Shown: positions 1 through 64,000 of the stretch, piece after piece | How the letters are laid out: the number at the start of each line of letters is the position of its first letter | Position numbering within the stretch: the first letter of the stretch is position 1 | From: Amphiscolops sp. MND2022 | Taxonomy: Eukaryota | Assembly: GCA_964187785.1 (NCBI GenBank) | Contig: OZ076409.1 | Span: 36,706,001 to 36,770,000 of the forward strand | Reading direction: 5' to 3' | Length of the DNA: 64,000 bases | Notes under the pieces: generated by a model | What the model was told of the DNA's origin: nothing | What the model saw: the letters and a program-made list of their open reading frames with translations, nothing else | Databases searched by the model: none | Translations under genes and position numbers: made by a program

Positions 1-643
1 AAGGTAAGGTCGTCTGCACACCCAGCGTGCGAGCTGGACACACCTCCTGTGCACCGGCAAATACTTTAAGGTCCAATCATGGTCAGAGAGTGTCGTTACC
101 AAAAGTGACGATAATCTCCCATTTTACGGCACAACACCGTGGTTTGGCACGTTTTTCTAGCTGTTTTTTTGTCTCTCTCACTTTTCTTCTCGCGGGCGGC
201 TTTTTTTGCGTCTTGTTCTGCTTTCTTGCTGACGAAACATGCTCACAGTCCGAAACATTTTGGACAAAACATGCTCACAGTGCCACGTCAATTTTGAACA
301 AATTTTTGGATACCAGTCAAAATATAGTGGGGTCGGCAGTTGCCGTTCCAAAACCTGTCCAAGTCGAACTTGACCTCATTAACATATCGCAGCTTTCTGT
401 TTTTATCATTTAATTCACAACACTTCATCGGGGTTTACCTTCCTCGTCGTTGACTTGGTAAAATATAAAACTTAACAGCCTAACCTCGTTTTTATTGGAC
501 GAAAAAATATAAACGATATAGGTACTTTTCAATACTATAGTACAATTTATCTGTTGAAGTTAAATAAGGAAGGACGCTTGAACAACTGTTCAGAAGAAAA
601 TAATAATCAGAATTTAGACCTGTAGGGACTCCTTTAAACTTAC

Positions 644-995
644 TGAGAGACAAACACATGAATCTGCAGCTGATGTAGGGGTTAGCGAGCTCCATCAAAC
701 AGAAGACATGTTTGGGTGTGAGCCAATTCCCGTCGTAGTGCGATGACTGTGAAAGGCCTACTCCCACCAAATGATGAATAACCATAAAGATGAGATTGCG
801 CTTCAGTTGAGCAACTATCCTGAAGACTGTGTCGGCCAGCAAGTAGGCGCCTATGGAGCAGTTGCACCAGCGAAAAGCATAAAACATGCCCTGGTAGTTG
901 CCTTGAGGGAAGTTGAATATGAGTGAATAGACTGTGATGACGCTGACTGCTGATGAATTTACTACTGAGACCACGTCCGTGCAAAATGAATTAAC
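644..995 (-). CDS. TLC (TRAM/LAG1/CLN8)-domain membrane protein, probable exon 2; downstream exons not resolved
   Basis: Translation contains TLC-type motifs YLLAD...MVIHH...LMELANPYISCR between hydrophobic segments. There is an AG acceptor at 997-996 and a gtaagt donor at 643 on the minus strand. Confidence 0.55.
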
Positions 996-1859
996 CTATT
1001 CACTCTTTTTGCTTTCATTTTTCTGTCATAATTCCATCAGAGAACATTTGGTTTAGTTTTTGATGATGATGCCGAATAGTTCAGTTGACTTGTTTAATTT
1101 CAACAAAAAAATCATGTCTAGGTTTTCGGTGAATCACATTTTCTAAATTGCCACGATCATTCTTTAAATCTATATGAAATGAGGCGTTTCGTCTGTTTTC
1201 GGTTTTTATTAATCCTCCAAAAAAGCATCACAGAAAGTCTACCGCACTATTAGGATCCAACGAATGCCAAAAGAGTACAAAGGTTCCCATGTAGATTTTT
1301 TCGGCACTAGACAATTTCCCAACATTTTTGAAAGGGTCCTGAGATTTTTTAATTTTTCAAGCAATGATTTGTTCCCTTAAACCGTAAGCAGAAAAATAAG
1401 GGGAATTGGCTCAATGTTTTTTGAAGAAGCGGTACAAGCGAAAACGAGGAAACTTTGAATTTTCACCTTTTTTCAGGATCGGTATTAGTATAATTTCTGA
1501 AACGATATTGAGATCGAATAAAGATGAGATGGTAGTTAATTTTGGATGGCTGATGGTAGTTATTTTGGCATTGAAGCAGAAATTTGTCAGACTGTGGGGT
1601 TTTTACCATTGTACCATTTTTTGTAAAGGTGTCTTGTAACAGTATACGAAAATGATCCCAGTGCACTGCGCTTCTTGTTACAACTTTCCTTCAGGGAATG
1701 TGCATAATTTAGCACGAACGAACATTGCTAATTCCAAGTGTTTGGAGCCATGTCTCACAATGGACCCCTAGAACAAATTTAATCGGAACCACAGAAAACG
1801 AAAAGCCCAAAACTTCTGGTTGCCTTTAAAGTTGAGTAAAAGCAAAAAGAGAGGACGAC

Positions 1860-2051
1860 TTTGTCTTTCGGGGCATTCTTCAGAGGACGAACAAATGCTC
1901 TGAGCAATCTAGGGCATATGAGAAATAGAAGATGGTAGAACCCTAGCAATAGACTGAATCTTTTGTAATAATCAGCATCCAATGCTGTCTCGAAATCTTC
2001 CCAGTAGTTGTCGTAATACGGCTCTCGCGCTATTGGGTAGAAAAGAGGCAT
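1860..2051 (-). CDS. TLC-domain gene, probable first coding exon
   Basis: ATG at 2051 gives MPLFYP...FSLLLGFYHLLFLICPRLL...KDK, one TM-like segment. A phase-0 join to the exon at 995 is plausible, but the donor position is uncertain. Confidence 0.4.
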
Positions 2052-3531
2052 TGCTTTCCTACATAACACAATTCATTACAACTGAGTGAAGCTCCTTTTA
2101 TAATTTTTTAAAACCTAGAGTAATGAGACACTGAACAAAAATTGTGAGATTTCTCAGTTTTCCATCTTCTCGCTTTTCATCTCGGTAGAGTAATCGGTGC
2201 TTCACGTTAACAGAATTTGGTATTCCTGAAAATTATCGGTGTTGTTGAAATTCTTCAATTGCATATGATTTGTAAGTTCTTAAACATGATGAAGTGCGCG
2301 CTTTTTTTGATACCTTTTATCAATTCCGTCGCATTAAAGACATCAAATCACAACGTTTCTACATCAGGTCATTAACGGGATTAACCATGAGTTATTTAGA
2401 CTCTCAGGCTTTTTCTTCAACCCAGTTAGAAAATATTTCAAAGTACCTCAACAAAATATATGAATTTTTTATAAATCTCTAAAATAAATGTTTCATTCTA
2501 CTTTAATGACGTCACAGAAGAGCACACAATTGGCTACTGATTAAAAAAAACACCCAACAAAACTCGGTCAAACTCATTTTTTGAAAAAAAAAACAGCAAA
2601 GTTTGAAAAATTCGTTCGATTAACGGTCAAAAGTTGATCAATTGTTTTTTTTAAAAAAGTGTGCATTAGCTGGGATAATAAGTTATTTACGTTTTCAGCT
2701 GTGGACAATTCTGAAGATTTCAATAACTATAAACTTGGTTACGAATTTACTTAGCGTTGTAGTTTTCTGCTCTCGCGACTGGAATGGTCAATTATTCATT
2801 GCGCTTTCTCTGACTCATTTTCATTAAGGCCATTTTCAATCCGAATAGAACATGAGCAGCTGCAAAAACTTTTGAATGGAGAACGATTAATACGATTCAT
2901 TGAACCTTGTTTCAGTAGAAATAGTATTTCAAAATAGGAAAATTAAATTTTGATTAATTGCAGCAGTGTTTCCTATTTTTCGTTAGTTTTGCTGAACACC
3001 AAGAAGTCCGCGTGCTTTGGCGAAAGTGATCGTTCTAATCTGGATTTTCCAATTTTCTGTATAAAAGTTTGCAATAGAACGCTGATTAAATTTACCAAAT
3101 CATGAGAAACTTGGAAATGATTTTGCGTTACAGTCCATTGGCTTCTTCATGAATGATTTTGCAACTTGAAAACACGAAAAATCGAAAAGTAATAACTATT
3201 CCGGTTGAGAAAAAATCTTTCAAGATTCTAGATCAGTGAGCTTTCAAATCTTGCAAGATAATGAATTTTTCTCGAAAACCTTCAAAAATCATGCACAGTT
3301 TTTTGCACGATTCTTGCAAGTACTACATTCTTTGCGAACATAATTCAAGACTCTTGCAAGGAAACCGTTTCTTGTAAAGATATTGTAAAGAAAACGTTCA
3401 CTTGAAATCCTTGCAAGCCTTGTATTAGCTTGAGAGAGATTCTGCAATATTTTTAAGAGCAAGGTATTTCATCAAAGCAATTTATCAAAAACAAGGGCCT
3501 TGAAAGATCTTAGTTTTGGTATTTGTTTCAG

Positions 3532-3711
3532 GAGACGACGAGTGGATACAAGCATCCTGGATTTGTGTTGAGACTGATTTTGGAAAACAACAAAATCAAG
3601 TTTGAGCCTGATTTCAAAGACTTTGAGAAGGTTTTCCTCGAGAACTATTCCTACATCCAGAAACCCATCACAACCATTCCTAGAGTGGAAACGCGGCTCT
3701 ATTCCGATTGG
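3532..3711 (+). CDS. DNAH7: Axonemal dynein heavy chain (DNAH7-like) tail exon
   Basis: tttcag|GAG...TGG|gtgagt. HPGFVLRLILENNKIKFEP...PRVETRLYSDW matches the DNAH7 N-terminal tail as I recall it. Confidence 0.85.
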
Positions 3712-4297
3712 GTGAGTATTTCGATAAAATATATCGACCAAATCAAATCTGATTCACCTCACTATTGGGTACAACGTCAACAATTCGGATACAAGGTATT
3801 TATGAATCGAAGCTAAAATTTTTATCACAAATTAGCTTAATTCTAATTGAATTAGAAAAGATACAATTGTTTGACACTGGTAGTATAAGAAATCCCGTTG
3901 GAGAGGGACTTATTTGGAAACCAATCTTTTAAAGATGTAAAACTGTGGAACAAATCCTGGAGAGGGCCTTTATGCCGAAAAGGTTTTCCCCAATTGGTGA
4001 AATCACAAAATTAAAGAGGTCTATTTGTTGAATCAATTTTTTTCCAGCCTCGGCCAAAAATCTTCCAGTCTCGTCTACCTATGCAAATGGAAAGATTTTC
4101 TCCCAACTCAAGATTCGCACTCACGTTGTCTTTTTTAACAAGCCACCCACGCTAATCATTTGGCTATCTTAGTCGCGGCTGTAGACTTTTGAAAGATCCA
4201 GTAGTTTCAGGTAGAAAAACCGCGCTGGTGCTAACGACTTTGAGCGAAACGAAGTGAAACCTGTTGCCATTCGATTTTCAGAACACAATTTCACTCT

Positions 4298-4858
4298 TTT
4301 TAGTTGGCGCATTTCAATAGAAAATGAGCCCGACTATTACAGTGGGTAGTCTTTTTGATCGCGTACGGTCCACTTTTTGTTCATTTGTTCAACAACATCA
4401 GCTTGAACAACGGACGTCCAAAACATAATCGGAACGCCAGAACCTCGTCCAAAACAAAAGCATCCACATCCACGTCCAGAACCTTGAAATCATACTAAGG
4501 ATTCCCCATGGTGTTTTTCACTCGGATTTTTTTGGCACTATGCGACTTTTTTTGAAATTTTTTGGATTGCACCAACTTTTTGGATTGCTCCTCTTCGTTT
4601 GTTTCGATATTTTGCAACACAATGGATGTCAAAAAATTGCAGAGGGATCCTTCTGCATTTTTCGGCACTGTGACACTGTTCAAAAATTTTATTTTTAATT
4701 TTTTTTGCAATTTTTTAGAAATCTAAGGGTCCTCCTTCAGTTTTTTTCATATTCTGCAACCAACTGAGGTTTCACAAAGCCCAAAGGGTCCCCCTTTTAC
4801 AATTTTGAGCCTTAGATACAGCACTGACTTTGGACTTTGGCCGTCCCCGGTTTGTTTA
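4298..4858 (+). mobile_element. Helentron/HINE-like non-autonomous repeat, degenerate copy
   Basis: Shares the subterminal motif, the gggtcccc and tttcggcact internal units, and the 3' end with copies at 20363, 42835, 48419 and 61901. Confidence 0.55.
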
Positions 4859-6077
4859 TTTACTGTTTATTTTACAGTTTTTTCAACTTTGAGCCCCAAT
4901 TTCTCGTCATCTATAATCGCTACGCGTTTGTTTTTGTTTTGAAAAAATAAATTCGACTTCGGACTAACTTCCAGTAGAGAAAGTTCTATCAACAGTTGCT
5001 TCAACATAAACGCTTCCCGTTCGAACACTTGATAGGTTGTATCTGAATACGAGTTTCTAATCAGTTGCCTACTGTCATCGGATCCATTCGAGCTACTGGC
5101 ATGATGGTAGTTAGGTTCTCATGATACACTCCCGGGGCTTTCTCGTGGGACGACTTTCATCTCGCTGGAGTTGCTACTAATCAATTTTTTGACAAAAAAC
5201 GTTCATTGATCAAATGCGACTTTCCAACCTATGTGGTTATCGAAGGTATTCGGGATGTAGTAAAGACTCTTTTTGTGAAAGATGCCGGAGGCAATGGTTC
5301 CTGTTGAAGTGCTAAAATATTGAATCTATCCAGAGCAAGCTCGATCATTTTCTTTTCATATGAAAACTATTGGTACCTTGAGCTGAAAATCTCATTTCCA
5401 GCCAGAAGGCCAGTAATATCTTTGAAACCATTCAAAACCCTGACATGAAGCACCGGTTGTTTCATGCAGTGAACTCCTAGGGCCTTCTTGTGGAGCGAAT
5501 TTCTTCTCGCTGGAGTAGCTACTTGCTGCTTCTTTTGACAAAAACTGATCATTGATCAAATGAGACTTTTAGTCAATTTAGTTTTATGGTGCCTGTCTCT
5601 TTGAGACTATTTGCGATGCAGATGATTTTTGTCCTAAATTTATATGGTGTCCAACTTATTCTCTGTTAGCCTAGCGCTAAGCACTTTAGCGGCTATGTTT
5701 TTAAATTTTCTTACACTTACAAAAATGATGAAATTTGATGATTCGGAAGGCCGTTTCAACAAAAGGTTGCAATAGAGTGACTCGGGGATTAACCTCACCG
5801 AAAACACTGTAAGTAAAAAATCATTTTTACAGGAAAAGATTCTTCTTTCAACTTCAGTTCAGATTCTCATTGAAAAATTTGAATGAATTATTTTATTGAT
5901 GCTTAAATTGAGTCTCACCCATAAACCCTTCACTATGTGGTTGACGCAGTCGAACAATAGTACGGAATTCAGTTCTTTACGGTGCTCAACATTTGAACAA
6001 GTGTTTAGAGCATCACAAATTTCTTTCCTTTTTTAAAACGTTTTTTGCTTAAGCACAGAAGTTTCCACTTTTTACAG

Positions 6078-6230
6078 CGTGGCAAGAAAGACGTGTTGAA
6101 ACCAGTGATTCCGGAAGATATCGTGGCAGAGAACAAGTCCAAAGTGGTTGAAATGGTCCAGAGAGAAAGTCTGGCTCCTAAGGAGTTCATCTCTGTGTTC
6201 GACCAGTACGAGTTCTTGATAACAAACGAG
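6078..6230 (+). CDS. DNAH7: DNAH7-like exon
   Basis: ttacag|CGT...GAG|gtaaga. LKPVIPEDIV...ESLAPKE...DQYEFLIT joins in frame to the flanking exons. Confidence 0.85.
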
Positions 6231-6298
6231 GTAAGAAACGGACATGATACAGCATGTACTTCAGGAGTTTATTAATGGTTCAGATCTGTTATGGCACA

Positions 6299-8536
6299 CA
6301 GTAGCGTTTCAAAATATCGCAACTCCGTTGGCTGAAATAACGAGATTCAAAACCAAATACACTATGGTATCAAAAAGCTACGTACACCAACATTTTTAAA
6401 AAAAAACAGAACGGAGTAAAATTTGAAACAACTGTTAAAACAAATAATAAATCAAAATCCCGTCAAACTACAAGTTGCGAACAACATCAGGATTTATATT
6501 GTTCCACACTTCCATAACCTTTTCTTATAAATTCTCCCAGGCAACAATCTGACCTCGCAAGCTTTTTTTAAAAATGGCCCAAAGATTTTCAATTGGATTC
6601 AGGTCAGGACTGTAAGCTGGCCAATCCAGCACTTCCCATTGCTTTTGTGCCAGAAAATTGTGAACAACTTCACTTTTGTGTACTGGGGAGTTGTCTTGCT
6701 GGAACACCAAATCCGGTATATTCAAATGTCGATCGTATTGCTTTAAAATCTCCAAATATCCGTAACTGTTAAGCGTTGCGGGACATTTAATTAGCATTTT
6801 CCTACCATCTGATCTGATGGCCCCCCAAAACATCATAGATCTTTTGTCCGTGCGTATTCCTTGGGTGTTTTTGGGGCAAAAGCGACGACCAGTTTTCCTG
6901 AACACCCGCACAACGCCATCACTTTTCAAGCGCACACGGGTTTCGTCTGAGAATACGACGCTTTCCCAAAATCCTAGTTTCCAGCCAGCCAAAATTCAGA
7001 ACAAAAATGCAAAAGTTCGAGTGAAACAAAAAGAACCTTCTTCAAGTTTACAATACCACCCAAATCTGGCCAGCGAAAATGCATCTAAGGTAGTGCAGAA
7101 CGTCTCCCCTCTCATTTTCTCTTATTTTAATCGGCGCTTCTCTAGTGAAAAGTGCCCGACTCTTACACTGGCTAGTTTTTTTCTTTTTTTCGTCAGACAA
7201 CAGTCTCACTCTGATTGGGCCACTTTTCTTACAATCGAAACTACTAAAACTACTACCATAAGGCCAAGTCCGGTCAGCGGAAATTAGTGCAAAGGGACCC
7301 CCTTTAATTTTGTACTATTTTAACGTAACATACAAAACCGGACGGGGCAAAAAGGTCTCCCTTTCGATTTTAAGCGGCATTGTGCGACTATTTTTCGAAA
7401 AATTTTTAATGTCTCAAAAGAGTCCCCCTTTCGAGTTTTTTGATATTTAAATGTTCTCGTCTTGTATCATTGAGAGCACCATCGAAAGCGCTATTAGTTT
7501 ACTATACGAAAATGATTGATTTGATCAAATGTTTTATTTCGTTTTGGTTTTTTCGGCACTTTGAGATTCTCAAATACTTTTTCTTTCGAAAAACTCCAAA
7601 ACTTTTTCCTATTTTCGGTGGAAAATTGACACTGGATAAAAACCAAGGGGCTTTTTCAACATTCTCGAGCACCAGCGTTTTCTGATCAGTCTTTGTTTTT
7701 TGTTCAATTTGAACTTTTTTGAGGCTTTTCTAGAAACATTTCCGTACATTTCAGGATTCTTCGAATGGTACATTTAGAAACTGTCTTTGACGTTGAAAAA
7801 GAGTTTGCAGTACTCTTACTCGTTCTAATGTTGTTTTTGGGTCTTTCTCCACTCTTCAAACTATTAGTCTTTGCTCTTTTTCGCTGAGCTTTTCTGGCCG
7901 GCCTGGAGGTTTTTTCGCCGCATAAGAGTTCGTTCTCAAAAAGCGCTGATAAGCTGTTTGAGCTGTCGATCGAGATTTAAGACCCAACTTTTCTTTAATT
8001 TTTTTGTATGATAAACCCATTTCGCGAAGTGTAACGATTTTGCAAACAACGTATGAATCCAAAGGTTTGACCATTTTCAACAATGTTTAATTCAAGAGTG
8101 ATTGATTTCACTTCCGGTTGAAAAAAAAATGAAAAGTTCTTCACAACCTGAATAAGATTTAATTTTCAGCTGTACGTCGCTTTTTGCTACCATAGTGTAT
8201 CTCTTAAACTGTCGCAAATACGTAAACTTGTCAGCTGCAAAAACTTCTTAGAATTTTTCCTAGTTTATAAAAATATTTGAAATTTTTGTGACCCATATTT
8301 GAGGAACTCAGAAGTTGCAAATTTTAGGAATTTTCATTTGAATTTTTTTTCGATATTGGAGTGGCTTAAAATCAGTTTTTTAATCGCAGCAATTTTATAC
8401 GTTTTTGAAAAGTGGTGATTTTCCAAGAATTTCTTGCTAGCTGATGATTTTTAGTATTCGAGTCAGTTCTAAAGACATTTTGTTTTGAAACGTGCTATTT
8501 TGAGCAATGGGGTTGTGATAGTTTAGAAAACTACTG
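6299..8536. mobile_element. Old TIR element (MITE-like) into which the Tc1 element inserted
   Basis: Imperfect inverted repeat of about 60 bp: cagtagcgtttcaaaatatcgcaactccgtt... (6299) versus ...aatggggttgtgatagtttagaaaactactg (8536), followed by TA. Confidence 0.5.
6360..8197 (-). mobile_element. Tc1/mariner DNA transposon (DD34E), defective
   Basis: 27-bp TIRs CACTATGGTA(T/G)CAAAAAGC(T/G)ACGTACA with 2 mismatches, flanked by TA. The HTH/GRP N-terminus is at 8083-7856 with a premature stop. The catalytic part at 6992-6525 has VFSDE, QQDN and SPDLNPIE with 34 residues between D and E. It is interrupted by an insertion at about 7000-7620. Confidence 0.9.
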
Positions 8537-9187
8537 TAGGTCTGATTTCAAATTTACAAAGGGCAGCTCAAAAAGAAGGTAATACATGTATCTATCTGTA
8601 ATGGTAGATACTGGAACATGTGCCGAAAACGCCTTTATTTAACTACTGAACATAAGTAATTAGATCATTCTGAATAGTTTGAGTTTTCCTCTAAGATTAG
8701 TTAAGAAGACTCGGATACCAGTCAGAGTTTTGCGGCCGGTAACTCAAGTGCTGAGTTGCAAAACAAGTAAAATAAAAAAATATATGAATTAAAAAATTAT
8801 CATTCCTGACGCATTCATATTATTCAGTTTGAAGTATAGGAAAGTGGAGTTTTGGAAGGAAAACTGAAGACTTTGTTTATTCACAAACCAATGTATGTAC
8901 TGCACTGCACTGCCCCACAAAAACCGATAGCAGACTTACTCGCATTACAGGAGCTCAAGTAACCGATAAAATTTTTGAGAAAAGCCAAAGCTTTGGCGAG
9001 GACTAAAAAACCACAAACATTCGTAGTGGAAACAGTTGTAGCAGTCTGTACATGATTCGAAAATACTTAATTCGGCATTTTTAAATTAATATTTGCAAAA
9101 GTATAGGGTTTATTTCAACCGCGTAGCGCAATGGGGATCAATATTTATCATTGGGCAAAAACTTATTGTTTTGTAAAAACGAACAAG

Positions 9188-9468
9188 TTAGAAACGCTTG
9201 CCCCTTATGCTTCCGGCGTAAATATCCGGGTACAGAATGTCTGGGTCTCCGCTGAGAATCTCTGTTTCCTGTTGGTTGGATGATTGGGGCAGAAAGGGAA
9301 CAGTTCCCCCCATTTGAGGTGTTTCTGGGAACCTGTGATGGTTCCTCATGTTTTTCTTGGACCCCGATGATTTATTGTTAAACAGCATTGCGATGCACCC
9401 GCAAAGACCAAACAGAGATCCGGCACAGAAGCCAATGAAAATTAGAATAATCGAAGAGCCCAGTTTGC
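9188..9468 (-). CDS. LRR-Ig-FN3 receptor gene, last exon (TM helix and cytoplasmic tail)
   Basis: ttttcag acceptor with a phase-1 join to the exon ending at 19982. Encodes SSIILIFIGFCAGSLFGLCGCIAMLF (TM), then a tail to the stop at 9188. Confidence 0.75.
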
Positions 9469-10232
9469 CTGAAAATACATTAAAGCTTTCGTTATCTTAT
9501 GTTTGGAGTCTAAAAATGTTTTGTGTCTACTCATTTTTCCTGCCGATATTCTATTACCATTACCATGTTCCAATTTTTCACTTAGGAGATAAAGCGTCTT
9601 CCACTAAACTCAACGATAAAAAAGTTACGTTTGTGGCAGACCTTTTAATGGGGATATTTCATTTTTTTGTATAAAAATGGCCTAAAATGAAAAGTGTGAA
9701 ATTGGTTTGTGAAATGCTCTACATGCACCTATGCTAAAATAGTTGTTATTATGTAAACTTTCGACCGTTTCATGCATTTTAGATACAATTTTAGATTTAG
9801 AACCAAATACCCAAAATTGTCAGAAGTTCAATTTTTTGAAATTTTTGTGCAACTTTCATAGTTTTCGCCAAAATGTTCTAGTGAGAAAATATCCCGATGT
9901 TCTACAGGCGTCTCGTTCCATTAGTTTTACAACAAGACGCCCGCTAAGCAGCGAGATTTTTTCCGCCCCAAACTGTTCTACAACGACATAAATTTGAAGC
10001 TCAAGAATAGCCAATATTGCACTATGAAAATGCAAAGTTCGAAAAAAAGAATGTTTTGATTCATTTTTAGAGCAGGCACCTAATTTATTAAGACGCTAAG
10101 TACCTAATTGTTTTGTTGTTGAACTATGCGGATACCAGTACCTAACATACCAAGTTATCAGTCGGCCCTTTTCGTCCGGAAAGACCGACTATAGTCATGG
10201 CTTTTAGTCAGTATTATTTTCGATAACACCTG

Positions 10233-13200
10233 TGTTATACGGTTCATCCGTCAATCAAAAGCAACAACCTTTACTGAACTCCGGTAACAGACATACCAGT
10301 CTGTTGTTTACAAACATTAGATGTGAAACTGTTACATCCATTTATGTTAAAGAAATACTGTTGTATAGTCTACTACTTTGATACAGAAGAGATATTATTT
10401 TAGAAAACCTCATTTTATCTAAAGCTAGTTAGAATATAACATGGCGCAGTAAGCAAGATTTTTTCTTTTACCAACCGAAAATTTTAACCGGAACTATGGC
10501 CGAAAAGAATACTGTACCAAACCTAGAAGCAAAAGCATCAGACGGAAACCCAAAATTTACCCCGAGACAATGGTTGGAGAGATTTAGACAATTTACCAAA
10601 CGAGAACACAAAATCGACATCACACCATTAATAAAAGGGGAAGATATCACAGAAGCCGGTTGGACCGCCGAAAAAGAAACAAAAATCCAAGAAGATTTTA
10701 TCTGGGGAGTGGGACCGGAAGCACTACCAGATAACCCGGGCCGAGTACAAAACGGAACCGGACAGCATAATAATCAAAGACCTAATTCGGTTATATACCG
10801 AACATTACCCCCAAAACGGAACACATATCACAATAGAGGAGACTTCTTTTGGGCGAAACAATCGGAGAATGAAACACCCGAAGAGTTCTGGAAGCGACTG
10901 ATTGAAATAGAAAAAGAATGTAATTTCGGAACCATCTCAGCCGAAGAACTACTAATATCCAAATACATGACAGCGATTACCGACAAGAAGTTACGGGACA
11001 AGCTAATGAAAGAAAAGACCCTAGAGATGAAGAAAACAATCGAAATGATTAAACAAAACACATACGAAGAGAAAAACAAGAAAAATACAATACCCGAAGC
11101 ATTAATCACAACAAAAGAAAAACAGATGATCAAAGAAGAACCAATACAAAAAGTGGAGAAATTCGGAACCAGACCGAAAACGAGAATAACGGGAAACCGA
11201 CCATGCAGATTCTGCAACGCACCAAATTGGAACCCAACACACAAATGCCCAGCATTAGAATCAAATTGTAACAATTGCGGAAAGAAGGGACTTTACGCAC
11301 GGGCATGCAAACAAAGAACAAAGAACAACCGAACACTGAGTAAACTTACCGAAGAAGAAGAAATAGAATCAAACGAATCGATGAGCGAATCCGATGAAAG
11401 TATATATCATATAGAAGAAATAAAGAACATCGTAGAACAACAGAAACATTACACGGCGAAAATAAAGATAAACGGAACACCAAAAGAATTTATCATCGAT
11501 ACCGGATCACCGGTGACCATAATGCCATTAGACGAACAAATCATAAAGAAAACCGAAATACAGAAAATAACAAACCGATACCAAGATGTAAACAAGAATG
11601 AAGTAAAATTCCGGGGGAAAATACCGGTAAACATAGAATACGAAAATAACAACCAAAAAATGGAAATACTAATCACCGAAAGAGCGGACATAACACCCTT
11701 ACTGGGGATGGACTGGATGAAAAGATTCAAGCTGACAATCGGTAAAATACAACTGGCCGAAATCGGCCAACCAGAAAAGGAGAGAATAATTAACAAGTTC
11801 CCGGACCTATTCGAAAACAACCGGACAATAAAAGATACCGAAATAAACATACAACTGAAACCCGGACATTACCCGGTGAAACAAAAAGCAAGACCGATAC
11901 CACTACACCTACAAGAAGATGTAGGACGGGAATTAGAGAAACTAATAAAAGCCGGACATCTAGAGAAAGTAAACAATGTGGATGAAGACTGTTTCGTATC
12001 ACCGGTAGTAATAACGGTAAAGAATGACAAATCGGTGAAAATAGCACTAGACTCCCGGAAACTAAACGATAGTTGCATTAAACGGAGACCACACATGCCG
12101 AATATGGAGGAATTATTAAACCAAATATCGGTGGAAATTACACGAGACCGAACATTACAACTATTCATGTCAAAGATCGACTTAGACTATGCATACGGAC
12201 AAATGAAATTATCCGAAGAGACAAGCCGACAATGCGTATTCGCAATCACCGGAGCGAAATTCAGCGGGTACTACAGATTTGAAAAAGGGTTTTACGGACT
12301 CGCCGATATCCCCACAATCTTCCAGGAGAAAATAGACCGAACACTGGAATACAGTACACCGGCATGGTTAGATGACATCATAGTAGTAACACGCGGAAGT
12401 AGACAAGAACACGAGAAAAAACTATTTGATGTTTTATCTAAACTCGAAAAAGCCGGATACCGGGCGAGCAAAAGGAAATCGGAATTCTTCCTAAAACAGA
12501 CAAAATGGTTGGATACGAAATTGACGAATCCGGGATGAAACCAAACGAGGAGAAGGTTGAAGCGATACAAAAACTGAAATCACCGAACAATACAAAAGAA
12601 CTGAAATCATTCCTCGGGGCAATACAATATTTAGCAAAATTTCTACCGAAATTATCGGAAAAGACAGACAGATTGAGAAAACTGTTGAAGAAAAATGAAC
12701 CATGGATATGGGGACAAGTACAAGAAAATGATTTTATACAAATAAAACAAATGCTGACCGAAAAACCATGTCTAGCACATTACGCAAAAGATAAAGATAA
12801 CATGGTAACGACAGACGCGAGTAAAACCGGTCTCGGCATTACGCTTTGGCAAAAGCAAGACGACGGGGAATTGAAACCAATTGCATTCGGTAGTAGATAC
12901 CTAAACAACACCGAAAAGAACTACTCAATCGGTGAACTTGAACTGCTAGCAGTAGTCTGGGGATTGGAAAAATTCCGCTTCTAGCTATACGGAAAAAAGG
13001 TACACCTATATACTGATCACCAAGCACTAGAACCTCTAATTAAAAGGAACCGAAGCAACCACCAATACAGTGCAAGACTAACTAGATGGTTAGATCGGCT
13101 AGCACATTTTGACAACGCAGTTCAACATATTGCCGGCAGCAACATGAAATTCACCGACTATCTCAGCAGAAATCCGGTAGGGGGAGCACCAACAGAAGAT

Positions 13201-16049
13201 AAATACGACGAAGAATACGTCATTAACATATTAACCGAGCATGCGGAACTGAACGCAAAATATGGTTCACTATTCGACAGCCAATCAGACTACAGCAAAC
13301 AAAATACCGAGACGAAACGGAATACATCCGAGAGCGAAAATGAGCAAAAGAACGACCAATCACACGCAAATAGAACATTCCAGAACAAAGACCACGTGAA
13401 TAAAATTAACGAAAGCGAGAAAACCACATCCGGGCAGTCCGAAATTAGCACCGCAAAGACAAGTTCAAACGTGAAAGAAGAAGATATTGAGAAAATGAAC
13501 CGAGAAAACCTGTACCACTGGGGAGCAACCCGAGAAATTATGGAGATAATAAGAAGAAGAAACAAAAGCCCGGAAACACGGAGACTAGTAGAAAGGAGAG
13601 AAACGCTAGCAAAGCCCGGAACAATGAGAAGACGATACGACCCGCAATCACAGAGAATGATCTTTACACCATCAAGACCGAATAAAAGAAGCCGAGAAGA
13701 GATTGCGGAAATAGATGCGGAGCTCACACAAAGAGCTAACCGAATAGGCGGTGGATACCGGCCAATACTAGAAGAGGAAGAAAATGAACCGGAAGCACCC
13801 GAAGAGGGAGAACTGCAAACTGAACAAAATACGGTGGACACCGAAGAAGATAGCGTGATAATGCGGGGGGACAATTTGCCGATCGTTGACCTCAGCAAAT
13901 ACCATACAGAAGGCAAGGAAGCCCATTACATTCAAATAAACCACATTGTGGGCCGGCTCACCGAGAACAAAAAAATGACGGAAGAAAACATCAAAAAAGC
14001 AGAATTTAATTTCATGCTCGACCTCAAAACACTTATATCCAAAACGGCGATCGATCCGGAAATGACACGAGTCCGGACCAGCATGAGAAGAGAGGAAAAA
14101 GACTCCGCGCCCGAAGGATACAGAGCGGTCTTCGATAAACTCTCGGTTCGATGGGGCCTAGTCTTCGTCGACGATCAAATTGCCGTTCCCATCGACTTGA
14201 GAAGACGGCTTATTGAAATTCTACACTTCGGTCACTCCGGAATAACAAAAATGTTAGCAGACGCGAAGATATTTTGGTGGCCGGAAATGCGGAAAGATAT
14301 CGAACAAAGAGTAAAAGATTGCACAGCCTGCCTAGCTACAGGTAAGAACCTTAAATACCAAATTCCAAAAAACAAGTACGGGAAACTAGAAAAACTGTCC
14401 CAACCGGGACAAGAAATACAAATTGATTTTACCGGAAAATTACATAATAAGAACCTAAACGGCGAACCACAAATATTAATTGCAATAGACCGGTTTAGTA
14501 AATGGCCGACGGCGAAAATTTGTAAAACATCGGAAACAAAAGAAGTTACAAGTTTCCTATCAAATCAGTTTAACTTATACGGCATACCAGAAAAAATTAA
14601 ATCCGATAAAGGGGGAGCGTTCACCTCAACCGAATATAAAGAATTTTGCAAAGCCCGAAATATAGAAGAACAATATTGCCCCCCGAGAATGCATACCGGA
14701 AACGGAACAGTAGAAAGAGCAATACAAACAATGAAAAATCTAGTGCTAGCTAATATGGAAGACGGAAATAACCTAACCGAAAGTGTGAATAGAGCATTAA
14801 AAGTGATGCGATTCACAATACACACCAGACTAAAGAAAACACCATTTGAATTACACCACGGTCGAAAGCCGAGAACGGAACTAACTAACATAATAAAAGA
14901 CGGAAAATCATTCTTATCCAATTGGTCAGAACTGTCCGTTTCAGCACCAAATCGGCCAAAAATACCGATATATGTCGATAGAGACGCAGACGGGGAAATC
15001 ACCAACCACATGGTGATGGCCCGGACAAAGACCGAAAAACGGCAACTGGCCTCGGAGTCAAAATCACCGAAGAAGAGGAGCTCGGTTAGATATCCCTTTA
15101 AATTTCTAGAAAAGAGACATAACCGGAAATCCTTAGAAGGTAGATTCCAATCAAAAATACAAACCGCAGTAAGCGGAACCGAGAACACCGTAAAAACTGA
15201 CACGGGAAAAATAATACACCGAAAATTTATTTCGGATCCATTATTTCAGAGCAAGAAAAGACACCGAAGAGAATCGGCACCGACAGTCTCAACTGAGATA
15301 ACGCCCAAGAACCGACATTGCCTACGCGGACTCGGCGGCAAATACGAGAAATGGGATGAAATACTCAAAGACATCCTAAACGGGAAACTGAGAATAGTGC
15401 AAAACAAAAAGCACACCGAAATAGAGACGGAAGACGTAGACGAAGACGACGAAGAAATACCGGAAGATGCCGGAAAGACGTATGACACATCGGAGAAAGA
15501 TGGACGGTATGCTCCGATACAAACAGACCCCGAAAATGATGTCATACAAATACACACTGACGGAGAAATGCCGCCACAGGGTGAGAACTCTCAAAATAAA
15601 TATAGACGGTCAAACCGAAATATAAATAAACCGAATAGATACGGTGGTATAACATATAAAGGAAATTTTTGGGTATGAAAAAGTTGTTTATATTACAGGC
15701 CACAGCTGGACTCGAACAAAGGGCACACCCAAACCAATACCGGGAACTGCACAAAAACCGCAAGACTTCCTGCCGGAGAACATGACGTTACCCGGCACAT
15801 CTTCAAGCCTCTGAAAAAACCCCGGAGAGAGAAGGGGAAATGTTATACGGTTCATCCGTCAATCAAAAGCAACAACCTTTACCGAACTCCGGTAACAGAC
15901 ATACCAGTCTGTTGTTTACAAACATTAGATGTGAAACTGTTACATCCATTTATGTTATAGAAATACTGTTGTATAGTCTACTACTTTGATACAGAAGAGA
16001 TATTATTTTAGAAAACCTCATTTTATCTAAAGCTAGTTAGAATATAACA
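10233..16049 (+). mobile_element. Ty3/Gypsy LTR retrotransposon (Mag-like), full length but coding-defective
   Basis: 209-bp LTRs (TGTTAT...ATAACA) at 10233-10441 and 15841-16049, with 2 mismatches seen. 5-bp TSD ACCTG. PBS TGGCGCAGTAAGCAAGAT (tRNA-Ser-like) at 10442. PPT at 15824-15840. Confidence 0.95.
10496..15678 (+). pseudogene. gag-pol polyprotein of the Mag-like element (disrupted)
   Basis: Two zinc-knuckle-like motifs, protease IIDTGS, RT WLDD, RNase H TDAS...DH, and integrase HHCC plus DDE. There is a frameshift near 12505-12535 and an in-frame TAG at 12982-12984. Confidence 0.9.
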
Positions 16050-18169
16050 ACCTGATCTACCAAAAGTTCTTCAACTTTTCAAGTAACTTCTCACTGACAC
16101 ATGACCTGGTGGTTGACTCAGATTTCCGGCAGTGTTAGAAACAAAGTTACGTAGGTTCGAGTCTCGCACTAAACCTAAAAAGTTTTTATGTTGGAGAAAC
16201 AGAGGAAGACAAAGGGTCCCCTTTAGAACTTTTTCGCGACTATGCTATTTTTTCACAGTTTTTTGCAAACATAAACTCTCTACTTCGATTGTCAGTAGTA
16301 ACCACGGCGTTTTGCAATCATAGCTGGTCACTTTTCGTTTTTTTTGGCACTGTGAGACTTACGGATAGAAGGATACTTTTTGAAAAAAGTTACTGAAAAC
16401 AATTTTGGAAACTAGTAGTTTGCAATTTCAGATTTTTGAGGTTTTCTGTAAAAGAAATATACTTCCTGGGCTTCGAGGGCGACCTCTTTGTAGTTTTTGA
16501 TCCTGATGAGTTTTCTGAATGATTGTGGAAAACACCTATTTTCAACTTTTTTCGTATCTGTGCGTCTTTCCGAAACATTCATCCGGTCAAAGTGTACCCC
16601 TCACTTTCAAAGCTGATTTCGGCTTGAGATGAAGTAGTTTTGCGAGCTGAAACTTTTTTTGGCACAATGGGATTTTTCCGAAAACAGTTCAAAACATTTT
16701 CTTTGTTTTTCGCTTTGGGGGAAATAGTGGTTTCCGAGTCTCAAACGTAATTCTTGGGTCATTTTTGGCACTGAAAATAGTGTAAAAGGTTAGAACTAGT
16801 GTCCTTTGCAAGTTTAAGGAACTTGAGTGGACCGCCAACTTGGGCCGGTTTCGGCCTATTATATTTTTGCACCAGATGTGTCAAATATTGTAACAATTTG
16901 ATATTATTGTCATTTTTGGGGTAAATTTGACTCTTCTAATAATTTCTAACATGAAAATACTGATTTGTTTTTTTAAAAGCCTAACGGAAACCGAGTTTAG
17001 TTGCTGTTGAAAGTTTACACCATTCTAATCCCCGAAATATTACAAAATAAATACACAAAAAAATTGAACAAAAAAATCATAAACAAATTGAACAAAACGT
17101 CCGAAATTTCTTGATTTTGGGTCATTCTTAGGTTTTCTTTTTTCGTGAGGAACTGCAAAAACAATTTCATTCGGAAGGCGTACTCCACACCTAGTGATTT
17201 TGCGGAAAGTCCAAAATTAGGACTTCGTCGTCGAAAAATGAGAAATTTTTGAAATTTTGGCACATTTTTTGTCAATTTCGAGGTACTTTATCCCACTGTT
17301 TTTCCACAAATTGCGTTTTGAATACACTATTGTTTCAATGTTCAGGTCAATGGATGTTTTATTCTACAAAATTTTCGGTGGTTTGAACAAAAACTGGGGT
17401 TAATGTGTCAAAAAACGTGCTTTTTTGTAGGTTTTTTTTTATTTTGGGGTATTAATGAGGCTAAGACATCAGAAAATTGCAAGTAGATCTTCAAATACAC
17501 CTACTGGATACCAGAATTAGTCGTTCCCGAGTTTTGTGAGTTATTCGCTTTTTTGGGTCATTCTGGGGAAACTCTCATCCATGAAAAGTGATGAGATCTT
17601 TTTCAAAAGCAAGTTGCGGACCTAGTTATACCATCTTGAACTTTTTAAAGCTGTTGTATTTCCACCAAAAATTTGTATTCTCAATTGAAATATCACGGAA
17701 AATGTTAGAAAGCAGCAAAATTTAATTTCAGCTCAATTTCGATCCGATTTCCAAGCGAAGTCCGCATTTTTGTCCTAAGAAAATCTACTGAATTTTGAGT
17801 TCAGTCGTTGTTGAACGTTTTCCAACATTTTGATTCCAAAACAAATTAGAAAGTACACATAAGTTGCATAAATACGTAAAGATGCTACGTTTTCGACTAA
17901 TTTGGAGTCTTTTTGAAGCGTTTTTGAGCAAAACGATGCAATGTTCATGTCAAAAAAGGGTACTGGTTCTTTCAATTTTGAACGTTATGGAACTTCGAGC
18001 CTAGAAACTTTCCTGAAAATATACTCTCTCCTTAGAAAGGTTTGGGTTTTTCGTCACCTTATGTGTCAATTTCATGCATTTTTAAAATACAAATTGTTTT
18101 TTATCTCTCCACAAAAGCCTTCTGAAGCAACGAATTCTTCCATCGTTTTAACATTCAAATTGACGTAGT

Positions 18170-19000
18170 TCATCGAAATTGACAAAAAATGAATAAAATT
18201 GGTGAAAATTGGAGAAATTTGAGAAATTTGTCTTTCTCAGTGTTAATCCCAGACGTTATGCATTTAAAAAATCAACATTTATCTTTTTACTAAGCCTCCT
18301 GGAGAGAAAAAATTTTTCTTTGTTGACACTTTTCAACATTCTTATCCACGGATGCTGTCGAAATTTTGACAAAAATTGCATAAAAACTTTGAAAGTTGAA
18401 ACTTTTCTGATTTGTTTTTCATTTTGGTGTGAATTTGAGATATCTTTCTTCAGGAAATCGCAATTATCTCTTCGGAAAAACCTACTGCACAACCAGGGCT
18501 TGCTGTTGAGTGTTTTAAATATTCTAACCCACGACCTTTATCGAAAATTTGACAAAAATTGTATAGAAAGGCTAAAATTCATGGAACTTTTGGGGTCATT
18601 TTCTTTTCGAAAAACCGTGTTTATCTCTTCATAAAAGACTACTGGAGAGCGAATTCTTGTCTTGTTGCACGTTATCATTTTTCTAATCCACGAAGGTTAT
18701 CGGAAATTTAGCAAAAATGCAAAAAAAACGGTAAAAGTCAAGAGATTTTGGACTTTTCGTGATTTTTCGGAACATTTTGGGTCTTCTTCTTTCCAAAAAA
18801 ACAGTTTATATCTCTTTATGAATGATTTCTGGACAACGAAGTCTTGCCTTGTTAAAAGTTTTCAACATTCTATTCCACGATGTTAATCGAAACTTTGACA
18901 AAAATTGCATAAAAACGTGTAAAATCGGGAAACTTTGGAATTTTTATTTTCGGGGTCATTATGGGGTCTTTTTCGTTATTCCCAAAAAGTCCAAAAATTT
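18170..19000. repeat. Degenerate tandem repeat, unit about 160-190 bp
   Basis: The motif cgaaa(t)tttgacaaaaattgcataaaaac recurs at about 18174, 18359, 18542, 18701 and 18889. Related sequence lies at 56060-56470 and 57430-57720. Confidence 0.6.
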
Positions 19001-19981
19001 TTGCAATTACGAATTGCACGATGCTAAAGTTATGTGAGTTGACTTCTGTGGGTGACACTATTCAATTTGAATTTGAACCTGGGCGAAAAATAAAAAAAAT
19101 GCTAAAAGTAATATTATTGGTCTTTAGGGTGTGATGATAAGAGTTCTGCGAGTTTTTCATTGCATTTTTTAAGTATATCAGTAGAGTCTCATGGAAAGTT
19201 AGTTCTTCGAGGTTTTGCAAGAATATAGGAAAACGGGTCAAAAATACCTGGTCGAAATTACAAGGCGTAAAGTTTGTCGAAAAGCAACTTGCCGAAAATA
19301 CAACAGAGGAAAACTCGTCGTTAGTTACAAGAAATCTCCTCAATCAAATTCAGTGCTAGTTTTGTGACCGTATTATATCATCAAGAATTTCACTGTGAAC
19401 AATAGAAGTTTTGCAAGCAATTGCAAAACTAGAGAACCAGATTTTGCAATACACCAGATTGTGCAATTTGTAAGCCCCACATCGGAAAATTCAAATTTTA
19501 AATAACACTTTTCATTATTTAAAAAAACGCTTTTCTCGTTTCGAAAGTCTCCAACGAGCCAGTATTATTTGTCAAAATGTTTGATTTTTGATCATTTTTG
19601 ACATCAGTTTCATACAATTTATGAAAAAATTCTCAGTGTTTTTGTGAGTATGAATGCTCAGAGTTTAGCGACGAAACTCATAGCTCAGCTACTCGGCATA
19701 CTTTGTTTTCACCCAATGATCTAATTTTCCAAAACTTTTCCGAAGGCCTTAAAACCAAAAAAATTTCAAAAAACAGTTTTGAGATGTATTCGCTATGTTC
19801 GGGCCTTACGTTCTTGCAGTTGTTACCGAAATAAATTACGGTGGAAAATATCCAGGTGCTCAGTGAGTGTCTTGGGTTATCTGTAAAATCCAGGGTACCA
19901 AGTTCACGTCGCTAGCTTTACGCCTTTTTGTAACAACTAGCCAAATTTCTCACTTTCTTTGAACTGATGAAAAGTTCTAAC

Positions 19982-20248
19982 TTGTTCCCATGGTGTTCAC
20001 ATCCACACAGTGTGAGAAACTGATCATCTCGAAGCAGGGCTGCCCTGCCATCTGCACACACACTACATAGGCTGTGCTGGGTGACAAATCTTGTATCGTG
20101 TAGTTGTTGGCCTTGATCACCTTGATAGATTTGGAACTGTCACTCCCTACTCCCCGATTGGGTGTCTCCCCCGCGAACTCTCTGTACCAGATGTAGTACT
20201 CGGCGATTTGCAACTCAGTCGGCATCCAGTCTATCGTAAGACTCTCAT
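19982..20248 (-). CDS. LRR-Ig-FN3 receptor gene, FN3 exon
   Basis: Encodes SLTIDW...YYIWYRE...YTIQDLSPSTAYVVCV, an FN3 consensus. AG/GT boundaries are phase 1/1. Confidence 0.85.
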
Positions 20249-20362
20249 CTGAATAAATTGGAGCATACAGAGTAAGACTCTCATCTGAATGAGTTAGTGT
20301 GTATTTTAGATGTTTTGAGTTAGGAAGTTTTTGTTTTCATCACCGTCGTTGCCAGAAAAAAG

Positions 20363-21080
20363 AACAAGACAGAAACGTCTCAAGTCGGCGCTATATCTAA
20401 GGCTCAAAAAGCGCGAAGTTTTGAAAATTGTTTTAAAGAAGAAGAAGAAGAAGAAGAAGAAGATTTAATTAATTTGATGCCCGAAGGCGTACAAATTACA
20501 GAACTAATGCGTACAAACTAAGGCGTACAAATTAAATTAAAACAATGGGGACGCTTTAGGCTTTTGGAAAGTCCAGTTTTTTTGCAAAATATCAAAAAAA
20601 TTCAAGGGGGACCCTTTGGAGACTATAAAAAATTTTAATAAAAAACGAAAAATGAGAATTTTGAGAAATTCTCATAGTGCCGAAAAAATTCATGCCAGTG
20701 ATTCAATTCGCGCACGCACGCGACAAGGGGAGACCTTTTGGGCTTTTTGAAACTTCAGGTTGCTGCAAAATATTAAAAACTTTGAAGGGAGGGCTCTTTG
20801 GAGACCAAAAAATTCGAAAAAAGGTGCCCAGTGCCGAAAAATAATTGAAAGGGGGACCCTATAGTCCGTCCCGTTTTGTATCTTACGTTAAAATTGGGTA
20901 CATGAAAGGGGGACCCTTTGCACTAACTTAGATGCGTTTCCGCTGGCCAGACTTGGCCGGTAAAGTAGTTTAGTAGTTCTGTAGAAAAAGTTTACCCATA
21001 CATTCTGGTGTCTTACGAAAAAAACTAGTCACAGCAATAGTCGGGCTTTTTTCCTTTAAAGGAAAAGGCGCCGACTAAAA
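20363..21080 (-). mobile_element. Helentron/HINE-like non-autonomous repeat
   Basis: Subterminal inverted repeats AGTCGGCGC/GCGCCGACT, a terminal hairpin, and internal ggggaccc/gtgccgaaaa units. Confidence 0.65.
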
Positions 21081-21543
21081 ACGCAGTTTTATCTGCCTGT
21101 AGTGTGCGGCAAGTAAATTGAAAGTTTTCCTTTTGAAAGTCAGAAGATATTACTGACTCCTTCGTATAAGAAAATAGACCCTAGAATAATTCCTTTGCAC
21201 ATATTTAATGATGAGATGCGTGTTGAACAACACTTCTTTTATAATAAATTTTGACTCAGCAAGCCACATCATTAAGATTGATAAAAGTAGTCATGTTCGT
21301 TTTTTGGAAGGTATAACTAGTTCATGAAATGTTATACAGTTGATGAGGATATGAGCAAAACTAGATTACCAATGGAGTCTGTGACACCTCAGAAACTTGA
21401 GCAGCGACACGTTTCTTACATCACAAAACAGTTGTTTCGATACTTCGCAGTCTGGATATTTGATCAACATTTCAAAAACGAGTGCCCAATATGTTTCATA
21501 TCTCCTTTGAATGAGCGAATGTCTTGAAGTAATTTGCACTAAC

Positions 21544-21781
21544 ATCCAATCTCGACGACCTTGACCTGTGAGATCTTGTACTTGTTGCAGTCGTTGTCAC
21601 AGAGGTCACACTGTTGCAACAAGTGTTGCTCGCTGACGTAATCAGTGACGTTGACCTGCACTGTTTTCTCCGACTTGCCGTGTTCGTTCTGAGCCAGGCA
21701 TTTGTACAGTCCAGAGTCCGACTGCTGGCTGTTGTAGACTAGCAACGTGCCGTCATTTTTCACTGTCACCCGCCCTATTTG
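21544..21781 (-). CDS. LRR-Ig-FN3 receptor gene, second half of the Ig domain
   Basis: cgtag|CAA start. GRVTVKNDGTLLV...DSGLYKCLAQNEHG is an I-set Ig signature. gttagt donor. Confidence 0.88.
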
Positions 21782-21869
21782 CTACGATATAAAAACAAAA
21801 GTATTAAATCCTAGTAAATTTTTTTACAAGAATCTGGCATATTTGACATGCAAAATCGTGAAAGGCAAT

Positions 21870-23373
21870 TGTCGCGCTATGACTAACGCTCTAACGAATC
21901 ACCAAAAGGCGCTTTCTATTATAAAAAATAACACGTGCAAAGAGAAACATAAAACTTGAACTAACGTTGTGTGGAGAGTGGAAAGTTGAAGTAAATATGG
22001 CGGCGGCCATAACGCGGCGGCCTCGAAGTGGAGTAATAAGTAATGGAATACTACGGGAAAGGAATTGCACTAGTGAAAATTTCTATTTCTTACCGCGGAT
22101 ATTTGAATTTTAAAGCTGAGCTACCATTGGTAGCATGCAACACATGCCGGCCAGGCACTTCAACAGCTGTGCTGAACTGTTTTTATACCGCGCGCACAGG
22201 CTGGAGATTCATTCATTCCCGCCGGACGGCTGAGCTCAACTTACAGCTCTCTCTCTCTCTCTCTCTTCAACTTATCAATTCCTCTACTTCTCTTACACTT
22301 ACTCTCCCCCTTCTCCCCCTCGACTCTTATTCTCCACTTTCTCTTTGCTTACATTGCACTTGTCTTATCTCAGACTTATAAAGTCAAACTTTCCTCCTTT
22401 TCTCCCTTTCCTCAAGCAAAAACTTATCTTTTCCTTTTCTCTATTCCCCAACAGAATTTTCTATCTTAGAAAATTCTCTTCAATTCAACTTGGTCTCCAG
22501 TTGGGTGAGTCGAAAATATCTTAGATTTTTTCTTTTAGAGGAGATTTTTTACTCTCCCTCCTTCTAACTGAACTCTATCTTAGAATAATTCCGCTGATTC
22601 AATTCTGCGGATTCTATCTTATAATAATTCCGCTGATTTAATTCTGCGGTTGTTAAAATTCTATCTTAGAATAATTCTGCTGATTTAATTCTGCGGTTTT
22701 CCCCTGTTAACTTATTTGTCTTTACCATTCCCATATTCAAAAAAAAAAAAGATGCTATTCCTAAAGTCTTAATGCTATTCCTAAAACAAAGGAGTAGAGA
22801 CTATAAAATTAAATAGTGTTGTCTAAGTTATTACAACACCAAAACTGGATTTTTCGTAAAAAAACTTTCTTCGAACTAAAGGAAATTACTATGAATTTCC
22901 TTCGATGCTAAATTTCTTCATCAATTTATGCTCTAAATTGAAATAGCTAAGATATTACTTCGGTTGCTGGCAAATAAATTTGGTGAGTTTGACTGAATAC
23001 TTGTAAACAGTTGAATAAAAACTGATATGTCTGAAGTTCAACTCTTTTATGTAATTCAACAAGTTTGCTAACATATGTTTTTTTTTCTATAGTTCAGAGA
23101 GCTCATTTACATTCACTGCCTTGCACTTACTCACGCAAGTTCCTTTGTTCGCACGTACACGCAAGGCACTTTCTTTTCGGTATTACAAAAAAGAAATTAA
23201 GTTATTGAGACTTTTCTACTTGTTCTACTTCAATAAAACAACAGTTGTTGGAAAAGCATTTTGCCAAATGTTGTAACAGCTGGGCTGACTAATACGGATA
23301 ACAAATTTGGAATTCCCCTCTAAAAGAGGAAACTGTAAAATAGCAGAACTGAAATTTATCCATGCGTGCGACA
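21870..23373 (+). repeat. 5' LTR (1504 bp)
   Basis: Near-identical to 38173-39677. Differences I saw are (CT)10 vs (CT)9, A12 vs A15, and one G/A at 22570. Contains three internal repeats of about 40 bp (22575-22700) and AATAAA at about 23232. Confidence 0.97.
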
Positions 23374-23376
23374 AAC

Positions 23377-23393
23377 TGGTGCGACCAGTGAGG
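23377..23393 (+). promoter_or_regulatory. Primer-binding site
   Basis: TGGTGCGACCAGTGAGG begins after a 3-nt spacer following the LTR and is complementary to a tRNA CCA end. The tRNA identity is not assigned. Confidence 0.8.
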
Positions 23394-24409
23394 CATCCTT
23401 TTTCTCTTACTATAGAGAAGTAAATGAGCAATCTGTTCGAATCCCTACTCTCAGAAGTTAGGGTTAACTACCTATTTCTCTTAATCTTACTTCTGATTTT
23501 CTTTTTTCTCCTACTGCCCCAATATGTGGCTTCTTTAGTCTATATAAATTACAGAACTGCTAGTAAATACTCTAATAGAATCTCTCCAGCTTAACAGCCG
23601 TTGGAAGAGACTGTGCTCTACCCAACTTAGTCCTCTCAATCCACAAAAAGGTTAGCGCTGATCTATTTTTACGGAAATGCTAGACTACATTCGGTCCTAA
23701 ACAAGAATGAAACTGCCCTCTAACACGGAATTTAAACTTACAGTTGGGAAGTTCACTCAAGTCCAGACGGACACACATTAAGTAAAAGCCCGCCTAGGTC
23801 TCCTCGGAGACTGGTTGAAGGCCGTGAGCCCAGTGGGTGTCCCGGAACCTGTGTAGCATTCCAAGTGGGAAACCTAGTATTCTAGTGATAGTACCCGAGT
23901 GTTTGCATGATAGTGATCTTGGCCCCGCGCACTTAATCCTGAGGACGAGAGTGACTCCCTCTGTTGGTTAGTTCTAGTACTACTTTTACAAAAGCCATTG
24001 AAAGGCTAGTCTAGCGAATTGAAGACCTATTGGACCGACTGTACTCTCCAATCTTTTAAGCTTAACTCGGAGGATTGGTATACTCCGAACTACCCTTTTT
24101 ACGGTAATCGTAACACAAGCGGGATTTGTAAGTATCCCCTAAAAATTTTGAAATTTCAGTAATAAATACTGGGAATGTGCCTATCCTGGGCTGAGATGCG
24201 CTAATTTCATTTTTACTAGCAGCGAATTACGGAGTATATGTTTTGTCAGACCTGCCTAATAATTATCACTGTTAGAATCATTGTACAAACAATTTTTACT
24301 TCCGCTCTTTGTAGTTACTCTCAAAAACCAGGAGTATCATACCTCACAGAGTCTTTGGCTTATTTTTCCTTACTTCATCTTCTATCTTTTATAACCTCAA
24401 TAGCTCACA

Positions 24410-25864
24410 ATGGCTGCGCAAAATTACTTGGCTTATCCAGACCTAGGCCGAGACCAATTCACAGGAACAGACCCAGATCAAGATCCTGAACAATTCATAC
24501 AGCTCATTGAAAAGAAGTTCCGGTTTTCTCACGGTGATACCCCGGCCAACGGACCAGCACTTGATGACTACAACTTCAGAAGAAAATCCTATTTTGCTAC
24601 ACTATTAAGAGGACCCGCAGCAGAGTGGTTCGAGACCAGCATCACAGACGCTAACACTTGGGCAGAAATCAGAGAGAGGTTCATAACGCGATTCGCAGAT
24701 GGCAGAAACAAATTTAGACACAGAATGGAAGCCGAACACGTCATCAGACGAGATGGAGAAGAAATAAAGAACTTCCTACACAGAATTAAAATAGTAGTCG
24801 GAAAAGGATGGCCAGATGATCTAGCCGGAGTCGCACAGAACAATAGAGACGCCGAAAGAGCAGCACAAGACAGACAAAGAAGACAGAGGTGCATTGACTA
24901 CTCACTGAGAGGCCTTCGACCCCCGAAACTGAGGGAAAAGGCACACGAATACTTAATGGATCATCCGAATGCAACCTGGGAGCAGTTCTCTCAAGCTGTA
25001 ATAAACAAAGACCTTTCTTACACAGTAACTACCTCTCTCACCGGTGGAGAATCACACGCAGACCCACTCATCCAAGAATTGCGAGAAGACATCAAAGGAA
25101 TCAAGCTACAAATCAAAGAACAGACGAACAACACTATCAATGCAATAGAGAAAACTGTTGATCCGAACGCAACAGGACGTAGAATGGCCACCAGGTTTTG
25201 CAGCTACTGCCGAACAAATGGGCATACGCCTAACTGGTGCAGAAAGAAGATGAGAGATGAAGAAATCAAGAAAGTTCAAAATGAATCCAACCCAGAGAGA
25301 CGAATAACTTTCACCAACGATTACAACAAAAGAACTGGACCTGGACATGGTTCTAGATTCCAAACTAGACTACCCGATTCAGAAATCAGAAAACATATGG
25401 CTGTGGCACATCAACTAGCACTTGCTGGAGCCATGCAGTCAAACCCTGCCCGGAACCAATATGATAGACCACAAAGAAGAAATTTCAACCCAGAACGCCG
25501 ACCTATGAATACAAGATTCAGTCCTGGTAACCAAAGATTTTCACAAGAAGGAAGAAGACCTTTTCTAAACAATTCTAACAATTCCAGAAGTGTTTCTCCT
25601 GGGCCCCAAAGAGCAAGATCTCCGTTCAGCTTCAACAGAGACCAGCCTAACTCCTTCAACCGCAACATACAGCCTCTTCCACCAAGGAATAACTCAGTCT
25701 TTAATAGACCACAAAACAGAAACGAAAGACCAAACACCCCCACTCAAACCTACGAACAAAGGTTCCCTAGAACTAACGACATGGGAAGACATAACACCGT
25801 ACAGTTTCTCGAAACAGATTACTCGGTGAACTCTGTCGCCGATATTCGCCCTTTAAACTATTAA
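24410..25864 (+). CDS. gag: Gag (484 aa)
   Basis: Capsid-like LRGPAAEWF...W.EIRERFITRF, a CCHC knuckle CSYCRTNGHTPNWC, and an R/N/P-rich C-terminus. Confidence 0.92.
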   Translation: MAAQNYLAYPDLGRDQFTGTDPDQDPEQFIQLIEKKFRFSHGDTPANGPALDDYNFRRKSYFATLLRGPAAEWFETSITDANTWAEIRERFITRFADGRNKFRHRMEAEHVIRRDGEEIKNFLHRIKIVVGKGWPDDLAGVAQNNRDAERAAQDRQRRQRCIDYSLRGLRPPKLREKAHEYLMDHPNATWEQFSQAVINKDLSYTVTTSLTGGESHADPLIQELREDIKGIKLQIKEQTNNTINAIEKTVDPNATGRRMATRFCSYCRTNGHTPNWCRKKMRDEEIKKVQNESNPERRITFTNDYNKRTGPGHGSRFQTRLPDSEIRKHMAVAHQLALAGAMQSNPARNQYDRPQRRNFNPERRPMNTRFSPGNQRFSQEGRRPFLNNSNNSRSVSPGPQRARSPFSFNRDQPNSFNRNIQPLPPRNNSVFNRPQNRNERPNTPTQTYEQRFPRTNDMGRHNTVQFLETDYSVNSVADIRPLNY

Positions 25865-28800
25865 GGTCTCCGAAAAACCGTAACAGCAGCACTGCCCCAC
25901 TAAAATTTAGTCTTAATCTTTATTATTTTGCTGCCGGAGACTCACAAAAAGATAGTGGCTTAGAAATCGAATTTCTACTAGACACTGGGGCAACATCTTC
26001 AATCATTAACTACAGGACCTTTAGAGAACTCTGTCAATTTCAACAAGACCTCGAACTCAGCAGAAGTAACAACACAACACGGAACTACTCTGGGCAGATC
26101 ATCCCTATGATGGGATACATCACCCTTAAACTCTACTACGATTCCGATGGACAACATAACTTCCCACTGACAGTCTGGATAACAGAGATGAAGACCCAAA
26201 ACCTCCTTGGAATGAACTTCTGTCAAGAACAAGTTAACAAAATACACTTTGATCTTCCTGGCATAGAACTCAAAAGACCTATAAATACTTTCTGCTATGG
26301 CAGTCTACAACTCAACAAATGTTACCCCTACGTATCACAAATACTCTCAGTCCGAATTCCTCACTCAATGTATATCGAACCAAAGACGACAAGATGTTAC
26401 AAATTTGCACCGGAAAACCCCAAGAACTCCTTTCCTCCCGGATCTACGTTCCTACCCAACAGAAAAGCAGTCTCTACAGGACTAAATTTTATAAATGTCC
26501 TTTGTACAAGATTTGAGAAGACTTTGCCAATCGTCATGGAAAATAACAAAAACCATACAATCACCCTAGTAAAAGGAACTATTGGATACTCTCTGCTCGA
26601 CGTATTAGACCAAGAAATTCCAAAATACCAAGTTAGAAACCCTACGGAACTCGCCTACGCTATCCTAAACGAAAACGAAGAATACAATGACTGTTTCCTG
26701 TTGCACTCCACCATCCCTTCACAAGATATGAACGATTGCATCAGAATAGAAGGAGGAAATTCTACTACAATCCTCAGCAGACCCGACTCCATCATGATCT
26801 TTGTCCCGGCAGATCTGAAGCCAGCCAAAGGCTTCTCGAAAGAAATCCTAACGAACATACCCTTGTTAAAAGAATCTTGCGCAAAACAGAAACCACTCAA
26901 AGGGGATACAATACCTTACTGGGACATGAATCTAAAACGATTCATATACGTCCTAATCACAAAAGCTAAATCAAAAGACAAAATCGACCCACAAATCTTA
27001 GTCCAAACGCTAGAGACTCTAAAAGCACACGCCAAAATGAATTGTATCAAGACCATTTCTATGTTACGAGAAGCGTCAGAACTAGAAGATTTCCAATGGC
27101 AAGATGTGACACAAATTATTCAAGATGTTTTTGCCTACTCGGAAATACAACTCCGAATTTATACAAGAAATGAACTAGACGTCTATGCTATGACTACGAG
27201 AGGAGACCCCGAATACGCGCTGGAAGACGAGATACAACAATTTTCCGAGCAATTTCACCTTAAACATAGAGAGCTGGAGACAGACTTTACGAGTGACGCA
27301 AAGTCTTGTCAACCACCCTGCGATGAGCAATTTAAAATCTTCAGGCAAAAAGAAGACAACGAAAGACTGATCGAGTATTACCTTCAGTACCAGAACAAAG
27401 AAGCAGTGCAATACATCAAAGAATTCGACTTTCGCTACTCAGACCTTACTGACGAGGAACTTGTGCTCCTAATAGACCAACTAATGGATGCGAGAGATGT
27501 ATACTCCCAACACAAATTCGACGTAGGAAAAACCAGACAGAAATTTAACATCAAACTCGAACCTGGAGCAATCCTGAAGAGACAGAGACCCAGCAAAGTA
27601 CCACTTCACCTAAGAGAAAAGTTAGAGAAGCTACTCACACAACTCAAAGACGCCGATATTATCAGAGAGATGGGCGATGACGACGAAATGGGATCCTTAT
27701 TCGTAAATCCTATTATACTACAACCAAAACACGACTATGTAAAACTGATCATAGACGCAAGATACCTAAATTCAGTGACGGATCTAACAAACTACTCCTG
27801 GCCCTTAGAACCGATCCAAACCATAATGACACTAATCAACGGGAACATCTTCTCAGTAAGTGATCTCTCCTGTGCATTTCACCAAGTCCCATTAGACGAG
27901 CCTACACAAAAACTTACAAGCTTCATCATAGGCGGGAAACAATACACCTTCACCAGAGGATTCTACGGACTTAAAGGGTTACCAAGCTTCTTTAGCCGAA
28001 TGATGACAATTCACTTCGAACCTCTCATTAAAAAGAAACAAGCAATCACCTACATAGACGACACGTTGATGCAAGCGAAAAGTAAACAAGAAATGTTCAC
28101 AGTGATTCAAGAATACCATAACCTACTACGGAAAGCGGGACTAAAAGCGGCACCTGACAAAACACTCTTCTTCTTGAGGAAAGTCAAGTTTTTGGGACAT
28201 GTGATTGCAGCAGAAGGAATACAACCCGTAGCTAAACGAGTAAGAGACCTACATAATCTCAAATCACCAAAAACCAAAACCGAAGTGAAAAGCTTCTTGG
28301 GAGCCTTAGGTTTCTACAGCTGCTACATCAAGAACCTTCACGTCGATAGTCGACCCTTTTACGAACTCACAAAAAAGGATACAAATTTCTGTTGGAACCA
28401 AGAACATGAAGACCTCTTCCAACAAATAAAGAAAAGAATCAGCGAAGACACAGTTCTTGCAGTACCTTCAACAAAATATCCCTTTCATATACACGTCGAC
28501 TCTTCCAACGTAGGGACAGGATGTATCCTCATACAACAATTTCCAGAAGGGAAACGGATCATTTCTTTCAATTCCAGAGTCTTCGCAAAAGAAGAACAAA
28601 AAATGTCTACTCTACATAGAGAACTATGTGGAATAGTCTCAGCATTACAAACCTACGAACACTATATCATTGGATCTCCCTTTCCAATTTACTTATATTG
28701 TGACCACAAACCAATTCTTTATCTCTGGGGACGAAAAGGACAAGTTTCACCGCGTTTCTTCAGGTACCAAGTAATAATCTCTAAATTCCCAAATCTCAAG

Positions 28801-31359
28801 ATAATTTGGACCCCAGGAAGCAATTTAGCCTTCCCTGATATACTCAGCAGAAACGTATCGATAGAAGAACACAAAAAACATCAACTCAGTCACAAAATCC
28901 TACCGAACGATATTCACTTCTTCGACGAGCATGGAACCCAAATACACTACAAAATAAAACACGAAGAAAACGAAGAAACGTCAAAAAACGATTTCTACCC
29001 CATCCTGTACGAAAAAGGAGATGAACGAAAAATTCTTCAACTACAAAACGATGGAAATAACTTCACAGTTAACAATATCTACGAGGAACCTAACCTGCCG
29101 AAAATAGAGTCAGCACAGAGTTGTCTCGACGCTGGAAGAGAACTAGGAAAATTTTCAGATCTAAAAATCAGATCCGGGACAAGGGATAGCACTTCCGATT
29201 CGTCTCAGAATACTTACAGCTCCATCAATAGCGATGCAGATGATGAAGCCTGCACAGACAACCAAAGTCATGAAGTAAACGAGACCAACTACGAGCTCAA
29301 CACTGAAGATCTCACCGCACGTAACACAGGTATTCCCGAAAATGCAAAGGCAATAGAACACCTCAGTCTACCTACAAATTCAACGGAAAAACACAAGACC
29401 CCAGCCCGAGAGCTCGTCAGTCAACTCGACAAAATATCAAAAGAAGTGGATCTAGACGTCACAACAATCTTACAAGAACAGATCAATGACCCGGTGCTCA
29501 GTGTGGTTCGACGATGGATACAAACCGGAAACAGGCCTACGCCAAAATCACCAGAATTACAACACTCTAAAGGACTCATGCGCTATTCCCAAGAGTTTGA
29601 TAGATTGACCATAGAAGAAAACGGAAACCTACTGTGCTACAATGAACCTACAGATAAGACGGAAGAAGAAAATCTTCGAATATGCTTACCACTCTCCTTA
29701 TTTCTCGCCTGCTTCCGATTAGGACACTACAACGACCTCGGAGGCCATATGGGAGCCGAGAAAACCTACCTAAATGCTAAAAGATTCTACTACTGGCCCG
29801 GGATGCACGACTGGATTTGTGCCCTCACACAAGATTGCGTTAGCTGCCAATCTAACAAATCCAAACAAAGAAGAAATTACGAAGTCCCACTGGAGGACTG
29901 TGAAACCGAGACCCAAGTATTCAGAACTGTTCATATCGATCACAAGGGACCACTCAACCCTCCCAGTCGTGGAAATTCACATTGCCTCCTCATCATCGAC
30001 GCATTTTCACGCTACTTGATGGCATACCCAGTTAGAGACACAGGTGCACAGTCAACAATCAACGCTATGGAAAAATGGATTATGCACTATGGGATACCGC
30101 AGTCTATCATACACGATAGAGGAACGGCTTTCGTAAACACTGAATTCGTCAATTGGACTAAAGAGTTAGGCATCACTCTCCGGCCAAGAACTGCACACTC
30201 ACCCTGGACTAACGGAAAAGTGGAAACCCAAAACCAACACATTGCAAGGTACTGGAGAAACTTCTTAAACGACTCAGGAAACAACTGGGCCCAACTAGCT
30301 GCTAAATTCGCATTTGCCCACAACACAAGCGTCAACTATACCACTGGAAAGACACCATACGAAATAGTCTTCTGCAATAAACCACAGATACCTATGAGTC
30401 TTAAGTTGGGTCTATACCGTAATAAAAACAAGAATTGCAGATCACAGTTCTGCAACGGACTGCCTCCTCACTGCCACAGCGAAAACCAAGTCAAAAACGA
30501 ACTGCTGAATGGACTATTAAGACCTCAACTATCTCAAAACCTGCTTGAAAGAGAGACCGCCTTCAAGAAAATCTATTCGTCCACTTACGAAAAATGCAGA
30601 AAACAAACAGCTAGATCTCATGCCTACAGAAACAGATTTAAACTAGGCAGCCATCTCAACATCGGACAAAAGGTCTTGTTAGAAAACCATCGGAAAGACC
30701 TCTCCAAAAGTCAAAAACTTCAACAACTGCGATTAGGACCATTTACAGTTACCAAGAGAATCACCAACACAACATACCAAATAAAAAACGATCAAAACCC
30801 CGAAAATCTCCGAACAGTCCATAGAAATCATTTAATAGAATACTTTCCCAAAGAGGAAACACTCCCCCCTCTTATAGAAGAATACACAACTCCCTACCGT
30901 GGAGACACGGATTTCTATAACAATTTTGTCAAAGGAAGAATAGAACGACTTAATGTTTCAGAACCACAGATACTCGGGGATCTCTGCATTTTACCAGTCC
31001 GAAACCAACAAAGACAGACCACCGCACAAAAACGAGTGAGAACTCCCCAGAGCACCGACTCTGGTATTATTTCCCCAGAAAATCACCGGTTGGGAACACC
31101 AACAACTCCGGATCAGCCTACTACATCCCGTCCTCCTGGTTCAACTACTCCTATCCAAACACTGACGCAACAAATAACACCCGAACCCTTGACTACCACA
31201 CCGGCTACTTCGACCAAATCTTTGACACCCCTACAAGAACTCAGGCGAGCGGTTGCAAGTCACGTCGAAAGAAATCCCCGCTATCAGCGAGCACAACCCA
31301 ACCAACCAGCACCACTGTCCATCCTTCGGCAAAAAACTCGCGTAGGCTACAAAGCCTAA
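25852..31359 (+). CDS. pol: Pol (protease, macrodomain, RT, RNase H, integrase), translated by -1 frameshift from gag
   Basis: The -1 frame is open from the slippery site T TTA AAC (25852). LLDTGA has D at 25981, upstream of the ORF-track ATG. Also YIDD (28051), RNase H HVDSS...CDHKP, integrase H-H-C-C, D-D-E and a GPF motif. Confidence 0.95.
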   Translation, partial: FKLLRSPKNRNSSTAPLKFSLNLYYFAAGDSQKDSGLEIEFLLDTGATSSIINYRTFRELCQFQQDLELSRSNNTTRNYSGQIIPMMGYITLKLYYDSDGQHNFPLTVWITEMKTQNLLGMNFCQEQVNKIHFDLPGIELKRPINTFCYGSLQLNKCYPYVSQILSVRIPHSMYIEPKTTRCYKFAPENPKNSFPPGSTFLPNRKAVSTGLNFINVLCTRFEKTLPIVMENNKNHTITLVKGTIGYSLLDVLDQEIPKYQVRNPTELAYAILNENEEYNDCFLLHSTIPSQDMNDCIRIEGGNSTTILSRPDSIMIFVPADLKPAKGFSKEILTNIPLLKESCAKQKPLKGDTIPYWDMNLKRFIYVLITKAKSKDKIDPQILVQTLETLKAHAKMNCIKTISMLREASELEDFQWQDVTQIIQDVFAYSEIQLRIYTRNELDVYAMTTRGDPEYALEDEIQQFSEQFHLKHRELETDFTSDAKSCQPPCDEQFKIFRQKEDNERLIEYYLQYQNKEAVQYIKEFDFRYSDLTDEELVLLIDQLMDARDVYSQHKFDVGKTRQKFNIKLEPGAILKRQRPSKVPLHLREKLEKLLTQLKDADIIREMGDDDEMGSLFVNPIILQPKHDYVKLIIDARYLNSVTDLTNYSWPLEPIQTIMTLINGNIFSVSDLSCAFHQVPLDEPTQKLTSFIIGGKQYTFTRGFYGLKGLPSFFSRMMTIHFEPLIKKKQAITYIDDTLMQAKSKQEMFTVIQEYHNLLRKAGLKAAPDKTLFFLRKVKFLGHVIAAEGIQPVAKRVRDLHNLKSPKTKTEVKSFLGALGFYSCYIKNLHVDSRPFYELTKKDTNFCWNQEHEDLFQQIKKRISEDTVLAVPSTKYPFHIHVDSSNVGTGCILIQQFPEGKRIISFNSRVFAKEEQKMSTLHRELCGIVSALQTYEHYIIGSPFPIYLYCDHKPILYLWGRKGQVSPRFFRYQVIISKFPNLKIIWTPGSNLAFPDILSRNVSIEEHKKHQLSHKILPNDIHFFDEHGTQIHYKIKHEENEETSKNDFYPILYEKGDERKILQLQNDGNNFTVNNIYEEPNLPKIESAQSCLDAGRELGKFSDLKIRSGTRDSTSDSSQNTYSSINSDADDEACTDNQSHEVNETNYELNTEDLTARNTGIPENAKAIEHLSLPTNSTEKHKTPARELVSQLDKISKEVDLDVTTILQEQINDPVLSVVRRWIQTGNRPTPKSPELQHSKGLMRYSQEFDRLTIEENGNLLCYNEPTDKTEEENLRICLPLSLFLACFRLGHYNDLGGHMGAEKTYLNAKRFYYWPGMHDWICALTQDCVSCQSNKSKQRRNYEVPLEDCETETQVFRTVHIDHKGPLNPPSRGNSHCLLIIDAFSRYLMAYPVRDTGAQSTINAMEKWIMHYGIPQSIIHDRGTAFVNTEFVNWTKELGITLRPRTAHSPWTNGKVETQNQHIARYWRNFLNDSGNNWAQLAAKFAFAHNTSVNYTTGKTPYEIVFCNKPQIPMSLKLGLYRNKNKNCRSQFCNGLPPHCHSENQVKNELLNGLLRPQLSQNLLERETAFKKIYSSTYEKCRKQTARSHAYRNRFKLGSHLNIGQKVLLENHRKDLSKSQKLQQLRLGPFTVTKRITNTTYQIKNDQNPENLRTVHRNHLIEYFPKEETLPPLIEEYTTPYRGDTDFYNNFVKGRIERLNVSEPQILGDLCILPVRNQQRQTTAQKRVRTPQSTDSGIISPENHRLGTPTTPDQPTTSRPPGSTTPIQTLTQQITPEPLTTTPATSTKSLTPLQELRRAVASHVERNPRYQRAQPNQPAPLSILRQKTRVGYKA

Positions 31360-31367
31360 TCTACATC

Positions 31368-31754
31368 ATGCCTTGTCATAAAGTTTACCTAAATTTATCA
31401 TGGCAAGTTCCACGAGAACTCCAATCCTTAAACGTTCTACACGTTACAATCACAAAAATCTACTGGACCTACACAAACAAACTAATTAGAATTTGCTTCT
31501 ACTCCAACGACCCAGACCCGAGCCCCCACAAACAACCTACGCCCAGAAAATCAAATCTTCATGTTCACCCAGAATCCAAAACGTTTGCTCAACTATATCA
31601 GCACCTAGCCTACCATGCAGTCAACCATCACGACCCTATCCTAGAAGAACTCTTATCCTACATGCCTACCCTAATTCCTGACCTACAACCTTCCTCACAC
31701 AATACTCAAAAGGACCTATTCTGCTGCTCGACTATCTCCTCACCTAGCTCCTAG
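31368..31754 (+). CDS. Accessory ORF A (128 aa), unknown function
   Basis: ATG lies 8 nt after the pol stop. Shares a residue pattern with ORFs B-D. Confidence 0.6.
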   Translation: MPCHKVYLNLSWQVPRELQSLNVLHVTITKIYWTYTNKLIRICFYSNDPDPSPHKQPTPRKSNLHVHPESKTFAQLYQHLAYHAVNHHDPILEELLSYMPTLIPDLQPSSHNTQKDLFCCSTISSPSS

Positions 31755-31916
31755 CCGGCACATTTAACCTATTAGCGATGTATTACCTTTAATATATTCT
31801 ACTTCCGTTTATCGATATTATTTGTGCAATCCCGAACATGACTTACGAAAAGCCACAAGCACAGAAGCGTATAAAAATAGTAGAGAATTTTCCTGGAGAT
31901 GAGAGGCGACTTGCGC

Positions 31917-32561
31917 CTACTCAATCTCCAGAAAACCGCCTTTCTCCGCTAGCCGCCTCAACTGGGAAGCCCGCTCCTCTCTGGTCCATAACTGGTACAG
32001 CCTCACCCACTGCCCCCTCTCGAAGCTGGTCAACTGGCAGAACCCATCTATATAGGCCCTCAGTTGACACAGCACTAATTCCCCTAGAGGGGACAGGAGG
32101 GTTCCCTCCCAACGGGCTCCCAGGTTGGCCCTCAAGAAACTCACAAAGGCATTTGGGATGGGCGCCCCAGATAAGGCAAACCCGGGAGACCCCCGCATGG
32201 AACGGGACAAAGAGGCCCAATTCTCTAACCGGTCCACGTCCCTCCGGTTAAAGAGGCTGAGAAAACTCTGCTCTCCGGGGTTCTCTAAAACCCCTTGAGC
32301 CACTACTGTGGAGGCCTGCAGGACTGGCCTGGGGGCCACAGCAGCAACAGGCGCAGAAGAGGAGGACGGCCCAGCCGCCAACAAAGAAGGCCCAGCCAAC
32401 GACAAAGAAGGCCCAGCGGCCGACGAAGGGCCCACAGACGACGAGGGAGCAGACGACGAGGGAGCAGACGACGAGGGAGCAGACGACGAAGCAGCAGACG
32501 CAACTGTTTCCTCATCGGTCGATGATTCCTCGTAGTAGTCAGACTCGTTGTTGTTACTCAT
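31917..32561 (-). CDS. Antisense accessory ORF (214 aa), acidic and Ser/Ala/Pro-rich N-terminus
   Basis: ATG-initiated. A TATA-like TTATAAAA lies about 65 nt upstream and ATTAAA about 125 nt downstream on the minus strand. It is a GC-rich island inside an A-rich element. Confidence 0.55.
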   Translation of the reverse strand: MSNNNESDYYEESSTDEETVASAASSSAPSSSAPSSSAPSSSVGPSSAAGPSLSLAGPSLLAAGPSSSSAPVAAVAPRPVLQASTVVAQGVLENPGEQSFLSLFNRRDVDRLENWASLSRSMRGSPGFALSGAPIPNAFVSFLRANLGARWEGTLLSPLGELVLCQLRAYIDGFCQLTSFERGQWVRLYQLWTREERASQLRRLAEKGGFLEIE

Positions 32562-32849
32562 TCTGAAGATATCTTAGCTTTTTTTGTCCTAAAGTAATGC
32601 ATGCTTAAACAAATATTTATCTCTTATTTTATAACAATATCTTATGGTTATTTGCCTAAACCGCCTACGATAATCCTACAATAGATAGAATATATCTTTT
32701 GAAACTTCTCTGTACTCAACCACGATCTTCTACGAGATCGTGTTTATACTTTTCAAACACCTCTGTCCTCCAACGCAATGAAATAACTGATGATTACATT
32801 CTCAGATTTGCCATGTTTGAACAACAGTGAACACTGAAGTATCTCACAG

Positions 32850-33071
32850 ATGATCATAATCTTCAAAATCGACAACCGTCTTTCACAAATCACAGATATC
32901 CAGAAGGAACCCTCAACGCAGAACATTATCGTACAAGCATACGCAATAGCAGAAGAAGAAAGTGAAACCTACACTTGTGTGCCAGCATCACCTATCTACC
33001 CTCTACTGGAGAGCTTGCTATATAACAACACCCCTACTGAAGTCGTCACAAGAGCCAAGTCAGTCATTTAA
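32850..33071 (+). CDS. Accessory ORF B (73 aa)
   Basis: Its stop overlaps the next start (TAATG). Pattern is similar to ORFs A, C and D. Confidence 0.5.
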   Translation: MIIIFKIDNRLSQITDIQKEPSTQNIIVQAYAIAEEESETYTCVPASPIYPLLESLLYNNTPTEVVTRAKSVI

Positions 33072-33466
33072 TGTCCTCTCCCGCAGTCGCCGTGTTCCGC
33101 GGAAATAATTACTACTTCCACACACAGTTTCAACCTCCTGTTCCTTGGACTCCCATACAACTCAAGGGCCAATACGAAATACAGTCAATCTTCTACGAGA
33201 TCACAACCTCTGCGATTCAAGTGCGTATACTCACACCAGAAGACAAAGAAGCTCTAGTCCTCTTCCCTATTCACTTCGGATCCAAGGAATACGCCTACTT
33301 ATTCCTTTCGTTCAAGCAATACATCCTCCAACACCCCGCAGTTCTCAAAGACAAGGCTTTCGACGACTTGGTTTATTTTATGGACATCACTCTCACCTCC
33401 AACCCCTTCGAAGAAGAAGTTAGAATCAAATACCTTCACAGCCTAGTCGACACTTATGATGTTTAA
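33071..33466 (+). CDS. Accessory ORF C (131 aa)
   Basis: Start is coupled to ORF B by TAATG; overlaps ORF D by 11 nt. Confidence 0.62.
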   Translation: MSSPAVAVFRGNNYYFHTQFQPPVPWTPIQLKGQYEIQSIFYEITTSAIQVRILTPEDKEALVLFPIHFGSKEYAYLFLSFKQYILQHPAVLKDKAFDDLVYFMDITLTSNPFEEEVRIKYLHSLVDTYDV

Positions 33467-33800
33467 GATTCAACTCAAGTTTCTCTGGCGCCACCCTGAA
33501 ACAAATACACTTCTCGAAATTCTCTCTATCGCTTGGAAAGAAAACGCACCTTCACTACAAATCGAACTCCATAGCCTCCGACCACAAAACCCAGGACATT
33601 GGCTCATCCCAGTTGACACCAACTCCCAAGAGGCTACTGATCTCTCACTCGCACTAAAGGAATATAGGCAAATTGCCTATCTCGACCACATCCACCCTCT
33701 AACACTGTTCCTCCTCAACAAGCTCATTGACTTCCTCGAATTGAGAAGACGAAACAAAACCTCTCCCAGTCTACAATCAATCCGTGACAACTACAATTGA
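33456..33800 (+). CDS. Accessory ORF D (114 aa)
   Basis: ATG overlaps the end of ORF C; paralog-like pattern. Confidence 0.62.
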   Translation: MMFKIQLKFLWRHPETNTLLEILSIAWKENAPSLQIELHSLRPQNPGHWLIPVDTNSQEATDLSLALKEYRQIAYLDHIHPLTLFLLNKLIDFLELRRRNKTSPSLQSIRDNYN

Positions 33801-33845
33801 ACTTTCAGCAATGGTTGAAGTTAGTCTCTTTTAACTTCCTATTTT

Positions 33846-34300
33846 GGCACTTTTTAACAGTAGTGAGGTTACTACTATAAAATTTTAACCTCCGCTTAGT
33901 GCTAGTGCCCACTAAGCTGCCGGTTTGATATTACGGCTTGCCTTTTTACGGCCTTATAACGGATCCTCAATAATAAAATATACTAAAGCTTCAATAATTA
34001 ACCTACTCTTCGGCACTTTTTTAACAGTAGTGAGGTTACTACTATAAAATTTTAACCTCCGCTTAGTGCTAGTGCCCACTAAGCTGTCGGTTTGATATTA
34101 CGACTTGCCTTTTTACGGCCTTACTACGAATCCTCCTCTCTGGAACACACACCTATTTCCCTGAAATAATAAAATACTTATCGTTCCCCTCGGCACGTTT
34201 TAACAGTAGTGAGGTTACTACTATAAAATTTTAACCTCCGCTTAGTGTTGTGCCAGCTAAGCTGCCGGTTTGATATTACGGCTTGCCTCTTTACGGTCTC
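33846..34300 (+). repeat. Three tandem copies of a structured element of about 110 nt upstream of env
   Basis: Copies start at 33846, 34012 and 34192. Stems are conserved, with a compensatory base change in copy 2. Confidence 0.9.
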
Positions 34301-34377
34301 TACTAAACACTTAAACTGATTCTTTAACAGGGAGCGATTACACGGTTGATTCAAAAACAGACTGAAGAATTTCAACA

Positions 34378-36525
34378 ATGAAATTATTTTTCTTACTCTT
34401 CTTATGCGCCAATTTCGCGCCCGTTGTGAACTCACAACGTTCAACGCCAAACCTCGCTAGCGTTGCTAAAAAATTGCGAGTAACTCATTTCGACTGCGGC
34501 GAAATGACACAAAATAAGCTCTACGCCTTGAATCAAGTAGAGCAATGCAATGTGGCCCCGGAAAACTTAGAAGTAAGTCGTGCTAGCGTGACGTTATACA
34601 CTAAACACTTTCGTCGCACTATCAACGCTACTATGTGCCGTGTGAAACACCAGAGTGAAGAATGGCATTGTGGTCATAATGACCACTCCAGTATGTCAAT
34701 CCTACACAACGGAATCACCAGCGATATTTCCTTGTCACCCGAAACCTGTAAGGCCATGGGCGAAGGCAAAGAAGTCATGATCCATGGACAACCCCTCAAA
34801 TTTAAGAAAGGAGTCAAACAAGTACAGACGAGAAACGCCAAATACGGAAAAAGTTGGGATGGAGTACGTGACCCTGATACCCGTAATGAGTGCAAGACAG
34901 GCGGATGGATTAAACGCGAAACCTTCGAATCTCATATCCAAGACGTCGAATTATCAGTCAAAACCAGAGACGGGAAAATCCTCACACCCTTCCAGATGGT
35001 TCTCCCCTGCCCCCTGGAACAACTCGGCTGCGAAACCACGTCATTGGACCCGTACGCCTATACATGGGCAGAGCCAGATAACTGCGTGCTCGCAGTCCAC
35101 AGAAAAGAAATAGTGAATATGATCAAACATGGCTCTAACTACTATATAGTTAGCGGCAACGACTCCACTACCAAGTTCCTATTCGAAATATACAACAGGC
35201 CACAGAAATACTGCAACAAACCCGATGATGTCTACCCTACCAATTACGAATCCCTCTACGTTTCGACCCAATTTGGTGGCTTCGACATGACTTCTGGCAG
35301 ACGACTCGGCATCTCCATGGGAGAAACCTCCAAACTTCAATATTACTCACCCAACGATGGTTCTGGTAATGGCAGACTCCACCTCTTCAGAGGCCCCAGC
35401 GACTCCAACCCCAACACACCACATTATCTCAACATGGATTACGAACTCCACCAAGGAACCAAGTTAGATTATCTCTTCTTTGAGAGCACCCGCTTACTCG
35501 AAGCTTCAGAGATCCAGCTATTGAAAGCTCAATGTGAGCAAGAACGAACACAAATCCTTACCATCCTGATGTTATCCATGGAAAACCCACGACTCGCCGG
35601 ATACATGCTCACGGGAAATCGCTCGATGTTCCTGAACACAGATGGTAGCCTCGCATGGCTCTACCACTGCCCGGAATCCCACTCACCTCTTCACACGATG
35701 AACCAATGCTACGACCGCATACCAATCTTCTACAAGGGAGTGGTCGCCTTTGTAGACCCCATAACCCGACAAACATATCCTAACGCGAACGTACAAAACT
35801 GCACAGATCGTATTAAGAACCTCTTCCAACTGGACATGGAAGACAAGGACTCCTGGTTCACCCTTACACCTTCACCCGAACATCGGGACCGGCCTGCTAT
35901 CTTCGGACCCAAAGACATCCAGCCAATGATTACCAGATCTTTCCCAGGATCACAGGACGCGGGAATGTACACTCCCAAGCAACTCTCCGAGTTTTGGGAC
36001 AACATCCTCATCAGCGCCGCATCACGTAATGCCCTCCAGAAGTTCTCAAGAGAGCTCATCATACCCTCCATGGCCCACAGCGGACCAGAATCCTTCGCGT
36101 ATTACGCACCTCGTACAGATTTCTATGTCGACGGAATGATTTCACCCGACTACTTTAAAAATCAGTTCCTCGAAACATTCGGAAGTATATCTTATGTACT
36201 AGAACTCTGCGGAGCGTACTTTGGCGCTTTCCTTTTTATCAAGTTCGTCATAGATATCACGGTACTAGTCTTCCGCTACTTCGAACTTCGTCACCTTACA
36301 GGTAACACACTGAGCTTCACTAAAACCTTGCTCAGTGCTTCGTACAACCTTTTCTTTACCTCTGTTTTAACTTCCGTATTTACCCCGCGGGCCCCTTTCG
36401 AGGATAGCATTGAAGACAAAAGGGTAAAAACAGAAGACGAAGAAAAAGGAGTAGAACTCCAAATCCTAAAACAAAAAGAGGAATCACTATATCCCTCGGT
36501 ACAGAGCTTTGTTGCTCCAATATGA
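34378..36525 (+). CDS. env: Envelope glycoprotein (715 aa), chuvirus-G/herpes-gB-like class III fusogen candidate
   Basis: Signal peptide and a Cys-rich ectodomain (HFDC, C-x8-HCG, CEQER...P..A..L, CYDRIPI...FVDPITR). N-glycosylation sequons are present, with a C-terminal TM at about 36196-36273. Confidence 0.85.
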   Translation: MKLFFLLFLCANFAPVVNSQRSTPNLASVAKKLRVTHFDCGEMTQNKLYALNQVEQCNVAPENLEVSRASVTLYTKHFRRTINATMCRVKHQSEEWHCGHNDHSSMSILHNGITSDISLSPETCKAMGEGKEVMIHGQPLKFKKGVKQVQTRNAKYGKSWDGVRDPDTRNECKTGGWIKRETFESHIQDVELSVKTRDGKILTPFQMVLPCPLEQLGCETTSLDPYAYTWAEPDNCVLAVHRKEIVNMIKHGSNYYIVSGNDSTTKFLFEIYNRPQKYCNKPDDVYPTNYESLYVSTQFGGFDMTSGRRLGISMGETSKLQYYSPNDGSGNGRLHLFRGPSDSNPNTPHYLNMDYELHQGTKLDYLFFESTRLLEASEIQLLKAQCEQERTQILTILMLSMENPRLAGYMLTGNRSMFLNTDGSLAWLYHCPESHSPLHTMNQCYDRIPIFYKGVVAFVDPITRQTYPNANVQNCTDRIKNLFQLDMEDKDSWFTLTPSPEHRDRPAIFGPKDIQPMITRSFPGSQDAGMYTPKQLSEFWDNILISAASRNALQKFSRELIIPSMAHSGPESFAYYAPRTDFYVDGMISPDYFKNQFLETFGSISYVLELCGAYFGAFLFIKFVIDITVLVFRYFELRHLTGNTLSFTKTLLSASYNLFFTSVLTSVFTPRAPFEDSIEDKRVKTEDEEKGVELQILKQKEESLYPSVQSFVAPI

Positions 36526-36556
36526 ATTATTATCTCATTTCGTAGTTTACGTTTAG

Positions 36557-37159
36557 AATTTAGAACCCTTATTCGACCTCCCAAACCTGGACGACGACAT
36601 CCCTAACTCTATCTTAGAAGACGACTTGCAGATAGAACCCTTATCACCTTCTGACCTGCTGTCACCTGCTTCTCCCACAACTATTACCTTTCTCCTAGAT
36701 CCCCCAGACTCAACAGTTCCTTCTCCGATTCCAAGCGCCCTAACAACAACACCCTCTCCAACGACATCACTACAACTCCCCTTTCCGCTGTCATTTACAG
36801 AAGAGGTAGCGCCTATCCCATCAACTCAACATCCACCTCGATCGCCCCAACATCCACCCCGCTTCGGCGGAAAAGACATAAGACGGGCACTACCCAGGAA
36901 ACACCAACAACAATGGAATGACAAAATAACAGATGACACGCCACTGAAGAAACAACACAAGCGGGAGTACTTCACTAAACGAGCAAGACACGTTAAGAAG
37001 CCCAGATTCAACACAGAGTTGAAATACACTCTCCTCCCACAATTCTCAACTTGGAAAATCGTTTTCTGGGATAACAAGAGACAAGAGTACACCATAGAGA
37101 ACCCAGCCCTAAAGGGACAAAGACTAACGGTCCCCCTAAGAGCCATCTCAGCACAATGA
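36557..37159 (+). CDS. Pro/Ser/Thr-rich ORF with basic C-terminal half, no ATG (possibly spliced)
   Basis: The frame is open from 36557, right after tttacgtttag (acceptor-like). Its stop overlaps the TRAF ORF start (ATGA). Confidence 0.45.
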   Translation, partial: NLEPLFDLPNLDDDIPNSILEDDLQIEPLSPSDLLSPASPTTITFLLDPPDSTVPSPIPSALTTTPSPTTSLQLPFPLSFTEEVAPIPSTQHPPRSPQHPPRFGGKDIRRALPRKHQQQWNDKITDDTPLKKQHKREYFTKRARHVKKPRFNTELKYTLLPQFSTWKIVFWDNKRQEYTIENPALKGQRLTVPLRAISAQ

Positions 37160-38058
37160 ATCGGAGGCTAAACCCAGACGCTATCCCCTTCATCCCAAAA
37201 AGCACTCCTTCCTTCCCCAAAGCTAACGACTGGCCACCTCTATCCAGGACAGAGAATAAAGATGACCTCGAGACACTCGAGGGAATCAAAAGATTGAACA
37301 AATGGATCGCTGAACTGGAAGTCTCAACTAGCCCACAAAGTGAAAAGGTAACCCCGATCCTAAGGAAATCGTTTCCCATAACCGACATAAAACAGCCTAG
37401 AACAAAGTTTGCTAGTGAAATGAAACAACTCCAAAACTTGGCAGAAGAAACGCGGACTAAATGTAATCACTTGGAACTCACAATATCCAATCTACAAGCG
37501 ACAATCAAGTTTCAAGGCGCCCTACTCAACAAAACCAACGTATTAGACGCAAGAAGTGGTGAACCCATCCTTTGGCACATACCCGCTTTTTCCACACTAT
37601 ACAGAAAAGCAAAGACCTCCCCGAATGATGCGTTGAACAACATCAAAAATAGCTTCACTAGCCCTATCTACACTACCCACCTAACCGGCTGCAAAATATC
37701 CCTCAGACTATTCCCTTATGGCGCCAACATCTTCCGCGGAACCCATTCCTCAATTTCTTGTGATCTACACCCCAGCGACTTCACTCTCCCACGAACGTGG
37801 CCTTTCGAGCAACAATTGATCGTCTCAATCATAGACCAAAAAGACAAGAACAACAAATGGTCCATCTCCTTTCCCTATCCCTCCAAAACAGAAGAGTATG
37901 AAGACCCGCACAAGAACGACTACACACTCCCAGGACTGATGAGAGAAGACTTCATCGCGCACACAAAACTCCTGGTAAACTTTAGAGAAGCCTTCCTAAA
38001 CAATGACTCCGTCATAATCCAAATTCAATTTGACAGACCCCTTTTTTCTAAACCCTAG
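37156..38058 (+). CDS. PAM2 - coiled coil - TRAF/MATH domain protein (300 aa)
   Basis: LNPDAIPFIP (PAM2), a heptad segment, then ILWHI...SPIYT...GCKISLRLFPYG...GTH.S...WPF.Q.....IIDQ...FL.NDSVIIQI, matching the TRAF-C consensus. No RING or zinc fingers. Confidence 0.88.
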   Translation: MNRRLNPDAIPFIPKSTPSFPKANDWPPLSRTENKDDLETLEGIKRLNKWIAELEVSTSPQSEKVTPILRKSFPITDIKQPRTKFASEMKQLQNLAEETRTKCNHLELTISNLQATIKFQGALLNKTNVLDARSGEPILWHIPAFSTLYRKAKTSPNDALNNIKNSFTSPIYTTHLTGCKISLRLFPYGANIFRGTHSSISCDLHPSDFTLPRTWPFEQQLIVSIIDQKDKNNKWSISFPYPSKTEEYEDPHKNDYTLPGLMREDFIAHTKLLVNFREAFLNNDSVIIQIQFDRPLFSKP

Positions 38059-38160
38059 TGCTAAAACATGTCCCCCTTCCCTCATGCTCTTTCACCTAAT
38101 ACCTCTTTCTTGACCTGACCCCAAATTTCTCTAGTAAAGTTGTTGCTTTTTCACCCTGCC

Positions 38161-38172
38161 AGGGGGGTGAGC
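38161..38172 (+). promoter_or_regulatory. Polypurine tract
   Basis: AGGGGGGTGAGC lies immediately before the 3' LTR. Confidence 0.75.
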
Positions 38173-39677
38173 TGTCGCGCTATGACTAACGCTCTAACGA
38201 ATCACCAAAAGGCGCTTTCTATTATAAAAAATAACACGTGCAAAGAGAAACATAAAACTTGAACTAACGTTGTGTGGAGAGTGGAAAGTTGAAGTAAATA
38301 TGGCGGCGGCCATAACGCGGCGGCCTCGAAGTGGAGTAATAAGTAATGGAATACTACGGGAAAGGAATTGCACTAGTGAAAATTTCTATTTCTTACCGCG
38401 GATATTTGAATTTTAAAGCTGAGCTACCATTGGTAGCATGCAACACATGCCGGCCAGGCACTTCAACAGCTGTGCTGAACTGTTTTTATACCGCGCGCAC
38501 AGGCTGGAGATTCATTCATTCCCGCCGGACGGCTGAGCTCAACTTACAGCTCTCTCTCTCTCTCTCTTCAACTTATCAATTCCTCTACTTCTCTTACACT
38601 TACTCTCCCCCTTCTCCCCCTCGACTCTTATTCTCCACTTTCTCTTTGCTTACATTGCACTTGTCTTATCTCAGACTTATAAAGTCAAACTTTCCTCCTT
38701 TTCTCCCTTTCCTCAAGCAAAAACTTATCTTTTCCTTTTCTCTATTCCCCAACAGAATTTTCTATCTTAGAAAATTCTCTTCAATTCAACTTGGTCTCCA
38801 GTTGGGTGAGTCGAAAATATCTTAGATTTTTTCTTTTAGAGGAGATTTTTTACTCTCCCTCCTTCTAACTAAACTCTATCTTAGAATAATTCCGCTGATT
38901 CAATTCTGCGGATTCTATCTTATAATAATTCCGCTGATTTAATTCTGCGGTTGTTAAAATTCTATCTTAGAATAATTCTGCTGATTTAATTCTGCGGTTT
39001 TCCCCTGTTAACTTATTTGTCTTTACCATTCCCATATTCAAAAAAAAAAAAAAAGATGCTATTCCTAAAGTCTTAATGCTATTCCTAAAACAAAGGAGTA
39101 GAGACTATAAAATTAAATAGTGTTGTCTAAGTTATTACAACACCAAAACTGGATTTTTCGTAAAAAAACTTTCTTCGAACTAAAGGAAATTACTATGAAT
39201 TTCCTTCGATGCTAAATTTCTTCATCAATTTATGCTCTAAATTGAAATAGCTAAGATATTACTTCGGTTGCTGGCAAATAAATTTGGTGAGTTTGACTGA
39301 ATACTTGTAAACAGTTGAATAAAAACTGATATGTCTGAAGTTCAACTCTTTTATGTAATTCAACAAGTTTGCTAACATATGTTTTTTTTTCTATAGTTCA
39401 GAGAGCTCATTTACATTCACTGCCTTGCACTTACTCACGCAAGTTCCTTTGTTCGCACGTACACGCAAGGCACTTTCTTTTCGGTATTACAAAAAAGAAA
39501 TTAAGTTATTGAGACTTTTCTACTTGTTCTACTTCAATAAAACAACAGTTGTTGGAAAAGCATTTTGCCAAATGTTGTAACAGCTGGGCTGACTAATACG
39601 GATAACAAATTTGGAATTCCCCTCTAAAAGAGGAAACTGTAAAATAGCAGAACTGAAATTTATCCATGCGTGCGACA
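38173..39677 (+). repeat. 3' LTR (1505 bp)
   Basis: Direct repeat of 21870-23373, followed by the TSD CAAT. Confidence 0.97.
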
Positions 39678-39831
39678 CAATGTATTTTAGAAAACTTCTG
39701 ATAGAAATCGTGCAAGATCTAGCGAGTACAAATCGTTTCATTTGCATTGAATGGTTTTTAAAAAGATCCAAAACGAGCATTATCAAAACATGTTATCCAA
39801 TGTGTTATCGAAAACAATATTGCGTCATTAC

Positions 39832-40087
39832 CACGACTGGATTCTCGTCTCGTATGTCTGGAATCGTGTATGACCCATCTCTGGGGGTGACCCATTCAAC
39901 CTGGATGACCTCATTAGAATCAGACTCGGCTGCACACCTGAGCTCCAGGGTCTGACCTATGAGCACATTAAGACTGGAGTGTCCAGGGTAGAACTCAGTG
40001 ATGACCGGGATCACACAGGTCAGGTCATCTTCACTCATACCTGCCAACTTCTCACCCTTCAGGTCACTTGGGTACAAACATGTGACC
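39832..40087 (-). CDS. LRR-Ig-FN3 receptor gene, end of LRRCT and first half of Ig
   Basis: Encodes VTCLYPSDLKG...LTC...GQTLELRCAA...VEWVTP, with ttccag and gtaatg boundaries. Confidence 0.88.
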
Positions 40088-41398
40088 CTGGAAAGAAATG
40101 AAACTCTGTAGTTTCTGTATCTGCATTTTCCAAACAGGCACCGAGGTGAAAGAAATTAGATGTAAAGTCTCTGTGCATTTTTCGTGTATTTCGCACTATG
40201 CTACAAATGTAGTTAAAAATCACTCAAAAGACTTGTGGGTCTGAGCTACATGTGATCAACCTCTCTGAATCCATTCAAGTATCAGTAGACCAGCACTTTA
40301 GAAAATGCATCTAACTCTGAATCCTTCGAAAACCAAACTCTTACTATAGTAATATGATAACCCATATTAAAGCTACGCCGATTCATCTTCATGCCGTTTG
40401 CCTTTTTTGCACGGATTCCTTATGGGAAACAAAAAATCCTTATGGGAAACAAAAAATTATCTTTCAGACTCGTTTTTTTTTCTAAATTTTCGGCGTTCCG
40501 ATTTCTTACCCATAAGATAGAGCTTTTTCCACAGAAGTCAACTAGATAGACTCATTGAATATGTTTTGGCGGAGATGATTGAACATTTGAAAAAGAGTGC
40601 CTGGGTTAGAAATAGCTTCAAAAGTCTCAAAATAATCCAAAACAAGTTTTGGCCGTTTTACACAATTTTGTTATATATACAATTTGAAACTTGAATATCC
40701 ACGTGTTGGACCTGTGGATTTGAACGACAGAACAATGTAGCTGTTCAAGTATAGCATTCGGACAAATTTCTGACGACGAAATTTCTGGCGACGAAATTTC
40801 CGCCTCCCTTTGAAATGATTCGTGTGAGTGAATTTCGATTTAATTTTTCAGGCCAACCTGTTGTTTTTCACACGGAAAACGCTGAGACAAGAAAAAAGGC
40901 CCTTATGAAACGACTTTCCAGAGAATTAGGTTAGATTGACCAATTTTCAAACTAGTTCAAAGAATGTTGCCAAGACAAAAAGCGAAAGCACAAAAACTTT
41001 TCACCTGCTTCAAGATATTCAAGAAACTAAACACCTAGCTACTAAATGTGCTTTCCTAATGCAGTTGTTAATGCGTATGAAGATGAAAAAGGAATTAGAT
41101 GAACCTTTTTGATCAGATTTTTTAGTGGGTTGTTTGTTCAAATACATTCATTTTTCGAAATTACCTTGAAATCAACATAATCCCATGCTATTCATAAGTT
41201 ATAGAACAAATTATCTTCCAAGCTCTGATTCGAGATTCGAATAGATTCAAGTTTCAAGATTGGAATTACAAAGATTGGAAATCGAATAGATTAAGGACTG
41301 AAAACCCACTGTTTAGATTTTTAGATTATTCACAATTTTAACCTTCCTTTCTGAGAGACAAGTTTATTCGATACGATTAATGAAGTATTTAGTCTAAC

Positions 41399-41667
41399 CC
41401 ATCGGCAGCCATGTGCACACTGGATATATAAATCAATAAAGGTAAAATTGCGCAATCGCAGTTTAGGGGGTTGTCATCTAGCCAGTTCCAGTGAGCACCT
41501 GCGTACGAGAAGTGGAATTGAGAGAGACTGCTGGCCACTGATTGGAGAACATTTTCGGGCACTGTGCTGATCTGATTGGATGATAGATCCAACAGACTCA
41601 GGGATTGTAGACTGCTAAATACTGCAAAGTCCAAAGTCTCGATCTTGTTGCCGCGGAATCTTGCCTC
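41399..41667 (-). CDS. LRR-Ig-FN3 receptor gene, LRR and LRRCT exon
   Basis: Encodes LQSLSLLDLSSNQISTVP...LDDNPLNCDC. Phases fit the neighbouring exons. Confidence 0.88.
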
Positions 41668-42022
41668 CTGGAAAATAGATTTGTCATCAAAAATGCTCGA
41701 GCGCCCAATTTGAAAAGTTGAAATCTAATTGGTTGAAAAAGCCTAAATTGATGATAAAATTATGAGACAGAAAACTTTAGCCTTAGAGAGTTTGATTCGC
41801 AATGAAATTTGTGAAACCTCAGGAATCATTTTAATAAAAAGATGGAGACTCAAGCTGCTCCGTTTTATTATTTGTTTGAAAAGTGAGAAAAGTACATTAT
41901 ATGTGAACAATTTTTTTTCCGTAGAGATATATGTTGTATTTTAATTTTAGTGTAATTAATATTGTTTTTCTTATTTTTTCTTTCATACGTCTGTATATAC
42001 GATTAATATGCGTTTTCATATA

Positions 42023-42254
42023 CAGTTTAACTTCAGTATTACACACCTCGTTGGGAGAAAACGCTCAAGTACGTTACCGTTTAACTTCAGTATTACACAC
42101 CTCGTTGGGAGAAAACGCTCAAGTACGTTATTCTGAAGTGTGTGTTATAAGCGAAAAAGACCAAATGATGAAAACCAAACACGGGGGCACAAAATATGTG
42201 CGTTATTCTGAAGGTTACACTATAGTGCACGTGTGTGATACTGAAGTTAAACTG
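42023..42254. mobile_element. Tc1/mariner-type MITE
   Basis: TIR of about 24 bp, CAGTTTAACTTCAGTAT(T/C)ACACAC, with TA on both sides and an internal tandem duplication of about 54 bp. Confidence 0.85.
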
Positions 42255-42272
42255 TATCAAACTTGTAAGTAC

Positions 42273-42634
42273 CTTCAGCTTCGAATTATGTTTGAAATAC
42301 GATGACTTTAATATCTTCAAATTGTTATCTGAGAAATCGAGGTACTGCAAATCCTTCAGGTAGCCCAAGTTAGGAAACGTTGTTAAAGAGTTTCCAGCTA
42401 GGTTCAGGATTTCAATGGCTCTGTTCATCTTGAAGATCTCGAAGGGGATTCCTAGCATGAAATTGTTGCTAAGATCAAGTTTCTGAATATCAGTGTTCGT
42501 TTCCAGGGATTCTTCGTGGATAACCAGGTTGGCCATTTTCACCACATTTTCCAGGTACAAATACCTTAAACTGGGAAACCCCCCGAAGAAGTTTGGACCA
42601 ATCACATTGATTGGGTTTCCACTCATGTCTAACA
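42273..42634 (-). CDS. LRR-Ig-FN3 receptor gene, LRR exon
   Basis: Repeated LxxLxLxxN motifs (LDMSGN, LDLSNN, LNLAGN, LDFSDN), with AG/GT ends. Confidence 0.9.
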
Positions 42635-42834
42635 CTGAAACAAACTTTCGATTATAAACAAGAGCTCATTATTCCATTCATAATTGCTTTTTTTCTAGCG
42701 TTTGTCGAAGTATTTTAACTTTTTCAAACTATGGAGTCTCAGCTGCGGTTACAATATGGAATATTTGAAAACAAAATAGCCTGAAACTCACAGCTTTTCT
42801 TTTTAGTTATGTTTTCTCGGCCAATCTACTGTTT

Positions 42835-43341
42835 TTACTCGGCGCCATTTAGTAGAAAATGAGTCCGACTCTTACAGTGGGCGATTTTTTTGGACGCGCG
42901 TGGTCCACTTTTTTGTTCATTTGTTCAACAACAAAAACTTGAACGACGGATGTTCAAAATATACTCGAAACGTCAGAAACTCATCCAAAACAAAAAAAAC
43001 GACATCCAGAACCTCAAAAACACTAAGGATCTCTCCTTTGGCTATCTTGGTGTTTTTCATTTGGATTTTTTTCGGCACTATGAGACTTTTTGCAACAAAA
43101 TGGATGCTAAAAAACCCAAAGGGTCCTCCCTTTTACATTTTTCGTCACTGTGAAACTGTTCAAAATTCTCAATTTTCGGTTTTCTTCCAAAAACTTTTAT
43201 TGTCTCCAAAGGGTCCCCCTTCATTTTTTCCAAATTTTGCCACAAACTGGTTTCACAAAGCCCAAACTTTTATAGTTTTACAAACGTTGCGCTTTTTGAG
43301 CCTTAGATATAGTCCCGACTTTGGCCGTTCCCTGCTTGTTT
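42835..43341 (+). mobile_element. Helentron/HINE-like repeat copy
   Basis: Same family as 4298-4858 and 61901-62400, in opposite orientation to the latter. Confidence 0.6.
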
Positions 43342-43587
43342 TGTCGTATCTACAGAGCAAACGTGAGTCTTTAGAAATTCAACTATTAGAGATGATAGGA
43401 AAGTATCCAAATACGTTTTAAATTATTCAATCGGAAACGTTTCAGTGAGGTCCATGATGTCACGAACAAATAAAATCTCAATTTTAATACCTTGCTTCAG
43501 TTTGTTTTCAAAGTTAAATGTCAGAAGCTCGAATTTTAAAAAAAATTCACAAAGTATACCACTTGAATTAGCAGAAGTCGTTCAAAC

Positions 43588-43821
43588 CTTCAACTTTGGA
43601 ATGGAACTTCATGGAGTTAGTTCCGGGTGCCTTCTTCAATAAGTTGTGATTGAGGTACAAATGGGACAGGTTGGATATTGTGGTGAAACTGTCATCTTCC
43701 ACTATTGATATTTTGTTAGACTGCAGAAACAGGTTCTTGATTTCTGACACCCCACTCAAGTAGGTCTCCTTGAACGTCTCCAGCTGATTCGAACTCAAAT
43801 CAAGGGTATCCAAAGAGAGTC
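43588..43821 (-). CDS. LRR-Ig-FN3 receptor gene, LRR exon
   Basis: Encodes LDLSSNQL, LFLQSNKI and LYLNHNLL; phase 1/1. Confidence 0.88.
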
Positions 43822-44247
43822 CTTTTGACAGAAATTCGAAAACATTACGTCATCTTCGTGGCGAATAATTTTTTATTTAAATTTGATTATTTTCACACGA
43901 GGTGGATCTCATGAGGACTGAATGAACTTCCAAAAAACAAACCGTATTTTCGTTGGACTTAGAAAAGAATTTTTAAAAATGTTTGAAAAACTAATTGAAC
44001 AAGGTTTACTTGTAAATTGAAGAAGGTTCTTCTGATGATCCGTTTTCGACCATTTTCAAGAATTCGAGAACGAATTATACCTATAGTAAGCATTAATGCG
44101 CACACAGTAAGACTTGAAACTTCAGCGCCCGTAATCAGTACCACAAAATCAGCTTGACGTAGTCTTGAATGGAACATTAACAGATCATTACTAGCACGCA
44201 GCCTGAATGTCATCTACATTAGTCACTTGTCATTTTCTAATTCCTGC

Positions 44248-44572
44248 CTTTGAAACAACCAGTCCCGATTTTGGCGATTCTGTTGTTACTCAAGTCAATC
44301 TTGGTCAACTTCTTGTTGTTTCTGAACACGTTGTCTCCCAAAGTGAGGCTTTGATGTTTCTGGCATTTGAAAACCTGAAGTTCTTTCAGGTCTGCGAAGT
44401 TATCTTCTGACATGAATGTTATCAAAGTTTCTTCCATGCTCAAGAATTTTGTCCATGGGGGAATGTTTTTTGGGAAAAACGTGATTTCTTTGCCTTGACA
44501 TTCCACAACTCCTTTTGTTTTTGAACAGTGACATTTTTCAGGGCAAGCACGCGTCTGGATGATAAGAGTAAC
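44248..44572 (-). CDS. LRR-Ig-FN3 receptor gene (LRRN/LRFN/LRIT-type architecture), LRRNT exon; the signal-peptide exon upstream was not located
   Basis: Encodes CLPEKCHCS...VECQGKEITFFPKNIP (LRRNT) followed by LRRs. ttttag acceptor; the donor appears to be GC. Confidence 0.82.
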
Positions 44573-47500
44573 CTAAAACACAAAACAAGATGACGTGAAC
44601 AAAGAAGAATTGATTTCTTGCTCAAAGATTTCTGTGGTCTTTTTCTTGTTTTGTTGTCGTTTTTCGGTTTTTTCCAACAGCTTCTGCTTGAACTTACTTG
44701 AATGCTATTGCTAAAAATTACTTTTCACCTGGCCTTTTAGTTGGCGTGGGTGGGGTTAGTCTGTGGGTGGTGACTGGGGCTGGGAAACAGGTGAATTCAG
44801 TGTTGGAGGGAAATTGTTTTGTGTTTGCAAAGGTGAAGATCATGGGATTGTTTTCAGGCACTATGCGATTTTTTGATAAAGTTCTGATGAAAATTTTTCA
44901 AGTTTTATCCTCTTTGGTTTTTGAATTGATGTTGCAAGTTAACAAGAATCAGGAATATCTCTCCTCTGGATTTTCCGGAATTGTACGAGATTTTCAAATT
45001 TTGAATTTAGCAAGGCGAAAGCGGTCACGGTTTGAGAACAGAGAGACCCCATTATGGTTTTTCAGCTCTGTGCGACTCACCGAAGATTTTTTTTGGCAAT
45101 TTATTTTCTATACATAGAGATTTTTCCACTGCGTCTCTACTTCATGTCTGACTCGAAGTTTGTTTTGAACCATTGCAAGCGATTTTCAAACCAAGCATCT
45201 TGAATCACCTTAAACGTTTGTCAAACAATCGTGAAGTTATCAAATTTGTCAAAAGAGCAAGCTAAATGCCTTTGAATGGCCACATGATTTGTAATGAAAA
45301 GCGCTTAGCGTTTATTCGCTACACAGAGTGGAGGAACTGATGCCATGGATTAAGATTCGGGACCAATCACCATAACGCCAGCCCATTTTGTCCTCCTGAG
45401 GATAGCCGGTCCCGAGGAGAGGGAACCGTCTCTAGGGACGCTCTCCGGCTTGTTCCAGTCTGTTACTGCTGAGAATAACGGGCATTATGCTTTTTCTCCT
45501 CATAACCACCGTCTAGACAGCCTTTAAAAACAATGTCAAGGAAAAAGAGTGTAAATTTCCAATTCCAGGGTGAAATTTCAGGGTGACATATGAATAAGGT
45601 CTAAAATGGGTACCAAGATCTAAACTGCGGAAACTAGCGCTCGAGCTAGCTAAAACCAGTGAAAAAACATCAAAATAGGCACGAATAATGCCAACCACAC
45701 AGCTACAAGCTGGGGCGCAGGAACTCCAAGCACCAAAAAAGGATAATTAAGCGAAAAGACGCATTTTTCCGGTTCTTGCTGCATTGGGTAGCTTAACTCT
45801 GAAAATCGGTAAAAACCGGAGTTAGCACCTCAAAAAGAGTCTATTTATGAGTTTTCTAAGCGCATGGGCTTCTACACTCCGTGTTCCCGTTCGGTCGTCT
45901 CCGCGGGCGGCTTGCTTTTTCTTCTGAACAGCTTTTTTGACAGGTACTTTGACCAAAACATGCTCAATTTGCCACGTCAAATTTCAACGAAATTTTGGTC
46001 GACTTTTTCTGAAAACTCGTTGTACCACAGGCTTCCGTTACAATTAGATGTCCCAAGAAAATGGAAACCAGTCCTAAAAGAATGTTATGTCTGTCATCAA
46101 GTACTGAAAACGACTAGGTGATCCGCGAAAAACTGTGCACGTAAAATTTTTGCATGTTGGCCTACTTAAACATTTATCAACAAGCTGTCAAAAGTTTAAT
46201 CCCTTTCAATATGTCATTCATCAATCATTCAGAACAACATCAGTTCCGAATTCAACATCAGACTGATTGGACTCGTAAAGTGAACGTAATAAAAAGCCAC
46301 AGAAACGCACTTTTTATATCACAAGCAGTTTTAAAACGTTTTTCTGGTTTAGTTCAGACTCAGGCGAATTTTGATGTTTCGTTTCACATTCTGTTTTGAT
46401 TTGAGCAAAAAATAATGTTCGTATCGTTTTTTGACGGTCGCTTAGTAGTAGGTGACATGCAGAAAAAACACAACTTTTTGCTGCAATCAAAGGTAAAAAG
46501 TAAGCAAAACATTGCAATCTGTTAGAAAAAGGGATGTAAGTCGAAATGGAATTGTCAGTCAATCCAAATATGCGTTTCCAAACGGTCTGTGATCAAATAC
46601 GATAATTCTGAATGACAATTTTGTATTCAAGTTCAAAGTACCTGCCAAATCTGTCTCAAGTAATCCGCGAAACCATGGTTCTTATGAATGGTTGACAAGT
46701 GTAAGAAAATCCAATCCGGGGTTTGGAGAGAGTTTTACCTCCAATTGGAAGCTTAACAGACAAAAAGGTTGTTTTAGTGAGTTAGCCAATTCTCTTGAAG
46801 TTACTGTCAATTTTCTCCCCAGACTTGCTCTATCGGCTCGCGTCTTCCAAAAACTTCGAGTAATGGAATAATAAAATTACTTCTTTATCGCAAAAATAAC
46901 ACTAAGTAACTCAAATCAGTCAAGCTAACTAATATTCATCAAGTACTATCTACAACTCTCAATAAAAGGATACGACAACAATGGAATCCGCGATTCAGCC
47001 AGGTACGTTAGGCACAATCCAATCTTGATGAACCTCAACTTCAACCGAATGACAAGTCCCAGACTTGTCAGCAAATCTATTGAACCTTAGGGCAACGTGA
47101 TCTTCTAGAAGTGTCTCTTGTGTCCGCGAGACTGAACCTTCTTCTAGTTCTCCAACTCGGTTGTCGAGAAGCGCGAGTGTTAATGCGACCAAGTATCTTG
47201 TCTCCGCGAGACTCAACCTGATCCCAGCTTTCTAACTCGGTTCTTTCTATTCCGGTATATTCCAATTTTGCCTCAATTATATTTGTTCATCGCTCGCATT
47301 TTTGTTCTTTCGATGTCGTCTTTTTATTTGCATACTTTTGACTTCACGTAGCTCCATTCCTTTTCTGGCATGGCAGCGCCCTAGTTTTATTTCGGCCAGA
47401 CATACTTCGCCGCCAACGACAAATATTTCAACAATGGTTGTACAAAAATCATATTTCAATAGTAATTCATTTCATCCAAGATATTTCTTATATCGAGACA

Positions 47501-48418
47501 ATCGTTCAATGACCTTCAATTTAATGGTTTACTTGTTCGCTGCGAGTAAGGGTACTTTTCTTTTATTATGAGCACGTTGCATCGCGAATCGTTCCGCATG
47601 ACTGAGTTGCATAAACTATCACGCAAAGACACTGATTTACATTTTTTATCGTAAGTTTTTTCATATGTTCAGGGGTTGCATCTAAAACGACCTTGAGGTC
47701 CATTGGTGACCTTGAAGTTATTTGTCCTCATCCAAAGTTGCTACATGCCAAGTTATATTGTCCTAGGGTCTATGGTTCCCGAGTTACATGCTTTGCGTAT
47801 CGTTTGTTTACCTAAGGTGGTTGCCCCCGGGTTACAAATACGTTTCCATTCTTGTTTGTAATCGACTACATTCGTTATTCCAGTTCGTTTGAGGAATTAC
47901 AAGCCAAGATCCATTGTCATTTATCGATCGGGTCCGCGCGTCCAGTCCCGCGTGCCTTAAACAAACATTATCCCGTTCTCGTGGTGGACCTATTGATGTA
48001 TCTTTCAGGTATATTACTTAGTGTTGCCAGGTGAACATCTTAGGCAAGATTCATGATCCTCGGGTCAACTGGTGGCTATCTACATAACTTACGTGGGTTC
48101 TTTACTCAGAGTCCGTGCTCCTCCTACGCGGGTCGTAGGTTTCCAAAAAATGCGCAACCGGCTTAATATACTATGGGCTATCAATTCCGTATAATATCTG
48201 ACTTATTCCGTGCTTCGCCGCAGAGTTCGTCGGGGGTCGACCTAGGTCACTTCCGGTGCTAATAGATAGGGACTGGGGGGAAATACGAGGCCGTCCGAGT
48301 CGAAAGTTGAGTTAACACCTCTAGTTTATGCATGCAAAATTTCGGCTCGGTGGGACTAGTCCTTTCCAAAAGGGGGGGGTGGTGTTGTTTTTGCTCAGGT
48401 CTCTTTTCCGCATAAAAT

Positions 48419-48772
48419 ACCAAGCCGGGAACGGCACAAGTCGGCGCCATATCTAAGGCCCAAAGATAACAAAAGGACTTCAAAGTGTCAAGTATTTTCT
48501 TCTACAGTACCCTCATGAGGAAAAAATTGAGAAAAAATCGATTTTTTCAAAGTTTTTTGGTCCCCGGGAAGTCGCATAGTGCCGCAAAATGTAAAAGGGG
48601 ACCTCAAAAAAGCCTAATTAACCTCTATCTCAAGTGCCAGCACGAATAGTGTGGCATTTAGTGTTAGTTCAAGTCATCTTATAAAGCTTATAAAATCTGT
48701 CACTTCGTTGGTCTTAAAAAAGAAAAGTCACTACTATAGTCTGCGTTTTTCTACGAAAACCGCCGACTGAAA
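48419..48772 (-). mobile_element. Helentron/HINE-like repeat copy (shorter)
   Basis: Runs caagccgggaacggcacaagtcggcgccatatctaagg ... cgccgactgaaa. Confidence 0.6.
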
Positions 48773-51700
48773 ACTTAGTAAAATTCGCTCTACGCGATCG
48801 ATTCTACCTTAGTCGGTTCAGTCAATCTCATTGTTGACTCAAATTCTACTGGGCTCAAACAATCAAATTTACTGTACTCTTTCTAAAAGTCCTATGCGAA
48901 TAGCATTAACGAAACACGTTAAATTCGCCTTTTCAGCTGTTTTTACTAACTTACGCATCTTGGAATGTCTGAAGATTTGTTCAATCTATAATCTGTGCTT
49001 CGCGCAAAATTAATGGGATTTTTCTAAAAGGCCAAAAATTCAACAATTCCACAACAAGCAAGGCAACGAAGTTCGGAAAACTTCTAACACCTTGTTGACA
49101 AATATTTACCATGTGAAACTAGTTCAATTTTATGTGTACCATTATTTGCAGATCACCTTTTAGTAATTGCCCTTAAGAAAGACTCCTAAGAAAAAAATGT
49201 ATCTTTCGAACCACGTGGAAGCAAAGAGTCGAACGGGAAGAGACAAAACGGTCTTTATCCTACTCCTCCCAAGTATTTTCCGTTTTAGTTCGTTCTACTG
49301 AGTTTTTGGTTTTATAAATCAAGTGGAATTTTCTTTTCTAACATTTCGGATTTTTTCGGACGAATTTGAGTTTTCTTTTGATTCTCATGTTTCATTTAAT
49401 CGTTCCAGGAATGAACACTGTGACTTCCCGTTGATTTAAAGACTCATACAACTCTTGAAAATGTATTGTAAGATGTTTCGCTTTTATTCGAACTTTTAAT
49501 TGGTACTGCCTTTTGAGTAATCATACTACGCATTTCATTTCATGATTCATTTCATCACGTGTCTCAGCTGCTAAATTACTGGCGCGATTAAATAGTGGGC
49601 TCAAATTTTTGTTTTCATTCGTTATTTTTTCTGGTGGTCCAGATGGTTAGGTCTCCAAAAATTACTGGCAGCCGTTCAGTCTGGTGTTCGAACCTTTGTT
49701 CAAGTAGCTGAGAATCAGCTTTCACAGCTGGACGTCATCTATGCAGGAGAGAGACTTTTCCTTAATATAGTATGTTGAAATTCTATCTTTAATAGTTTAA
49801 TAGTTCTCCAGTCGCTGTTTCTGTTAAGAAATATTTAGGTCACTACTCATTCTCTAGTCTCACAGCCCTCACACGCTAAAAAATTTGTTCTTCTCGACAG
49901 AATTTTCTTGACATCTGTTAGACATCTACAGTGTCAAATCTGCCAAATATGCCAATTTGAATGCCACACACGGAAGCATGCTGTTATGGTTACAGCATTC
50001 GACCTGTAATGGGGCGGTACCAGGTTCGAATTTCTAAACTCACCATTGCTGGACCTTACGCAAGTCCTTCATCCCTAGCTTCATGGTATTTTCATGACAA
50101 AAAACCGCATTTGGCGCAGGAGTGCCATTTGAAAAAAGATCTACAATGAACAGTTAAGCCTTTGTGAACATTGCGTGTCACTCTGAAATCACAGCTGCAA
50201 ACTGTTTCTTGCTTGACCATTTGGTTGCAAATATGATACCATACGTTGCTATTGGGGAAAGTTTCCTAAACGCCTGCCAATTTAAAAAACAGGGCTGCTT
50301 ATTCGGAGTTCTCCTCGCTAAAATGAAGAAGTAAGTTTTCTTCTTCTTCTTAAAACCATGTTATTTTTAGCCAACGTTTTGTTGTTTCAATGTCTTTGAT
50401 TTAACTTGTTCAAAAGCTGGTTGTATGGCTCGGAGTGTGTCAATTGGGAACGCTTCCCCGCAATCCGGATAGGTTTTTGCGGTTCCTGAGTTTTACACAG
50501 GTCACTAATCAATCTGTTTCGAACTGATTCAAAATCTAGATTTAGTTTAGGTGGACACCTTACGAAAAGAATCATCCTAAACGGATATAGAGGACTCTTC
50601 TATAGAGAAGTGGGTGAATAACAAACGGTTCTACTCACTAAGGATTGTTTTCCAGTGGTTTTTAAAAAGTCGTTTTGCAACTAATTCACAATGGATTAAA
50701 ATACATTCGTCACGTTATTTGACCTTTCGTTGTTTTCATTTCATATAAAAAACTTACCAATATAAATGATGAAATCTGTTCAAATAGTGGGAATAAGTTC
50801 ATTTCAGTTTGGTTGATTTGGGAATCACACGCTGGTAAAAACTATTGAACGAGATAACGATAATATGAAATTCAATGAAACATGGAGGATCACATTAACG
50901 TGAATTCGCATTAAAATGGACATCAAAAAAGGTCGAACTCCATCAGTTAGAACCAATAAACTGCTGGATAAATATCCGGGAGCGGAAGTTCAGTGGATGG
51001 ACAATATTAACTCAGTATCGGACTACGGAAACGGGTAAAATAACAACATCCATTATGTGGTATTTTCAAATGATCAAAATTTTCCGAGAGAATTTATTTG
51101 ATTCATCAACTCAAGCAATCAAGTAGCTTGCACGCATAGGCTTAGTAGGCGAAAGTAGGCTTAGAGAGTTTGGAACCACCGGTAGATAAAATAGAATCCA
51201 GGACGAACAAGTTTCAAAAGATTTGCTTTCAGCGAATAAAAGACCCCGAGAAAAAAAGAGGCATAAAAACTGATGTTCGCTCTAATTGAATTTTCTTTGA
51301 TAGAAGAAGAGTTAAACGCAAGGGTAATACGGGCGGGATTAAAAGATCAAAACTAAATTGGCAACAATAACCTGTTATGTTTTTTCACCTACAACTCTTG
51401 TAAAAAGCGAGGCAATTCATAAAATTTTGAATATTTTGCTAATTCCAAGAGATAAGAGAGGCTTACTAAAACAGGCCCAGTATTTATCTATATACCCAAA
51501 GCAGAACGACTGCTTTTGAAGCAATTTTCTTCTTTGGCTCTTCTGCTTCTGTCGTCAAGTGAAGGGCTCCAGAAGAGGGGGGGATGAAACAATTAAAATA
51601 TGCGGGTATGATGTCCCGATGTCCCTGACAGGTAAGCTTTCTTGGGATGATGGATGAGGGGGATATTGAAAGCAGGCAAAAGAATAGCATCTGTTGCTGA

Positions 51701-52386
51701 TGTAAATTGACGCTCATTCAACCAATGCTAACATGGGTAGCCACTTAGACTATGCTTTTTCGGCTATTTCATTTGAGACAAGGCACAGAGTAAAAAATGG
51801 CGAATCTTACACGTGGAATGTTGTTAGACACAAACGCATTTTTGAGCCAGCAATTGCGATGAGTCATGAATCAATAGATTCCTCGAGAACATGCATGTTT
51901 TTTTTTCAAATAAGATAAAAGTTAAAATCTGGGGAATATTTCAGTAATTGCAATTCGTATTTTGCCACCTGCTCAATTTCTTCATTATCTCCATTCAAAG
52001 AACGTTCGAGTGTAACAAATTTTGTGATTTCCTTAAGGAATTCCGAAAAGATAATGATTTTCGAATGATGAACCGCATTTAGTTTTACAAAATGTATATT
52101 AATATTCATAAGAGGCAGTTATAAAAATAGAAAATTATGAGAATCCTTATAGTTTTCAAAAGTTTTTTTTTAAAAACATTTATGATGTTCCTTCCAAGCT
52201 ATTCAAATTTGTTAGTAATCCCAGAAAAAATGACTAGAGAAATTTGTCAAACAAGTTTTTCATAACTCACGCTGTTTTATAAACTGCCTCTCATGTCTAA
52301 GATTTTTCAAGAAAACGAGGTCGCATTACAGTGCAATTTACTGTGCGAAGTAATTTTAGTGACGTCACATTCACGTGTGTGTTTAG

Positions 52387-52503
52387 GCTGACAAAGACGT
52401 GAACCAGTTCCTGGCAGAGGAAGATATCACATTCGAGCAGTATTGTGCCCAAGTGATGAAGTATCTGCAGCTGAAACAAGACATCGAGTACGGACTCAGA
52501 AAG
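52387..52503 (+). CDS. DNAH7: DNAH7-like exon
   Basis: tttag|GCT. ADKDVNQFLAEE...IEYGLRK continues directly from the exon ending at 6230. Confidence 0.8.
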
Positions 52504-53096
52504 GTCACTGTTTATAATCATAACTTTCTTTCATTCTTGTTTCAATCAAATGGCTCCTAATTCAAACACTTCTCTTTGCAGACAATAAGCGTGAGTATCA
52601 TCATCATCTAGCACATAAAAATCATCATCTCTCATATCTTGGGGTCATCGTTATTGATTGAAAGACTGACAGCGATTTTCGTGAAAAGAAAAGGAAATAA
52701 TGAGAACGTTATTCTCTAAGGGAAGTCAAGAAGAACTGCCATAGCCATTTCGAAGACAATCAGCTGAAAATGTAAAACCGTTCGAACTGATAAAAAAGAC
52801 AGAAAAGGGTTGAGCTTAGACTCGCATGATGTCGAGCAAGTTTTTGTAGTATTTGCTTTCAAAAATTGGCAGTTTCCACCCAGTGGAACCATTTTTTGGA
52901 TTTGTTCCCAGTACGTACCATCTTGGTTTGATTACGAGATCGATAGCCGGACTTTTTGGGCCATATAAATCCATACACTCTTCCGGTTGTGGAAAGATAA
53001 AAGCGTTCAACATAGGGTTCTCTTCACTTTAGGTCAGCACTCAAAAAATAATCGCTAAATAGACGTAAATTCATGATTCATCTTCTTTTATTTAAG

Positions 53097-53224
53097 GTCA
53101 CTCGACTGGGCATGTTCGAACTGCACTGTGACGATTTGATCTTCGCCATGGCCAAAAGGGCTGACTACTTGGCTAACAAATTGGTCCAGAAGATATCCAA
53201 AGACCACATCGAAGCCAACAAGCT
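53097..53224 (+). CDS. DNAH7: DNAH7-like exon
   Basis: Encodes RLGMFELHCDDLI.AMAKRAD; gtaaga donor, phase 2. Confidence 0.85.
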
Positions 53225-53957
53225 GTAAGATTCATAGCAATGTATCACATTTGTCAAATGCACATGAAAACAATCTAAATATGCCACCCTTGTGAAATAA
53301 AATTCAGTTTTTCCTAAAACACGATGCTTAAATAGAATGAGAATGAAAACACTGCGAGTGGTTTCGATATAATGGAGAATTTTGACTCGAGGCTTAGCAT
53401 GTCAGCATAGAAGGTGTCTCCCAGTCAAGGATCAAAAGAAGACGCCCGCCCATTGAGCATCATGATATTTTCGGCCTCGAATTGCTGTAGTGACGAGCCG
53501 TAATCATATTCTTAAGGGCCGAGCGTAGCCAATAAACAACAACCCTTGCAAAAAAGTCAAAAAATTTGCAAATTATGACAGTCTTGGTTCTTTTGGAGTC
53601 AATTTTAATGTTCCGTTCTTAGTAGTTAAATGAAAGAAAAACGTATAGAACTTTAATATAAAGATGTTTGTCTTTTCCAAACCCAAAAAGTGACAACTAT
53701 TGCGTTTTTCAACAGTTTGCATGCAAGGAAAATTTTCCAACGGAAAAATTCCAGTCTTACAAATTTGTTTGCCCTACTGGTACTATTTCTTTACGTCACG
53801 TTGTAGTGACTGTCCTTACAAAATTTGAGACTTTGCGTGCGGAAACTTCCAAAATTTTGTGGAGACTTTGTCTTTAATTTCCTTGATGTTGTTCTGAAAA
53901 CCCGGCAAAATTAAGTAGGAATCCGTACAAAACACTCGGGATTTGTTATCGCAACGA

Positions 53958-54592
53958 GGCAAATGTCAAAACAATTTCATCATAATTCAAACAAATTTTT
54001 CTTGAAAAAAACCGGCGATCAATTTCAATTGAGCTCCAGTCGAACGAAAGGTTATTGAACGAGACGCATGCTGACCAGTAGGATACTTTCTGTCCAAACT
54101 GTTCTAGCAATGACATTATTTTGATGCTGAAGAGTCGCCAATGCCCTATAAAAACGCATAGGAGTTTGGTGAAAGAAAGTTTTGACACTTTATGATTAAT
54201 AAAATCCCATTTCAGAAGGAAACATTACAGAAAAAGACTAAACAGCCATTTATTTTTTTGTCGGCAAAACGACTAATATCATGGGGCAAATGTCAAAACA
54301 ATTTCATCATGTTTCAAACAAACTTTTCTTGAAAAAAACCGGCGATCAATTTGAAATGAGCTCCAGTCGAACGAAAGGTTATTGAACGCGACGCCTGCTG
54401 ACCAGTAGGATACTTTCTGTCCAAACTGTTCTAGCAATGACATTATTTCGATGCTAAAGAGTCGCCAATGCCCTATAAAAACGCATAGGAGTTTGGTGAA
54501 AGAAAGTTTTGACACTTTATGGTTTATAAAGTCCCTTTTCAGAAAGAAACACTTCAGAAAAACACTAATGAGCCATTTATTTTTTTGTCGGC
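53958..54592. repeat. Tandem duplication, 327-bp period, two copies
   Basis: ggcaaatgtcaaaacaatttcatc... occurs at 53958 and 54285 with high identity. Confidence 0.9.
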
Positions 54593-56816
54593 CTGTGTGG
54601 ATATCTATACCTAGACCAACCAAAACCATTTTTCGAAAACGTAAAACCATTCAACGGTCATTTGAGGCAATTGTCTAAGAAACAGCAATTGAATTACGAA
54701 ATTGCTCAGAAAACTTACAAAAAAGTAGATGAATTTTCACAAAAAAAAGTTTTGGATTTTTTGAGTATTTTAAATCGTTCTGACAAACGTTTTACATTCA
54801 AAATTGAAATTGTAAAGAATTAAAATGCCCAAAGTATTCGAATTTTACGAAGTGTCGGTTACGTTTATCAAAATTCACTGAATTGTCATAAAACTGCCGA
54901 ATTTGATTTTTTTTCGACTCTTTTTGGGTCAATCTGAATCTCTTTTCTAACGTGAAACTGCAATTGACCTTGAAAATGTCTACTGTATAAAACATTTGTT
55001 CACGATCGAACGTTTTCATTTTTCCAACGATGGGAAATTTCTATAAAATTTCAGAAACTTTGCATCAGAAACATAAATAGTTTGTTCGTTTTTGACAGTT
55101 TTGAACGCTGTTAGCCGCAAAATCTTTCGAACATTGTATTTAACTTGCATGAAAGACTTCAAACTGGGATTTCAATCTTTTGGGGGTGAAATTGAGGCAA
55201 ACTTCTTTTAAAACTTCATTTATTTTTTCGAAAAGACAACTGGATAGTATATTCAATTGTTTATCACGTTTCAAAGGTGTAAAATACAATTTCGTTCGAT
55301 TTTTTGAAAATCAAGTGCGTTGAAAAAGTCAAAAATTGTGGAAGTTTTGGACTTTCTCATAATTTGGATTTTTTTGCCATTTACTAACTTGAAACTGCAA
55401 TTGACTTTCAAAAATTCACTCTATGTTGCGTTTGTTTGCTGTTGAAAGTTTTCAGTCTTGAAACAAACTAATTTTACAGAATTCTCTCTTCACATCGATT
55501 TTCGGAAAAGTCTTGGACTTTCGACTGATTGGGTTTTTCTGAAATAATGTTCTACCTGGAAAAGCACAACGTTTTCCTCCAAAAGGTGTACTGCATAGCC
55601 TAATAGAATATCTGGAGTTTTAGGACCGTCTAACCTGCGATATGTTTTACGAAAAATCGCTAGAAGTTACTTGTGAAGTTTTGATTATTTTGACTTTTTT
55701 CGGGTCTTATTGTGACTTTTTCCAAACACTAATCAGCAAATACCTCCCACTAGTACTAACTGAACCCTAATTGCAATCGTCGTGAAACCATTCCATTGTT
55801 CTAACCTTCGGAACGTTACGAAACTTTTACAGACTCTGCAAAAAGTTTTTAGAATCTCAAATTTTCTCTTTCGTGACTCATTGAAAACCGGGTCGTTTTG
55901 ATGAAAACGGTTTGTTTCCGATATAAAATCTTGTAACTGGATATTTTTACAATTTCTGTCTAAACTTGAGGCCTTTTTCCTACAAACACTACAATAATTT
56001 TTCGGAAGCCACTTGGTTAACGAATTCTCTCCTTGTTCAACGTTTTTTAGCATTTTAAGTCAACAAGTCAATCAAAATTTTGACCAAAATTGCAAAAAAA
56101 ACTTTAATCCTTGGATTTTTTATCAGGTCCGTTCACAAAGTGAGGCATGTTTTAAATAGAAATTTGCATTTATTTTTTCAAAAAAGCTTCTTTGGCTGCG
56201 AATGTTTTCATATTTCTAAGCCTTGAAATCTATCAAAACTTTGACAAAAATTGCGCAAAAACGTTAAAATCAGAAAATTTTGCAGTTTTTGTTCTGTTGA
56301 GGTCTTTTTTAGGTCATTCTGGTGTCTTTGGAGTCAACCAAAAAAGTCCAAAATCTCTACACATACTTATCTCGTGATATTAATTTTACGTCAGTTGAAT
56401 TATATGATAAGAAACTCGTTAACTTGGATATAAATTTGGAAAAAATTTGTAAAAAAACGTTGATTTGAATATTTCCCTTTCACATATGAAATATTGACGG
56501 ACAATTATCAATAGTTGAAGAAATAGCATTAAAGCAGGGAAACATTCAGCAGTAATGATTCCTTATGAAACTCCCAAAATCATGCTAAAATTGCTTGGCA
56601 GCTTATAAAATCATGTTTCAACTAGGGAAGTCTGTCTTTCTTCTTTGATCTACTCCAGTAAAGAAAACTTTAAAGTATCTTTCTCCAGATAGTTTGGTTT
56701 TAGGTTGATCTCTACCATTTTTTTCAAAAAACAAAAGTTGCCGCTGAATTCAGCTAAAGGGTTGATGAATTCTGTTGAAAATGAACATGTAACTAACTAC
56801 ATTTTGTAACCTGTAG

Positions 56817-57006
56817 GTTGTGCGAAGAATTCGAGATGATCGCCGAGAAAGCGTTGACGACTCCTGCCAACACTGCTGAGCTGATGGAGCTGAAGGAGTA
56901 CATAGAGAAGGTGGAGGAGAAGACTATCTACGAGCTGGAGAACAAACTCGTCCAGGCCAAGAACCGTCTCGAGTTCCTGGTCGAGTACGCAGTTTCCACC
57001 CCTCAG
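56817..57006 (+). CDS. DNAH7: DNAH7-like exon
   Basis: Encodes LCEEFEMIAEKALTTPANTAELMELKEYI. Confidence 0.9.
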
Positions 57007-59172
57007 GTTTGTGGTTGAATGGGGGATACTTTCTGAACTGATGAATCAATCTCCTAATAACTGTTGTGCTTGTACAGAAAAAGAGCAGAGTAAACCTCTG
57101 AGTTAAATTAAACCTCTGAGCAGAGTTAAGTTGACACGGTGCTTTCGTTGCATCGAATTTTTTAAATACATTTTTCTGCTATAAAAACTCTGGGTTCTCA
57201 TGTTGAATAGAAGCGAAATTACGGGTTAATTTCGGAGTCATTCAAAAGAGGGAAGCGAAATTTCGGAGTAATTCACAAGACTAAATTTTTCGAATCACCA
57301 GTTCTTATTTCTGTGAAATTTTAACGCTATGAACTTATTCCCGTCAAATCAACAGCCCGAGTCGCAAGGGATTTTGTTACTTTCCTCGAAATAAAACCAA
57401 AATTTGAAAAAAAGTATTTTTTTCACATTTTAAATGTGAAAGGAAAATAGTTAAGTCAGCCGCGTTTTTTTCCAAAATTTGCCATGTTGCAAATTCATAT
57501 TCAAGTGTAAGGGTTTCACCCTAAGAATTCAACTGATGTAAAGTTAAGTTCAGAGGACATGTATTTGTAGAGATTTTTGAAACTTTTTTGGTTGACCACA
57601 ACGACCCCAGAATGAGACAAAATGAACCAAAAAAGTACTAAAACTGCAAAAATTTGCGATTTAGAAGCTTTTTATGCACTTTTTGTCAAGTTTTCGATAG
57701 ACTTGGTGAGAAAGTCAAAAACGTTCAATAGGGAAAAATTCGTTGTCCAGGAGGCTTTTCGGAAGAAATAAATGCAGTTTTCTAATGGACAGATGCCTGC
57801 AATTGCAACCGAGTTGATAAATGCGACTGAAATTGACAATTTCTTAAATTTGTGTACGATTTCCGAGGGTTTCCATTGGTGAGAGGGATCCAAACGTTGA
57901 AAGACGAATAAAATAGTAATACAAAGACTTTTCAATGATGAAGTTGCAGTGTCTTGGTTCAGAAACTCTTCAGAATGACTCTAAATGAGACAAAAAATGT
58001 TTAATTTTTCTAAAAGTTTTGTGAAGTTTATCAAACGTTTCGTAGATAGAATGTTGAAAACGGTCACAAACGATTAAAATTGACCCACGTAGTCTTTTTC
58101 AAGAGACATCTTCATACTTATGTCAGAAATTCGGTCAAATTGACCCCAATTTGATGGAAAACATGAAACTTGACACTTTTATAGACGTTTTGAGTAAAGT
58201 AGAAGGATGATTAGAGCCCAAATAAAATTCTAGCCGAGCAATAGCCCTTTTATAGTAAAACTGGTAGTATTCCAGGAAAAAACAAACCACAGATTGACGA
58301 AAACAGTCGAAAATACAAAATTTTCAAACTTCGACGTTTTTTAATTGAGGTTTTGTGTATTAGAACAAAAAGCATTCAACAATGACGAAACGCTGTATCG
58401 AGTGGACTCTTTGGGGAAATGCAGGTTCTTGAACCAAAAGTGTCTCAAACTGACCCAAATTTGTCACAAGTTTCAAAACTTGCTGATTACTAAAAATTTC
58501 AGTTGGTGAGTTTCTAGCTTCGAAAAAATTCTGACGATACCAGTAAGTTCGCAGCATCCTCTAAAAAAAGAATTCTGCGGATGTTATGGAAAAAACCTAC
58601 ATGACAAAAAATCTTCAAAAAAACTATCACGTTTTTGACGTTTTTTTGCAGGTTTTTTGGAAAATTTTTGTGCGAACTCTTAGAATAAAAGTTTAGAAAC
58701 TCAACAACGAGTATGTCTAGTATCCAGTACTGTCTCTTCATGTAGAAAGACATTTTTTGTTAGAATTGGCCTCAGAACACACCAAAAACCGAAAAGTGTC
58801 AAAAAACTTCGTTTTCCAAGAACTTGGTGCCAGTTTTTGTTCAGTTCACCAAATGTTTTGAAGAACAGAACTTCCGTTGACCTGAACATTGAAGCAATAG
58901 AATTTTCAAACGATACAAACGAAAATGCGAGAAAGTTATCTGAATTTGAGAACAAAACAATCCAAAATTCTGAAGGTTTCTGTTTATCGACCACATACTC
59001 CCAATTTAGTTCTTTTACCGAACGTTTTCTAAATTAGAGAATACATAGACTCAGGGTCAGTTCATGTAAATACCAGCATGGGTTTCGAAAAAAATTTGCA
59101 CTACTGCAAAAAATTAAATCCGAAAAAATCAAAAACTTCTTCGAAAACGTAAATTTCTTTTTTGATTTCGAT

Positions 59173-59372
59173 NNNNNNNNNNNNNNNNNNNNNNNNNNNN
59201 NNNNNNNNNNNNNNNNNNNNNNNNNNNNNNNNNNNNNNNNNNNNNNNNNNNNNNNNNNNNNNNNNNNNNNNNNNNNNNNNNNNNNNNNNNNNNNNNNNNN
59301 NNNNNNNNNNNNNNNNNNNNNNNNNNNNNNNNNNNNNNNNNNNNNNNNNNNNNNNNNNNNNNNNNNNNNNNN
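59173..59372. other. Assembly gap (200 N)
   Basis: Run of N. Confidence 1.
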
Positions 59373-59420
59373 GCTAAACTTATCATTATCAACTTCAAAT
59401 TTCTTCTTTTTTTTCAACAG

Positions 59421-59534
59421 GAGATCCGATTGAACAACAGTACGTTCCAGTGGTACGACAGAATCCCAGAAGTCTTTTCTGAGCACAAACTAATTATTCA
59501 GGAGAAACAGAAACAGTATGAAGAAGCACTCAAG
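59421..59534 (+). CDS. DNAH7: DNAH7-like exon
   Basis: Encodes EIRLNNSTFQWYDRI...EKQKQYEEALK; AG/GT boundaries. Confidence 0.88.
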
Positions 59535-59806
59535 GTTTGTTCAAATTCGAATTTCTTTTTGTATTTCCTAAAATTTACATGCATTTTGTAGAACTTCAAG
59601 CTTCAAGCTTCATCATTTAATTGATCTGCAGATGAGACTTTGATTCAGTCCTTAAAATTTTTTGAAAATTAAGTGAAGTTCGTTATGTTGCTTCGTGAAA
59701 TCTCAATTCAATGGATTCAATCAAGTTATTCCTACCTACATCATAATGCTCATTTTCCAAGTCCAATGACTCTTAGTATAAAGGCTAACCAAAAGTCTTC
59801 GTTCAG

Positions 59807-59953
59807 CTGCGCAGAGAACGATTCACTGAAGAACTGGACACTTACTCGAAGCAGTTGGAGGAATTCTTTGGCTTCGGTGACCTCAATGACGTCAACAAGT
59901 ATTTGAAGAAGGCTCAAGCTCTCGAACAAAAGCTGGAAGCGGCTCAGGAAAAA
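59807..59953 (+). CDS. DNAH7: DNAH7-like exon
   Basis: Encodes LRRERFTEELDTYSKQLEEF..FGDLNDVNKYLKKAQ; AG/GT boundaries. Confidence 0.9.
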
Positions 59954-60311
59954 GTAGGTTCAATCAAGTTAATATAATGAAAAATCGTTATATCCGTTAG
60001 TTTCTTGAAGTTATTGTGAAAAAGTCAGACCACACGTACTTTATTCATTTGACGATGCAAGTTTCTTGTTATCAATTGGTGCAAGTTTCCAATCAGTAGT
60101 TAAAAATGGAAGTTTTAATACCGCTGTGTTTCATCCAGAAGATAGATCCGAAAATTGTTTGAACGCGAAATCACGAACTTTTTGTGTACCTTTTAGTGTA
60201 GTACTAATGTACTTTAATGGACTGCCTCTGGTTGTCTATGTCGTGTGCGACTTATGGCAAAAAAAGAAAGAAACTTACCGTGAAAACTCAAAAAGAAATA
60301 AACTCAAAACT

Positions 60312-61569
60312 TGTAATATGTAATTTTATCTTTTGTAACTTACGCAGTTTTATCTTTATCATTTTCTCGCTCAGCTCTGAATTATGAACACGCTCGAACG
60401 TGTTCACTCCCTTGTTCAGCGACGCTACACACATTCTATATTTAGTCATGACGTCAGATGACATCATTTTGTTGTGGACGCTACGCCTGCGAATAACACA
60501 TACAAAACATTTTCGTTTGTCTAGTCATTTGACTTGACGTCATATGACGTCATGCTCGTCAGCCAATCACGATAGTGATTCAATTTTATTGGCTGACGAA
60601 GCGGTCAAATTTAGTATAAAAGCAGACCAAATTTTCAACTCTCAGAGCTCTTCTTTTGGAATAATACTAAATCGACAAACCTGACCACTCCAACCTCTCA
60701 ATCTCCTTGCACGAGTTCAACTCCCATCATCAGCGCGGCGCAGTATTTGTTAGTTAAAATCTTTTCAATCTTCTTTTCGGAGCTTTCACCTGCACTTTCA
60801 GTTTTTCTAAGTCTTTTTTCTTAACTTAAACTTAAATCAGTAATACTTAAAAGTTTACAAGTCTTGGCTCAATTTTATCTTAGACAATTTTCAACGCTGC
60901 TTCAAGTGAAGCAATTCTATCTTGAACTTTTGTCAAGCCTGCTAACTAGCTGAATTAATTTTATCTTAGACAATTTTCAACGCTGCTTCAAGTAAAGCAA
61001 TTCTATCTTAGACTATTTTCAGTCACTATTCTCGAGCCAAAACAAATTCAAGTCTGCTCTCAAGCTAGAGCAATCATTCTCTTACGTTGGAGTTTCAGTT
61101 GACTTTTGACTTCGAACAGAAGCTATTATACCGTCTTTGTTCAACAAAGATTGAATAGTCCTTGCTTTATAGTGGACTCTAAACCAAAGTCTGGTGATAT
61201 TCACTGACTCTAAACTAAAAACCACAACCTCAGCTGGGTTATAAGAAACTTAAACAACTTAGCTATTGTCTGACTCTTCAAGTCGGACCGTTCTCAAATT
61301 GAGACAAAGAGTAGCCGTATAGCGCTCTATAAAAATAGTACAACCAAGCGTTGTTCTAAAACCAAAGAATAGCAATTCGCTATCTTTCCCAGTCCGTGAC
61401 AATCGGTGGACTATAAACACCGCGCAAGCTTTTAGCTGCACTTAGAAAAGAGGCCTAACCTCTGACTTGATAAAACAGAATTCAATAAAAAACTTTACAG
61501 CCTCTTTCCTAGTAACTTGACTCAATAACCCTTTCCTAGTAACTTAACTTACTGGAAGGCATTATAACA
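60312..61569 (+). mobile_element. Probable solo LTR (boundaries approximate)
   Basis: TG...CA ends, TATAAAA (60616), CCAAT boxes, TGACGTCA three times, and AATAAA near the 3' end. Repeated ttctatcttaga motifs are shared with the 1.5-kb LTRs. The TSD is not clean. Confidence 0.45.
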
Positions 61570-61900
61570 AAAATTTGAAGTACAAGACTTCTTATTTATT
61601 TCAAGTAAGAAATCAGAAGAGAAGTGAACTAAGAGTTCACGAAGTAGACTATAATTGAGACTTATAATTAGCACTGTTCATGAATTCAAAGAGAAAAACT
61701 GAAGGAAGAAAAATCACTTATTTTGAATATTCTTAGAGAGCTTTTGCTAATTGGAAGAAGGATATAGATTTATCAATTTTCCTACCAACTTAACAAGCAC
61801 TTCACATCTATAATGCATGAATAAATTAGTTAGACTTAGACCCCTCGTTTGGAAGAAACCCTGCATTTAGTCTCAAATAATTAGAAAAAGGTTAAAAGAA

Positions 61901-62400
61901 AACAAGACGGGAACGTCTCAAGTCGGCGCTATATCTAAGTCTCAAAAAGCGCAAAACATTTTTTTGGAAAAAACTTGAAATTTTCGAAAAAAATTTTCTT
62001 TCGGAAAATGTCGCGTAGTGCCGAAAAATGTAAAATGGGGGACCCTTTTTGATTTATAAACACACATTCTGTTGTAAAATAACAAAAAACTCCAAGGGGG
62101 GACCCTTTGGGGACATTAAAAAATTTCGAAAAAAAAGTCGCACAGTGCCGAAAAAAATTCAAAGGGGGGACCCTGTAGTTCCGTCCGGTTTTGTATCTTA
62201 CGTTAAAAATTGAGTACACGAAAGGGGGGACCCTTTGCAGTAACTCAGATATGATTCCGCTTGCCGGTGCAGTACTTTTAGTAGTTCTGTAAAAAGTGTC
62301 CACTACGCATACATTCTGTGGTCTGACGAAAAAAAAAAGAAAAAAAAACTTGCCACTGTAATAGTCGGGCTCATTTTCTTCTAAAATGCGCCGACTAAAA
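61901..62400 (-). mobile_element. Helentron/HINE-like repeat, best-preserved copy
   Basis: Read on the minus strand: TTTT-AGTCGGCGC ... GCGCCGACT, then hairpin AGACG-TTCC-CGTCT, then TGTT. Confidence 0.65.
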
Positions 62401-62492
62401 AACTAGATTAAATTAGACACCGGGCAAGATAAGGTCGAACAGTTCATCACTGTTTTTCATATGCTATTCGAACCGAATGTCTATCTTCGTAG

Positions 62493-62812
62493 ATCGAGCA
62501 GTTCAACCTGGAAGAAGAGTCGTTTGGCTGGGAGACGACCAACTACCCCATGCGACAGGACTTGTGGAACAAACTCATGCCCTACTTGAGTCTCTACTCC
62601 AGCTCTGTCAAGTACCTGGATTACTACCAGGAGTGGACGACTGGATGTTACAACAAAGTGGATCCGGACCTTGTTGAGTCAGAAGTGGGTAACTTGTGGA
62701 GATTGCTTTACAAACTGGAAAAGACCACTGAGTCCCCAGTTGCGAAGGAAATGGCGGGAAAAGTGAAACAGAAAGTTGAAGATTTCAAGGAACATCTTCC
62801 CCTCATTTCAAG
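62493..62812 (+). CDS. DNAH7: DNAH7-like exon
   Basis: Encodes IEQFNLEEESFGW...PYLSLY...LYKLEKT...KVEDFKEHLPLI. Confidence 0.9.
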
Positions 62813-64000
62813 GTTATTGTTTTGCTGTGATAATTTCTGAGTTTGACTTTTGGTTCACTGAGATTTTTCACCCCAAATATGTCTGCGTCTTATCATGTCA
62901 CTGACGTGATTCATCAGCAACTGAAATACTTTAAAACTGTCAATGTTTTCATGATTGTTCATGCTTCGAGCTGGATAGTAGTACATTGAACTGAATTGTA
63001 GTACGTTGACATAGAACTTTCAATTGAAGTAAAAGAAGTCAATCTTTTACATTTTGGCGCTCCTACAAATCCTTCTCCAACCTTCAACGCCGAGTTTTTT
63101 TCTGCTGCTTTCTGCACCCTTCTCCACTGTTAGTGTGTTCCAATTTCTTGAGCAAAAAGAAATCGACCCTCATTTCCCTTCTCTGTTTTGGAAGAAAGAC
63201 TACAGACAGCCTTTTTTTCGTCTTTTTTTCTACAAAAAGATCTCTTCAACAGTAAAGTCAAAACCCTCTTCAGCAGTTTTTTCGATGGCAAAGCCAGCTA
63301 CTAGCTTCCAAAGTTTCGACTACCCAGAAACAACTTCTTCAACCTTTCGCCTTTTTTCACCTTTACCCTTGCTGCACTGAAGAGAGTGCTAGGAGAAAAA
63401 AGAACAAACAAAAAAGTTCATTTTTAGGAATATTTTTTGTCTTAGTTTTGGTTCTGCCTTTTCAAGTAGCGATCTCTAATACAAGAGCGGTGTGAAAAAA
63501 TTTAAAAGACAAAAAGTAACGAAAGCACTTTACAAGGCCACTTTTGCCTAGGGGCTCAAAAGAACCCCCCTTTTCATCGCCAACCGAAAGTTTTTCTTTT
63601 TCATCGCTGAGTTTAGGAATAGCTTCGTCCAGTTTTCGTCCTGTTGAATCCAGCTGCGTCCTGAACAGGTAAGTAAAACAGAATCGCCGTTCTGTTCCGT
63701 GTTTTAAGTCTTTTCAGCCTTTTTTGTCGGTTCCCTTGCGGTTCGCTCGGTCCGTCTTCGCTCCTCAAAACAGCGATTTCACTAGCTTCAACCAGCGCAT
63801 CGGTCTACCATTCATCTCTCTCATTGTATTTTTTTCCGTCGTGGTTGCGAATCGAACGGTTTTCTTGTTCCGTAAGTTGTCTCTTACCATTCTTTGTGTC
63901 AACGCAGCAGAGCTACAGTCAAAAGATTGTCCTCCATCGAAAGATTCAGCCAGCTTTTCTACAAACAACAACCAACCACAGTGCATCAAAGCTGACAACT

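Follow-up and report, generated by a model that had tools for sequence, protein, structure and literature searches.

A recently transposing, env-bearing Ty3/Gypsy element whose gene layout resembles that of complex retroviruses

The 64,000-nt window analysed here (the whole stretch of contig OZ076409.1 from Amphiscolops sp. MND2022, to which all positions refer) contains a young Ty3/Gypsy (Metaviridae) provirus at 21870–39677, whose features are collected in Table 1. The first-pass annotation had counted about ten ORFs, with the accessory ones in two clusters around env; the multi-gene layout stands, but the gene count is 11 (eight accessory), and although accessory genes do flank env, one precedes gag. 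The terminal features expected of Metaviridae, namely LTRs with TG...CA ends, a target-site duplication, a PBS and a polypurine tract, are all present. The near-identical 1.5-kb LTRs (termini TGTCGC...GCGACA) differ by one substitution and two indels in 1507 aligned columns, the indels falling in simple repeats, and the 5′ LTR contains a 47-bp tandem repeat as well as donor-like (22505, 22983) and acceptor-like (22538, 23092) sites. Among the PBS-matching sites examined, 4/7 were tRNA-Met genes and 3/7 were tRNA copies with a CCA end, one of the latter being joined to the LTR end of this element. As read from the sequence, reverse transcription is primed by elongator tRNA-Met, and the 4-bp duplication was created on integration.

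Table 1 Features of the provirus and their positions in the window.
Feature	Position	Strand	Description
Target-site duplication	21866..21869, partner 39678-39681	.	CAAT, 4 bp
5′ LTR	21870..23373	+	1504 bp, TG...CA
PBS	23377..23394	+	18-nt perfect complement of the 3′ end of host elongator tRNA-Met(CAT)
U1	23424..23594	+	56 aa, single-pass membrane protein, TM 14-32
gag	24410..25864	+	484 aa; Retrotrans_gag E 1e-4, below cut-off; CX2CX4HX4C knuckle
Slippery heptamer	25852..25858	+	T TTA AAC at gag end; predicted −1 frameshift into pol
pol	25795..31359	+	1854 aa, −1 to gag; PR - macrodomain - RT - RNase H - IN
Macrodomain	26752..27165	+	TARG1/OARD1-like, within pol
A1	31368..31754	+	128 aa, paralogue of A4 and A5
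A2m	31917..32561	-	214 aa, antisense gene
A3	32850..33071	+	73 aa
A4	33071..33466	+	131 aa, paralogue family
A5	33456..33800	+	113-114 aa, paralogue family
Structured RNA element	33840..34310	+	~110 nt, three copies; three covarying stems, possible H-type pseudoknot
env	34378..36525	+	715 aa; Pfam Monjiviricetes_fusion (PF24664) E 5e-31
Strongest splice donor	34573..34578	+	after env codon 65, phase 0; candidate B1 partner
B1	36557..37159	+	200-aa ATG-less frame behind pyrimidine tract and TTTAG acceptor, phase 0
B2	37156..38058	+	300 aa: PAM2-like motif, coiled coil, TRAF-C/MATH
Polypurine tract	38161..38172	+	
3′ LTR	38173..39677	+	1505 bp

The gag, pol and env frames are stop-free, as first annotated. 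Gag-Pol would very likely be made by −1 frameshifting at U UUA AAC, which we take to be a recognised slippery motif; no strong RNA structure was found downstream of this site. The PR, RT, RNase H and IN motifs are all present in pol in the order PR-RT-RH-IN (Pfam), and the IN part includes H2C2, DDE and an SH3-like C-terminus. Among solved structures, pol best matches Ty3 Gag-Pol (E 2.6e-56, against 1e-22 for foamy virus and 7e-17 for MLV), and in this similarity ranking RT/RH lie nearer to Ty3 than to Retroviridae or Caulimoviridae. A Belpaoviridae element with a chuvirus glycoprotein was rejected, as Pfam finds the Ty3-type RT_RNaseH, H2C2 and SH3_Tf2-1 and zero Pao families, and so was membership of Retroviridae, the element having neither, by this similarity ranking, an RT of the retroviral clade nor a class I SU/TM env. 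The macrodomain, first listed among candidate host-modulating modules, is indeed present but located inside pol and not in a separate accessory ORF; it matches TARG1/OARD1 (E 4e-10), and its hydrolase activity is doubtful because the insert has not kept the Gly-rich loop of TARG1.

Pfam assigns env to the chuvirus/gB type (107.8 bits against a PF24664 cut-off of 27), a class III-like type. The protein has a hydrophobic N-terminus (a signal peptide, judged by eye), 16 Cys, 4 sequons and a TM at 614–632, and no RxxR site was found in it. With an intact chuvirus/gB-like env after pol that carries a signal peptide and TM, the element has the make-up of an HSV/gB-type errantivirus sensu PMC13524379. 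The class III fusogen of the first-pass annotation, predicted here from Pfam, is not unusual on a Ty3/Gypsy backbone; HSV/gB-type env is about as common as the F-type among metazoan errantiviruses (PMC13524379).

The element belongs to an abundant, still-young radiation. Within 22 scored candidates, 12 full-span copies are at least 99% identical and another 5 are 94–95% identical, which together with the near-identity of the LTRs supports recent activity; exact junctions of LTR end and PBS numbered 295, against 0 for a reversed control. Multiple near-identical copies are likewise a feature of the errantiviruses in PMC13524379, and IMG/VR held no relative of the element. The gene order is the same in a family with a 74%-identical env, while the L030 (61% env) and L031/L038 families also hold B1, the MATH protein and the paralogue cluster. 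Between subfamilies, pN/pS of the eight accessory ORFs ranges from 0.09 to 0.55 with all bootstrap intervals below 1 (distant pairs being based on protein-guided alignments with saturated dS), which points to eight genes maintained by selection. The control, a leader ORF at 24238–24489, gave 2.07 (0.64–9) and was rejected as a gene. By the comparison of copies that was proposed at first reading, the accessory genes are conserved under purifying selection and are not a one-off nested insertion. That the extra frames are such an insertion or chance ORFs in a spacer would fit with several of them being short and with two overlapping/leader ORFs having turned out spurious, but families whose synonymous sites are saturated still share gene order and frames, and the copy family and codon-level selection leave this explanation a negligible probability.

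U1 is a small transmembrane uORF 5′ of gag; two further families have it at the same length, with pN/pS of 0.22 and 0.35. A small transmembrane accessory ORF is also known from sORF1/sORF2 of the Drosophila MDG1 group (PMC11952523), a likeness in kind; MDG1-group elements have no env. A1, whose start lies 8 nt past the pol stop, A4 and A5 are three paralogues with a beta4-alpha2 fold that has no assignment; the A5 model (pLDDT 86) adds a short C-terminal helix, and its comparison with PUR/Whirly/PC4 or PH-like folds gave Foldseek E 0.2 or worse (best VIA Z 5.5). A PUR/Whirly/PC4 reading of A5 was dropped, given that it stood on Foldseek rows of E 0.5–1.2 alone and VIA did not recover it. No Pfam family was shared among 62 paralogue rows, PDB profile searches with the paralogue alignments returned nothing significant, and ESM Atlas gave nothing usable for A4. 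Neither A3 nor the B1 C-domain could be placed in this family or derived from the integrase SH3 domain (hhalign probability ~1% or less). Apart from MATH and the macrodomain, Pfam and PDB profile searches gave no family or fold match for the accessory proteins, and hence the functions of B1/RNA, B2 and A1/A4/A5 rest on anatomy and analogy. By such analogy, A1/A4/A5 would tentatively be host-binding antagonists diversified through duplication. In three families the stop codon of A3 and the start codon of A4 share bases (TAATG), and the B2 start overlaps the B1 stop (ATGA); the downstream genes would probably be reached by splicing combined with stop-start reinitiation (A3/A4, A4/A5, B1/B2).

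A plus-strand ORF at 31.8–32.6 kb had initially been counted as a gene, but the real gene is A2m on the minus strand: of 18 loci, 16 have an intact A2m and 12 an intact overlapping sense ORF (31838–32251), the latter being broken in L013–L018 and L020. The N-terminal half of A2m is Ser/Ala-rich and of low complexity, its C-domain is all-helical (model pLDDT 85), and the model found no structural match (BFVD best E 1.0; VIA best Z 4.3). Its homologue in L030 is interrupted by a GT-AG intron, and A2m would with high likelihood be expressed from an antisense transcript that is spliced in distant families. HTLV-1 (Rex) has the antisense gene HBZ, and the element resembles it in this respect.

For the triplicated RNA element, 9 of 24 pairs carry double changes (0/500 shuffles); the pseudoknot is unsupported because its stem is invariant in the alignment. 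A single copy occurs in L022, none was found in L030, L031 or L038, and an Rfam scan of 21800–39800 returned no match with an E of 0.1 or below. In L047, a gag/pol-less derivative that keeps the 5′ end of env beside the repeats and has no intact env, the repeats are 95–96% identical versus 71–82% for the flanks. The covariation supports a structured cis-element in unspliced RNA, as in Rev/Rec/CERV systems, and the triplet is quite probably a cis-signal for mobilisation.

The B1 frame has no ATG and is a predicted splice-dependent exon. It is composed of an acidic Pro/Ser/Thr-rich part, an Arg/Lys-rich segment and a conserved 65-aa C-domain, and its phase-0 acceptor occurs in every ATG-less subfamily seen (L001, L020, L022, L023, L029). 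The best donor, which would join env codons 1–65 to B1, is weaker in L029 (GTTAGC), and the env relatives P0021 and P0024 have Ile at the donor codon; in L030, L031 and L038, B1 begins at an ATG of its own and lacks a signal peptide. Read-through from env to B1 was rejected, as an in-frame TAG precedes B1 and the env-B1 frame offset varies between families. A PDB profile search with the B1 alignment found nothing significant, and ESM Atlas returned unnamed clusters alone, at 0.80 or lower. Against an export role of B1, splicing from the best donor would give it the env signal peptide, which is a poor match for a nuclear protein except where Met44 serves as the start or the signal is cleaved off. 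The metagenome record L034 has an ATG-less Pro/Ser-rich frame after env behind TTTTAG; this is a positional likeness only, with no score above shuffles against the B1 profile.

By analogy with Rev/RRE, Rec/RcRE and CERV, the spliced regulator B1 and the triplicated RNA may jointly license export or packaging of unspliced genomic RNA, a pairing to which we give slightly less than an even chance. It is rather improbable that the triplet is instead an internal promoter, IRES or nuclease-blocking structure for env expression, with B1 Env-linked or secreted and not an export factor. The position of the repeat immediately 5′ of env, the best donor connecting env to B1 and the env 5′ end retained next to the repeats in L047 would all suit this alternative, as would the internal promoter from which env is transcribed in Tor elements (available text of PMC4402516); however, compensatory changes and G-U wobbles in the stems argue more for structure in the plus-strand RNA than for a DNA element, L047 keeps the repeats so similar with no intact env, and B1 of the three families named above starts from its own ATG. 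The export pairing has its closest parallels in HERV-K(HML2) Rec/Np9 with RcRE and HIV Rev/RRE, where the accessible text of PMC5861771 likewise has an env-internal donor joined to an exon further downstream that carries a basic segment, and a structured response element, here predicted from sequence. C. elegans Cer1 is also an LTR element of the Gypsy type; one of its accessory mRNAs is spliced, as that of B1 would be, and encodes CERV, which is needed for gRNA export (PMC10309623). CERV is a single regulator and has G and M domains as well as a Cys loop, none of which B1 shows.

The TRAF and PAM2 modules claimed at first reading were both recovered in B2. Its C-terminal domain matches TRAF5/TRAF4 (E 2e-7) and is preceded by a coiled coil, as in TRAF proteins; unlike animal TRAFs, B2 has no RING or zinc fingers (Pfam) and an added PAM2-like motif, which is missing from 2/9 B2-type proteins. 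By analogy, B2 would, with somewhat better than even odds, act as a TRAF decoy without a RING, dampening TNFR/TLR-type signalling and using PAM2 to bind poly(A)-binding protein. Env would, a little more confidently, mediate soma-to-germline spread. Both roles are denied if this is a standard gag-pol-env errantivirus with genuine extra ORFs that act in nothing but intracellular steps (RNA handling, chromatin targeting, anti-silencing), with Env for local cell fusion or vestigial and no modulation of host immunity. Precedents in Metaviridae exist in the single intracellular accessory gene CERV (PMC10309623) and, as far as the available texts go, in antisense TRP28 ORFs (PMC11963269) and enzymatic ORF3s (PMC5408684); paralogue-family members also lie 5′ of gag in other elements (P0261, P0264, P0277, P0279), and env has no RxxR site. 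Against this, env shows the strongest constraint of the genes tested (pN/pS 0.06), gB-type env does not always retain the furin site (PMC13524379), and the coiled coil plus TRAF-C domain terminates the element in all four families examined; we consider this account unlikely.

Env-bearing Gypsy elements have already been published, and the metazoan ‘ancient errantiviruses’ with HSV/gB env (Chary and Hayashi, PMC13524379) share the Ty3/Gypsy pol, gag-pol-env order, chuvirus/gB-like env, multicopy state and tRNA PBS. What sets the present element apart is that accessory genes occupy a pol-env spacer of 3,018 nt and a further 1.6 kb after env; the main text of that paper has 0 matches for accessory, macro, TRAF or MATH, its supplementary file 1 does not contain the PBS of this element, and in the first filter used there pol and env could lie <=1,000 nt apart (regions up to 10 kb). 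In plant Retand/Tat (PMC11963269) and bdelloid LTR elements (PMC5408684), the texts as available report a lengthy pol-3′LTR interval that holds conserved antisense ORFs along with tandem repeats, and captured extra ORFs, but with other domains (TRP28; GDSL esterase, DEDDy exonuclease) and no comparable env-flanking gene set. Our literature search found no element with this accessory set. HERV-K(HML2), HIV and HTLV-1 are Retroviridae with class I env, and since RT is Ty3-like and env class III-like here, the likeness to them would be convergent.

Regulatory, antisense and anti-host genes in a complex genome are commonly regarded as a trait of vertebrate Retroviridae, and env-bearing Gypsy elements are described as three-gene elements. 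The present element would work like complex retroviruses, yet is not a member of Retroviridae, and with an antisense gene, a putative splice-dependent exon and a structured RNA, the complex-retrovirus-like organisation is stronger than the first-pass annotation claimed. We regard it as probable that this is a recently transposing, env-bearing Ty3/Gypsy element, an errantivirus of the HSV/gB type, which evolved a complex-retrovirus-like genome. More speculatively, it may represent a Metaviridae lineage of invertebrates that is infectious, that arrived independently at the complete toolkit (an env-spliced Rev/Rec-like export protein, a novel RNA motif resembling RRE, a spliced antisense regulator of the HBZ kind whose helical fold has no match, a membrane peptide like Vpu/FAST, a new paralogous host-antagonist family and a TRAF decoy), and that supports satellites with their own MATH-like gene.

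With eight selected accessory genes on a Ty3/Gypsy backbone, the gene layout is nearer to HIV or HTLV than to an ordinary jumping gene, and convergence on retroviral gene regulation becomes testable. Two confidently modelled folds without assignment and an RNA motif without Rfam match are added, and elements of this kind would tend to be overlooked by surveys with an upper limit on the pol-env gap. The gene set also points to the host defences being fought: TRAF signalling, PABP-linked translation or decay, and ADP-ribosylation.

The first-pass annotation had described a young, intact element, and the evidence bears this out: it is a real Metaviridae provirus of 17,808 bp, bordered at both ends by a CAAT duplication, with LTRs separated by a single substitution and two indels (the latter within simple repeats) and with open frames for gag (484 aa), pol (1854 aa) and env (715 aa). 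Pfam domains follow the Ty3/Gypsy order (PR, RT, RNase H, IN zinc finger, IN core, SH3-like C-terminus), the DTG, YIDD, HHCC and D-D-E motifs were found in pol, and the top solved-structure match of pol is Ty3 (E 2.6e-56). The pol frame is −1 relative to gag, with T TTA AAC lying three bases 5' of the gag stop codon, and env matches Monjiviricetes_fusion in Pfam (E 5e-31); chuvirus-like glycoproteins resemble herpesvirus gB (PMC13524379). An Ig-like exon (weak, E 0.039) lies on one side of the insertion and FN3 exons on the other, in the orientation opposite to the element; the interrupted host locus looks like a minus-strand LRR-Ig-FN3 gene. Between the protease and the macrodomain, pol residues 185–285 resemble a degenerate dUTPase-like beta domain, with no Pfam match. 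The LTR internal tandem repeat has many 88-bp units in related families (LTRs of loci L036 and L047). A second LTR element in the window, Gypsy-like by eye from its translation, has 209-bp LTRs (99%) and a fragmented pol and lacks an env ORF.

Features of the window and pairwise pN/pS values of the genes; the upper-end values stem from pairs whose synonymous sites are saturated
Feature	Position	Strand	pN/pS
TLC-domain exon	492-995		
Tc1/mariner DDE_3 fragment	6525-6995		
Second LTR element	10233-16049		
Provirus	21870-39677		
5' LTR (6-bp inverted termini)	21870-23373		
LTR internal tandem repeat	22570-22696		
U1	23424-23594	+	0.22, 0.35
Leader ORF (rejected)	24238-24489		2.07
T TTA AAC	25852		
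dUTPase-like segment of pol	about 26350-26650		
A1	31368-31754	+	0.12, 0.38
Sense ORF over A2m	31838-32251	+	
A2m	31917-32561	-	0.28, 0.31, 0.53
Non-coding motif	32773-32822		
A3	32850-33071	+	0.11, 0.29
A4	33071-33466	+	0.09, 0.42
A5	33456-33800	+	0.16, 0.16, 0.41
Three ~110-nt repeats (A5-env interval)	33840-34310	+	
env	34378-36525	+	0.06, 0.23, 0.35
B1	36557-37159	+	0.17, 0.18, 0.49, 0.55
B2	37156-38058	+	0.33, 0.55
3' LTR (6-bp inverted termini)	38173-39677		
Assembly gap, 200 N	59173-59372		
Dynein heavy chain exon	62493-62840		

A host tRNA is exactly complementary, at its 3' end, to the 18-nt PBS. Nine sites matched in a pattern search of the host genome, and the seven examined comprised four tRNA-Met(CAT) genes and three partial tRNA copies with a CCA end, one of them joined to an LTR end of the element's own family, which fits priming by that tRNA. 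Genomic tRNA-Met fragments of this kind, which end in CCA and reach up to the anticodon arm, lie at L040, L043, L045 and L039 (the last within an inverted repeat), one of them joined to the family's LTR end, and are likely primer over-extension products. Copies were counted in the 1.07-Gb host assembly, all counts being lower bounds except for the 295 exact occurrences of the LTR-end and PBS junction (reversed control, 0). The accessory region has at least 28 matching places (22 scored of 600 candidates), and the suggested genome-wide copy check found it at full span in at least 12 copies at 99% or more (self counted), with at least five more matches at 94–95% and others at 82–86%. The 5' 9.5 kb has at least 12 full-span matches at 98–100% (14 scored), and env at least 64 (62 scored of 8,801 candidates), in identity groups of 100, 92–96, 74 and 61%.

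Evolutionary constraint acts on the accessory genes, on the antisense gene and on the structured RNA. That the accessory ORFs would be conserved with a ratio below 1 held for all eight: pairwise Nei-Gojobori codon counts with 200 bootstraps gave intervals below 1 for every value, env included. A leader ORF tried as a gene was rejected on its ratio. Across loci L001-L018, a single frame covered at least 95% of A1, A3, A4, A5, B1 and B2 in 18/18 each, of A2m in 16/18, of env in 15/18 and of the sense ORF over A2m in 12/18. The order U1, A1, antisense, A3, A4, A5, env, B1, B2 is unchanged in the 74%-env family, which has one extra ORF. The L030 and L031/L038 families retain a cluster of paralogues together with env, B1 and a MATH protein; U1 is absent from the L030 family leader. 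At L029, an unrelated repeat (881-1465) splits the interval between antisense gene and extra ORF.

The minus-strand frame of A2m retains its ATG and stop at 62–64% and at 38% BLASTP identity, where the sense frame is broken, and substitutions against L013 fall 36/15/63 by codon position. L013-L018 carry a different A2m allele within near-alike flanks, a module swap. An antisense segment of the 61%-env family is matched by the A2m profile (E 1.8e-4, small six-frame search); it is preceded by a T-rich TTTTAG acceptor, and further upstream an ATG exon ends in phase 0 at a GTAAGT donor. The exon and acceptor layout is alike by eye in L031, where the profile gave no match. Reverse transcription would be expected to leave such an antisense-only intron in place if the unit is transcribed antisense. 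The C-domain is confidently modelled as helical (pLDDT 84.7), and 8,000 scored candidates yielded only 12 relatives, none of them named. Between A2m and A3 lies a non-coding motif of ~40 nt that L013, L020 and L025 conserve, as L023 and L029 do in part; it is possibly a bidirectional promoter or RNA signal.

A1, A4 and A5 form a paralogue family whose 13-row profile collected 70 representatives at E ≤0.001. Profile-profile comparison gave 87% for A1-A4, 91% for A1-A5, 96% for A4-A5 and 82–94% for each against the L030/L031 type (reversed decoys <0.5%), a test that is partly non-independent since the subfamilies were collected with the joint profile. A profile of 37 non-A-type matches placed A1 (20 bits) and A5 (11 bits), but not A4, ahead of 505 decoys, the best of which scored 4.4 bits. 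In the model (pLDDT 86.4) a sheet of four strands leads into two long helices, with no fold assigned. The A4-like protein P0301 and the env P0016 find best host-genome matches of only 37% and 59%, so related elements probably occur in other genomes; in the env tree the P0016 group nests with the element's family (support 99/98). Further env relatives (P0094, P0099, P0107, P0123, P0129, P0131; 36–42%) lie on short contigs and form separate long branches. Proteins of the A1/A4/A5 family also occur directly 5' of gag in other elements (P0261, P0264, P0277, P0279, P0266, P0288, P0311), some preceded by a U1-like hydrophobic segment.

Three stems of the repeat RNA covary over 12 copies from five loci, with 9/24 pairs double-changed and 95% of cells pairing (slid controls, 25–52%); 0/500 shuffles were as good, though related sequences alone can outdo shuffles. 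A fourth, invariant stem would form an H-type pseudoknot. The repeat recurs ~1.35 kb 3' of a PBS at five further places in the host genome, among them L047, which has 99.8% identical LTRs, lacks gag and pol, has env in fragments only, and retains two repeats (95–96% identical) next to coding remnants at 71–82%. A cis signal for export or packaging would be the best account of this retention. About ten matches of equal score in the repeat search suggest a satellite family. L047 itself (G000:C1:64708300-64715800) is a young derivative of about 6.9 kb, with an intact 182-aa ORF (2093-2641) that matches MATH weakly (E 0.008, below cut-off) and resembles by eye an ORF of L029 (1629-2159).

B1 lacks an ATG in L001, L020, L022, L023 and L029 and starts directly 3' of a pyrimidine tract and TTTAG with the TAG in frame, thus requiring an upstream exon that ends at a codon boundary. 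Upstream, 22 donor-like sites exceed 1 bit. Only the strongest, at 34573 (5.0 bits), both scores above 3 bits and follows an ATG frame that is open in phase 0 (env codons 1-65); it is retained in L020, L022 and L023 and weaker in L029. B1 carries an ATG of its own in L030, L031 and L038. The protein combines an acidic Pro/Ser/Thr region with a segment rich in Arg/Lys and with a conserved C-domain. B2 joins a coiled coil to a TRAF-C domain (Pfam 9e-12; TRAF5 2e-7), with no RING or zinc fingers found in it, the anatomy of a dominant-negative TRAF; seven of nine B2-type proteins begin with L[NS]PxAxxFxP, a PAM2-like motif. The macrodomain inserted in pol resembles TARG1/OARD1 (E 4e-10) but has its Gly-rich loop replaced, which makes ADP-ribose binding likelier than hydrolysis. 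Stop-start overlaps (A3/A4, A4/A5, B1/B2) recur across families and suggest reinitiation. The predicted splice from an env-internal donor to a downstream B1 exon has the layout of HERV-K rec (PMC5861771).

Published parallels exist for an accessory protein (CERV; PMC10309623), extra ORFs in LTR elements (PMC5408684), antisense ORFs (PMC11963269), small TM ORFs (PMC11952523) and internal env promoters (PMC4402516). No paper on an element with the same accessory combination was found in the literature searched, which lay mostly outside the subscription journals, and the words accessory, macro, TRAF and MATH are absent from the main text of PMC13524379, whose figures and further supplements could contain relatives. 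By the features tested, the element belongs to the gB-env errantiviruses, established across metazoans (1,512 elements; PMC13524379). We infer functions and expression for its accessory genes, antisense gene and structured RNA, and infectivity for the element, which is not a member of Retroviridae and yet, we infer, would work like a complex retrovirus.

Follow-up and report, generated by a model that had tools for sequence, protein, structure and literature searches.

Architecture of the Element

The window, by which we mean the entire 64,000-nucleotide stretch of DNA analyzed here, contains a complete LTR element of 17.8 kb on the forward strand (21870–39677) that follows the Ty3/Gypsy order (table 1). 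Its LTRs agree in 1501 of 1502 aligned bases (with two small indels), and CAAT on both flanks constitutes a 4-bp target-site duplication; the near-identity of the LTRs, their TG...CA ends, and the flanking CAAT together indicate a young insertion. A search for tRNA genes within the 64-kb window returned none. The pol ORF lies in the −1 frame relative to gag and would be made by frameshifting at the TTTAAAC heptamer; it encodes, in order, a protease, a dUTPase-like domain, a macrodomain, RT, RNase H, and integrase, and the motifs of its PR-RT-RH-IN core look intact.

Table 1. Positions of the Element's Features in the Window.
Feature	Position	Strand	Remarks
5' LTR	21870..23373	+	1504 nt, TG...CA ends, CAAT directly upstream
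Primer-binding-site-like stretch	23377..23393	+	TGG start, 3 nt past LTR; read from sequence
gag ORF	24410..25864	+	Retrotrans_gag E 1e-4, under Pfam cut-off
pol ORF	25795..31359	+	1854 codons, zero internal stops
Slippery-type heptamer TTTAAAC	25852..25858	+	Just ahead of gag stop
Protease motif LDTGA	25978..25992	+	Within pol
dUTPase-fold beta domain	26329..26646	+	Between protease and macrodomain; fold match modest, without sequence match
TARG1/OARD1-like macrodomain	26737..27165	+	Pol aa 315–457, in frame; predicted ADP-ribose-blind
Altered ligand loop 1 region	26797..26835	+	H32I, C33F, S35P, M40P, G41A; D37, G43 kept
Lys equivalent to TARG1 catalytic Lys84	26962..26964	+	Kept
Altered diphosphate-binding loop REASELE	27067..27087	+	I120E, G121A, C122S, G123E, D125E
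RT motif YIDD	28051..28062	+	Within pol
env-like ORF, Monjiviricetes fusion glycoprotein family	34366..36525	+	PF24664 E 3e-31
Accessory ORF, TRAF-type MATH domain	37075..38058	+	MATH_2 E 1e-11; just before 3' LTR
3' LTR	38173..39677	+	1505 nt, then CAAT

Downstream of pol, the env-like protein has no relatives by sequence among solved structures, and the accessory MATH-domain ORF is a possible host-signaling decoy. Four further ORFs lie inside the element (31917–32561 on the reverse strand and 33071–33466, 33456–33800, and 36557–37159 on the forward strand), one of which is antisense and Ser/Ala-rich; a Pfam scan of two of the four returned no family above the cut-off. Three repeats with a spacing of 167–179 nt (33831–34299) directly precede the env-like ORF and possibly form an internal regulatory region.

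The RT of the element matches Gypsy-type proteins (its named matches share 25–33% identity, and the corresponding tree is one without named references in which long branches meet), unlike that of Anakin, which is a BEL/Pao element. The likeness to Anakin, an LTR element whose envelope derives from a chuvirus (PMC12440569), lies in the Monjiviricetes-type glycoprotein ORF. Ty3/Gypsy elements are recognized by LTRs with TG...CA ends, a target duplication of 4–6 bp, and the order PR-RT-RH-IN (PMC12440569), and the window element displays all of these Metaviridae-type features. We rejected membership in Troyka, whose LTR retrotransposons are described as having CG...CG ends, a 3-bp duplication, and no envelope (PMC12440569), on the grounds of the TG...CA ends, the 4-bp duplication, and the env-like ORF.

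A TARG1-Class Macrodomain within Pol

A preliminary description, drawn from the DNA letters without database searches, had placed a TARG1/OARD1-like macrodomain between protease and RT. This placement holds, with the qualification that a dUTPase-like domain also intervenes, and translation from position 26737 reproduces the peptide on which it was based; the possibility of a wrong reading frame was rejected, as the peptide lies in the stop-free Pol frame. In a sequence-only phmmer search of all PDB chains, the domain matched five TARG1/C6orf130 sequences with E-values of 4–5e-10, leading us to reject chance resemblance, and the sole other match was unrelated (E 1.1). The alignment pairs SMLREASELE with the corresponding ten residues of TARG1 and ITK with ITK, in keeping with the earlier claim that the catalytic Lys is retained. 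Pfam by itself does not recognize the domain, as a scan of the region returned zero families.

The preliminary description would have given way had no macrodomain fold been predicted; the AlphaFold model of the domain is a confident one (pLDDT 90.3, pTM 0.86), and TARG1 is its top match both in Foldseek (E 3e-12) and in VIA-align (residues 12–152, Z 21.1, rmsd 1.6 Å over 140 residues). The next structural matches, DarG, SCO6735, and Poa1p, lie well behind TARG1 at Z 15–18, and feature matches in the Atlas reach 0.92 to Macro/OARD1 clusters. Since the 68-row alignment supplied to AlphaFold consists mostly of intact TARG1-like sequences, it is the phmmer match that constitutes independent evidence. 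A larger, 391-residue model has a pTM of 0.50 and low-confidence linkers, and hence domain packing is not read from it. By fold and descent, the window domain belongs to the macrodomain superfamily and to its TARG1/OARD1 class.

The upstream neighbor is probably a pseudo-dUTPase, as judged from modest fold matches to the dUTPases of EBV (Z 8.9, rmsd 3.4, 85 aligned) and EIAV (Z 8.8, rmsd 7.1, 97 aligned); it has no sequence match in Pfam or the PDB, and an Atlas search with it returned unnamed clusters only. The window Pol would bear two captured enzyme folds in tandem, and macrodomain-less relatives also carry the dUTPase-like domain.

State of the ADP-Ribose Pocket

We numbered residues after TARG1 from the PDB alignments, consistent with G43, I44, and G123 as given in PMC5928194 and with K84 and D125 as given in PMC9411070. 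The window domain resembles human TARG1/OARD1/C6orf130 (PDB 4J5R, 4J5S, 2LGR) in its whole-domain fold (24–25% identity), in its basic predicted pI (~9), and in keeping D37, G43, Lys84, and W129, together with T83, K90, and L124. The basic pI is common to the intact relatives and is therefore not a new feature. Unlike human TARG1, the domain is fused inside a retrotransposon Pol and carries substitutions in both ligand loops (table 1) as well as P91I and P118L. The GDLF start motif of TARG1 is replaced and is likewise absent from the intact sister domains described below.

The preliminary description had read the Gly-rich IGCGLD loop as a degenerate EASELE, and our alignment confirms this reading. 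Of the features that mark an active TARG1, only Lys84 is fully present: Asp125 is a conservative Glu (codon 27085–27087), the Gly loop has A at 121 and E at 123 (codon 27079–27081), both in 24 of 24 listed copies of the lineage, and the loop 1 motif H32-C33-x-S35 reads I-F-x-P, with G43 kept. We take S35 to be a functional position of loop 1. Given the state of the Gly loop and of Asp125, the domain should not be classed as an active TARG1.

The proposed catalytic pair of TARG1 is K84 and D125 (PMC9411070), and the engineered substitutions G43E, I44E, and G123E each abolish both stabilization by ADP-ribose and catalytic activity (PMC5928194). The G123E protein is more stable than wild type, and RNA binding persists in both G123E and G43E (PMC5928194). 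The window domain is closer to the G123E mutant than to wild-type TARG1, and this correspondence suggests that its pocket is blocked. It is thus probably an ADP-ribose-blind pseudo-enzyme, one that would neither bind nor hydrolyze ADP-ribose.

These substitutions bear directly on the first of two functions that the preliminary description had suggested, an anti-PARP module, which in the window element would bind or remove host ADP-ribose marks on element proteins or cDNA. Viral macrodomains do counter ADP-ribosylation (PMC7729036), TARG1-like domains recur in Gypsy-type Pol at three positions, and the window domain keeps G43 and D37; yet G123E by itself blocks binding in TARG1 (PMC5928194), and the window domain adds G121A, S35P, H32I, C33F, and M40P. 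We therefore regard the anti-PARP reading as very unlikely for this copy, and it could apply, on present sequences, only to sister families with intact motifs. Of the second suggestion, a repurposed pseudo-enzyme packaged with Pol, the altered loops and G123E favor the pseudo-enzyme part and the domain does lie in frame within Pol; repurposing and packaging enter only as conditional steps of the explanation given below.

Sister Families and the History of the Domain

Relatives were gathered by an RT search (an earlier word-based search recovered 2 of 93 candidates and none of the intact sisters). Among the 114 long Pol proteins recovered, nine carry the macrodomain, in every case between the dUTPase-like domain and RT. 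The distance from the protease motif to the RT motif is 691 residues in the three measurable macrodomain-bearing proteins and 509–524 in four that lack it; two others without the domain, P0203 and P0211, have ~90 extra residues in this interval (601 and 615). In an RT–RNase H tree of 41 rows, the macrodomain-bearing proteins form one clade (96/98) beside macrodomain-less relatives, which fits a single gain of the domain, and the window's own lineage is nested beside the intact P0196, P0198, P0199, and P0201 (98/99).

The own lineage comprises three clusters with 146 members, of which 32 were listed, 25 with a domain match and 24 covering loop 2. These copies share 83–100% identity in the domain, and all 24 read REASELE and keep K84, leading us to reject the decay of a single copy. 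The loop comparison among sister elements that the preliminary description had called for is clear-cut: across three sister families (15 listed of 617, 498, and 415 members, respectively, with 13, 5, and 7 matches), G121, G123, L124, and D125 are kept in 25 of 25 listed copies, and H32, C33, and S35 in all 23 that cover loop 1. The intact sister domains are likely active, judging by these motifs, although not certainly so because the GDLF start motif is absent there too. Single-protein scans for sister copies gave 30 pattern matches in metagenome contigs and five in viral contigs, none of them confirmed.

Parts of the altered loops are found beyond the own lineage. The fragment P0033, 45% identical over the domain, has I32, F33, P35, P40, L118, and E125 in common with the window, and carries D123 together with E43, the latter at another site where Glu inactivates TARG1 (PMC5928194); P0049 has D123 and E125. 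By analogy with the TARG1 mutants, E123 in the window and D123 with E43 in P0033, all at positions of the TARG1-inactivating type, support the pseudo-enzyme assignment. Because they are fixed among copies and partly common to P0033 and P0049, the loop changes reflect the history of a lineage. We also built a quick domain tree from 124 rows and 144 columns, having removed 53 of the initial 187 rows because of low coverage and another 10 because they were duplicates; 59 of its 121 branches are open. The macrodomains lying between protease and RT group at 97 in this tree, and the window lineage joins P0033 at 100, their long stem measuring 0.55. The same tree did not support our tentative label of P0140.

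Two further families are altered. In the P0200 family, G121 is E (6 of 6), H32 is F (7 of 7), and G43 is absent (7 of 7), with Lys84 kept; this family groups with the intact P0202 in the RT–RNase H tree (98/89), and on the evidence of these sequences its loop change is a second, independent event. The P0208 family is more mildly changed (G121A and C33T, with H32, S35, G43, and K84 kept), and its domain may be active.

The persistence of Lys84 invites a different reading, namely that the domain is an enzyme with a changed substrate, in which Lys84 and Glu125 act on a diphosphate-free substrate or on a differently bound ADP-ribose. Indeed, K84 is kept in all listed own-lineage copies, in P0033, and in both other altered families, position 125 remains acidic, and the ALC1/TARG1 class tolerates catalytic change: DarG, without the Asp, and SCO6735, without both catalytic residues, are nonetheless active (PMC9411070, PMC5087735), and both, like Poa1p, are more distant from the window domain than TARG1 and active with other catalytic sets. 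However, SCO6735 has the glycine-rich loop RIGCGLAGG (PMC5087735), whereas the window domain has an acidic residue at 123 and Pro in place of S35. K84 lies in a strand motif and may be structural, and the 18 of 35 family-wide conserved positions that the window domain keeps are mostly in the core. On balance, we consider a changed substrate improbable.

Selection and Possible Role of the Domain

Six pairs of own-lineage proteins differ by 9–17% in the domain, by 2–5% in RT, and by 18–45% in the RH-IN linker. Divided by the distance in the flanks, the domain distance gives ratios of 1.4–3.3 in these pairs versus 0.86–1.71 in 11 pairs of intact versions, with overlapping ranges; judged from these protein distances, the domain is still under constraint, though less so than intact versions, as the ratio is raised and yet the domain diverges more slowly than the linker. 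An alignment of 12 distinct own-lineage sequences has 47 variable columns out of 144, and the longest invariant run, of 10 residues, is the rebuilt loop (p 0.038 for eight given columns under random placement, a value that is only suggestive because the copies are related and partly recombinant). One copy pair has such a recombinant look, being 99% identical in the tail and 55% in the linker. The stretches around K84 and K90 are invariant too. Loop 1 differs from copy to copy, and variable columns are as frequent in the hydrophobic core (15 of 47) as elsewhere (32 of 97).

We favor, with a probability of roughly 0.45, the explanation that the domain is a pseudo-TARG1 that is made with Gag-Pol and retained as a noncatalytic binding module acting through its basic surface. 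An ancestor of the element clade acquired a TARG1-type macrodomain between the dUTPase-like domain and RT, and most sister families have retained its ligand and catalytic motifs. The own lineage has retained the fold and Lys84 and rebuilt both ligand loops. Acidic residues would now occupy the site of the ADP-ribose diphosphate, and for this reason neither binding nor removal of ADP-ribose would be expected. Produced within Gag-Pol by −1 frameshifting, the domain would enter the particle with Pol. The weakest step is the last, in which the domain would serve as a noncatalytic binder, most likely of nucleic acid or of some other polyprotein segment, by way of the basic surface surrounding the former pocket.

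In favor of this explanation are the loss of ADP-ribose binding but not of RNA binding in TARG1 G123E (PMC5928194), the fixed REASELE loop next to sister families with intact loops, the nesting of the lineage beside such families, the constraint that remains on the domain, the invariant rebuilt loop together with the K84 and K90 stretches, and the pI of ~9. Several observations speak against it. Lys84 and an acidic residue 125 are retained in all altered families, the core columns are no less variable than the rest while loop 1 is variable, P0033 and P0049 have loops unlike that of the window and unlike one another's, and the domain-to-flank ratio above that of the intact families fits relaxed selection, albeit with overlapping ranges. 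Relaxed selection would be expected if the domain were a functionless passenger that persists because Pol is one chain, in which misfolding is harmful and clean in-frame loss rare; in a variant of this alternative, the activity might come in trans from intact sister families that share the host. P0045, an own-lineage fragment, and P0354, from an intact family, lie on contigs of equal length (812,877 nt), which hints at one common assembly. The faster divergence compared with intact versions and the long stem branch of 0.55 in the domain tree are as this alternative would have it, and further points in its favor are that the adjoining dUTPase-fold domain is likewise kept without a recognizable enzyme signature, that the element, at 17.8 kb, tolerates much cargo, and that insect-restricted alphaviruses are reported to have lost macrodomain catalytic residues (PMC7729036). 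The passenger alternative nevertheless sits poorly with the finding that copies vary least in the surface stretches near the former pocket, with the presence of L118, an acidic residue 123, and E125 also in P0033, whose domain is 45% identical, and with the full domain length kept in both altered lineages though relatives do without the domain. We judge it somewhat unlikely, and were it correct, the window domain would be an ordinary case of cargo decay.

A broader and doubtful scenario places the binding module within a sequence of events: an env-bearing Gypsy clade would have captured a TARG1-type hydrolase directed against host ADP-ribose on the element's proteins or cDNA, after which at least two lineages would have closed the pocket by acquiring acidic residues and made a new binding module of the domain. 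If this were true, LTR retrotransposons of an invertebrate-type host would be subject to ADP-ribosylation, and the change from enzyme to pseudo-enzyme would have occurred repeatedly inside Pol.

Relation to Known Systems

Our survey of the literature on macrodomains in retroelements, which covered sources other than subscription journals, Repbase reports, and supplements, found no TARG1-like domain in a Gypsy Pol, and the arrangement of the window Pol is not described in the accessible portions of 10.1101/2021.11.30.470311, PMC8120803, and PMC12440569. The same macrodomain class does occur in other Gypsy-type Pol proteins in our data: among 23 that we scanned, four have a TARG1-like domain after RNase H or before integrase (P0148, P0169, P0181, and P0095) and one after integrase (P0162). 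All five lie outside the clade of protease-to-RT domains in the domain tree; P0095 reads AGCGVD at the ligand loop, and the other four keep IGCGLD.

A macrodomain in a retroelement has a precedent in fish epsilon-like endogenous retroviruses, which carry macro-domain ORFs (Basta et al. 2009, per the review PMC4977317). As that one review describes them, these are additional ORFs in Retroviridae, unlike the in-frame Pol domain and Ty3/Gypsy order of the window element. Viral genomes also hold TARG1-like homologues, few of which are reported to have all essential residues (PMC4245714), and the window domain resembles degenerate viral macrodomains in being kept in a viral polyprotein after the loss of catalytic residues (PMC7729036, PMC4245714). 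As those sources present them, these are RNA and DNA viruses, with the alphavirus domains of the MacroD class, whereas here the domain is of the TARG1 class, resides in an LTR element, and exists in parallel in intact and in altered families. A precedent thus exists for each ingredient; what is new is the occurrence of absent, intact, and twice-altered states side by side.

The clade accordingly offers natural comparators, in which the domain is absent, intact, or independently altered in otherwise similar Pol proteins. These bear on whether ADP-ribosylation restricts LTR retrotransposons, and could show both the target of the intact domain and the remaining use of a pocket-blocked TARG1 fold; the window domain is also a naturally occurring parallel to the engineered G123E and G43E mutants.

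Surroundings of the Element

The surroundings of the element are repeat-rich and, taken with its cargo, suggest that the host is an invertebrate animal. A second, unrelated element of Gypsy order lies at 10233–16049 on the forward strand, with 209-nt LTRs that are 99% identical and a 5-bp duplication; a frame change together with a stop interrupts its pol. On the reverse strand, we recognized by eye what is presumably a Tc1/mariner-like transposase fragment (6525–6995) and what we take to be a leucine-rich-repeat fragment (42093–42665). An assembly gap of 200 N occupies 59173–59372.

Follow-up and report, generated by a model that had tools for sequence, protein, structure and literature searches.

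An env-bearing Ty3/gypsy element carrying an unclassified family of small proteins between pol and env

Do the small ORFs that lie between pol and env of a large LTR element of Amphiscolops sp. MND2022 descend from one domain, and what could they do for the element? The question comes from a preliminary description of 64,000 nucleotides of contig OZ076409.1 (assembly GCA_964187785.1, positions 36,706,001 to 36,770,000, forward strand), hereafter called the window. In that description four small ORFs at 31368..33800 were aligned by eye, called orphans and tentatively considered diverged paralogs of one domain, belonging to an expanded, fast-evolving accessory family. All eight peptides cited for these ORFs are present in that interval.

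The element and its gene content

The window contains an intact Ty3/gypsy-type LTR element of 17,808 nt, located at 21870-39677. The 5′ LTR (21870..23373, + strand) has TG...CA ends and is directly preceded by a 4-bp target-site duplication, CAAT, which also follows the 3′ LTR (38173..39677, +), itself preceded by a purine tract. A TGG resembling a primer-binding site lies at 23377, 3 nt past the 5′ LTR. Between the two LTRs there are one mismatch in 1502 aligned columns and two repeat-length indels, and this near identity, together with the flanking CAAT, indicates a recent insertion. Each LTR also contains three short tandem repeats of approximately 44 nt (22570-22699 and 38871-39000).

The gag gene (24410..25864, +) encodes a protein of 484 aa with a capsid-type Retrotrans_gag domain near its N-terminus. 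The end of gag overlaps a slippery-type heptamer and pol is in the −1 frame; we infer that pol is expressed from gag through a −1 frameshift. The pol frame (25795..31359, +) encodes protease, a TARG1/OARD1-like macrodomain, RT, RNase H and integrase, in the Ty3/gypsy order. The macrodomain, located between protease and RT (26749-27201, +), was recognized by comparison with solved structures (E 4e-10) and is not detected by Pfam. The env gene (34378..36525, +) encodes a 715-aa fusion glycoprotein of the Monjiviricetes (chuvirus-like) type (PF24664, E 5e-31, above the cut-off), which presents a hydrophobic window at residue 614 and a highest 19-residue hydropathy of 2.09.

Downstream of env, an open frame (36557..37159, +) has no ATG at its start; translation from a TTG at 36626 would give 177 aa. 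The stop of this frame overlaps the ATG of a TRAF-like ORF (37156..38058, +), and a TURBS-type core is found 89 nt upstream of this overlap. The TRAF-like ORF encodes 300 aa with a C-terminal MATH domain, to which TRAF4/5 are the closest among solved structures, and its product is a possible decoy of host TRAF signalling. The exact TRAF-like protein occurs on 8 contigs and the exact env protein on 10.

By this anatomy, namely the TG...CA LTRs with the CAAT duplication, the order of the pol domains and the env fusion glycoprotein, the element is classified as an env-bearing Ty3/gypsy element (Metaviridae). Identity with Troyka was rejected, given the CG...CG ends and 3-bp duplications of the latter in the accessible text of PMC12440569. 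Searches with env in viral contigs and with RT in metagenome contigs revealed no related loci, and the enrichment of GATA sites in the LTR and before B did not exceed chance (27/200 and 85/200, respectively).

The interval between pol and env has 3,018 nt and holds ORFs A to D, while gag to env spans 12,116 nt. ORF A (31368..31754, +; 128 aa) starts 8 nt past the pol stop. ORF B (32850..33071, +; 73 aa) is followed by ORF C (33071..33466, +; 131 aa), the ATG of which overlaps the B stop (TAATG), and ORF D (33456..33800, +; 114 aa) has its start codons just before the C stop. The four ORFs are not contiguous, since A and B are separated by 1.1 kb containing an antisense ORF (31917..32561, −) that would encode an acidic, low-complexity product of 214 aa and forms a cluster of one. 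This antisense ORF has a Ser/Ala-rich start and is arranged head to head with B across 288 AT-rich bases. The location of the four ORFs between pol and env of an LTR element, a context that the preliminary description did not name, fits the term accessory family used there.

Relationship among ORFs A, C and D

ORFs A, C and D are very probably paralogs, although the evidence differs markedly between single sequences and deep profiles. In Smith-Waterman comparisons of 36 pairs only C-D stands out (score 49; 2/2000 shuffles as high); p was 0.04 for A-D and 0.06 for A-C, against 0.03 for one control pair, and B gave nothing. Searches with single sequences retrieved relatives for C (13 of 19 candidates), D (12 of 14) and A (7 of 14), so that the ORFs are not orphans: the first-round relatives of A, C and D are unnamed ENA proteins with 55-99% identity.

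Seed HMMs were built from 10 C, 8 D and 7 A rows, each set including the protein of the window and leaving out frameshifted rows and the most distant A relative. In the six directed tests among A, C and D, 0, 9, 2, 0, 0 and 0 of 300 column shuffles scored as high, and in the six tests with B, 77-227 of 300. The comparison of the seeds alone in hhalign, a check suggested in the preliminary description, was weak, with probabilities of 0.3-4% in standard runs of the A/C/D pairs and 19/60 (D-A), 7/60 (D-C) and 0/60 (A-C) shuffles as high. These weak seed comparisons, and a pairwise signal that is clear for C-D only, would agree with A, C and D being unrelated small alpha/beta proteins, the likeness of which comes from amphipathic patterns and a biased search.

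When 1.84 billion proteins were searched with a joint profile built from 17 sequences of A, C and D, 51 reached E ≤0.001. Of these, 46 were new, and single-family HMMs assigned each of the 46 to A, C or D and none to B. Deep family alignments comprised 26 (A), 25 (D) and 9 (C, two fusions dropped) rows. Their profiles aligned D with A over 90 columns (probability 84.6, E 6.8e-6; E 1.1e-4 in a standard hhalign run), D with C over 80 (62.5, 7.3e-5) and A with C over 93 (76.4, 2.2e-5), E-values that are somewhat optimistic, to an unmeasured degree, because the distant members were gathered by the joint A/C/D profile. For each of these pairs 0/60 shuffles scored as high, and reversed profiles scored 11-14 versus 31-37 for the real ones. 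When only distant members were used (16 A, 14 D and 2 C, without the proteins of the window and their close copies), E ranged from 4e-5 to 4e-4, again with 0/60 shuffles as high. Pairwise hhalign is therefore significant for A, C and D with deep profiles, and not for B.

The three alignments are mutually consistent over 80-97 columns and superpose the same aromatic and hydrophobic columns, and the reversed controls fail. This, and the agreement in element order and length between the separately predicted folds of A and D, argues against unrelated proteins, an explanation that we consider very improbable. When the 864 segments of the six-frame translation of the window were ranked, D and A came right behind C with the deep C profile, and A came next with the deep D profile; with seed profiles, only that of D places another paralog in the top seven (C second, A fifth).

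MAFFT recovered, unprompted, the register proposed by eye for A, C and D, and left B out of register. Identity is low, as had been stated: on average 15-18% between the A, C and D families, against 41% within A and within D. The pattern I..I.......I.I was also confirmed and corresponds to strands 2-3 of the predicted fold, whereas the supposedly conserved Ser is a Ser/Thr column, placed at the start of the first long helix in the models. The near-invariant columns are Trp11, Ile22, Ile25 and Leu63 (D numbering), and Trp27 is found in 96% of the A and D families.

AlphaFold2 models obtained from the separate A and D alignments show the same order of two long strands, two shorter strands and two helices. 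The D model (pLDDT 83.9) comprises E2-12, E19-28, E33-40, E48-54, H58-76 and H81-101, and the A model (pLDDT 81.5) E4-13, E25-34, E39-46, E61-66, H71-86 and H90-102. The A model differs by an additional short helix, inserted between the first two strands, and by a longer loop ahead of strand 4; both correspond to gaps in the alignment. Among 48,161 chains, the top 50 matches of the two models have 9 in common, five of them with identical chain ranges, and these common weak matches lend indirect support to a single predicted fold. The likeness of the A and D models was judged by this order and by the common matches.

Foldseek gave no match at E 0.001 or better in BFVD, for either model, or in PDB. 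By sequence, the best PDB match has E 0.84, and the ESM Atlas had no usable match for C and a best value of 0.77 for D. Pfam returned nothing above the cut-off for A to D, no family for the 26 A-family members or for P0037, P0050 and P0056, and three weak matches, each in one member, for the 25 D-family members. No description of the element or of the domain was found in the literature outside subscription journals and Repbase. The domain of A, C and D, having no clear structural match, is a candidate new fold; missing matches do not prove newness.

ORF B, expression and history of the cassette

Judged from its sequence, B is a real, constrained gene of the cassette, because of an excess of silent changes in its frame and of the homology with the tail of P0056. 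B belongs to a 4-member cluster. Two related copies read across the 3′ part of B in other frames, and 11 of the 14 differences are silent in the B frame (about 35% expected), the remainder being two non-silent changes and one ambiguous. The tail of P0056, a frame-changing A-type protein, aligns with B without gaps over 46 residues (score 56), with 0/5000 shuffles as high, and this is the best alignment among 178 proteins.

Paralogy of all four ORFs, as first claimed, is supported by the profiles of A, C and D and by the predicted folds of A and D, and was not shown for B. The joint HMM ranks B 45th among the 864 segments, in the register first proposed. In hhalign with the deep A/C/D profiles, B was not separated from shuffles or decoys; one 8-column match with A scored above all 60 shuffles, but failed against the reversed control. 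A two-block score designed post hoc places B in register, with 38/1000 shuffles and 2/292 real-protein decoys as high, while for the second block alone 693/1000 shuffles scored as high. Moreover, the first Trp is missing from B, and the length of B does not allow the second helix. B may be a fourth copy that became truncated, or else a small gene of the same cassette with no relation to the other three, and to its membership in the family we give slightly less than an even chance.

ORFs B, C and D abut by stop/start overlaps, which suggests coupled translation by analogy with rhabdoviruses, where such overlaps accompany termination-reinitiation according to the accessible part of PMC4334499. 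C and D would then be translated by stop-restart from the ORF upstream; for A, ribosomes would restart after pol, or a shorter RNA would be used. The start methionine is retained throughout the A and D families. The 110 nt preceding each of the pol/A, B/C and C/D junctions contain no TURBS core, and a simple rule gave no 3′ splice-site candidates for A or B, although splicing may still play a part.

Between D and env there are three tandem repeats (33846..34299, +) with spacings of 167 and 179 nt. They are predicted to form five stems with two pseudoknots, in which 78/78 cells pair and one pair has a compensatory change; with only three copies, this pairing does not exceed the shuffle control (172/500), and a low plain folding energy is not a consistent feature (z −0.4 to −2.0). 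No Rfam family reached the threshold in 31300-34500, and a search of viral, metagenome and prokaryote genome contigs for the repeat motif gave 0 matches. The repeats could serve as an IRES, as an export element or to block Xrn1, and each of the copies opens with a T-rich AG resembling a 3′ splice site.

Off-frame tails of D relatives match the downstream repeats, and the tail of one A relative matches the DNA after A. As the repeats lie directly next to D and are retained downstream of distant D relatives, the paralogs might be Rev/Tat-like nucleic-acid-binding regulators of the RNA of the element, acting for example on these repeats. The predicted unit of four strands plus a helix recalls PC4, Pur and Whirly, which are single-strand binders with such a unit, and the fold searches retrieved Pur-alpha (Z 3.3) and MRP1/2 (E 0.44). 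On the other hand, both matches are at noise level, and the net charge at pH 7 of A to D, from −5 to +1 (B and C acidic, A and D near neutral), is low for an RNA binder. A role as RNA regulators is therefore judged unlikely.

In a tree of 59 rows, inferred from few columns, with flagged long branches and with family labels set beforehand, the A (98/97), C (99/97) and D (87/86) families each fall on one side of a branch. Among distant relatives, a C-type protein directly precedes a D-type one in the frameshift-joined P0048, P0062 and P0071. A sister family has A-type and D-type proteins with 54-61% identity, on equal-sized contigs in 3 of 5 cluster members. The separate branches and the kept gene order indicate that the duplications are probably old and were stably kept; the domain would have been duplicated before the element families diverged, each copy being kept afterwards. 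The identical C protein is present on 13 contigs and the identical D protein on 12, with no sign of hypervariability within the active family. An expanded and fast-evolving family, as initially supposed, is thus partly right: there are three old separate branches and no ongoing expansion.

Many distant relatives are frameshifted, as would be expected if the ORFs were passengers or relics without present function for the element. Nevertheless, start codons and hydrophobic cores persist in relatives with as little as about 25-30% identity, the A and D models are confident, intact identical proteins occur on those 12-13 contigs, and the visible changes are mostly silent in the B frame (11/14, as above). 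Relics are therefore a quite improbable explanation.

Possible functions and comparison with known systems

As the best explanation, we propose tentatively, with confidence just short of even, that A, C and D are host-binding accessory proteins with a counter-defence role. The proteins encoded between pol and env would be old duplicates of one soluble domain of four strands and two helices, acting as small adaptors, each of which would bind a different host protein and blunt host defence. ORFs A to D have no membrane segment (highest 19-residue hydropathy 0.48-1.05). The same element carries the TRAF-like ORF and the macrodomain, and domains of the TRAF/MATH and macrodomain kinds act in immune signalling or in ADP-ribose reversal. 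A precedent is given by rhabdoviruses, which have duplicated small accessory genes with stop-start translation in the accessible text of PMC4334499. The preliminary description had offered, as an inference, host-factor or silencing antagonists, a proposal for which the support is contextual.

Alternatively, the paralogs could be particle-assembly, matrix-like adaptors linking the capsid to the Env tail or to the membrane at budding. The capsid-type match starts at Gag residue 61, which leaves little room for a matrix domain, the cassette is just upstream of env, and coupled ORFs would set a ratio of products. In addition, PH-like or PH-GRAM domains head the weak structural matches for the A and D models (Z 4.3-5.3, rmsd 3.2-3.5, 71-74 residues aligned); the best VIA matches of the two models have Z 5.3 and 4.3. 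The matches to PH-GRAM of MTMR6/MTMR2 and to the p62 PH domain cover most of the domain, but Z below 6 corresponds, according to the search tool, to the level of common arrangements. PH-like domains also have a seven-strand sandwich plus a C-terminal helix, whereas the A and D models have only four strands, and these matches provide no evidence of a PH function. Membrane-binding matrix proteins are basic, unlike the acidic B and C and the near-neutral A and D. Moreover, the errantiviruses of PMC13524379 were, in its accessible text, gathered as three-ORF elements. Matrix-like adaptors are thus rather unlikely, and we rank them behind host-binding factors and ahead of RNA-binding regulators.

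The element is a known kind of element, an env-bearing Ty3/gypsy, carrying an unclassified domain family of three ORFs, with B as a candidate member. Its closest known counterparts are the env-bearing Ty3/gypsy errantiviruses of PMC13524379, which, in the accessible text, share LTRs, gag, a pol with PR-RT-RH-IN, a chuvirus-like gB-type Env and near-identical copies. The screen described there was limited to at most 1,000 nt between pol and env and at most 10,000 nt in total, so the layout of the present element, with 3,018 nt and with 12,116 nt from gag to env, would have been filtered out. The main text of PMC13524379 does not contain the words accessory, MATH or macro, and its supplementary tables may hold relatives.

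Three small duplicated accessory genes with low identity are also found as U1, U2 and U3 between P and M of hapaviruses, a family in which stop-start translation is common according to the accessible part of PMC4334499. However, these are negative-strand RNA viruses, and no TURBS core is associated with the B-C-D overlaps, so the likeness is an analogy only; U1/U2/U3 are absent among the best 50 BFVD matches of the A or D model. In Drosophila, elements of the MDG1 group carry sORF1 and sORF2, small Ty3/gypsy accessory ORFs of 70-110 aa (bioRxiv 10.1101/2025.03.14.642691, accessible part). These differ in lying upstream of gag in env-less elements; sORF1 is helical and sORF2 a membrane fusogen, whereas A to D have no membrane segment and A and D are predicted to be strand-rich. 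LTR elements of bdelloid rotifers have captured extra genes (ORF3s) downstream of pol, which are, in the accessible text of PMC5408684, single ORFs of enzyme or env origin, with no duplicated family beside env.

Among retroelements, the vpr and vpx genes of lentiviruses offer a further parallel, being duplicated small accessory genes the products of which bind host factors. They belong, however, to vertebrate Retroviridae and have a helical fold. Invertebrate env-bearing Ty3/gypsy elements are mostly described as three-gene genomes. The present element is intact and multi-copy, and its duplicated accessory family, TRAF-like gene and macrodomain suggest that genomes became complex in this group as well. 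It is conceivable, if somewhat doubtful, that the element represents a lineage of complex invertebrate endogenous viruses, Ty3/gypsy elements with a self-built accessory toolkit as in lentiviruses. To the whole combination making up this toolkit (a new fold present in three or four diverged copies, a captured TRAF decoy, the macrodomain and double-pseudoknot RNAs controlling env) we likewise give less than an even chance. If true, such a complex-virus reading would speak for an infectious life cycle and for an arms race between the element and the innate immunity of the host. A, C and D are small, soluble and easily expressed, and pull-downs with them could name the host defences that restrict such elements.

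In two unnamed proteins, P0064 and P0067, the A-type domain follows UTR-like low-complexity sequence and not the end of pol; they may mark a different arrangement in another element family. The window also contains a second, smaller Ty3/gypsy-type element (10233-16049, +), with 209-nt LTRs that are 99% alike and pol distributed over three ORFs. Exons of a host gene are present on the minus strand, an Ig I-set exon at 21557-21781 and a second exon-like stretch at about 20000-20280. The large element lies 88 nt from the Ig I-set exon, just upstream of it, and is probably located within an intron of this host gene.

Follow-up and report, generated by a model that had tools for sequence, protein, structure and literature searches.

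A tandem array of predicted pseudoknotted RNA modules in the env leader of a Ty3/gypsy retrotransposon of Amphiscolops

A tandem array of three RNA modules, each of about 107 nt, stands between ORFc and env of a retrotransposon in Amphiscolops sp. MND2022. It lies in a stretch of 64,000 nucleotides (contig OZ076409.1, positions 36,706,001 to 36,770,000, forward strand), which is the window analysed here. Comparison with sister loci supports the view that the module is a selected, covarying RNA structure, predicted to consist of a pseudoknot and hairpins. The module is an uncatalogued fold that most likely does a known kind of job, and the array is tentatively regarded as a signal for the export or packaging of intron-retaining RNA. 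A search with Rfam covariance models, which the initial annotation of this DNA had proposed, gave only chance-level matches in the window region and the sister loci, none of them at gathering score, and literature searches, which left most subscription journals outside their coverage, retrieved no description of this module or element.

The array and its host element

The host element is a young Ty3/gypsy retrotransposon of 17.8 kb with a target-site duplication of 4 bp, residing in a genome of 1.07 Gb, and its coding set comprises gag, pol, several small ORFs, env and a TRAF/MATH ORF. The relevant features, in window coordinates, are:

21870..23373, + strand: 5' LTR, identical to the 3' LTR at 1501 of 1502 aligned positions with 5 gap positions; the PBS is next to it
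33456..33800, + strand: ORFc, the last of three small ORFs joined by stop-start overlaps, ending 58 nt before the first pseudoknot
33811..33825, + strand: predicted 3-codon mini-exon with donor (ATG at 33811, GT at 33820, phase 0)
33826..34377, + strand: AUG-free leader, from the predicted donor to the env start
33846..33952, + strand: module 1, with the P1 5' strand at 33846-51, the H-type pseudoknot at 33859-92, P4 at 33894-917, P5 at 33919-37 and P6 at 33940-52
34012..34119, + strand: module 2, with a compensatory double change in P5
34192..34297, + strand: module 3, with a shorter P4 loop and G-U wobbles in P1, P4 and P6
34378..36525, + strand: env, a chuvirus-like fusion glycoprotein (Pfam Monjiviricetes_fusion, E 5e-31)
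36533..36556, + strand: predicted acceptor, which would close a 2737-nt intron made of array and env
36557..37159, + strand: ORF-X, 200 codons with zero Met, its stop overlapping the TRAF/MATH start
37156-38058, + strand: TRAF/MATH ORF, directly after ORF-X
38173..39677, + strand: 3' LTR, with 1 mismatch and 5 gap positions when aligned to the 5' LTR

Several further observations concern the element and its surroundings. The TRAF/MATH-domain ORF (37156-38058) appears to have been captured and is a possible modulator of host signalling. Several of the small ORFs at 31368-33800 and their homologues in loci L127-L132, which are joined by stop-start overlaps, look like paralogues of one domain of about 130 aa, for which a confident model gives five strands followed by helices. 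The structure model of ORFb (pLDDT 83) had no match in viral Foldseek, PDB Foldseek or Atlas, and structural searches matched no RNA-binding fold among the small ORFs of the element. On the minus strand, an antisense ORF of 215 codons (31917-32561), acidic and Ser-rich at its start, is also present in subfamily A2 and family B. Judged from ORF sequence, the element is inserted in a host gene of LRR-Ig-FN3 type, within one of its introns (19977-20336 and 39805-44572, minus strand). The window also contains what we take to be a second Ty3/gypsy element, broken and without env (10433-15678), and, presumably, a Tc1-like transposase fragment (6525-6995). The combination of an LTR retrotransposon with a chuvirus-like fusion protein is shared with the chuvirus-glycoprotein LTR elements of mosquitoes (PMC7642597; here and below, likenesses to published systems follow the accessible parts of the cited papers), from which the present element differs in being a Ty3/gypsy element with many accessory ORFs. 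The literature searches retrieved no account of a structured env leader in such elements, and a term search in the accessible text of PMC13524379 found no passage on splicing, IRES or RNA structure.

Predicted fold of the module

The three modules start at 33846, 34012 and 34192, at a spacing of about 167 and 179 nt, and each begins with P1, a 5' strand of 5-6 nt predicted to form a long-range pair with the loop of hairpin P4. The H-type pseudoknot predicted to follow has an S1 of 5 bp (33859-63/33872-76), an L1 of 1 nt, an S2 of 7 bp (33865-71/33886-92) and an A-rich L3 of 9 nt. One base separates S2 from hairpin P4, and this is followed by hairpin P5, with a nearly invariant loop of 11 nt, and by the small P6, so that the predicted fold as a whole comprises two nested pseudoknots. 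The module may bear partial resemblances to the twister, pistol and hairpin ribozymes, the T-loop, U2 snRNA and the MPMV CTE loop.

This fold retains most of the initial annotation, which had read a triplicated double-pseudoknot element just before env: the three copies and all the helices it named were recovered in place, as were the change of its third hairpin from GCCG/CGGC to GTCG/CGAC in copy 2, the altered hairpin loop of copy 3, and the conserved cores separated by diverged spacers, which do not align between the three copies. Its stem AGTAGT/ACTACT with a loop GAGGTT that pairs with AACCTC is present as well, but a 6-bp stem is incompatible with a fully paired 6-nt loop, and S1 has 5 bp. 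The hairpin P6 is an addition to that earlier fold, from which the splice frame around the array, the variation in copy number from 1 to 5 and the different arrays of the sister families had been missing.

Covariation and chance controls

The window alone holds one double change and some wobbles, too little to bear the covariation that had been claimed from it, and it is the sister copies that supply this evidence. In an alignment of 12 module types, both sides change in 8 of 23 pairs and 98.2% of the cells are paired, while none of 500 shuffles scored as high and slid controls reached at most 2 pairs, although kinship among sequences can beat such shuffles without any structure. In a 19-row alignment that includes P1, itself partly misaligned there, both sides change in 10 of 31 pairs. 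Covariation is present in S2, P1, P4 and P5. None of the 7 pairs of P4 is invariant and 94% of its cells are paired, and the switch of the long-range P1 pair is coordinated, on either side, in 28 of 30 modules, although it counts as a single evolutionary event. Compensated S2 changes are confined to family B: a genome-wide search with exact patterns found 15 S2 variants, 7 of them compensated (all in family B) and 8 broken, each of these in single copies. S1 is invariant, without a two-sided change in either alignment, and its predicted pairing is thus unproven by covariation.

The module core hardly changes from family A to family B, with 46 of 86 module columns invariant, whereas third codon positions in the ORFs on either side agree at only 34-44%. 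U-G pairs in P1, S2, P4 and P6 allow pairing on the sense strand only, and the fold is therefore assigned to this strand. A minus-strand reading was rejected, as one base would have to cross the 7-bp stem, the wobbles would become mismatches and the descriptor described below has no match there. The covariation, the sense-only wobbles and the near constancy of the core between A and B uphold the earlier proposal of a selected RNA structure.

A descriptor made of the pseudoknot and the adjacent 7-bp hairpin matched the three copies only in the 17.8-kb element and had no match on its minus strand; among 3000 dinucleotide-shuffled versions of copy 1 it matched none. These figures are optimistic because the descriptor was fitted to this fold and the control is therefore soft; the descriptor missed the family-B modules of locus L127. 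Nested folding alone does not stand out: z lies between -0.3 and -2.0 for the plus strand and between -1.2 and -2.1 for the minus strand. Genome-wide, the P5 motif has 255 exact copies and a control pattern 0. The array was found in 85 of the 86 loci examined, with 1-5 modules in each (one row merges two arrays), and it stands before env wherever examined. YAG stands at the start of 207 of 210 modules, with the AG buried in S1. Locus L061 of family B (modules 1-3) has two peculiarities: its long-range P1 pair would extend over the entire array of three modules, and its modules 1 and 2 have a self-complementary 4-mer in the P4 loop, where a kissing or dimer contact may form. In viral contigs, searches for exact copies of the core patterns of A/B and C/D found nothing, nor was an env relative found there. 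A metagenome scan gave 8 loci from 98 candidate stretches; no array was seen by eye in the 4 inspected, and a covariance model of the module found nothing real in 3 inspected metagenome loci or in the C/D loci. The env types P0004 and P0011, known from a protein search, are absent as such from this genome, and env types P0003-P0019 have relatives in other genomes.

Splice sites and leader around the array

The array likely lies at the 5' end of an intron, and array and env together would form a 2737-nt intron of an ORF-X/TRAF message, because a donor precedes the array and Met-less ORF-X begins at an acceptor after env. The donor lies 26 nt before module 1, and the mini-exon that it would terminate reads, if left unspliced, as a 7-codon uORF. 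Of 85 arrays, 65 have an upstream ATG together with a GT donor, 13 have the donor but no ATG, and 7 are without the pattern; in family B the ATG, phase and donor of the mini-exon are kept and the two middle codons differ. ORF-X begins right at the AG acceptor in phase 0 in 8 of 8 A/B copies. Families C and D are without the mini-exon, and ORF-X has its own Met in 3 C/D loci among the 10 fetched. All 9 ORF-X acceptors examined end in TTTAG, with a pyrimidine share of 0.56-0.94. A second donor inside env, at 34573, is strong in family A and weaker in B, and could be a rival source of the ORF-X start codon. No spliced retrocopy was found among the 24 env starts on contigs 1-4, 23 of which have a module directly upstream (the 24th is an inverted duplicate), and modules are likewise present in 20 of 20 further loci.

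No triplet is as strongly depleted as ATG in the leaders that precede env in families A-D (3 observed and 22.4 expected). When repeats are collapsed and the mini-exon ATG is excluded, families A, C and D together have 1 ATG against 14.8 expected (P 6e-6), and five control regions show no ATG depletion; the env leader is therefore considered to be scanned. About 130 nt separate the last pseudoknot from 34366, where the stop-to-stop frame of env first opens, and the AUG follows at 34378. The distance from the last module to the env AUG ranges from about 25 nt in family B to 80 nt in the window. Other roles for this region were tried and rejected. A PKI-type start would need an open frame through module 3, which exists in family B and is closed in A; ribosome shunting does not suit a uORF whose length varies between subfamilies or a leader without AUGs to skip; and a frameshift or readthrough pseudoknot does not agree with a nearest long-ORF stop 58 nt upstream, a U-run that varies between copies and an array that no ORF spans.

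Sister families and an env-dead family

Families C and D, in which the env N-terminus is about 45-55% identical, carry other tandem modules in the same place, in 5-11 copies with a period down to 51 nt and invariant internal loops. The D module, which is uncatalogued, is predicted to form a stem whose asymmetric internal loop does not vary, with an A-rich tail; its D form has 569 exact matches genome-wide. It occurs in 5 copies before env in family D (L075/L130), and a D-type module occurs in 10-11 copies before the small ORFa in family C (L128:5500-6075, L129:5110-5700). A third module type, in family C (L065:2400-2800), ends in a bulged hairpin with a short loop, and one copy related to it is also found before env in D (L075). 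In 3 of 3 C/D arrays tested, an AATAAA is no more than 33 nt away from the stop upstream, with the array beginning 75-92 nt later, and families A and B have no AATAAA at the corresponding place. The arrays are thus placed between an RNA-processing site upstream, a donor in A/B or AATAAA in C/D, and an internal ORF downstream. The occurrence of at least two further unrelated module types in equivalent places suggests that these are interchangeable RNA parts.

An internally deleted family of 17 loci has neither gag nor pol and only a broken env, and keeps 1-4 modules. Its internal length from PBS to PPT is about 2.9 kb (L026/L027), it has lost the ORF-X acceptor, and its env frame stops by codon 12-59 in 16 of 16 copies measured. 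The modules of these non-autonomous copies are 93.8-100% identical to the autonomous ones, and the env remnant is 73-77% identical. That the array is kept in an env-dead family argues for a putative role on genomic RNA. Shared-variant columns in 11 of these copies amount to 3.7-4.9% in the module cores, which is less than in the middle remnant of env (12.5%) and in what is left of ORFc (21%), but the 5' remnant of env (4.0%), the upstream DNA (4.6%) and the spacer (2.3%) have shares no higher than this. In 3 of the 17 loci the env 5' end is 99-100% identical to that of a helper subfamily, and recombination with helper elements may refresh the module cores. The members of this family (L020, L022-L030, L081-L091) carry one 182-codon ORF, which resembles a family-B gene absent from the element of the window.

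A candidate export or packaging signal

The reading preferred here, although held tentatively, is that the module array serves as an RRE/CTE-like signal by which intron-retaining RNA is exported or packaged. If spliced from 33820 to 36556, the transcript would lose array and env and yield the ORF-X/TRAF message, and the array would then be carried only by the unspliced RNAs, genomic and env. The invariant loops would be bound by a protein of the host or of the element, for which additional module copies would provide additional sites, and which, once bound, would license the export or packaging of the intron-retaining RNA. Ribosomes would reach env by scanning the AUG-free leader, either once past the short uORF or on an RNA spliced into the first module. 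The copy number, short period and invariant loops of the sister-family arrays would suit repeated protein sites. Among the functions listed in the initial annotation, export or packaging is the one that gains most, through the predicted intron position and the retention of the array in env-dead elements.

Elements of the musD transport element (MTE), CTE and RRE type are, like the array, structured cis elements of LTR retroelements with a pseudoknot and long-range pairing (PMC4588558; PMC11379458). The MTE needs its pseudoknot and a kissing loop, and a common sequence is not required among export elements (PMC4588558; PMC11379458). The class is further defined by export of an intron-containing reporter and by binding of NXF1 or a Rev-like protein. 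Like its members, the array has a stable conserved fold with tertiary pairing, for which covariation speaks in S2, P1, P4 and P5 and not in the invariant S1, and it is predicted to be carried only by incompletely spliced RNA, donor, acceptor and phase being conserved. It differs from these elements in consisting of tandem 107-nt modules in an env leader, whereas they are single, about 400 nt long and placed within env or close to the 3' LTR; no sequence common to both is known, and export is a candidate activity of the array. Most known export elements are situated within coding sequence or close to the 3' LTR (PMC4588558), unlike the array. Against the export reading also stand the small ORFs, which match no RNA-binding fold, the shared-variant shares of the module cores, which do not demonstrate constraint after the loss of env, the possible refreshing of the cores by recombination and the second donor inside env. 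Loss of the ORF-X acceptor in the env-dead family removes the intron to be retained, and arrays are without exception part of an AUG-free leader that precedes an internal ORF, a position at least as compatible with a role in translation.

Alternative explanations

The modules could instead be tandem exoribonuclease-resistant RNAs (xrRNAs), each stalling a 5'-3' exonuclease and preserving the downstream cistron as a subgenomic RNA, although this is unlikely. In xrRNAs of any class a ring that encircles the 5' end blocks Xrn1 (PMC12397905), and the exonuclease would here enter at a nearby cut, the debranched intron end in A/B or the poly(A) cleavage in C/D. The module shares with Watson-Crick coremin xrRNAs a plan of short stem, 1-nt L1, A-rich L3, S2, 1-nt linker and free-sequence hairpin, and coremin can likewise occur in repeats and between genes (PMC10321173; PMC10520033). 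P4 corresponds to the second coremin hairpin, which directly follows the pseudoknot and is conserved in structure but not in sequence. The start of the arrays 26-92 nt after a donor or ORF end, the AATAAA of the C/D arrays and the AUG-free leader would also suit such a role. The architecture thus leaves room for the xrRNA proposed earlier, but the coremin consensus fails: against a loop of YGAD or YGNNAD, a spacer of 8-10 nt and an S2 of 3 bp, the module has an 8-nt loop that starts with YGA and ends in UA, a spacer of 17 nt, an S2 of 7 bp and the additional P1, P5 and P6, and its host is a DNA-integrated retroelement. Nor does the supported fold contain the three-way junction with two pseudoknots of flavivirus class 1/2 xrRNAs, for which there was no Rfam match. 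Plain H-type pseudoknots, according to the accessible literature, do not stall Xrn1, and coremin motifs cut scanning about five-fold (PMC10520033), which would be costly in tandem before env. Moreover, the invariant P5 loop would be left unexplained, families A and B are without AATAAA, and the env-dead family keeps the array with no intact ORF behind it. Doubtful as well is a translation element, an IRES-like landing pad or enhancer on which ribosomes would land before scanning to the AUG of internal cistrons beyond the reach of stop-start coupling. The ATG depletion of env leaders in four families and the presence of the pre-env module of family D before a different ORF in C (10-11 copies) would agree with it, but AUG loss shows scanning and not internal entry, and a spliced 5' UTR gives the same pattern. 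What stands of the IRES claim of the initial annotation is the AUG-free leader, while membership of type 6 (dicistrovirus IGR) failed. Type 6 IRESs, especially 6e, also have nested pseudoknots upstream of a structural gene (PMC13273307), but in the module the nesting is mirror-wise and the unit repeated, the outer pseudoknot begins with a single strand of 5-6 nt without internal loop instead of a PKII hairpin with L1.1 loops, and env starts at the downstream AUG 34378, whereas PKI of type 6 lies directly before a first codon that is not AUG. The module is not a type 6 IRES. In addition, the gap to the AUG (about 25-80 nt) and the copy number (1-5) both vary, and the array is kept where env is dead.

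A splicing or 3'-end regulator, in which the fold would mask its own YAG, damp a neighbouring donor or poly(A) site and so set the ratio of genomic, env and ORF-X RNA, is improbable. The YAG at nearly all module starts, with its AG inside S1, and the pyrimidine share of first modules (0.66), which falls within the range of the ORF-X acceptors, are in line with this role, but the inner modules of some subfamilies are purine-rich (0.50), the TTTAG ends of 9 of 9 ORF-X acceptors are unlike module starts, and no spliced retrocopy was found among the env starts and further loci surveyed above. Translation of env from its own excised intron is highly improbable: the tandem modules 26 nt inside the 5' end of this intron would block exonucleases and recruit ribosomes, giving two messages per splicing event, and the sister-family modules would act alike behind internal poly(A) sites. 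Barely credible is a self-cleaving ribozyme of an undescribed class, or a promoter inside the element that would use the TATA-like, A-rich loop. Invariant single-stranded letters amid variable stems would suit a ribozyme, and self-cleavage can start translation in some viruses (PMC13725137), but three cuts would break the genomic RNA and there was no Rfam match at gathering level in the window region or the sister loci. Models of HDV-like, twister, pistol, hammerhead and hairpin ribozymes gave no match near gathering score on either strand, which deprives the earlier ribozyme claim of support; the module is not a known ribozyme. A promoter could use the TATAAAA within L3, but the TATA word is missing from the D module in its family-C form and the G-U wobbles indicate RNA, not DNA, and the TATA promoter was dropped as a reading of this loop.

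Significance

To our knowledge, little is known about the export, packaging and translation of the 16-kb multi-gene RNA of env-bearing Ty3/gypsy elements. With its 80-107 nt, natural variants and copy-number series, the module is directly testable as an export signal, an xrRNA or an IRES. If env were translated from its excised intron, these elements would be operon-like retroviruses punctuated by RNA structure, and if the modules were xrRNAs or IRESs, an RNA-virus mechanism would have moved into an integrated retroelement. If the preferred reading as an export signal is true, the array would represent a pseudoknotted, multimeric transport element beyond the vertebrate retroviruses.

Follow-up and report, generated by a model that had tools for sequence, protein, structure and literature searches.

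A TRAF-type gene of probable host origin with a putative PAM2 motif in an env-bearing gypsy-type retroelement of Amphiscolops sp.

We found that the last ORF (37156-38058, plus strand) of a young, intact, 17.8-kb gypsy-type LTR element with env encodes a putative PAM2 motif, a coiled coil and a TRAF-type MATH domain, as indicated by its frame, Pfam matches and predicted fold. The element lies in a 64-kb stretch of DNA of Amphiscolops sp. MND2022 (contig OZ076409.1), hereafter the window, whose numbering is used below. We propose tentatively, with close to an even chance of being right, that the product is a host-derived, selected and RING-less adaptor with a TRAF fold, which would dock onto the MLLE domain of PABP via PAM2 and act on mRNA-protein complexes for the benefit of the element.

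Results

The TRAF gene is the last ORF of an env-bearing gypsy-type element

The element is bounded by two LTRs, the 5' LTR at 21870-23373 and, as defined by LTR comparison, the 3' LTR at 38173-39677, which are 99.6% identical, with a single substitution and two small gaps between them. All features are on the plus strand unless stated otherwise. The LTR ends are TG..CA, a CAAT target-site duplication is present at 21866-21869 and 39678-39681, and a polypurine tract (38161-38171) precedes the 3' LTR. The gag frame (24410-25864) matched PF03732 with an E-value of 1e-4, below the cut-off, and the family matches in pol (25795-31359) followed the protease-RT-RNase H-integrase order of Ty3/gypsy. 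The env gene (34378-36525) encodes a Monjiviricetes-type fusion glycoprotein (PF24664, E 5e-31). This set of features is that of a Ty3/gypsy element with env. No tRNA gene was detected within the window.

Invertebrate LTR elements usually consist of gag-pol(-env) with few accessory genes. The present element has five ORFs beyond gag-pol-env, and its build resembles that of a complex retrovirus. An antisense accessory ORF (31917-32573, minus strand) had no family match and is retained in related families. Two overlapping small accessory ORFs (33041-33466 and 33447-33800, spanning 33041-33800) had no above-threshold family match and are conserved in branch A, the branch of the window gene, and in A2. 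Three tandem repeats of ~170 nt lie between pol and env (33831-34299).

The frame that follows env, orfP (36557-37159), comprises 200 codons without an ATG, and its stop overlaps the start of the TRAF gene as ATGA. It opened after a splice-acceptor-like TTTAG in all branch-A copies examined, in which an ATG was likewise absent. An acidic, proline-rich start is followed by a basic patch and a C-terminal domain of ~70 aa, which is conserved in all element lineages (roughly 40-55%). There was no Pfam match to orfP, its atlas matches were all under 0.9, and a genome search with it returned only family-B-like copies. The frame looks like the second exon of a regulator. The ATGA overlap was present at nine of nine branch A/A2 junctions examined, and a short gap takes its place in families B and C. 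Note that the ATGA overlap and PAM2 were both absent from the first-pass annotation of this DNA.

The TRAF ORF itself extends from the ATG at 37156 to a TAG ending at 38058 as a single unbroken, intronless frame of 300 aa, and its end is 114 nt from the 3' LTR. The MATH domain (aa ~137-292; 37564-38031) was identified by two Pfam profiles, PF22486 (E 8.9e-12, aa 139-291) and PF21355 (E 1.3e-10), both past the cut-off. TRAF5 and TRAF4 were the top sequence matches in the PDB (~2e-7). An AF2 model (mean pLDDT 72) combined a beta-sandwich with a helix at aa 82-125, and Foldseek with this model ranked TRAF5/4/3 first (E 3.5e-12 to 1e-11). In both the sequence and the fold searches, TRAF structures outranked the MATH domains of USP7 and meprin by far. 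The helix (37399-37530) had a pLDDT of 85-92 across residues 91-120 and a heptad pattern with hydrophobic residues at 10 of 13 a/d positions, and is thus the TRAF-N-equivalent coiled coil, located immediately N-terminal of TRAF-C as in the TRAF family. The Pfam scan of the 300-aa ORF detected no RING or zinc-finger family, and we therefore regard the product as a TRAF-derived protein rather than a full TRAF ligase. The first-pass annotation, which had read here an intronless, RING-less ORF of this length with a coiled coil and a MATH/TRAF-C domain just before the polypurine tract, was borne out in each of these respects.

A host LRR-Ig-FN3 gene on the minus strand (19980-20336 and 39808-44572) apparently holds the element in one of its introns; the flanking exons encode LRR and a weak Ig domain on one side and FN3 on the other. 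A second, unrelated gypsy-type element at 10233-16049 has direct repeats of ~209 nt and broken frames, and no env was seen in it.

Copies of the TRAF gene and selection

When the genome was searched for the TRAF ORF, 150 of 493 candidates were scored. At least 19 copies had 99-100% identity, followed by families at ~73, 66, 61, 37 and 22-28%. All 19 near-identical copies examined (19/19) had an unbroken frame, along with the ATGA overlap, purine tract and LTR start. Neither of the two objections named in the first-pass annotation was therefore borne out: these sister copies are intact, and a MATH fold is predicted. Further, among 20 diverged loci, the TRAF gene was located behind env and orfP in 14 and behind deleted env fragments in one; one locus was an orphan fragment and four belonged to family D. 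A search with PF21355 yielded nine loci, namely seven env-orfP-TRAF cassettes and two host genes. In viral contigs, none of 599 pattern matches was confirmed as a relative.

Many older TRAF copies were broken, as is usual for element families, and the identity of young copies alone is silent on selection; both points would suit a neutral passenger that is simply copied with the element. When the window was compared with five branch-A families, dN/dS of the ORF as a whole was 0.13-0.16 and that of MATH 0.10-0.14 in five of five comparisons, values that are rough because dS (1.3-2.1) is near saturation. All 12 comparisons with measurable dS gave 0.05-0.19, and env in the branch-A comparisons gave 0.03-0.04. 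Further, deeply diverged lineages still carry open TRAF frames. These ratios indicate that the TRAF ORF is under purifying selection between families. They largely refute a neutral passenger, which we consider very improbable.

The synonymous divergence of the TRAF ORF among branch-A families (1.3-2.1) exceeded that of env (0.6-0.7) two- to threefold, suggesting that 3' cassettes have been exchanged between elements.

In branches A and A2, the gene has a fixed position and is coupled by ATGA to the preceding orfP; these features, together with its location behind env and orfP in 14/20 and 7/9 of the sampled loci, are what one would expect if it served the element internally. In such a role, MATH would find its partner within the element (the Env tail, Gag or the product of orfP), and PAM2 would tie the protein to polyadenylated genomic RNA, thereby aiding localisation or packaging. 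However, MATH diverged much faster than RT or Env: the between-family figures for MATH, RT and Env were 77/96/96%, 67/98/95%, 38/84/75% and 24/80/57%. A host-facing accessory gene fits this divergence better, and we regard an element-internal role as improbable.

Relationship to host TRAF genes

The genome contains two TRAF paralogs with GT-AG introns, L072 (G000:C3:90.87 Mb, single-copy) and L110 (G000:C3:25.70 Mb). Maximum-likelihood trees grouped all of the element genes with these two paralogs (support 99/96, subject to a long-branch warning, and 98/99 in a 34-row tree), and two other host TRAFs and TRAFs from outside fell outside this group. An intron near the end of MATH is present in both host paralogs and in family D but is missing from the retroelement genes of A, B and C. 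Because the trees join the element genes to intron-containing paralogs and the retroelement genes lack the common intron, a host TRAF origin of the element genes is well supported. This agrees with the ancestry that had been proposed, namely from the host's own TRAFs. The earlier claim went further, to a host mRNA that was captured and kept. Host ancestry, intron loss and selection (dN/dS 0.13-0.16) speak for it; the mRNA route, however, is not proven by intron loss, since any retroelement strips introns, and the loss fits passage through RNA in general. The free tree did not join families A, B and C, and the AU test did not reject a single clade (p 0.20).

A coiled-coil motif is common to the two host paralogs and families B and D. 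MATH of L072 was ~50% identical to that of family B, and the window MATH was ~29% identical to that of its nearest host paralog. Relatives of the host-paralog subfamily were also found in other datasets (P0093, P0098, P0103 and P0132). A separate host TRAF gene on C10 encodes a RING and a zinc finger. Upstream of both paralogs, in a transposon-filled region, a zinc-finger pattern scan and tblastn without a RING-bearing query revealed one zinc-finger-like remnant, recognized by eye without Pfam support, and no RING exon. The donor TRAF may thus have been RING-less already before capture.

Family D belongs to the same host TRAF subfamily and has kept the last intron. It is located in the middle of a foldback element of ~18 kb with arms of at least 5 kb (L054, L034 and L076 at G000:C1:103.76-103.78 Mb, and also L033, L035 and L040), with ~25 copies among the matches listed. 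The arms carry ORFs, one of them with an HUH-like HYHVL motif recognized by eye, and no gag, pol or env. A PC4-like identity considered for a family-D ORF had no Pfam support and was rejected. Upstream of one host paralog, the locus L093 (G000:C3:90.85-90.86 Mb) contains a Polinton-like element, recognized by eye from ORFs for a family-B DNA polymerase, an ATPase and an integrase-like protein, and a BEL/Pao-like element.

Receptor-binding residues of the MATH domain

Hot spots 1-3 of TRAF2 comprise F410, F447, F456 and C469; S453-S455; and R393 and Y395 (PMC6125299). We mapped these residues through alignments of TRAF3/5/1, leaving L432 out of the map. Branch A retained only the equivalents of R393 and F447, and therefore lacks the residue set of a TRAF1/2/3/5-type receptor binder. 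Y395 was changed to F, F410 to S or C, the serine triad to T-E-E (variable), F456 to Y, Q or H, and C469 to R or K (L in an alternative register). Both host paralogs, which form an atypical subfamily without the serine triad, kept F410 and F456, and families B and C kept the F456 equivalent. Further, only 4 of 22 positions were invariant in the loop at aa 241-262, where pLDDT was <50, versus 56/104 and 22/31 in the MATH segments on either side.

TRAF4 and TRAF6 are described as binding receptors without the serine triad (PMC6125299). Given this precedent and the retention of R393 and F447, some binding of receptor peptides by the branch-A MATH may remain, judging from the alignment. The loss of most hot spots, together with the presence of PAM2, makes a plain receptor-tail decoy doubtful in this branch. 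The first-pass annotation had inferred a decoy of innate immune or apoptotic signalling. What holds of this is a host-derived TRAF under selection; a decoy of TNFR/TLR receptor tails fares poorly, as the equivalents of F410, S453-S455, F456 and C469 are changed and variable.

A wider form of the same idea is a plain dominant-negative TRAF, in which the coiled coil and MATH would fill receptor tails or poison host TRAF trimers and thereby damp immune or death signalling, PAM2 being secondary. Such use of a truncated TRAF has a precedent in TRAF2(241-501), from which the N-terminal RING region is missing (PMC2196258). The host has possible targets, namely the TRAF gene with RING and zinc finger and eight TIR-domain matches, and in families B and C PAM2 is absent and the equivalent of F456 retained. 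In branch A, however, the groove residues are lost and variable, the ~29% MATH identity to the nearest host paralog weakens the case for heterotrimer formation, a conserved PAM2 would be superfluous for a pure decoy, and the donor subfamily may itself be RING-less. A genome search for NF-kB/RHD gave no match, and the control query likewise matched nowhere. We consider a dominant-negative TRAF rather unlikely for the window gene; a decoy is more plausible for families B and C, which it fits better.

A putative PAM2 motif at the N-terminus

Paip1/2, eRF3, Tob and ataxin-2 are among the MLLE-binding PAM2 proteins. The canonical PAM2 is LNxxAxEFxP, and LARP4B is a further protein with this motif (PMC7356810). 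In the N-terminal 25 aa of the TRAF ORF, the sole Pfam match was PAM2 (PF07145) at aa 5-14 (LNPDAIPFIP; 37168-37197), with 17.2 bits and an E-value of 0.004, below the cut-off of 20 bits. All of the anchors L5, N6, A9, F12 and P14 are present, and position 11 is P rather than E. Sister families scored 21.3 and 21.2 bits, such that two of four family representatives were past the cut-off. The segment was of low confidence in the AF2 model and is probably disordered.

The five anchors were invariant in the six branch-A sequences compared (6/6), as opposed to only three of the next 20 positions. The A2 family, with a MATH only 38% identical, retains PAM2, and one of two A2 copies lacks the key Phe. 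When sequences were shuffled, the pattern arose anywhere in 98 of 200,000 shuffles and within the first 20 aa in 7 of 200,000. Among 201 database proteins examined, 12 had the pattern: 11 of branch A/A2 and P0077, whose best identity in this genome was only 44%. The genomic context of the P0077 group comes from one metagenome contig, L140 (one of three loci was informative), which is 85% identical to P0077 and carries env (60%), orfP (42%) and then a PAM2-TRAF gene. This TRAF copy is broken, with no start codon and one internal stop, and its PAM2 scored 15.8 bits. Since the P0077/L140 group joins branch A (97/94), PAM2 was probably gained once in this clade. Families B, C and D lack the motif, as do those exons of the host paralogs that we located.

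Two host proteins contain an MLLE domain; one is PABP-like and the other also has HECT. Complex prediction of the PABP-like MLLE with aa 1-34 lent weak support to binding, with a score of 0.36 versus 0.01 for the best control; the runs agreed in at least 79% of contacts, and the partner pLDDT was at least 54. In calibration, the mark was reached by 51 solved pairs (of 78) and 2 mismatched ones (of 108); scores of 0.60 or less among passes came from only 5 of the 78 solved pairs but from all four passing mismatches, and a score in the range of 0.36 is thus wrong more often than right unless the prior is good. Further, PAM2-MLLE structures have already been solved, so this pass may reflect likeness to those complexes.

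The MLLE-HECT protein opens another route. PAM2 motifs can bind the MLLE of UBR5, and the element protein could act as a degrader adaptor that recruits this HECT ligase in place of a RING, with MATH selecting a host restriction factor for ubiquitination. The strong conservation of the MATH core and C-terminal strand, but not of the classic groove, is in line with such a substrate-selecting surface. Yet PABP is the commoner partner of PAM2, and we give the degrader a slim chance.

Discussion

Our preferred reading remains an adaptor that docks onto PABP. The anchors of PAM2, their conservation, the selection on the ORF and the decay of the groove suggest this; the sub-threshold Pfam score in the window and the A2 copy without Phe argue against it. 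Further, families B and C thrive without PAM2, and the motif is therefore not needed for the basic value of the gene. In this mechanism, the TRAF ORF would be translated from a spliced 3' message by stop-restart at the ATGA behind orfP. The coiled coil would form a trimer as in TRAFs, so that PABP would be offered three copies of PAM2. With its remodelled surface, MATH might then recruit a novel partner, from the host or from the element, to polyadenylated RNA, or drag host TRAF paralogs there. The likely gain would be that element RNA is shielded from translational shut-off or decay driven by stress or immunity.

Planarian giant gypsy-like elements, Burro/GYPSM1, are described as encoding a mononegavirus-type env and a MATH_TRAF_C domain, with a proposed interference with apoptosis and ubiquitination (PMC6431247). 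Burro exceeds 30 kb, its MATH is part of a polyprotein of ~4,900 aa or of an upstream ORF and is accompanied by BIR, BCL2-like and ankyrin domains, and in Burro of Dugesia tigrina MATH_TRAF_C is on a separate accessory ORF (PMC6431247). The company of BIR and BCL2-like domains favours the dominant-negative alternative. None of the BIR, BCL2-like and ankyrin domains was found in the 10 ORFs scanned here. Both are gypsy-like LTR elements with env and MATH_TRAF_C, and the presence of TRAF in such an element is thus not new. As far as Burro's description goes, the present element is set apart by its 17.8-kb size, env as a separate ORF, the TRAF gene as the last ORF, PAM2 and host paralogs in the same genome.

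Other known proteins share parts of this design. TRAF1 is naturally RING-less and keeps its receptor hot spots almost fully (PMC6125299). Both TRAF1 and truncated TRAF2 have a coiled coil and TRAF-C without RING, as does the element protein; in contrast to TRAF1, the latter lacks most hot spots, is element-borne and bears PAM2. PAM2 proteins (PMC7356810) similarly carry LNxxAxxFxP in a terminus predicted to be disordered, but they are host proteins without a TRAF domain. In the literature searched, Burro was the only precedent found, and no PAM2-MATH protein encoded by an element or a virus was found. Nor did we come across a fusion of PAM2 with TRAF, a 3' cassette of this kind, the host subfamily traced here or the second mobile carrier; most subscription journals and Repbase reports were outside the scope of this search.

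Taken as a whole, the findings could describe a captured host TRAF paralog that was rebuilt, its groove discarded and PAM2 added. Its trimer would then be a three-armed clamp on MLLE proteins, either holding PABP on element RNA or borrowing UBR5 in place of the RING, and the same subfamily would also have been taken by an unrelated foldback DNA element. We judge this fuller account possible, at somewhat below an even chance.

For the TRAF gene, a host ancestor can be traced, several element lineages have diverged, a second mobile carrier exists and the binding surfaces have changed measurably; the gene points to the host pathway that these elements target. With it, what was observed for Burro is extended to an element that is built differently. 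PAM2 is a more distinctive and testable feature than the decoy reading, being a motif of 10 residues with two host MLLE domains as candidate partners. If the proposal is true, this would be the first PAM2 adaptor encoded by a mobile element, joining TRAF signalling to mRNA control. Further, as the foldback element also took a member of it, the host TRAF subfamily would be a repeated target in the conflict between host and elements.

Follow-up and report, generated by a model that had tools for sequence, protein, structure and literature searches.

The PAM2-TRAF fusion carried by a 17.8-kb env-bearing Ty3/gypsy element is real and under selection, and it combines known parts in a new way. The element lies in the window, by which we mean the whole stretch of DNA analysed (64 kb), and its last gene joins a PAM2-like motif at the N-terminus to a TRAF-C/MATH domain (Table 1). 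The core of the motif is kept in four element lineages whose proteins have otherwise diverged widely, and the ORF is under purifying selection.

Table 1. Features of the element, in positions of the window
Feature	Position	Strand	Remarks
5' LTR	21870..23373	+	TG...CA; target-site duplication CAAT before, PBS-like TGG stretch after
gag	24410..25864	+	
pol	25795..31359	+	protease, RT, RNase H, integrase (Ty3/gypsy order)
ORF	31917-32573	-	without Pfam family; kept in lineages A and B
ORF	33041-33466	+	without Pfam family; kept in lineages A and B
ORF	33447-33800	+	without Pfam family; kept in lineages A and B
env-like class III fusion glycoprotein	34378..36525	+	PF24664 Monjiviricetes_fusion, E 3.4e-31
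Splice-acceptor-like TAC.TTTAG	36548..36556	+	directly 5' of ORF-X; similar in 6/6 aligned copies; putative splicing
ORF-X	36557..37159	+	200 codons without ATG; C-terminal part kept in lineages A, B, D and E
ATGA overlap	37156..37159	+	ORF-X stop over PAM2-TRAF start
PAM2-TRAF ORF	37156..38058	+	300 aa, last gene of the element, without RING or zinc finger
PAM2-like motif	37162..37197	+	residues 3-14; Leu at 37168; tail predicted unstructured
Long helix, TRAF-N-like coiled coil	37390..37530	+	aa 79-125; AlphaFold2 pLDDT ~90 and heptad pattern
TRAF-C / MATH domain	37570..38028	+	aa 139-291; Pfam, Foldseek
3' LTR	38173..39677	+	99.6% identical to 5' LTR; purine-rich tract before, CAAT after

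The PAM2-like motif and its conservation

Counted from the ATG of the ORF, the motif is the translation of residues 3-14 and reads RRLNPDAIPFIP. In the PAM2 consensus LNxxAxEFxP, Leu and Phe fill two pockets of the MLLE domain, Asn closes a turn, and Ala packs against the MLLE surface (PMC7356810). The first-pass annotation had called a PAM2 motif at the extreme N-terminus, and the call held: all five anchors (Leu3, Asn4, Ala7, Phe10 and Pro12) are present, with the correction that Pro stands in place of the consensus Glu at position 9. This Glu is not an anchor, because the structural core is LNxxAxx[F/W] and the side chain of position 9 faces solvent (PMC7356810).

The Pfam scan that had been suggested for the motif had a mixed outcome. 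The first 25 residues of the window protein matched PAM2 (PF07145) with an E value of 0.004, but the score of 17.2 bits was below the gathering cut-off of 20 bits. PAM2 was not listed when the whole 300-residue protein was searched, nor for the full-length proteins P0174 and P0293. The corresponding 25-mers of relatives scored 20.7 (A1), 21.3 (A2), 21.2 (A3) and 17.2 bits (B), three of the four reaching the cut-off. A genome-wide scan with the same family gave 46 matches from 70 candidates, and 39 of the 46 were starts of these TRAF ORFs, as were 25 of the 27 matches above the cut-off; none of the 46 came from the subfamily of the window element. These starts ranked just below two host PAM2 genes. 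The best two non-element matches, L168 and L170, are sequences that we take to resemble host eRF3 and ataxin-2.

A chance origin of the motif was rejected by a shuffling test. When the protein was shuffled 100,000 times, the core LNxxAxxFxP appeared anywhere in 30 shuffles and inside the first 20 residues in 1, and a looser, ELM-type pattern appeared in 830 and 59, respectively. The looser pattern matched only the RRLNPDAIPFIP site in six frames of the 64-kb window. Among 121 other TRAF/MATH proteins (67,454 residues), the core was found in none and the looser pattern in one. A phmmer search of the first 25 residues against PDB chains, where short PAM2 peptides mostly fall under the 20-residue limit, gave no matches.

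Conservation across element copies, which the first-pass annotation had named as a check, reached well past near-identical copies. The core LNxxAxxFxP was N-terminal in four lineages (A, B, C1 and C2) that are 27-37% identical to each other; identity was 57-68% among A subfamilies, 37% between A and B (N-terminus of B, MTLNPLARPFVP), and 27-36% for C1 and C2. Across the four lineages the five anchors were kept and the spacer positions were free to vary, with position 9 taken by Pro in both A and B, by Ile in C1, by Ala in C2, and by Glu in none; the residues right after the motif were unrelated. Between A subfamilies, residues 5-14 were 80% identical, compared with 30-40% for residues 15-24, and the anchor codons varied synonymously, indicating that the constraint acts on the peptide. 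The DWPP that follows was weighed as a further motif and discarded, as only its Trp persists in B and it is missing from C.

Within the window's own genome, 50 loci were read, comprising the 30 best and 20 chosen to span lower identities, and the motif stood at the ORF start in 39. Among the other 11, five carried substitutions (L030, L033, L034, L043 and L046), one a frameshift (L050), and five were without the region. Five of the six substituted or frameshifted loci carried stops; in L043 the frame is open and Ser replaces the key Phe.

Two of the four motif-carrying lineages, C1 and C2, came from another assembly. For C1, the protein recovered in a wide search (P0036) had a best own-genome match of only 34-44%, and its family thus belongs to another assembly; C1 records hold ORF-X-like and env-like pieces and so likely represent the same element type. 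The C2 protein P0038 was without the motif in its own record, yet it grouped with PAM2 carriers in the tree; the motif was predicted for the C2 family from this placement and was then found. The looser pattern was present in 67 of the best 120 of 352 C1 matches, and the motif in 77 of the best 120 of 539 C2 matches. The N-terminal block was reached by 78 (C1) and 83 (C2) of the best 120 records each, with the core kept in 66 of the 78 and 73 of the 83, and most of the misses were records called from a later Met.

The TRAF protein, its element and its origin

The first-pass annotation had described the motif as fused to the TRAF protein of the element, and the same 300-residue ORF indeed carries both MATH_2 (residues 139-291, E 8.9e-12) and TRAF-mep_MATH in Pfam. 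Foldseek of the predicted beta domain retrieved TRAF4, 5, 3 and 2 (E ~1e-12), and the ESM Atlas gave generic TRAF/MATH clusters only (0.92). An AlphaFold2 model from the single sequence reached a pLDDT of 35, and a model from a 42-row alignment (mean pLDDT 79) was used instead. It predicts helices at residues 35-58 and 79-125 followed by the beta domain, with residues 1-34 free of secondary structure (pLDDT 50-55). In the best heptad register of helix 79-125, 77% of the a/d positions are hydrophobic. Pfam detected in the 300 residues neither the N-terminal RING nor the zinc fingers that TRAF2-6 have; the product is therefore a TRAF-domain protein and not a canonical E3 TRAF. Human TRAF1 likewise has no RING.

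The ORF is under purifying selection, with dN/dS of ~0.13-0.16 between A subfamilies (Nei-Gojobori; dS near saturation). TRAF-C was the best-kept large region, at 66-76% between A subfamilies. At the positions presumed to form the receptor-binding groove in canonical TRAFs, compared by eye, lineage A keeps the strand Arg and has two much changed downstream stretches, and the partner may thus lie outside the TRAF pathway.

The LTRs, target-site duplication, gag, PR-RT-RH-IN order and env ORF identify the element as Ty3/gypsy, and it is young and virus-like. A genome search with the PAM2-TRAF ORF returned 132 matches, of which 19 were full-length at 98-100% and ~15 covered residues 201-298 only. 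In internally deleted copies (L038, L044, L045, P0007 and P0047), env-like sequence joins the TRAF part and PAM2 is gone. Between the window and two other A subfamilies (L151/L154), ORF-X and TRAF (window 36557-38058) showed dS of 1.3-3.7, near saturation; for gag, pol and env of the same subfamilies, dS was 0.6-1.0 and identity 89-95%. The greater divergence of ORF-X/TRAF, at synonymous sites too, suggests exchange of a 3' cassette between lineages.

Three further observations concern the window. Three direct repeats with ~170-bp spacing lie directly before env (33831-34299). An insert in pol between protease and RT (~26780-27170, +) resembles a TARG1-type macrodomain by eye and has no Pfam match. 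A second gypsy-type element (10433-15678, +) has its pol split over three ORFs.

Two other env-bearing gypsy lineages, D (L143/L144) and E (L145/L146), with pol at 56-58% to that of the window, carry the same ORF-X and TRAF cassette and are present in many near-identical copies. Neither has PAM2, at the TRAF ORF or in any ORF of the 20 kb surrounding a single copy per lineage, and relocation of the motif to another ORF was rejected on this basis. A third lineage, F (L113-L142, L147), is also without the motif; it is multi-copy and carries the same host TRAF, and the ~20 kb read had no match to gag, pol or env. Its frame ends at the point where the last intron lies in the host gene, which points to a likely second capture at the DNA level.

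A host TRAF gene that has introns and a zinc-finger-like exon was recovered at L153 (G000:C3:90862500-90872499, -). It has a stretch, FPL.NLK..QYLHA, in common with lineages C1, D and F, and judged by sequence it is likely the donor lineage. The PAM2 pattern had no match in the 10 kb with the recovered exons, and another 20 kb, which holds other mobile DNA, did not yield the 5' exons; that the motif was inherited from the host TRAF was thus rejected on the recovered exons, and to that extent incompletely. Just 5' of the recovered exons lies an element of BEL/Pao type, as assigned by eye. Its Gag region has a looser PAM2-like sequence, PSANAAPFIP (L160, -; at reverse-strand nt 5229), and PAM2 mimicry may thus extend beyond the TRAF ORF.

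Since three mobile TRAF lineages and the recovered host exons are without PAM2, the motif is an add-on of one branch and dispensable for the TRAF cargo. Trees of the TRAF region joined A, B and C in one branch with support of 90/90 (31 rows; two rows left out, for which the cut failed) and 92/92 (23 rows). Trees joining A and B with D or E were not rejected (p-AU 0.10-0.18), so that a single PAM2 gain after TRAF capture is likely rather than proven. The TRAF cargo was likely taken from the host as an intron-less copy, and PAM2 was likely gained later by one branch, in place of the zinc-finger region of the host gene.

Candidate partners and roles

The host encodes a PABP with RRMs and an MLLE domain (L051/L158; 79 bits) and a UBR5-like HECT ligase that also carries an MLLE (L052); humans likewise have two MLLE proteins, PABP and UBR5 (PMC9753129). 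The window motif would probably bind MLLE, and PABP would be the main partner with somewhat lower probability. Complex prediction with the host PABP MLLE (88 aa) and residues 1-34 gave ipSAE values of 0.29, 0.32 and 0.30 against a mark of 0.34; the prediction was made without alignments or control folds, on peptides outside the proven use of the tool, and was counted neither way. PAM2 affinities range from 0.3 to 300 uM, and PABP far outnumbers its PAM2 partners (bioRxiv 10.64898/2026.01.10.698208). With affinities spanning about a thousandfold, the strength or effect of binding cannot be read from sequence.

As a whole, the reading that we favour is tentative, with a chance somewhat below even. 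The RING-less TRAF with its PAM2 tip would be a two-ended adaptor: PAM2 would dock onto the MLLE of host PABP, the coiled coil would oligomerise the adaptor, and the TRAF end would keep host TRAFs or TRAF partners on PABP-coated mRNA particles and off signalling. Oligomer formation is probable by homology to TRAFs; the trimer proposed in the first-pass annotation is likewise presumed from homology, and its avidity and any effect on termination, decay or granules are putative. That the adaptor serves to damp host TRAF signalling is possible and less than probable. The TRAF end has a role of its own, since TRAF cargo spreads without PAM2 and TRAF-C is the best-kept region, and on the same grounds we read the motif as an address on a pre-existing TRAF function. 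TRAF2 is recruited to stress granules, which partly suppresses NF-kB signalling, and this parking under stress echoes the outcome proposed for the adaptor (PMC7552005). Against the adaptor stand the score of the window motif under the Pfam cut-off, the absence of Glu in four lineages, and the change of Phe to Ser in L043. In evolutionary terms, a clade of endogenous retrovirus-like elements found in at least two animal assemblies might have made a chimeric effector, in which the ligase end of a captured TRAF was swapped for a PAM2 mimic, and TRAF would be parked on PABP-bound mRNA particles or its partners given to UBR5; we hold this, too, only tentatively.

The junction between ORF-X and the TRAF ORF bears on how the protein is made. 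The ATGA overlap was kept in all six aligned copies; lineage B shows a joint shift of both codons, stop and start, by two codons with the register of the motif unchanged. The overlap is found in A and B, and the PAM2-less lineages have spacers of 7 nt (D) and 37 nt (E) between stop and start. PAM2-TRAF is probably made from spliced RNA by stop-restart at the ATGA, which is the simplest route. The element protein could alternatively, along the lines of the first-pass annotation, be a competitor for PABP: the TRAF part would mostly multiply the PAM2, which would displace eRF3 or deadenylase adaptors and so tune termination, stop-restart or decay of the long multi-ORF element RNAs. We consider this unlikely. 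The overlap in the PAM2 lineages, its joint movement in B and the spacers in D and E argue for it, as do the long branch that separates A and B TRAF-C from the host gene and the finding that avidity counts in PAM2 competition (bioRxiv 10.64898/2026.01.10.698208). However, the correlation of overlap with PAM2 comprises only two lineages per side, D and E have the same layout and many near-identical copies without PAM2 (20 kb, one copy each), and TRAF-C is kept better than a bare scaffold would need. The spread of PAM2-less ORF-X/TRAF elements and the presence of a UBR5-like MLLE in the host temper a purely translational reading.

More doubtful still is a role as a ligase adaptor, in which PAM2 would recruit the host UBR5/HYD HECT via its MLLE in replacement of the lost RING, so that TRAF-C partners, or the protein itself, are ubiquitinated. 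The MLLE adjoins the HECT at the host locus, the motif occupies the place of the host gene's zinc-finger region, and the UBR5 MLLE binds PAM2 peptides and helps substrate choice (PMC11326040). On the other hand, PAM2 affinity is lower for UBR5 than for PABP and UBR5 bears nuclear localisation signals (PMC11326040), and the RING-less lineages D and E do without PAM2. Finally, it is very unlikely that the peptide only resembles PAM2, does not bind MLLE and is kept for another partner or as an RNA signal at the stop-start junction: the low Pfam score, the missing Glu and the lower synonymous change in codons 5-14 (pS ~0.4, against 0.6-0.77 elsewhere in the ORF; only 10 codons) would fit, but precisely the five anchors are kept while spacers vary freely in four lineages, anchor codons vary synonymously, and constraint from an overlapping frame was rejected because ORF-X ends at the ATGA and does not overlap the motif.

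Binding of the motif would bring the element to the PABP hub at which eRF3, deadenylase adaptors and UBR5 compete. It would then also point to a TRAF-based defence against retroelements in this host group, where the same host TRAF is carried by three or more mobile lineages without PAM2. If the adaptor reading is true, a cell response otherwise restricted to stress would be hard-wired, and an MLLE ligand encoded by a mobile element would connect innate or death signalling with the control of poly(A). Sister lineages with and without PAM2 share one genome and offer a natural comparison.

Relation to known systems

Viral cleavage, relocation or exhaustion of PABP is known, but in a search of mostly open-access literature, neither a PAM2-TRAF/MATH fusion nor a mobile element or virus encoding its own PAM2 was found. 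Cellular PAM2 proteins (eRF3, PAIP2, ataxin-2, LARP4/4B, TOB, NFX1 and USP10) have the same LNxxAxxFxP core in an unstructured region. The window motif differs from theirs in being encoded by a mobile element, in its place at the extreme N-terminus, in its fusion to TRAF, and in the replaced Glu at position 9.

TRAF cargo is already known from Burro/GYPSM1, giant gypsy-like elements of planarians, where it has been proposed to interfere with apoptosis and ubiquitination (PMC6431247). Likened by description only, these elements and that of the window are both env-bearing and gypsy-like with a MATH_TRAF_C domain, which in one planarian species forms a separate accessory ORF. In Burro/GYPSM1, the TRAF lies in or upstream of a polyprotein of 4,900-5,100 residues with BIR, BCL2 and ankyrin, whereas here it forms a 300-residue last ORF after env; PAM2 is not mentioned in the accessible part of that description (PMC6431247).

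Env-bearing gypsy elements are widespread, and the 'errantiviruses' with a herpes-gB-type env have gag, pol, a separate gB-class env and many young copies, as here (PMC13524379). The window element differs in its five extra ORFs, and a term search of the accessible main text on these elements gave 0 occurrences of TRAF or MATH (PMC13524379). A captured TRAF with coiled coil and MATH that acts on host signalling is also encoded by the megalocytivirus ISKNV (ORF111L; PMC3352826). ORF111L keeps its RING and binds TRADD, and PAM2 goes unmentioned in the available text (PMC3352826); the window protein, in contrast, is RING-less and bears PAM2.
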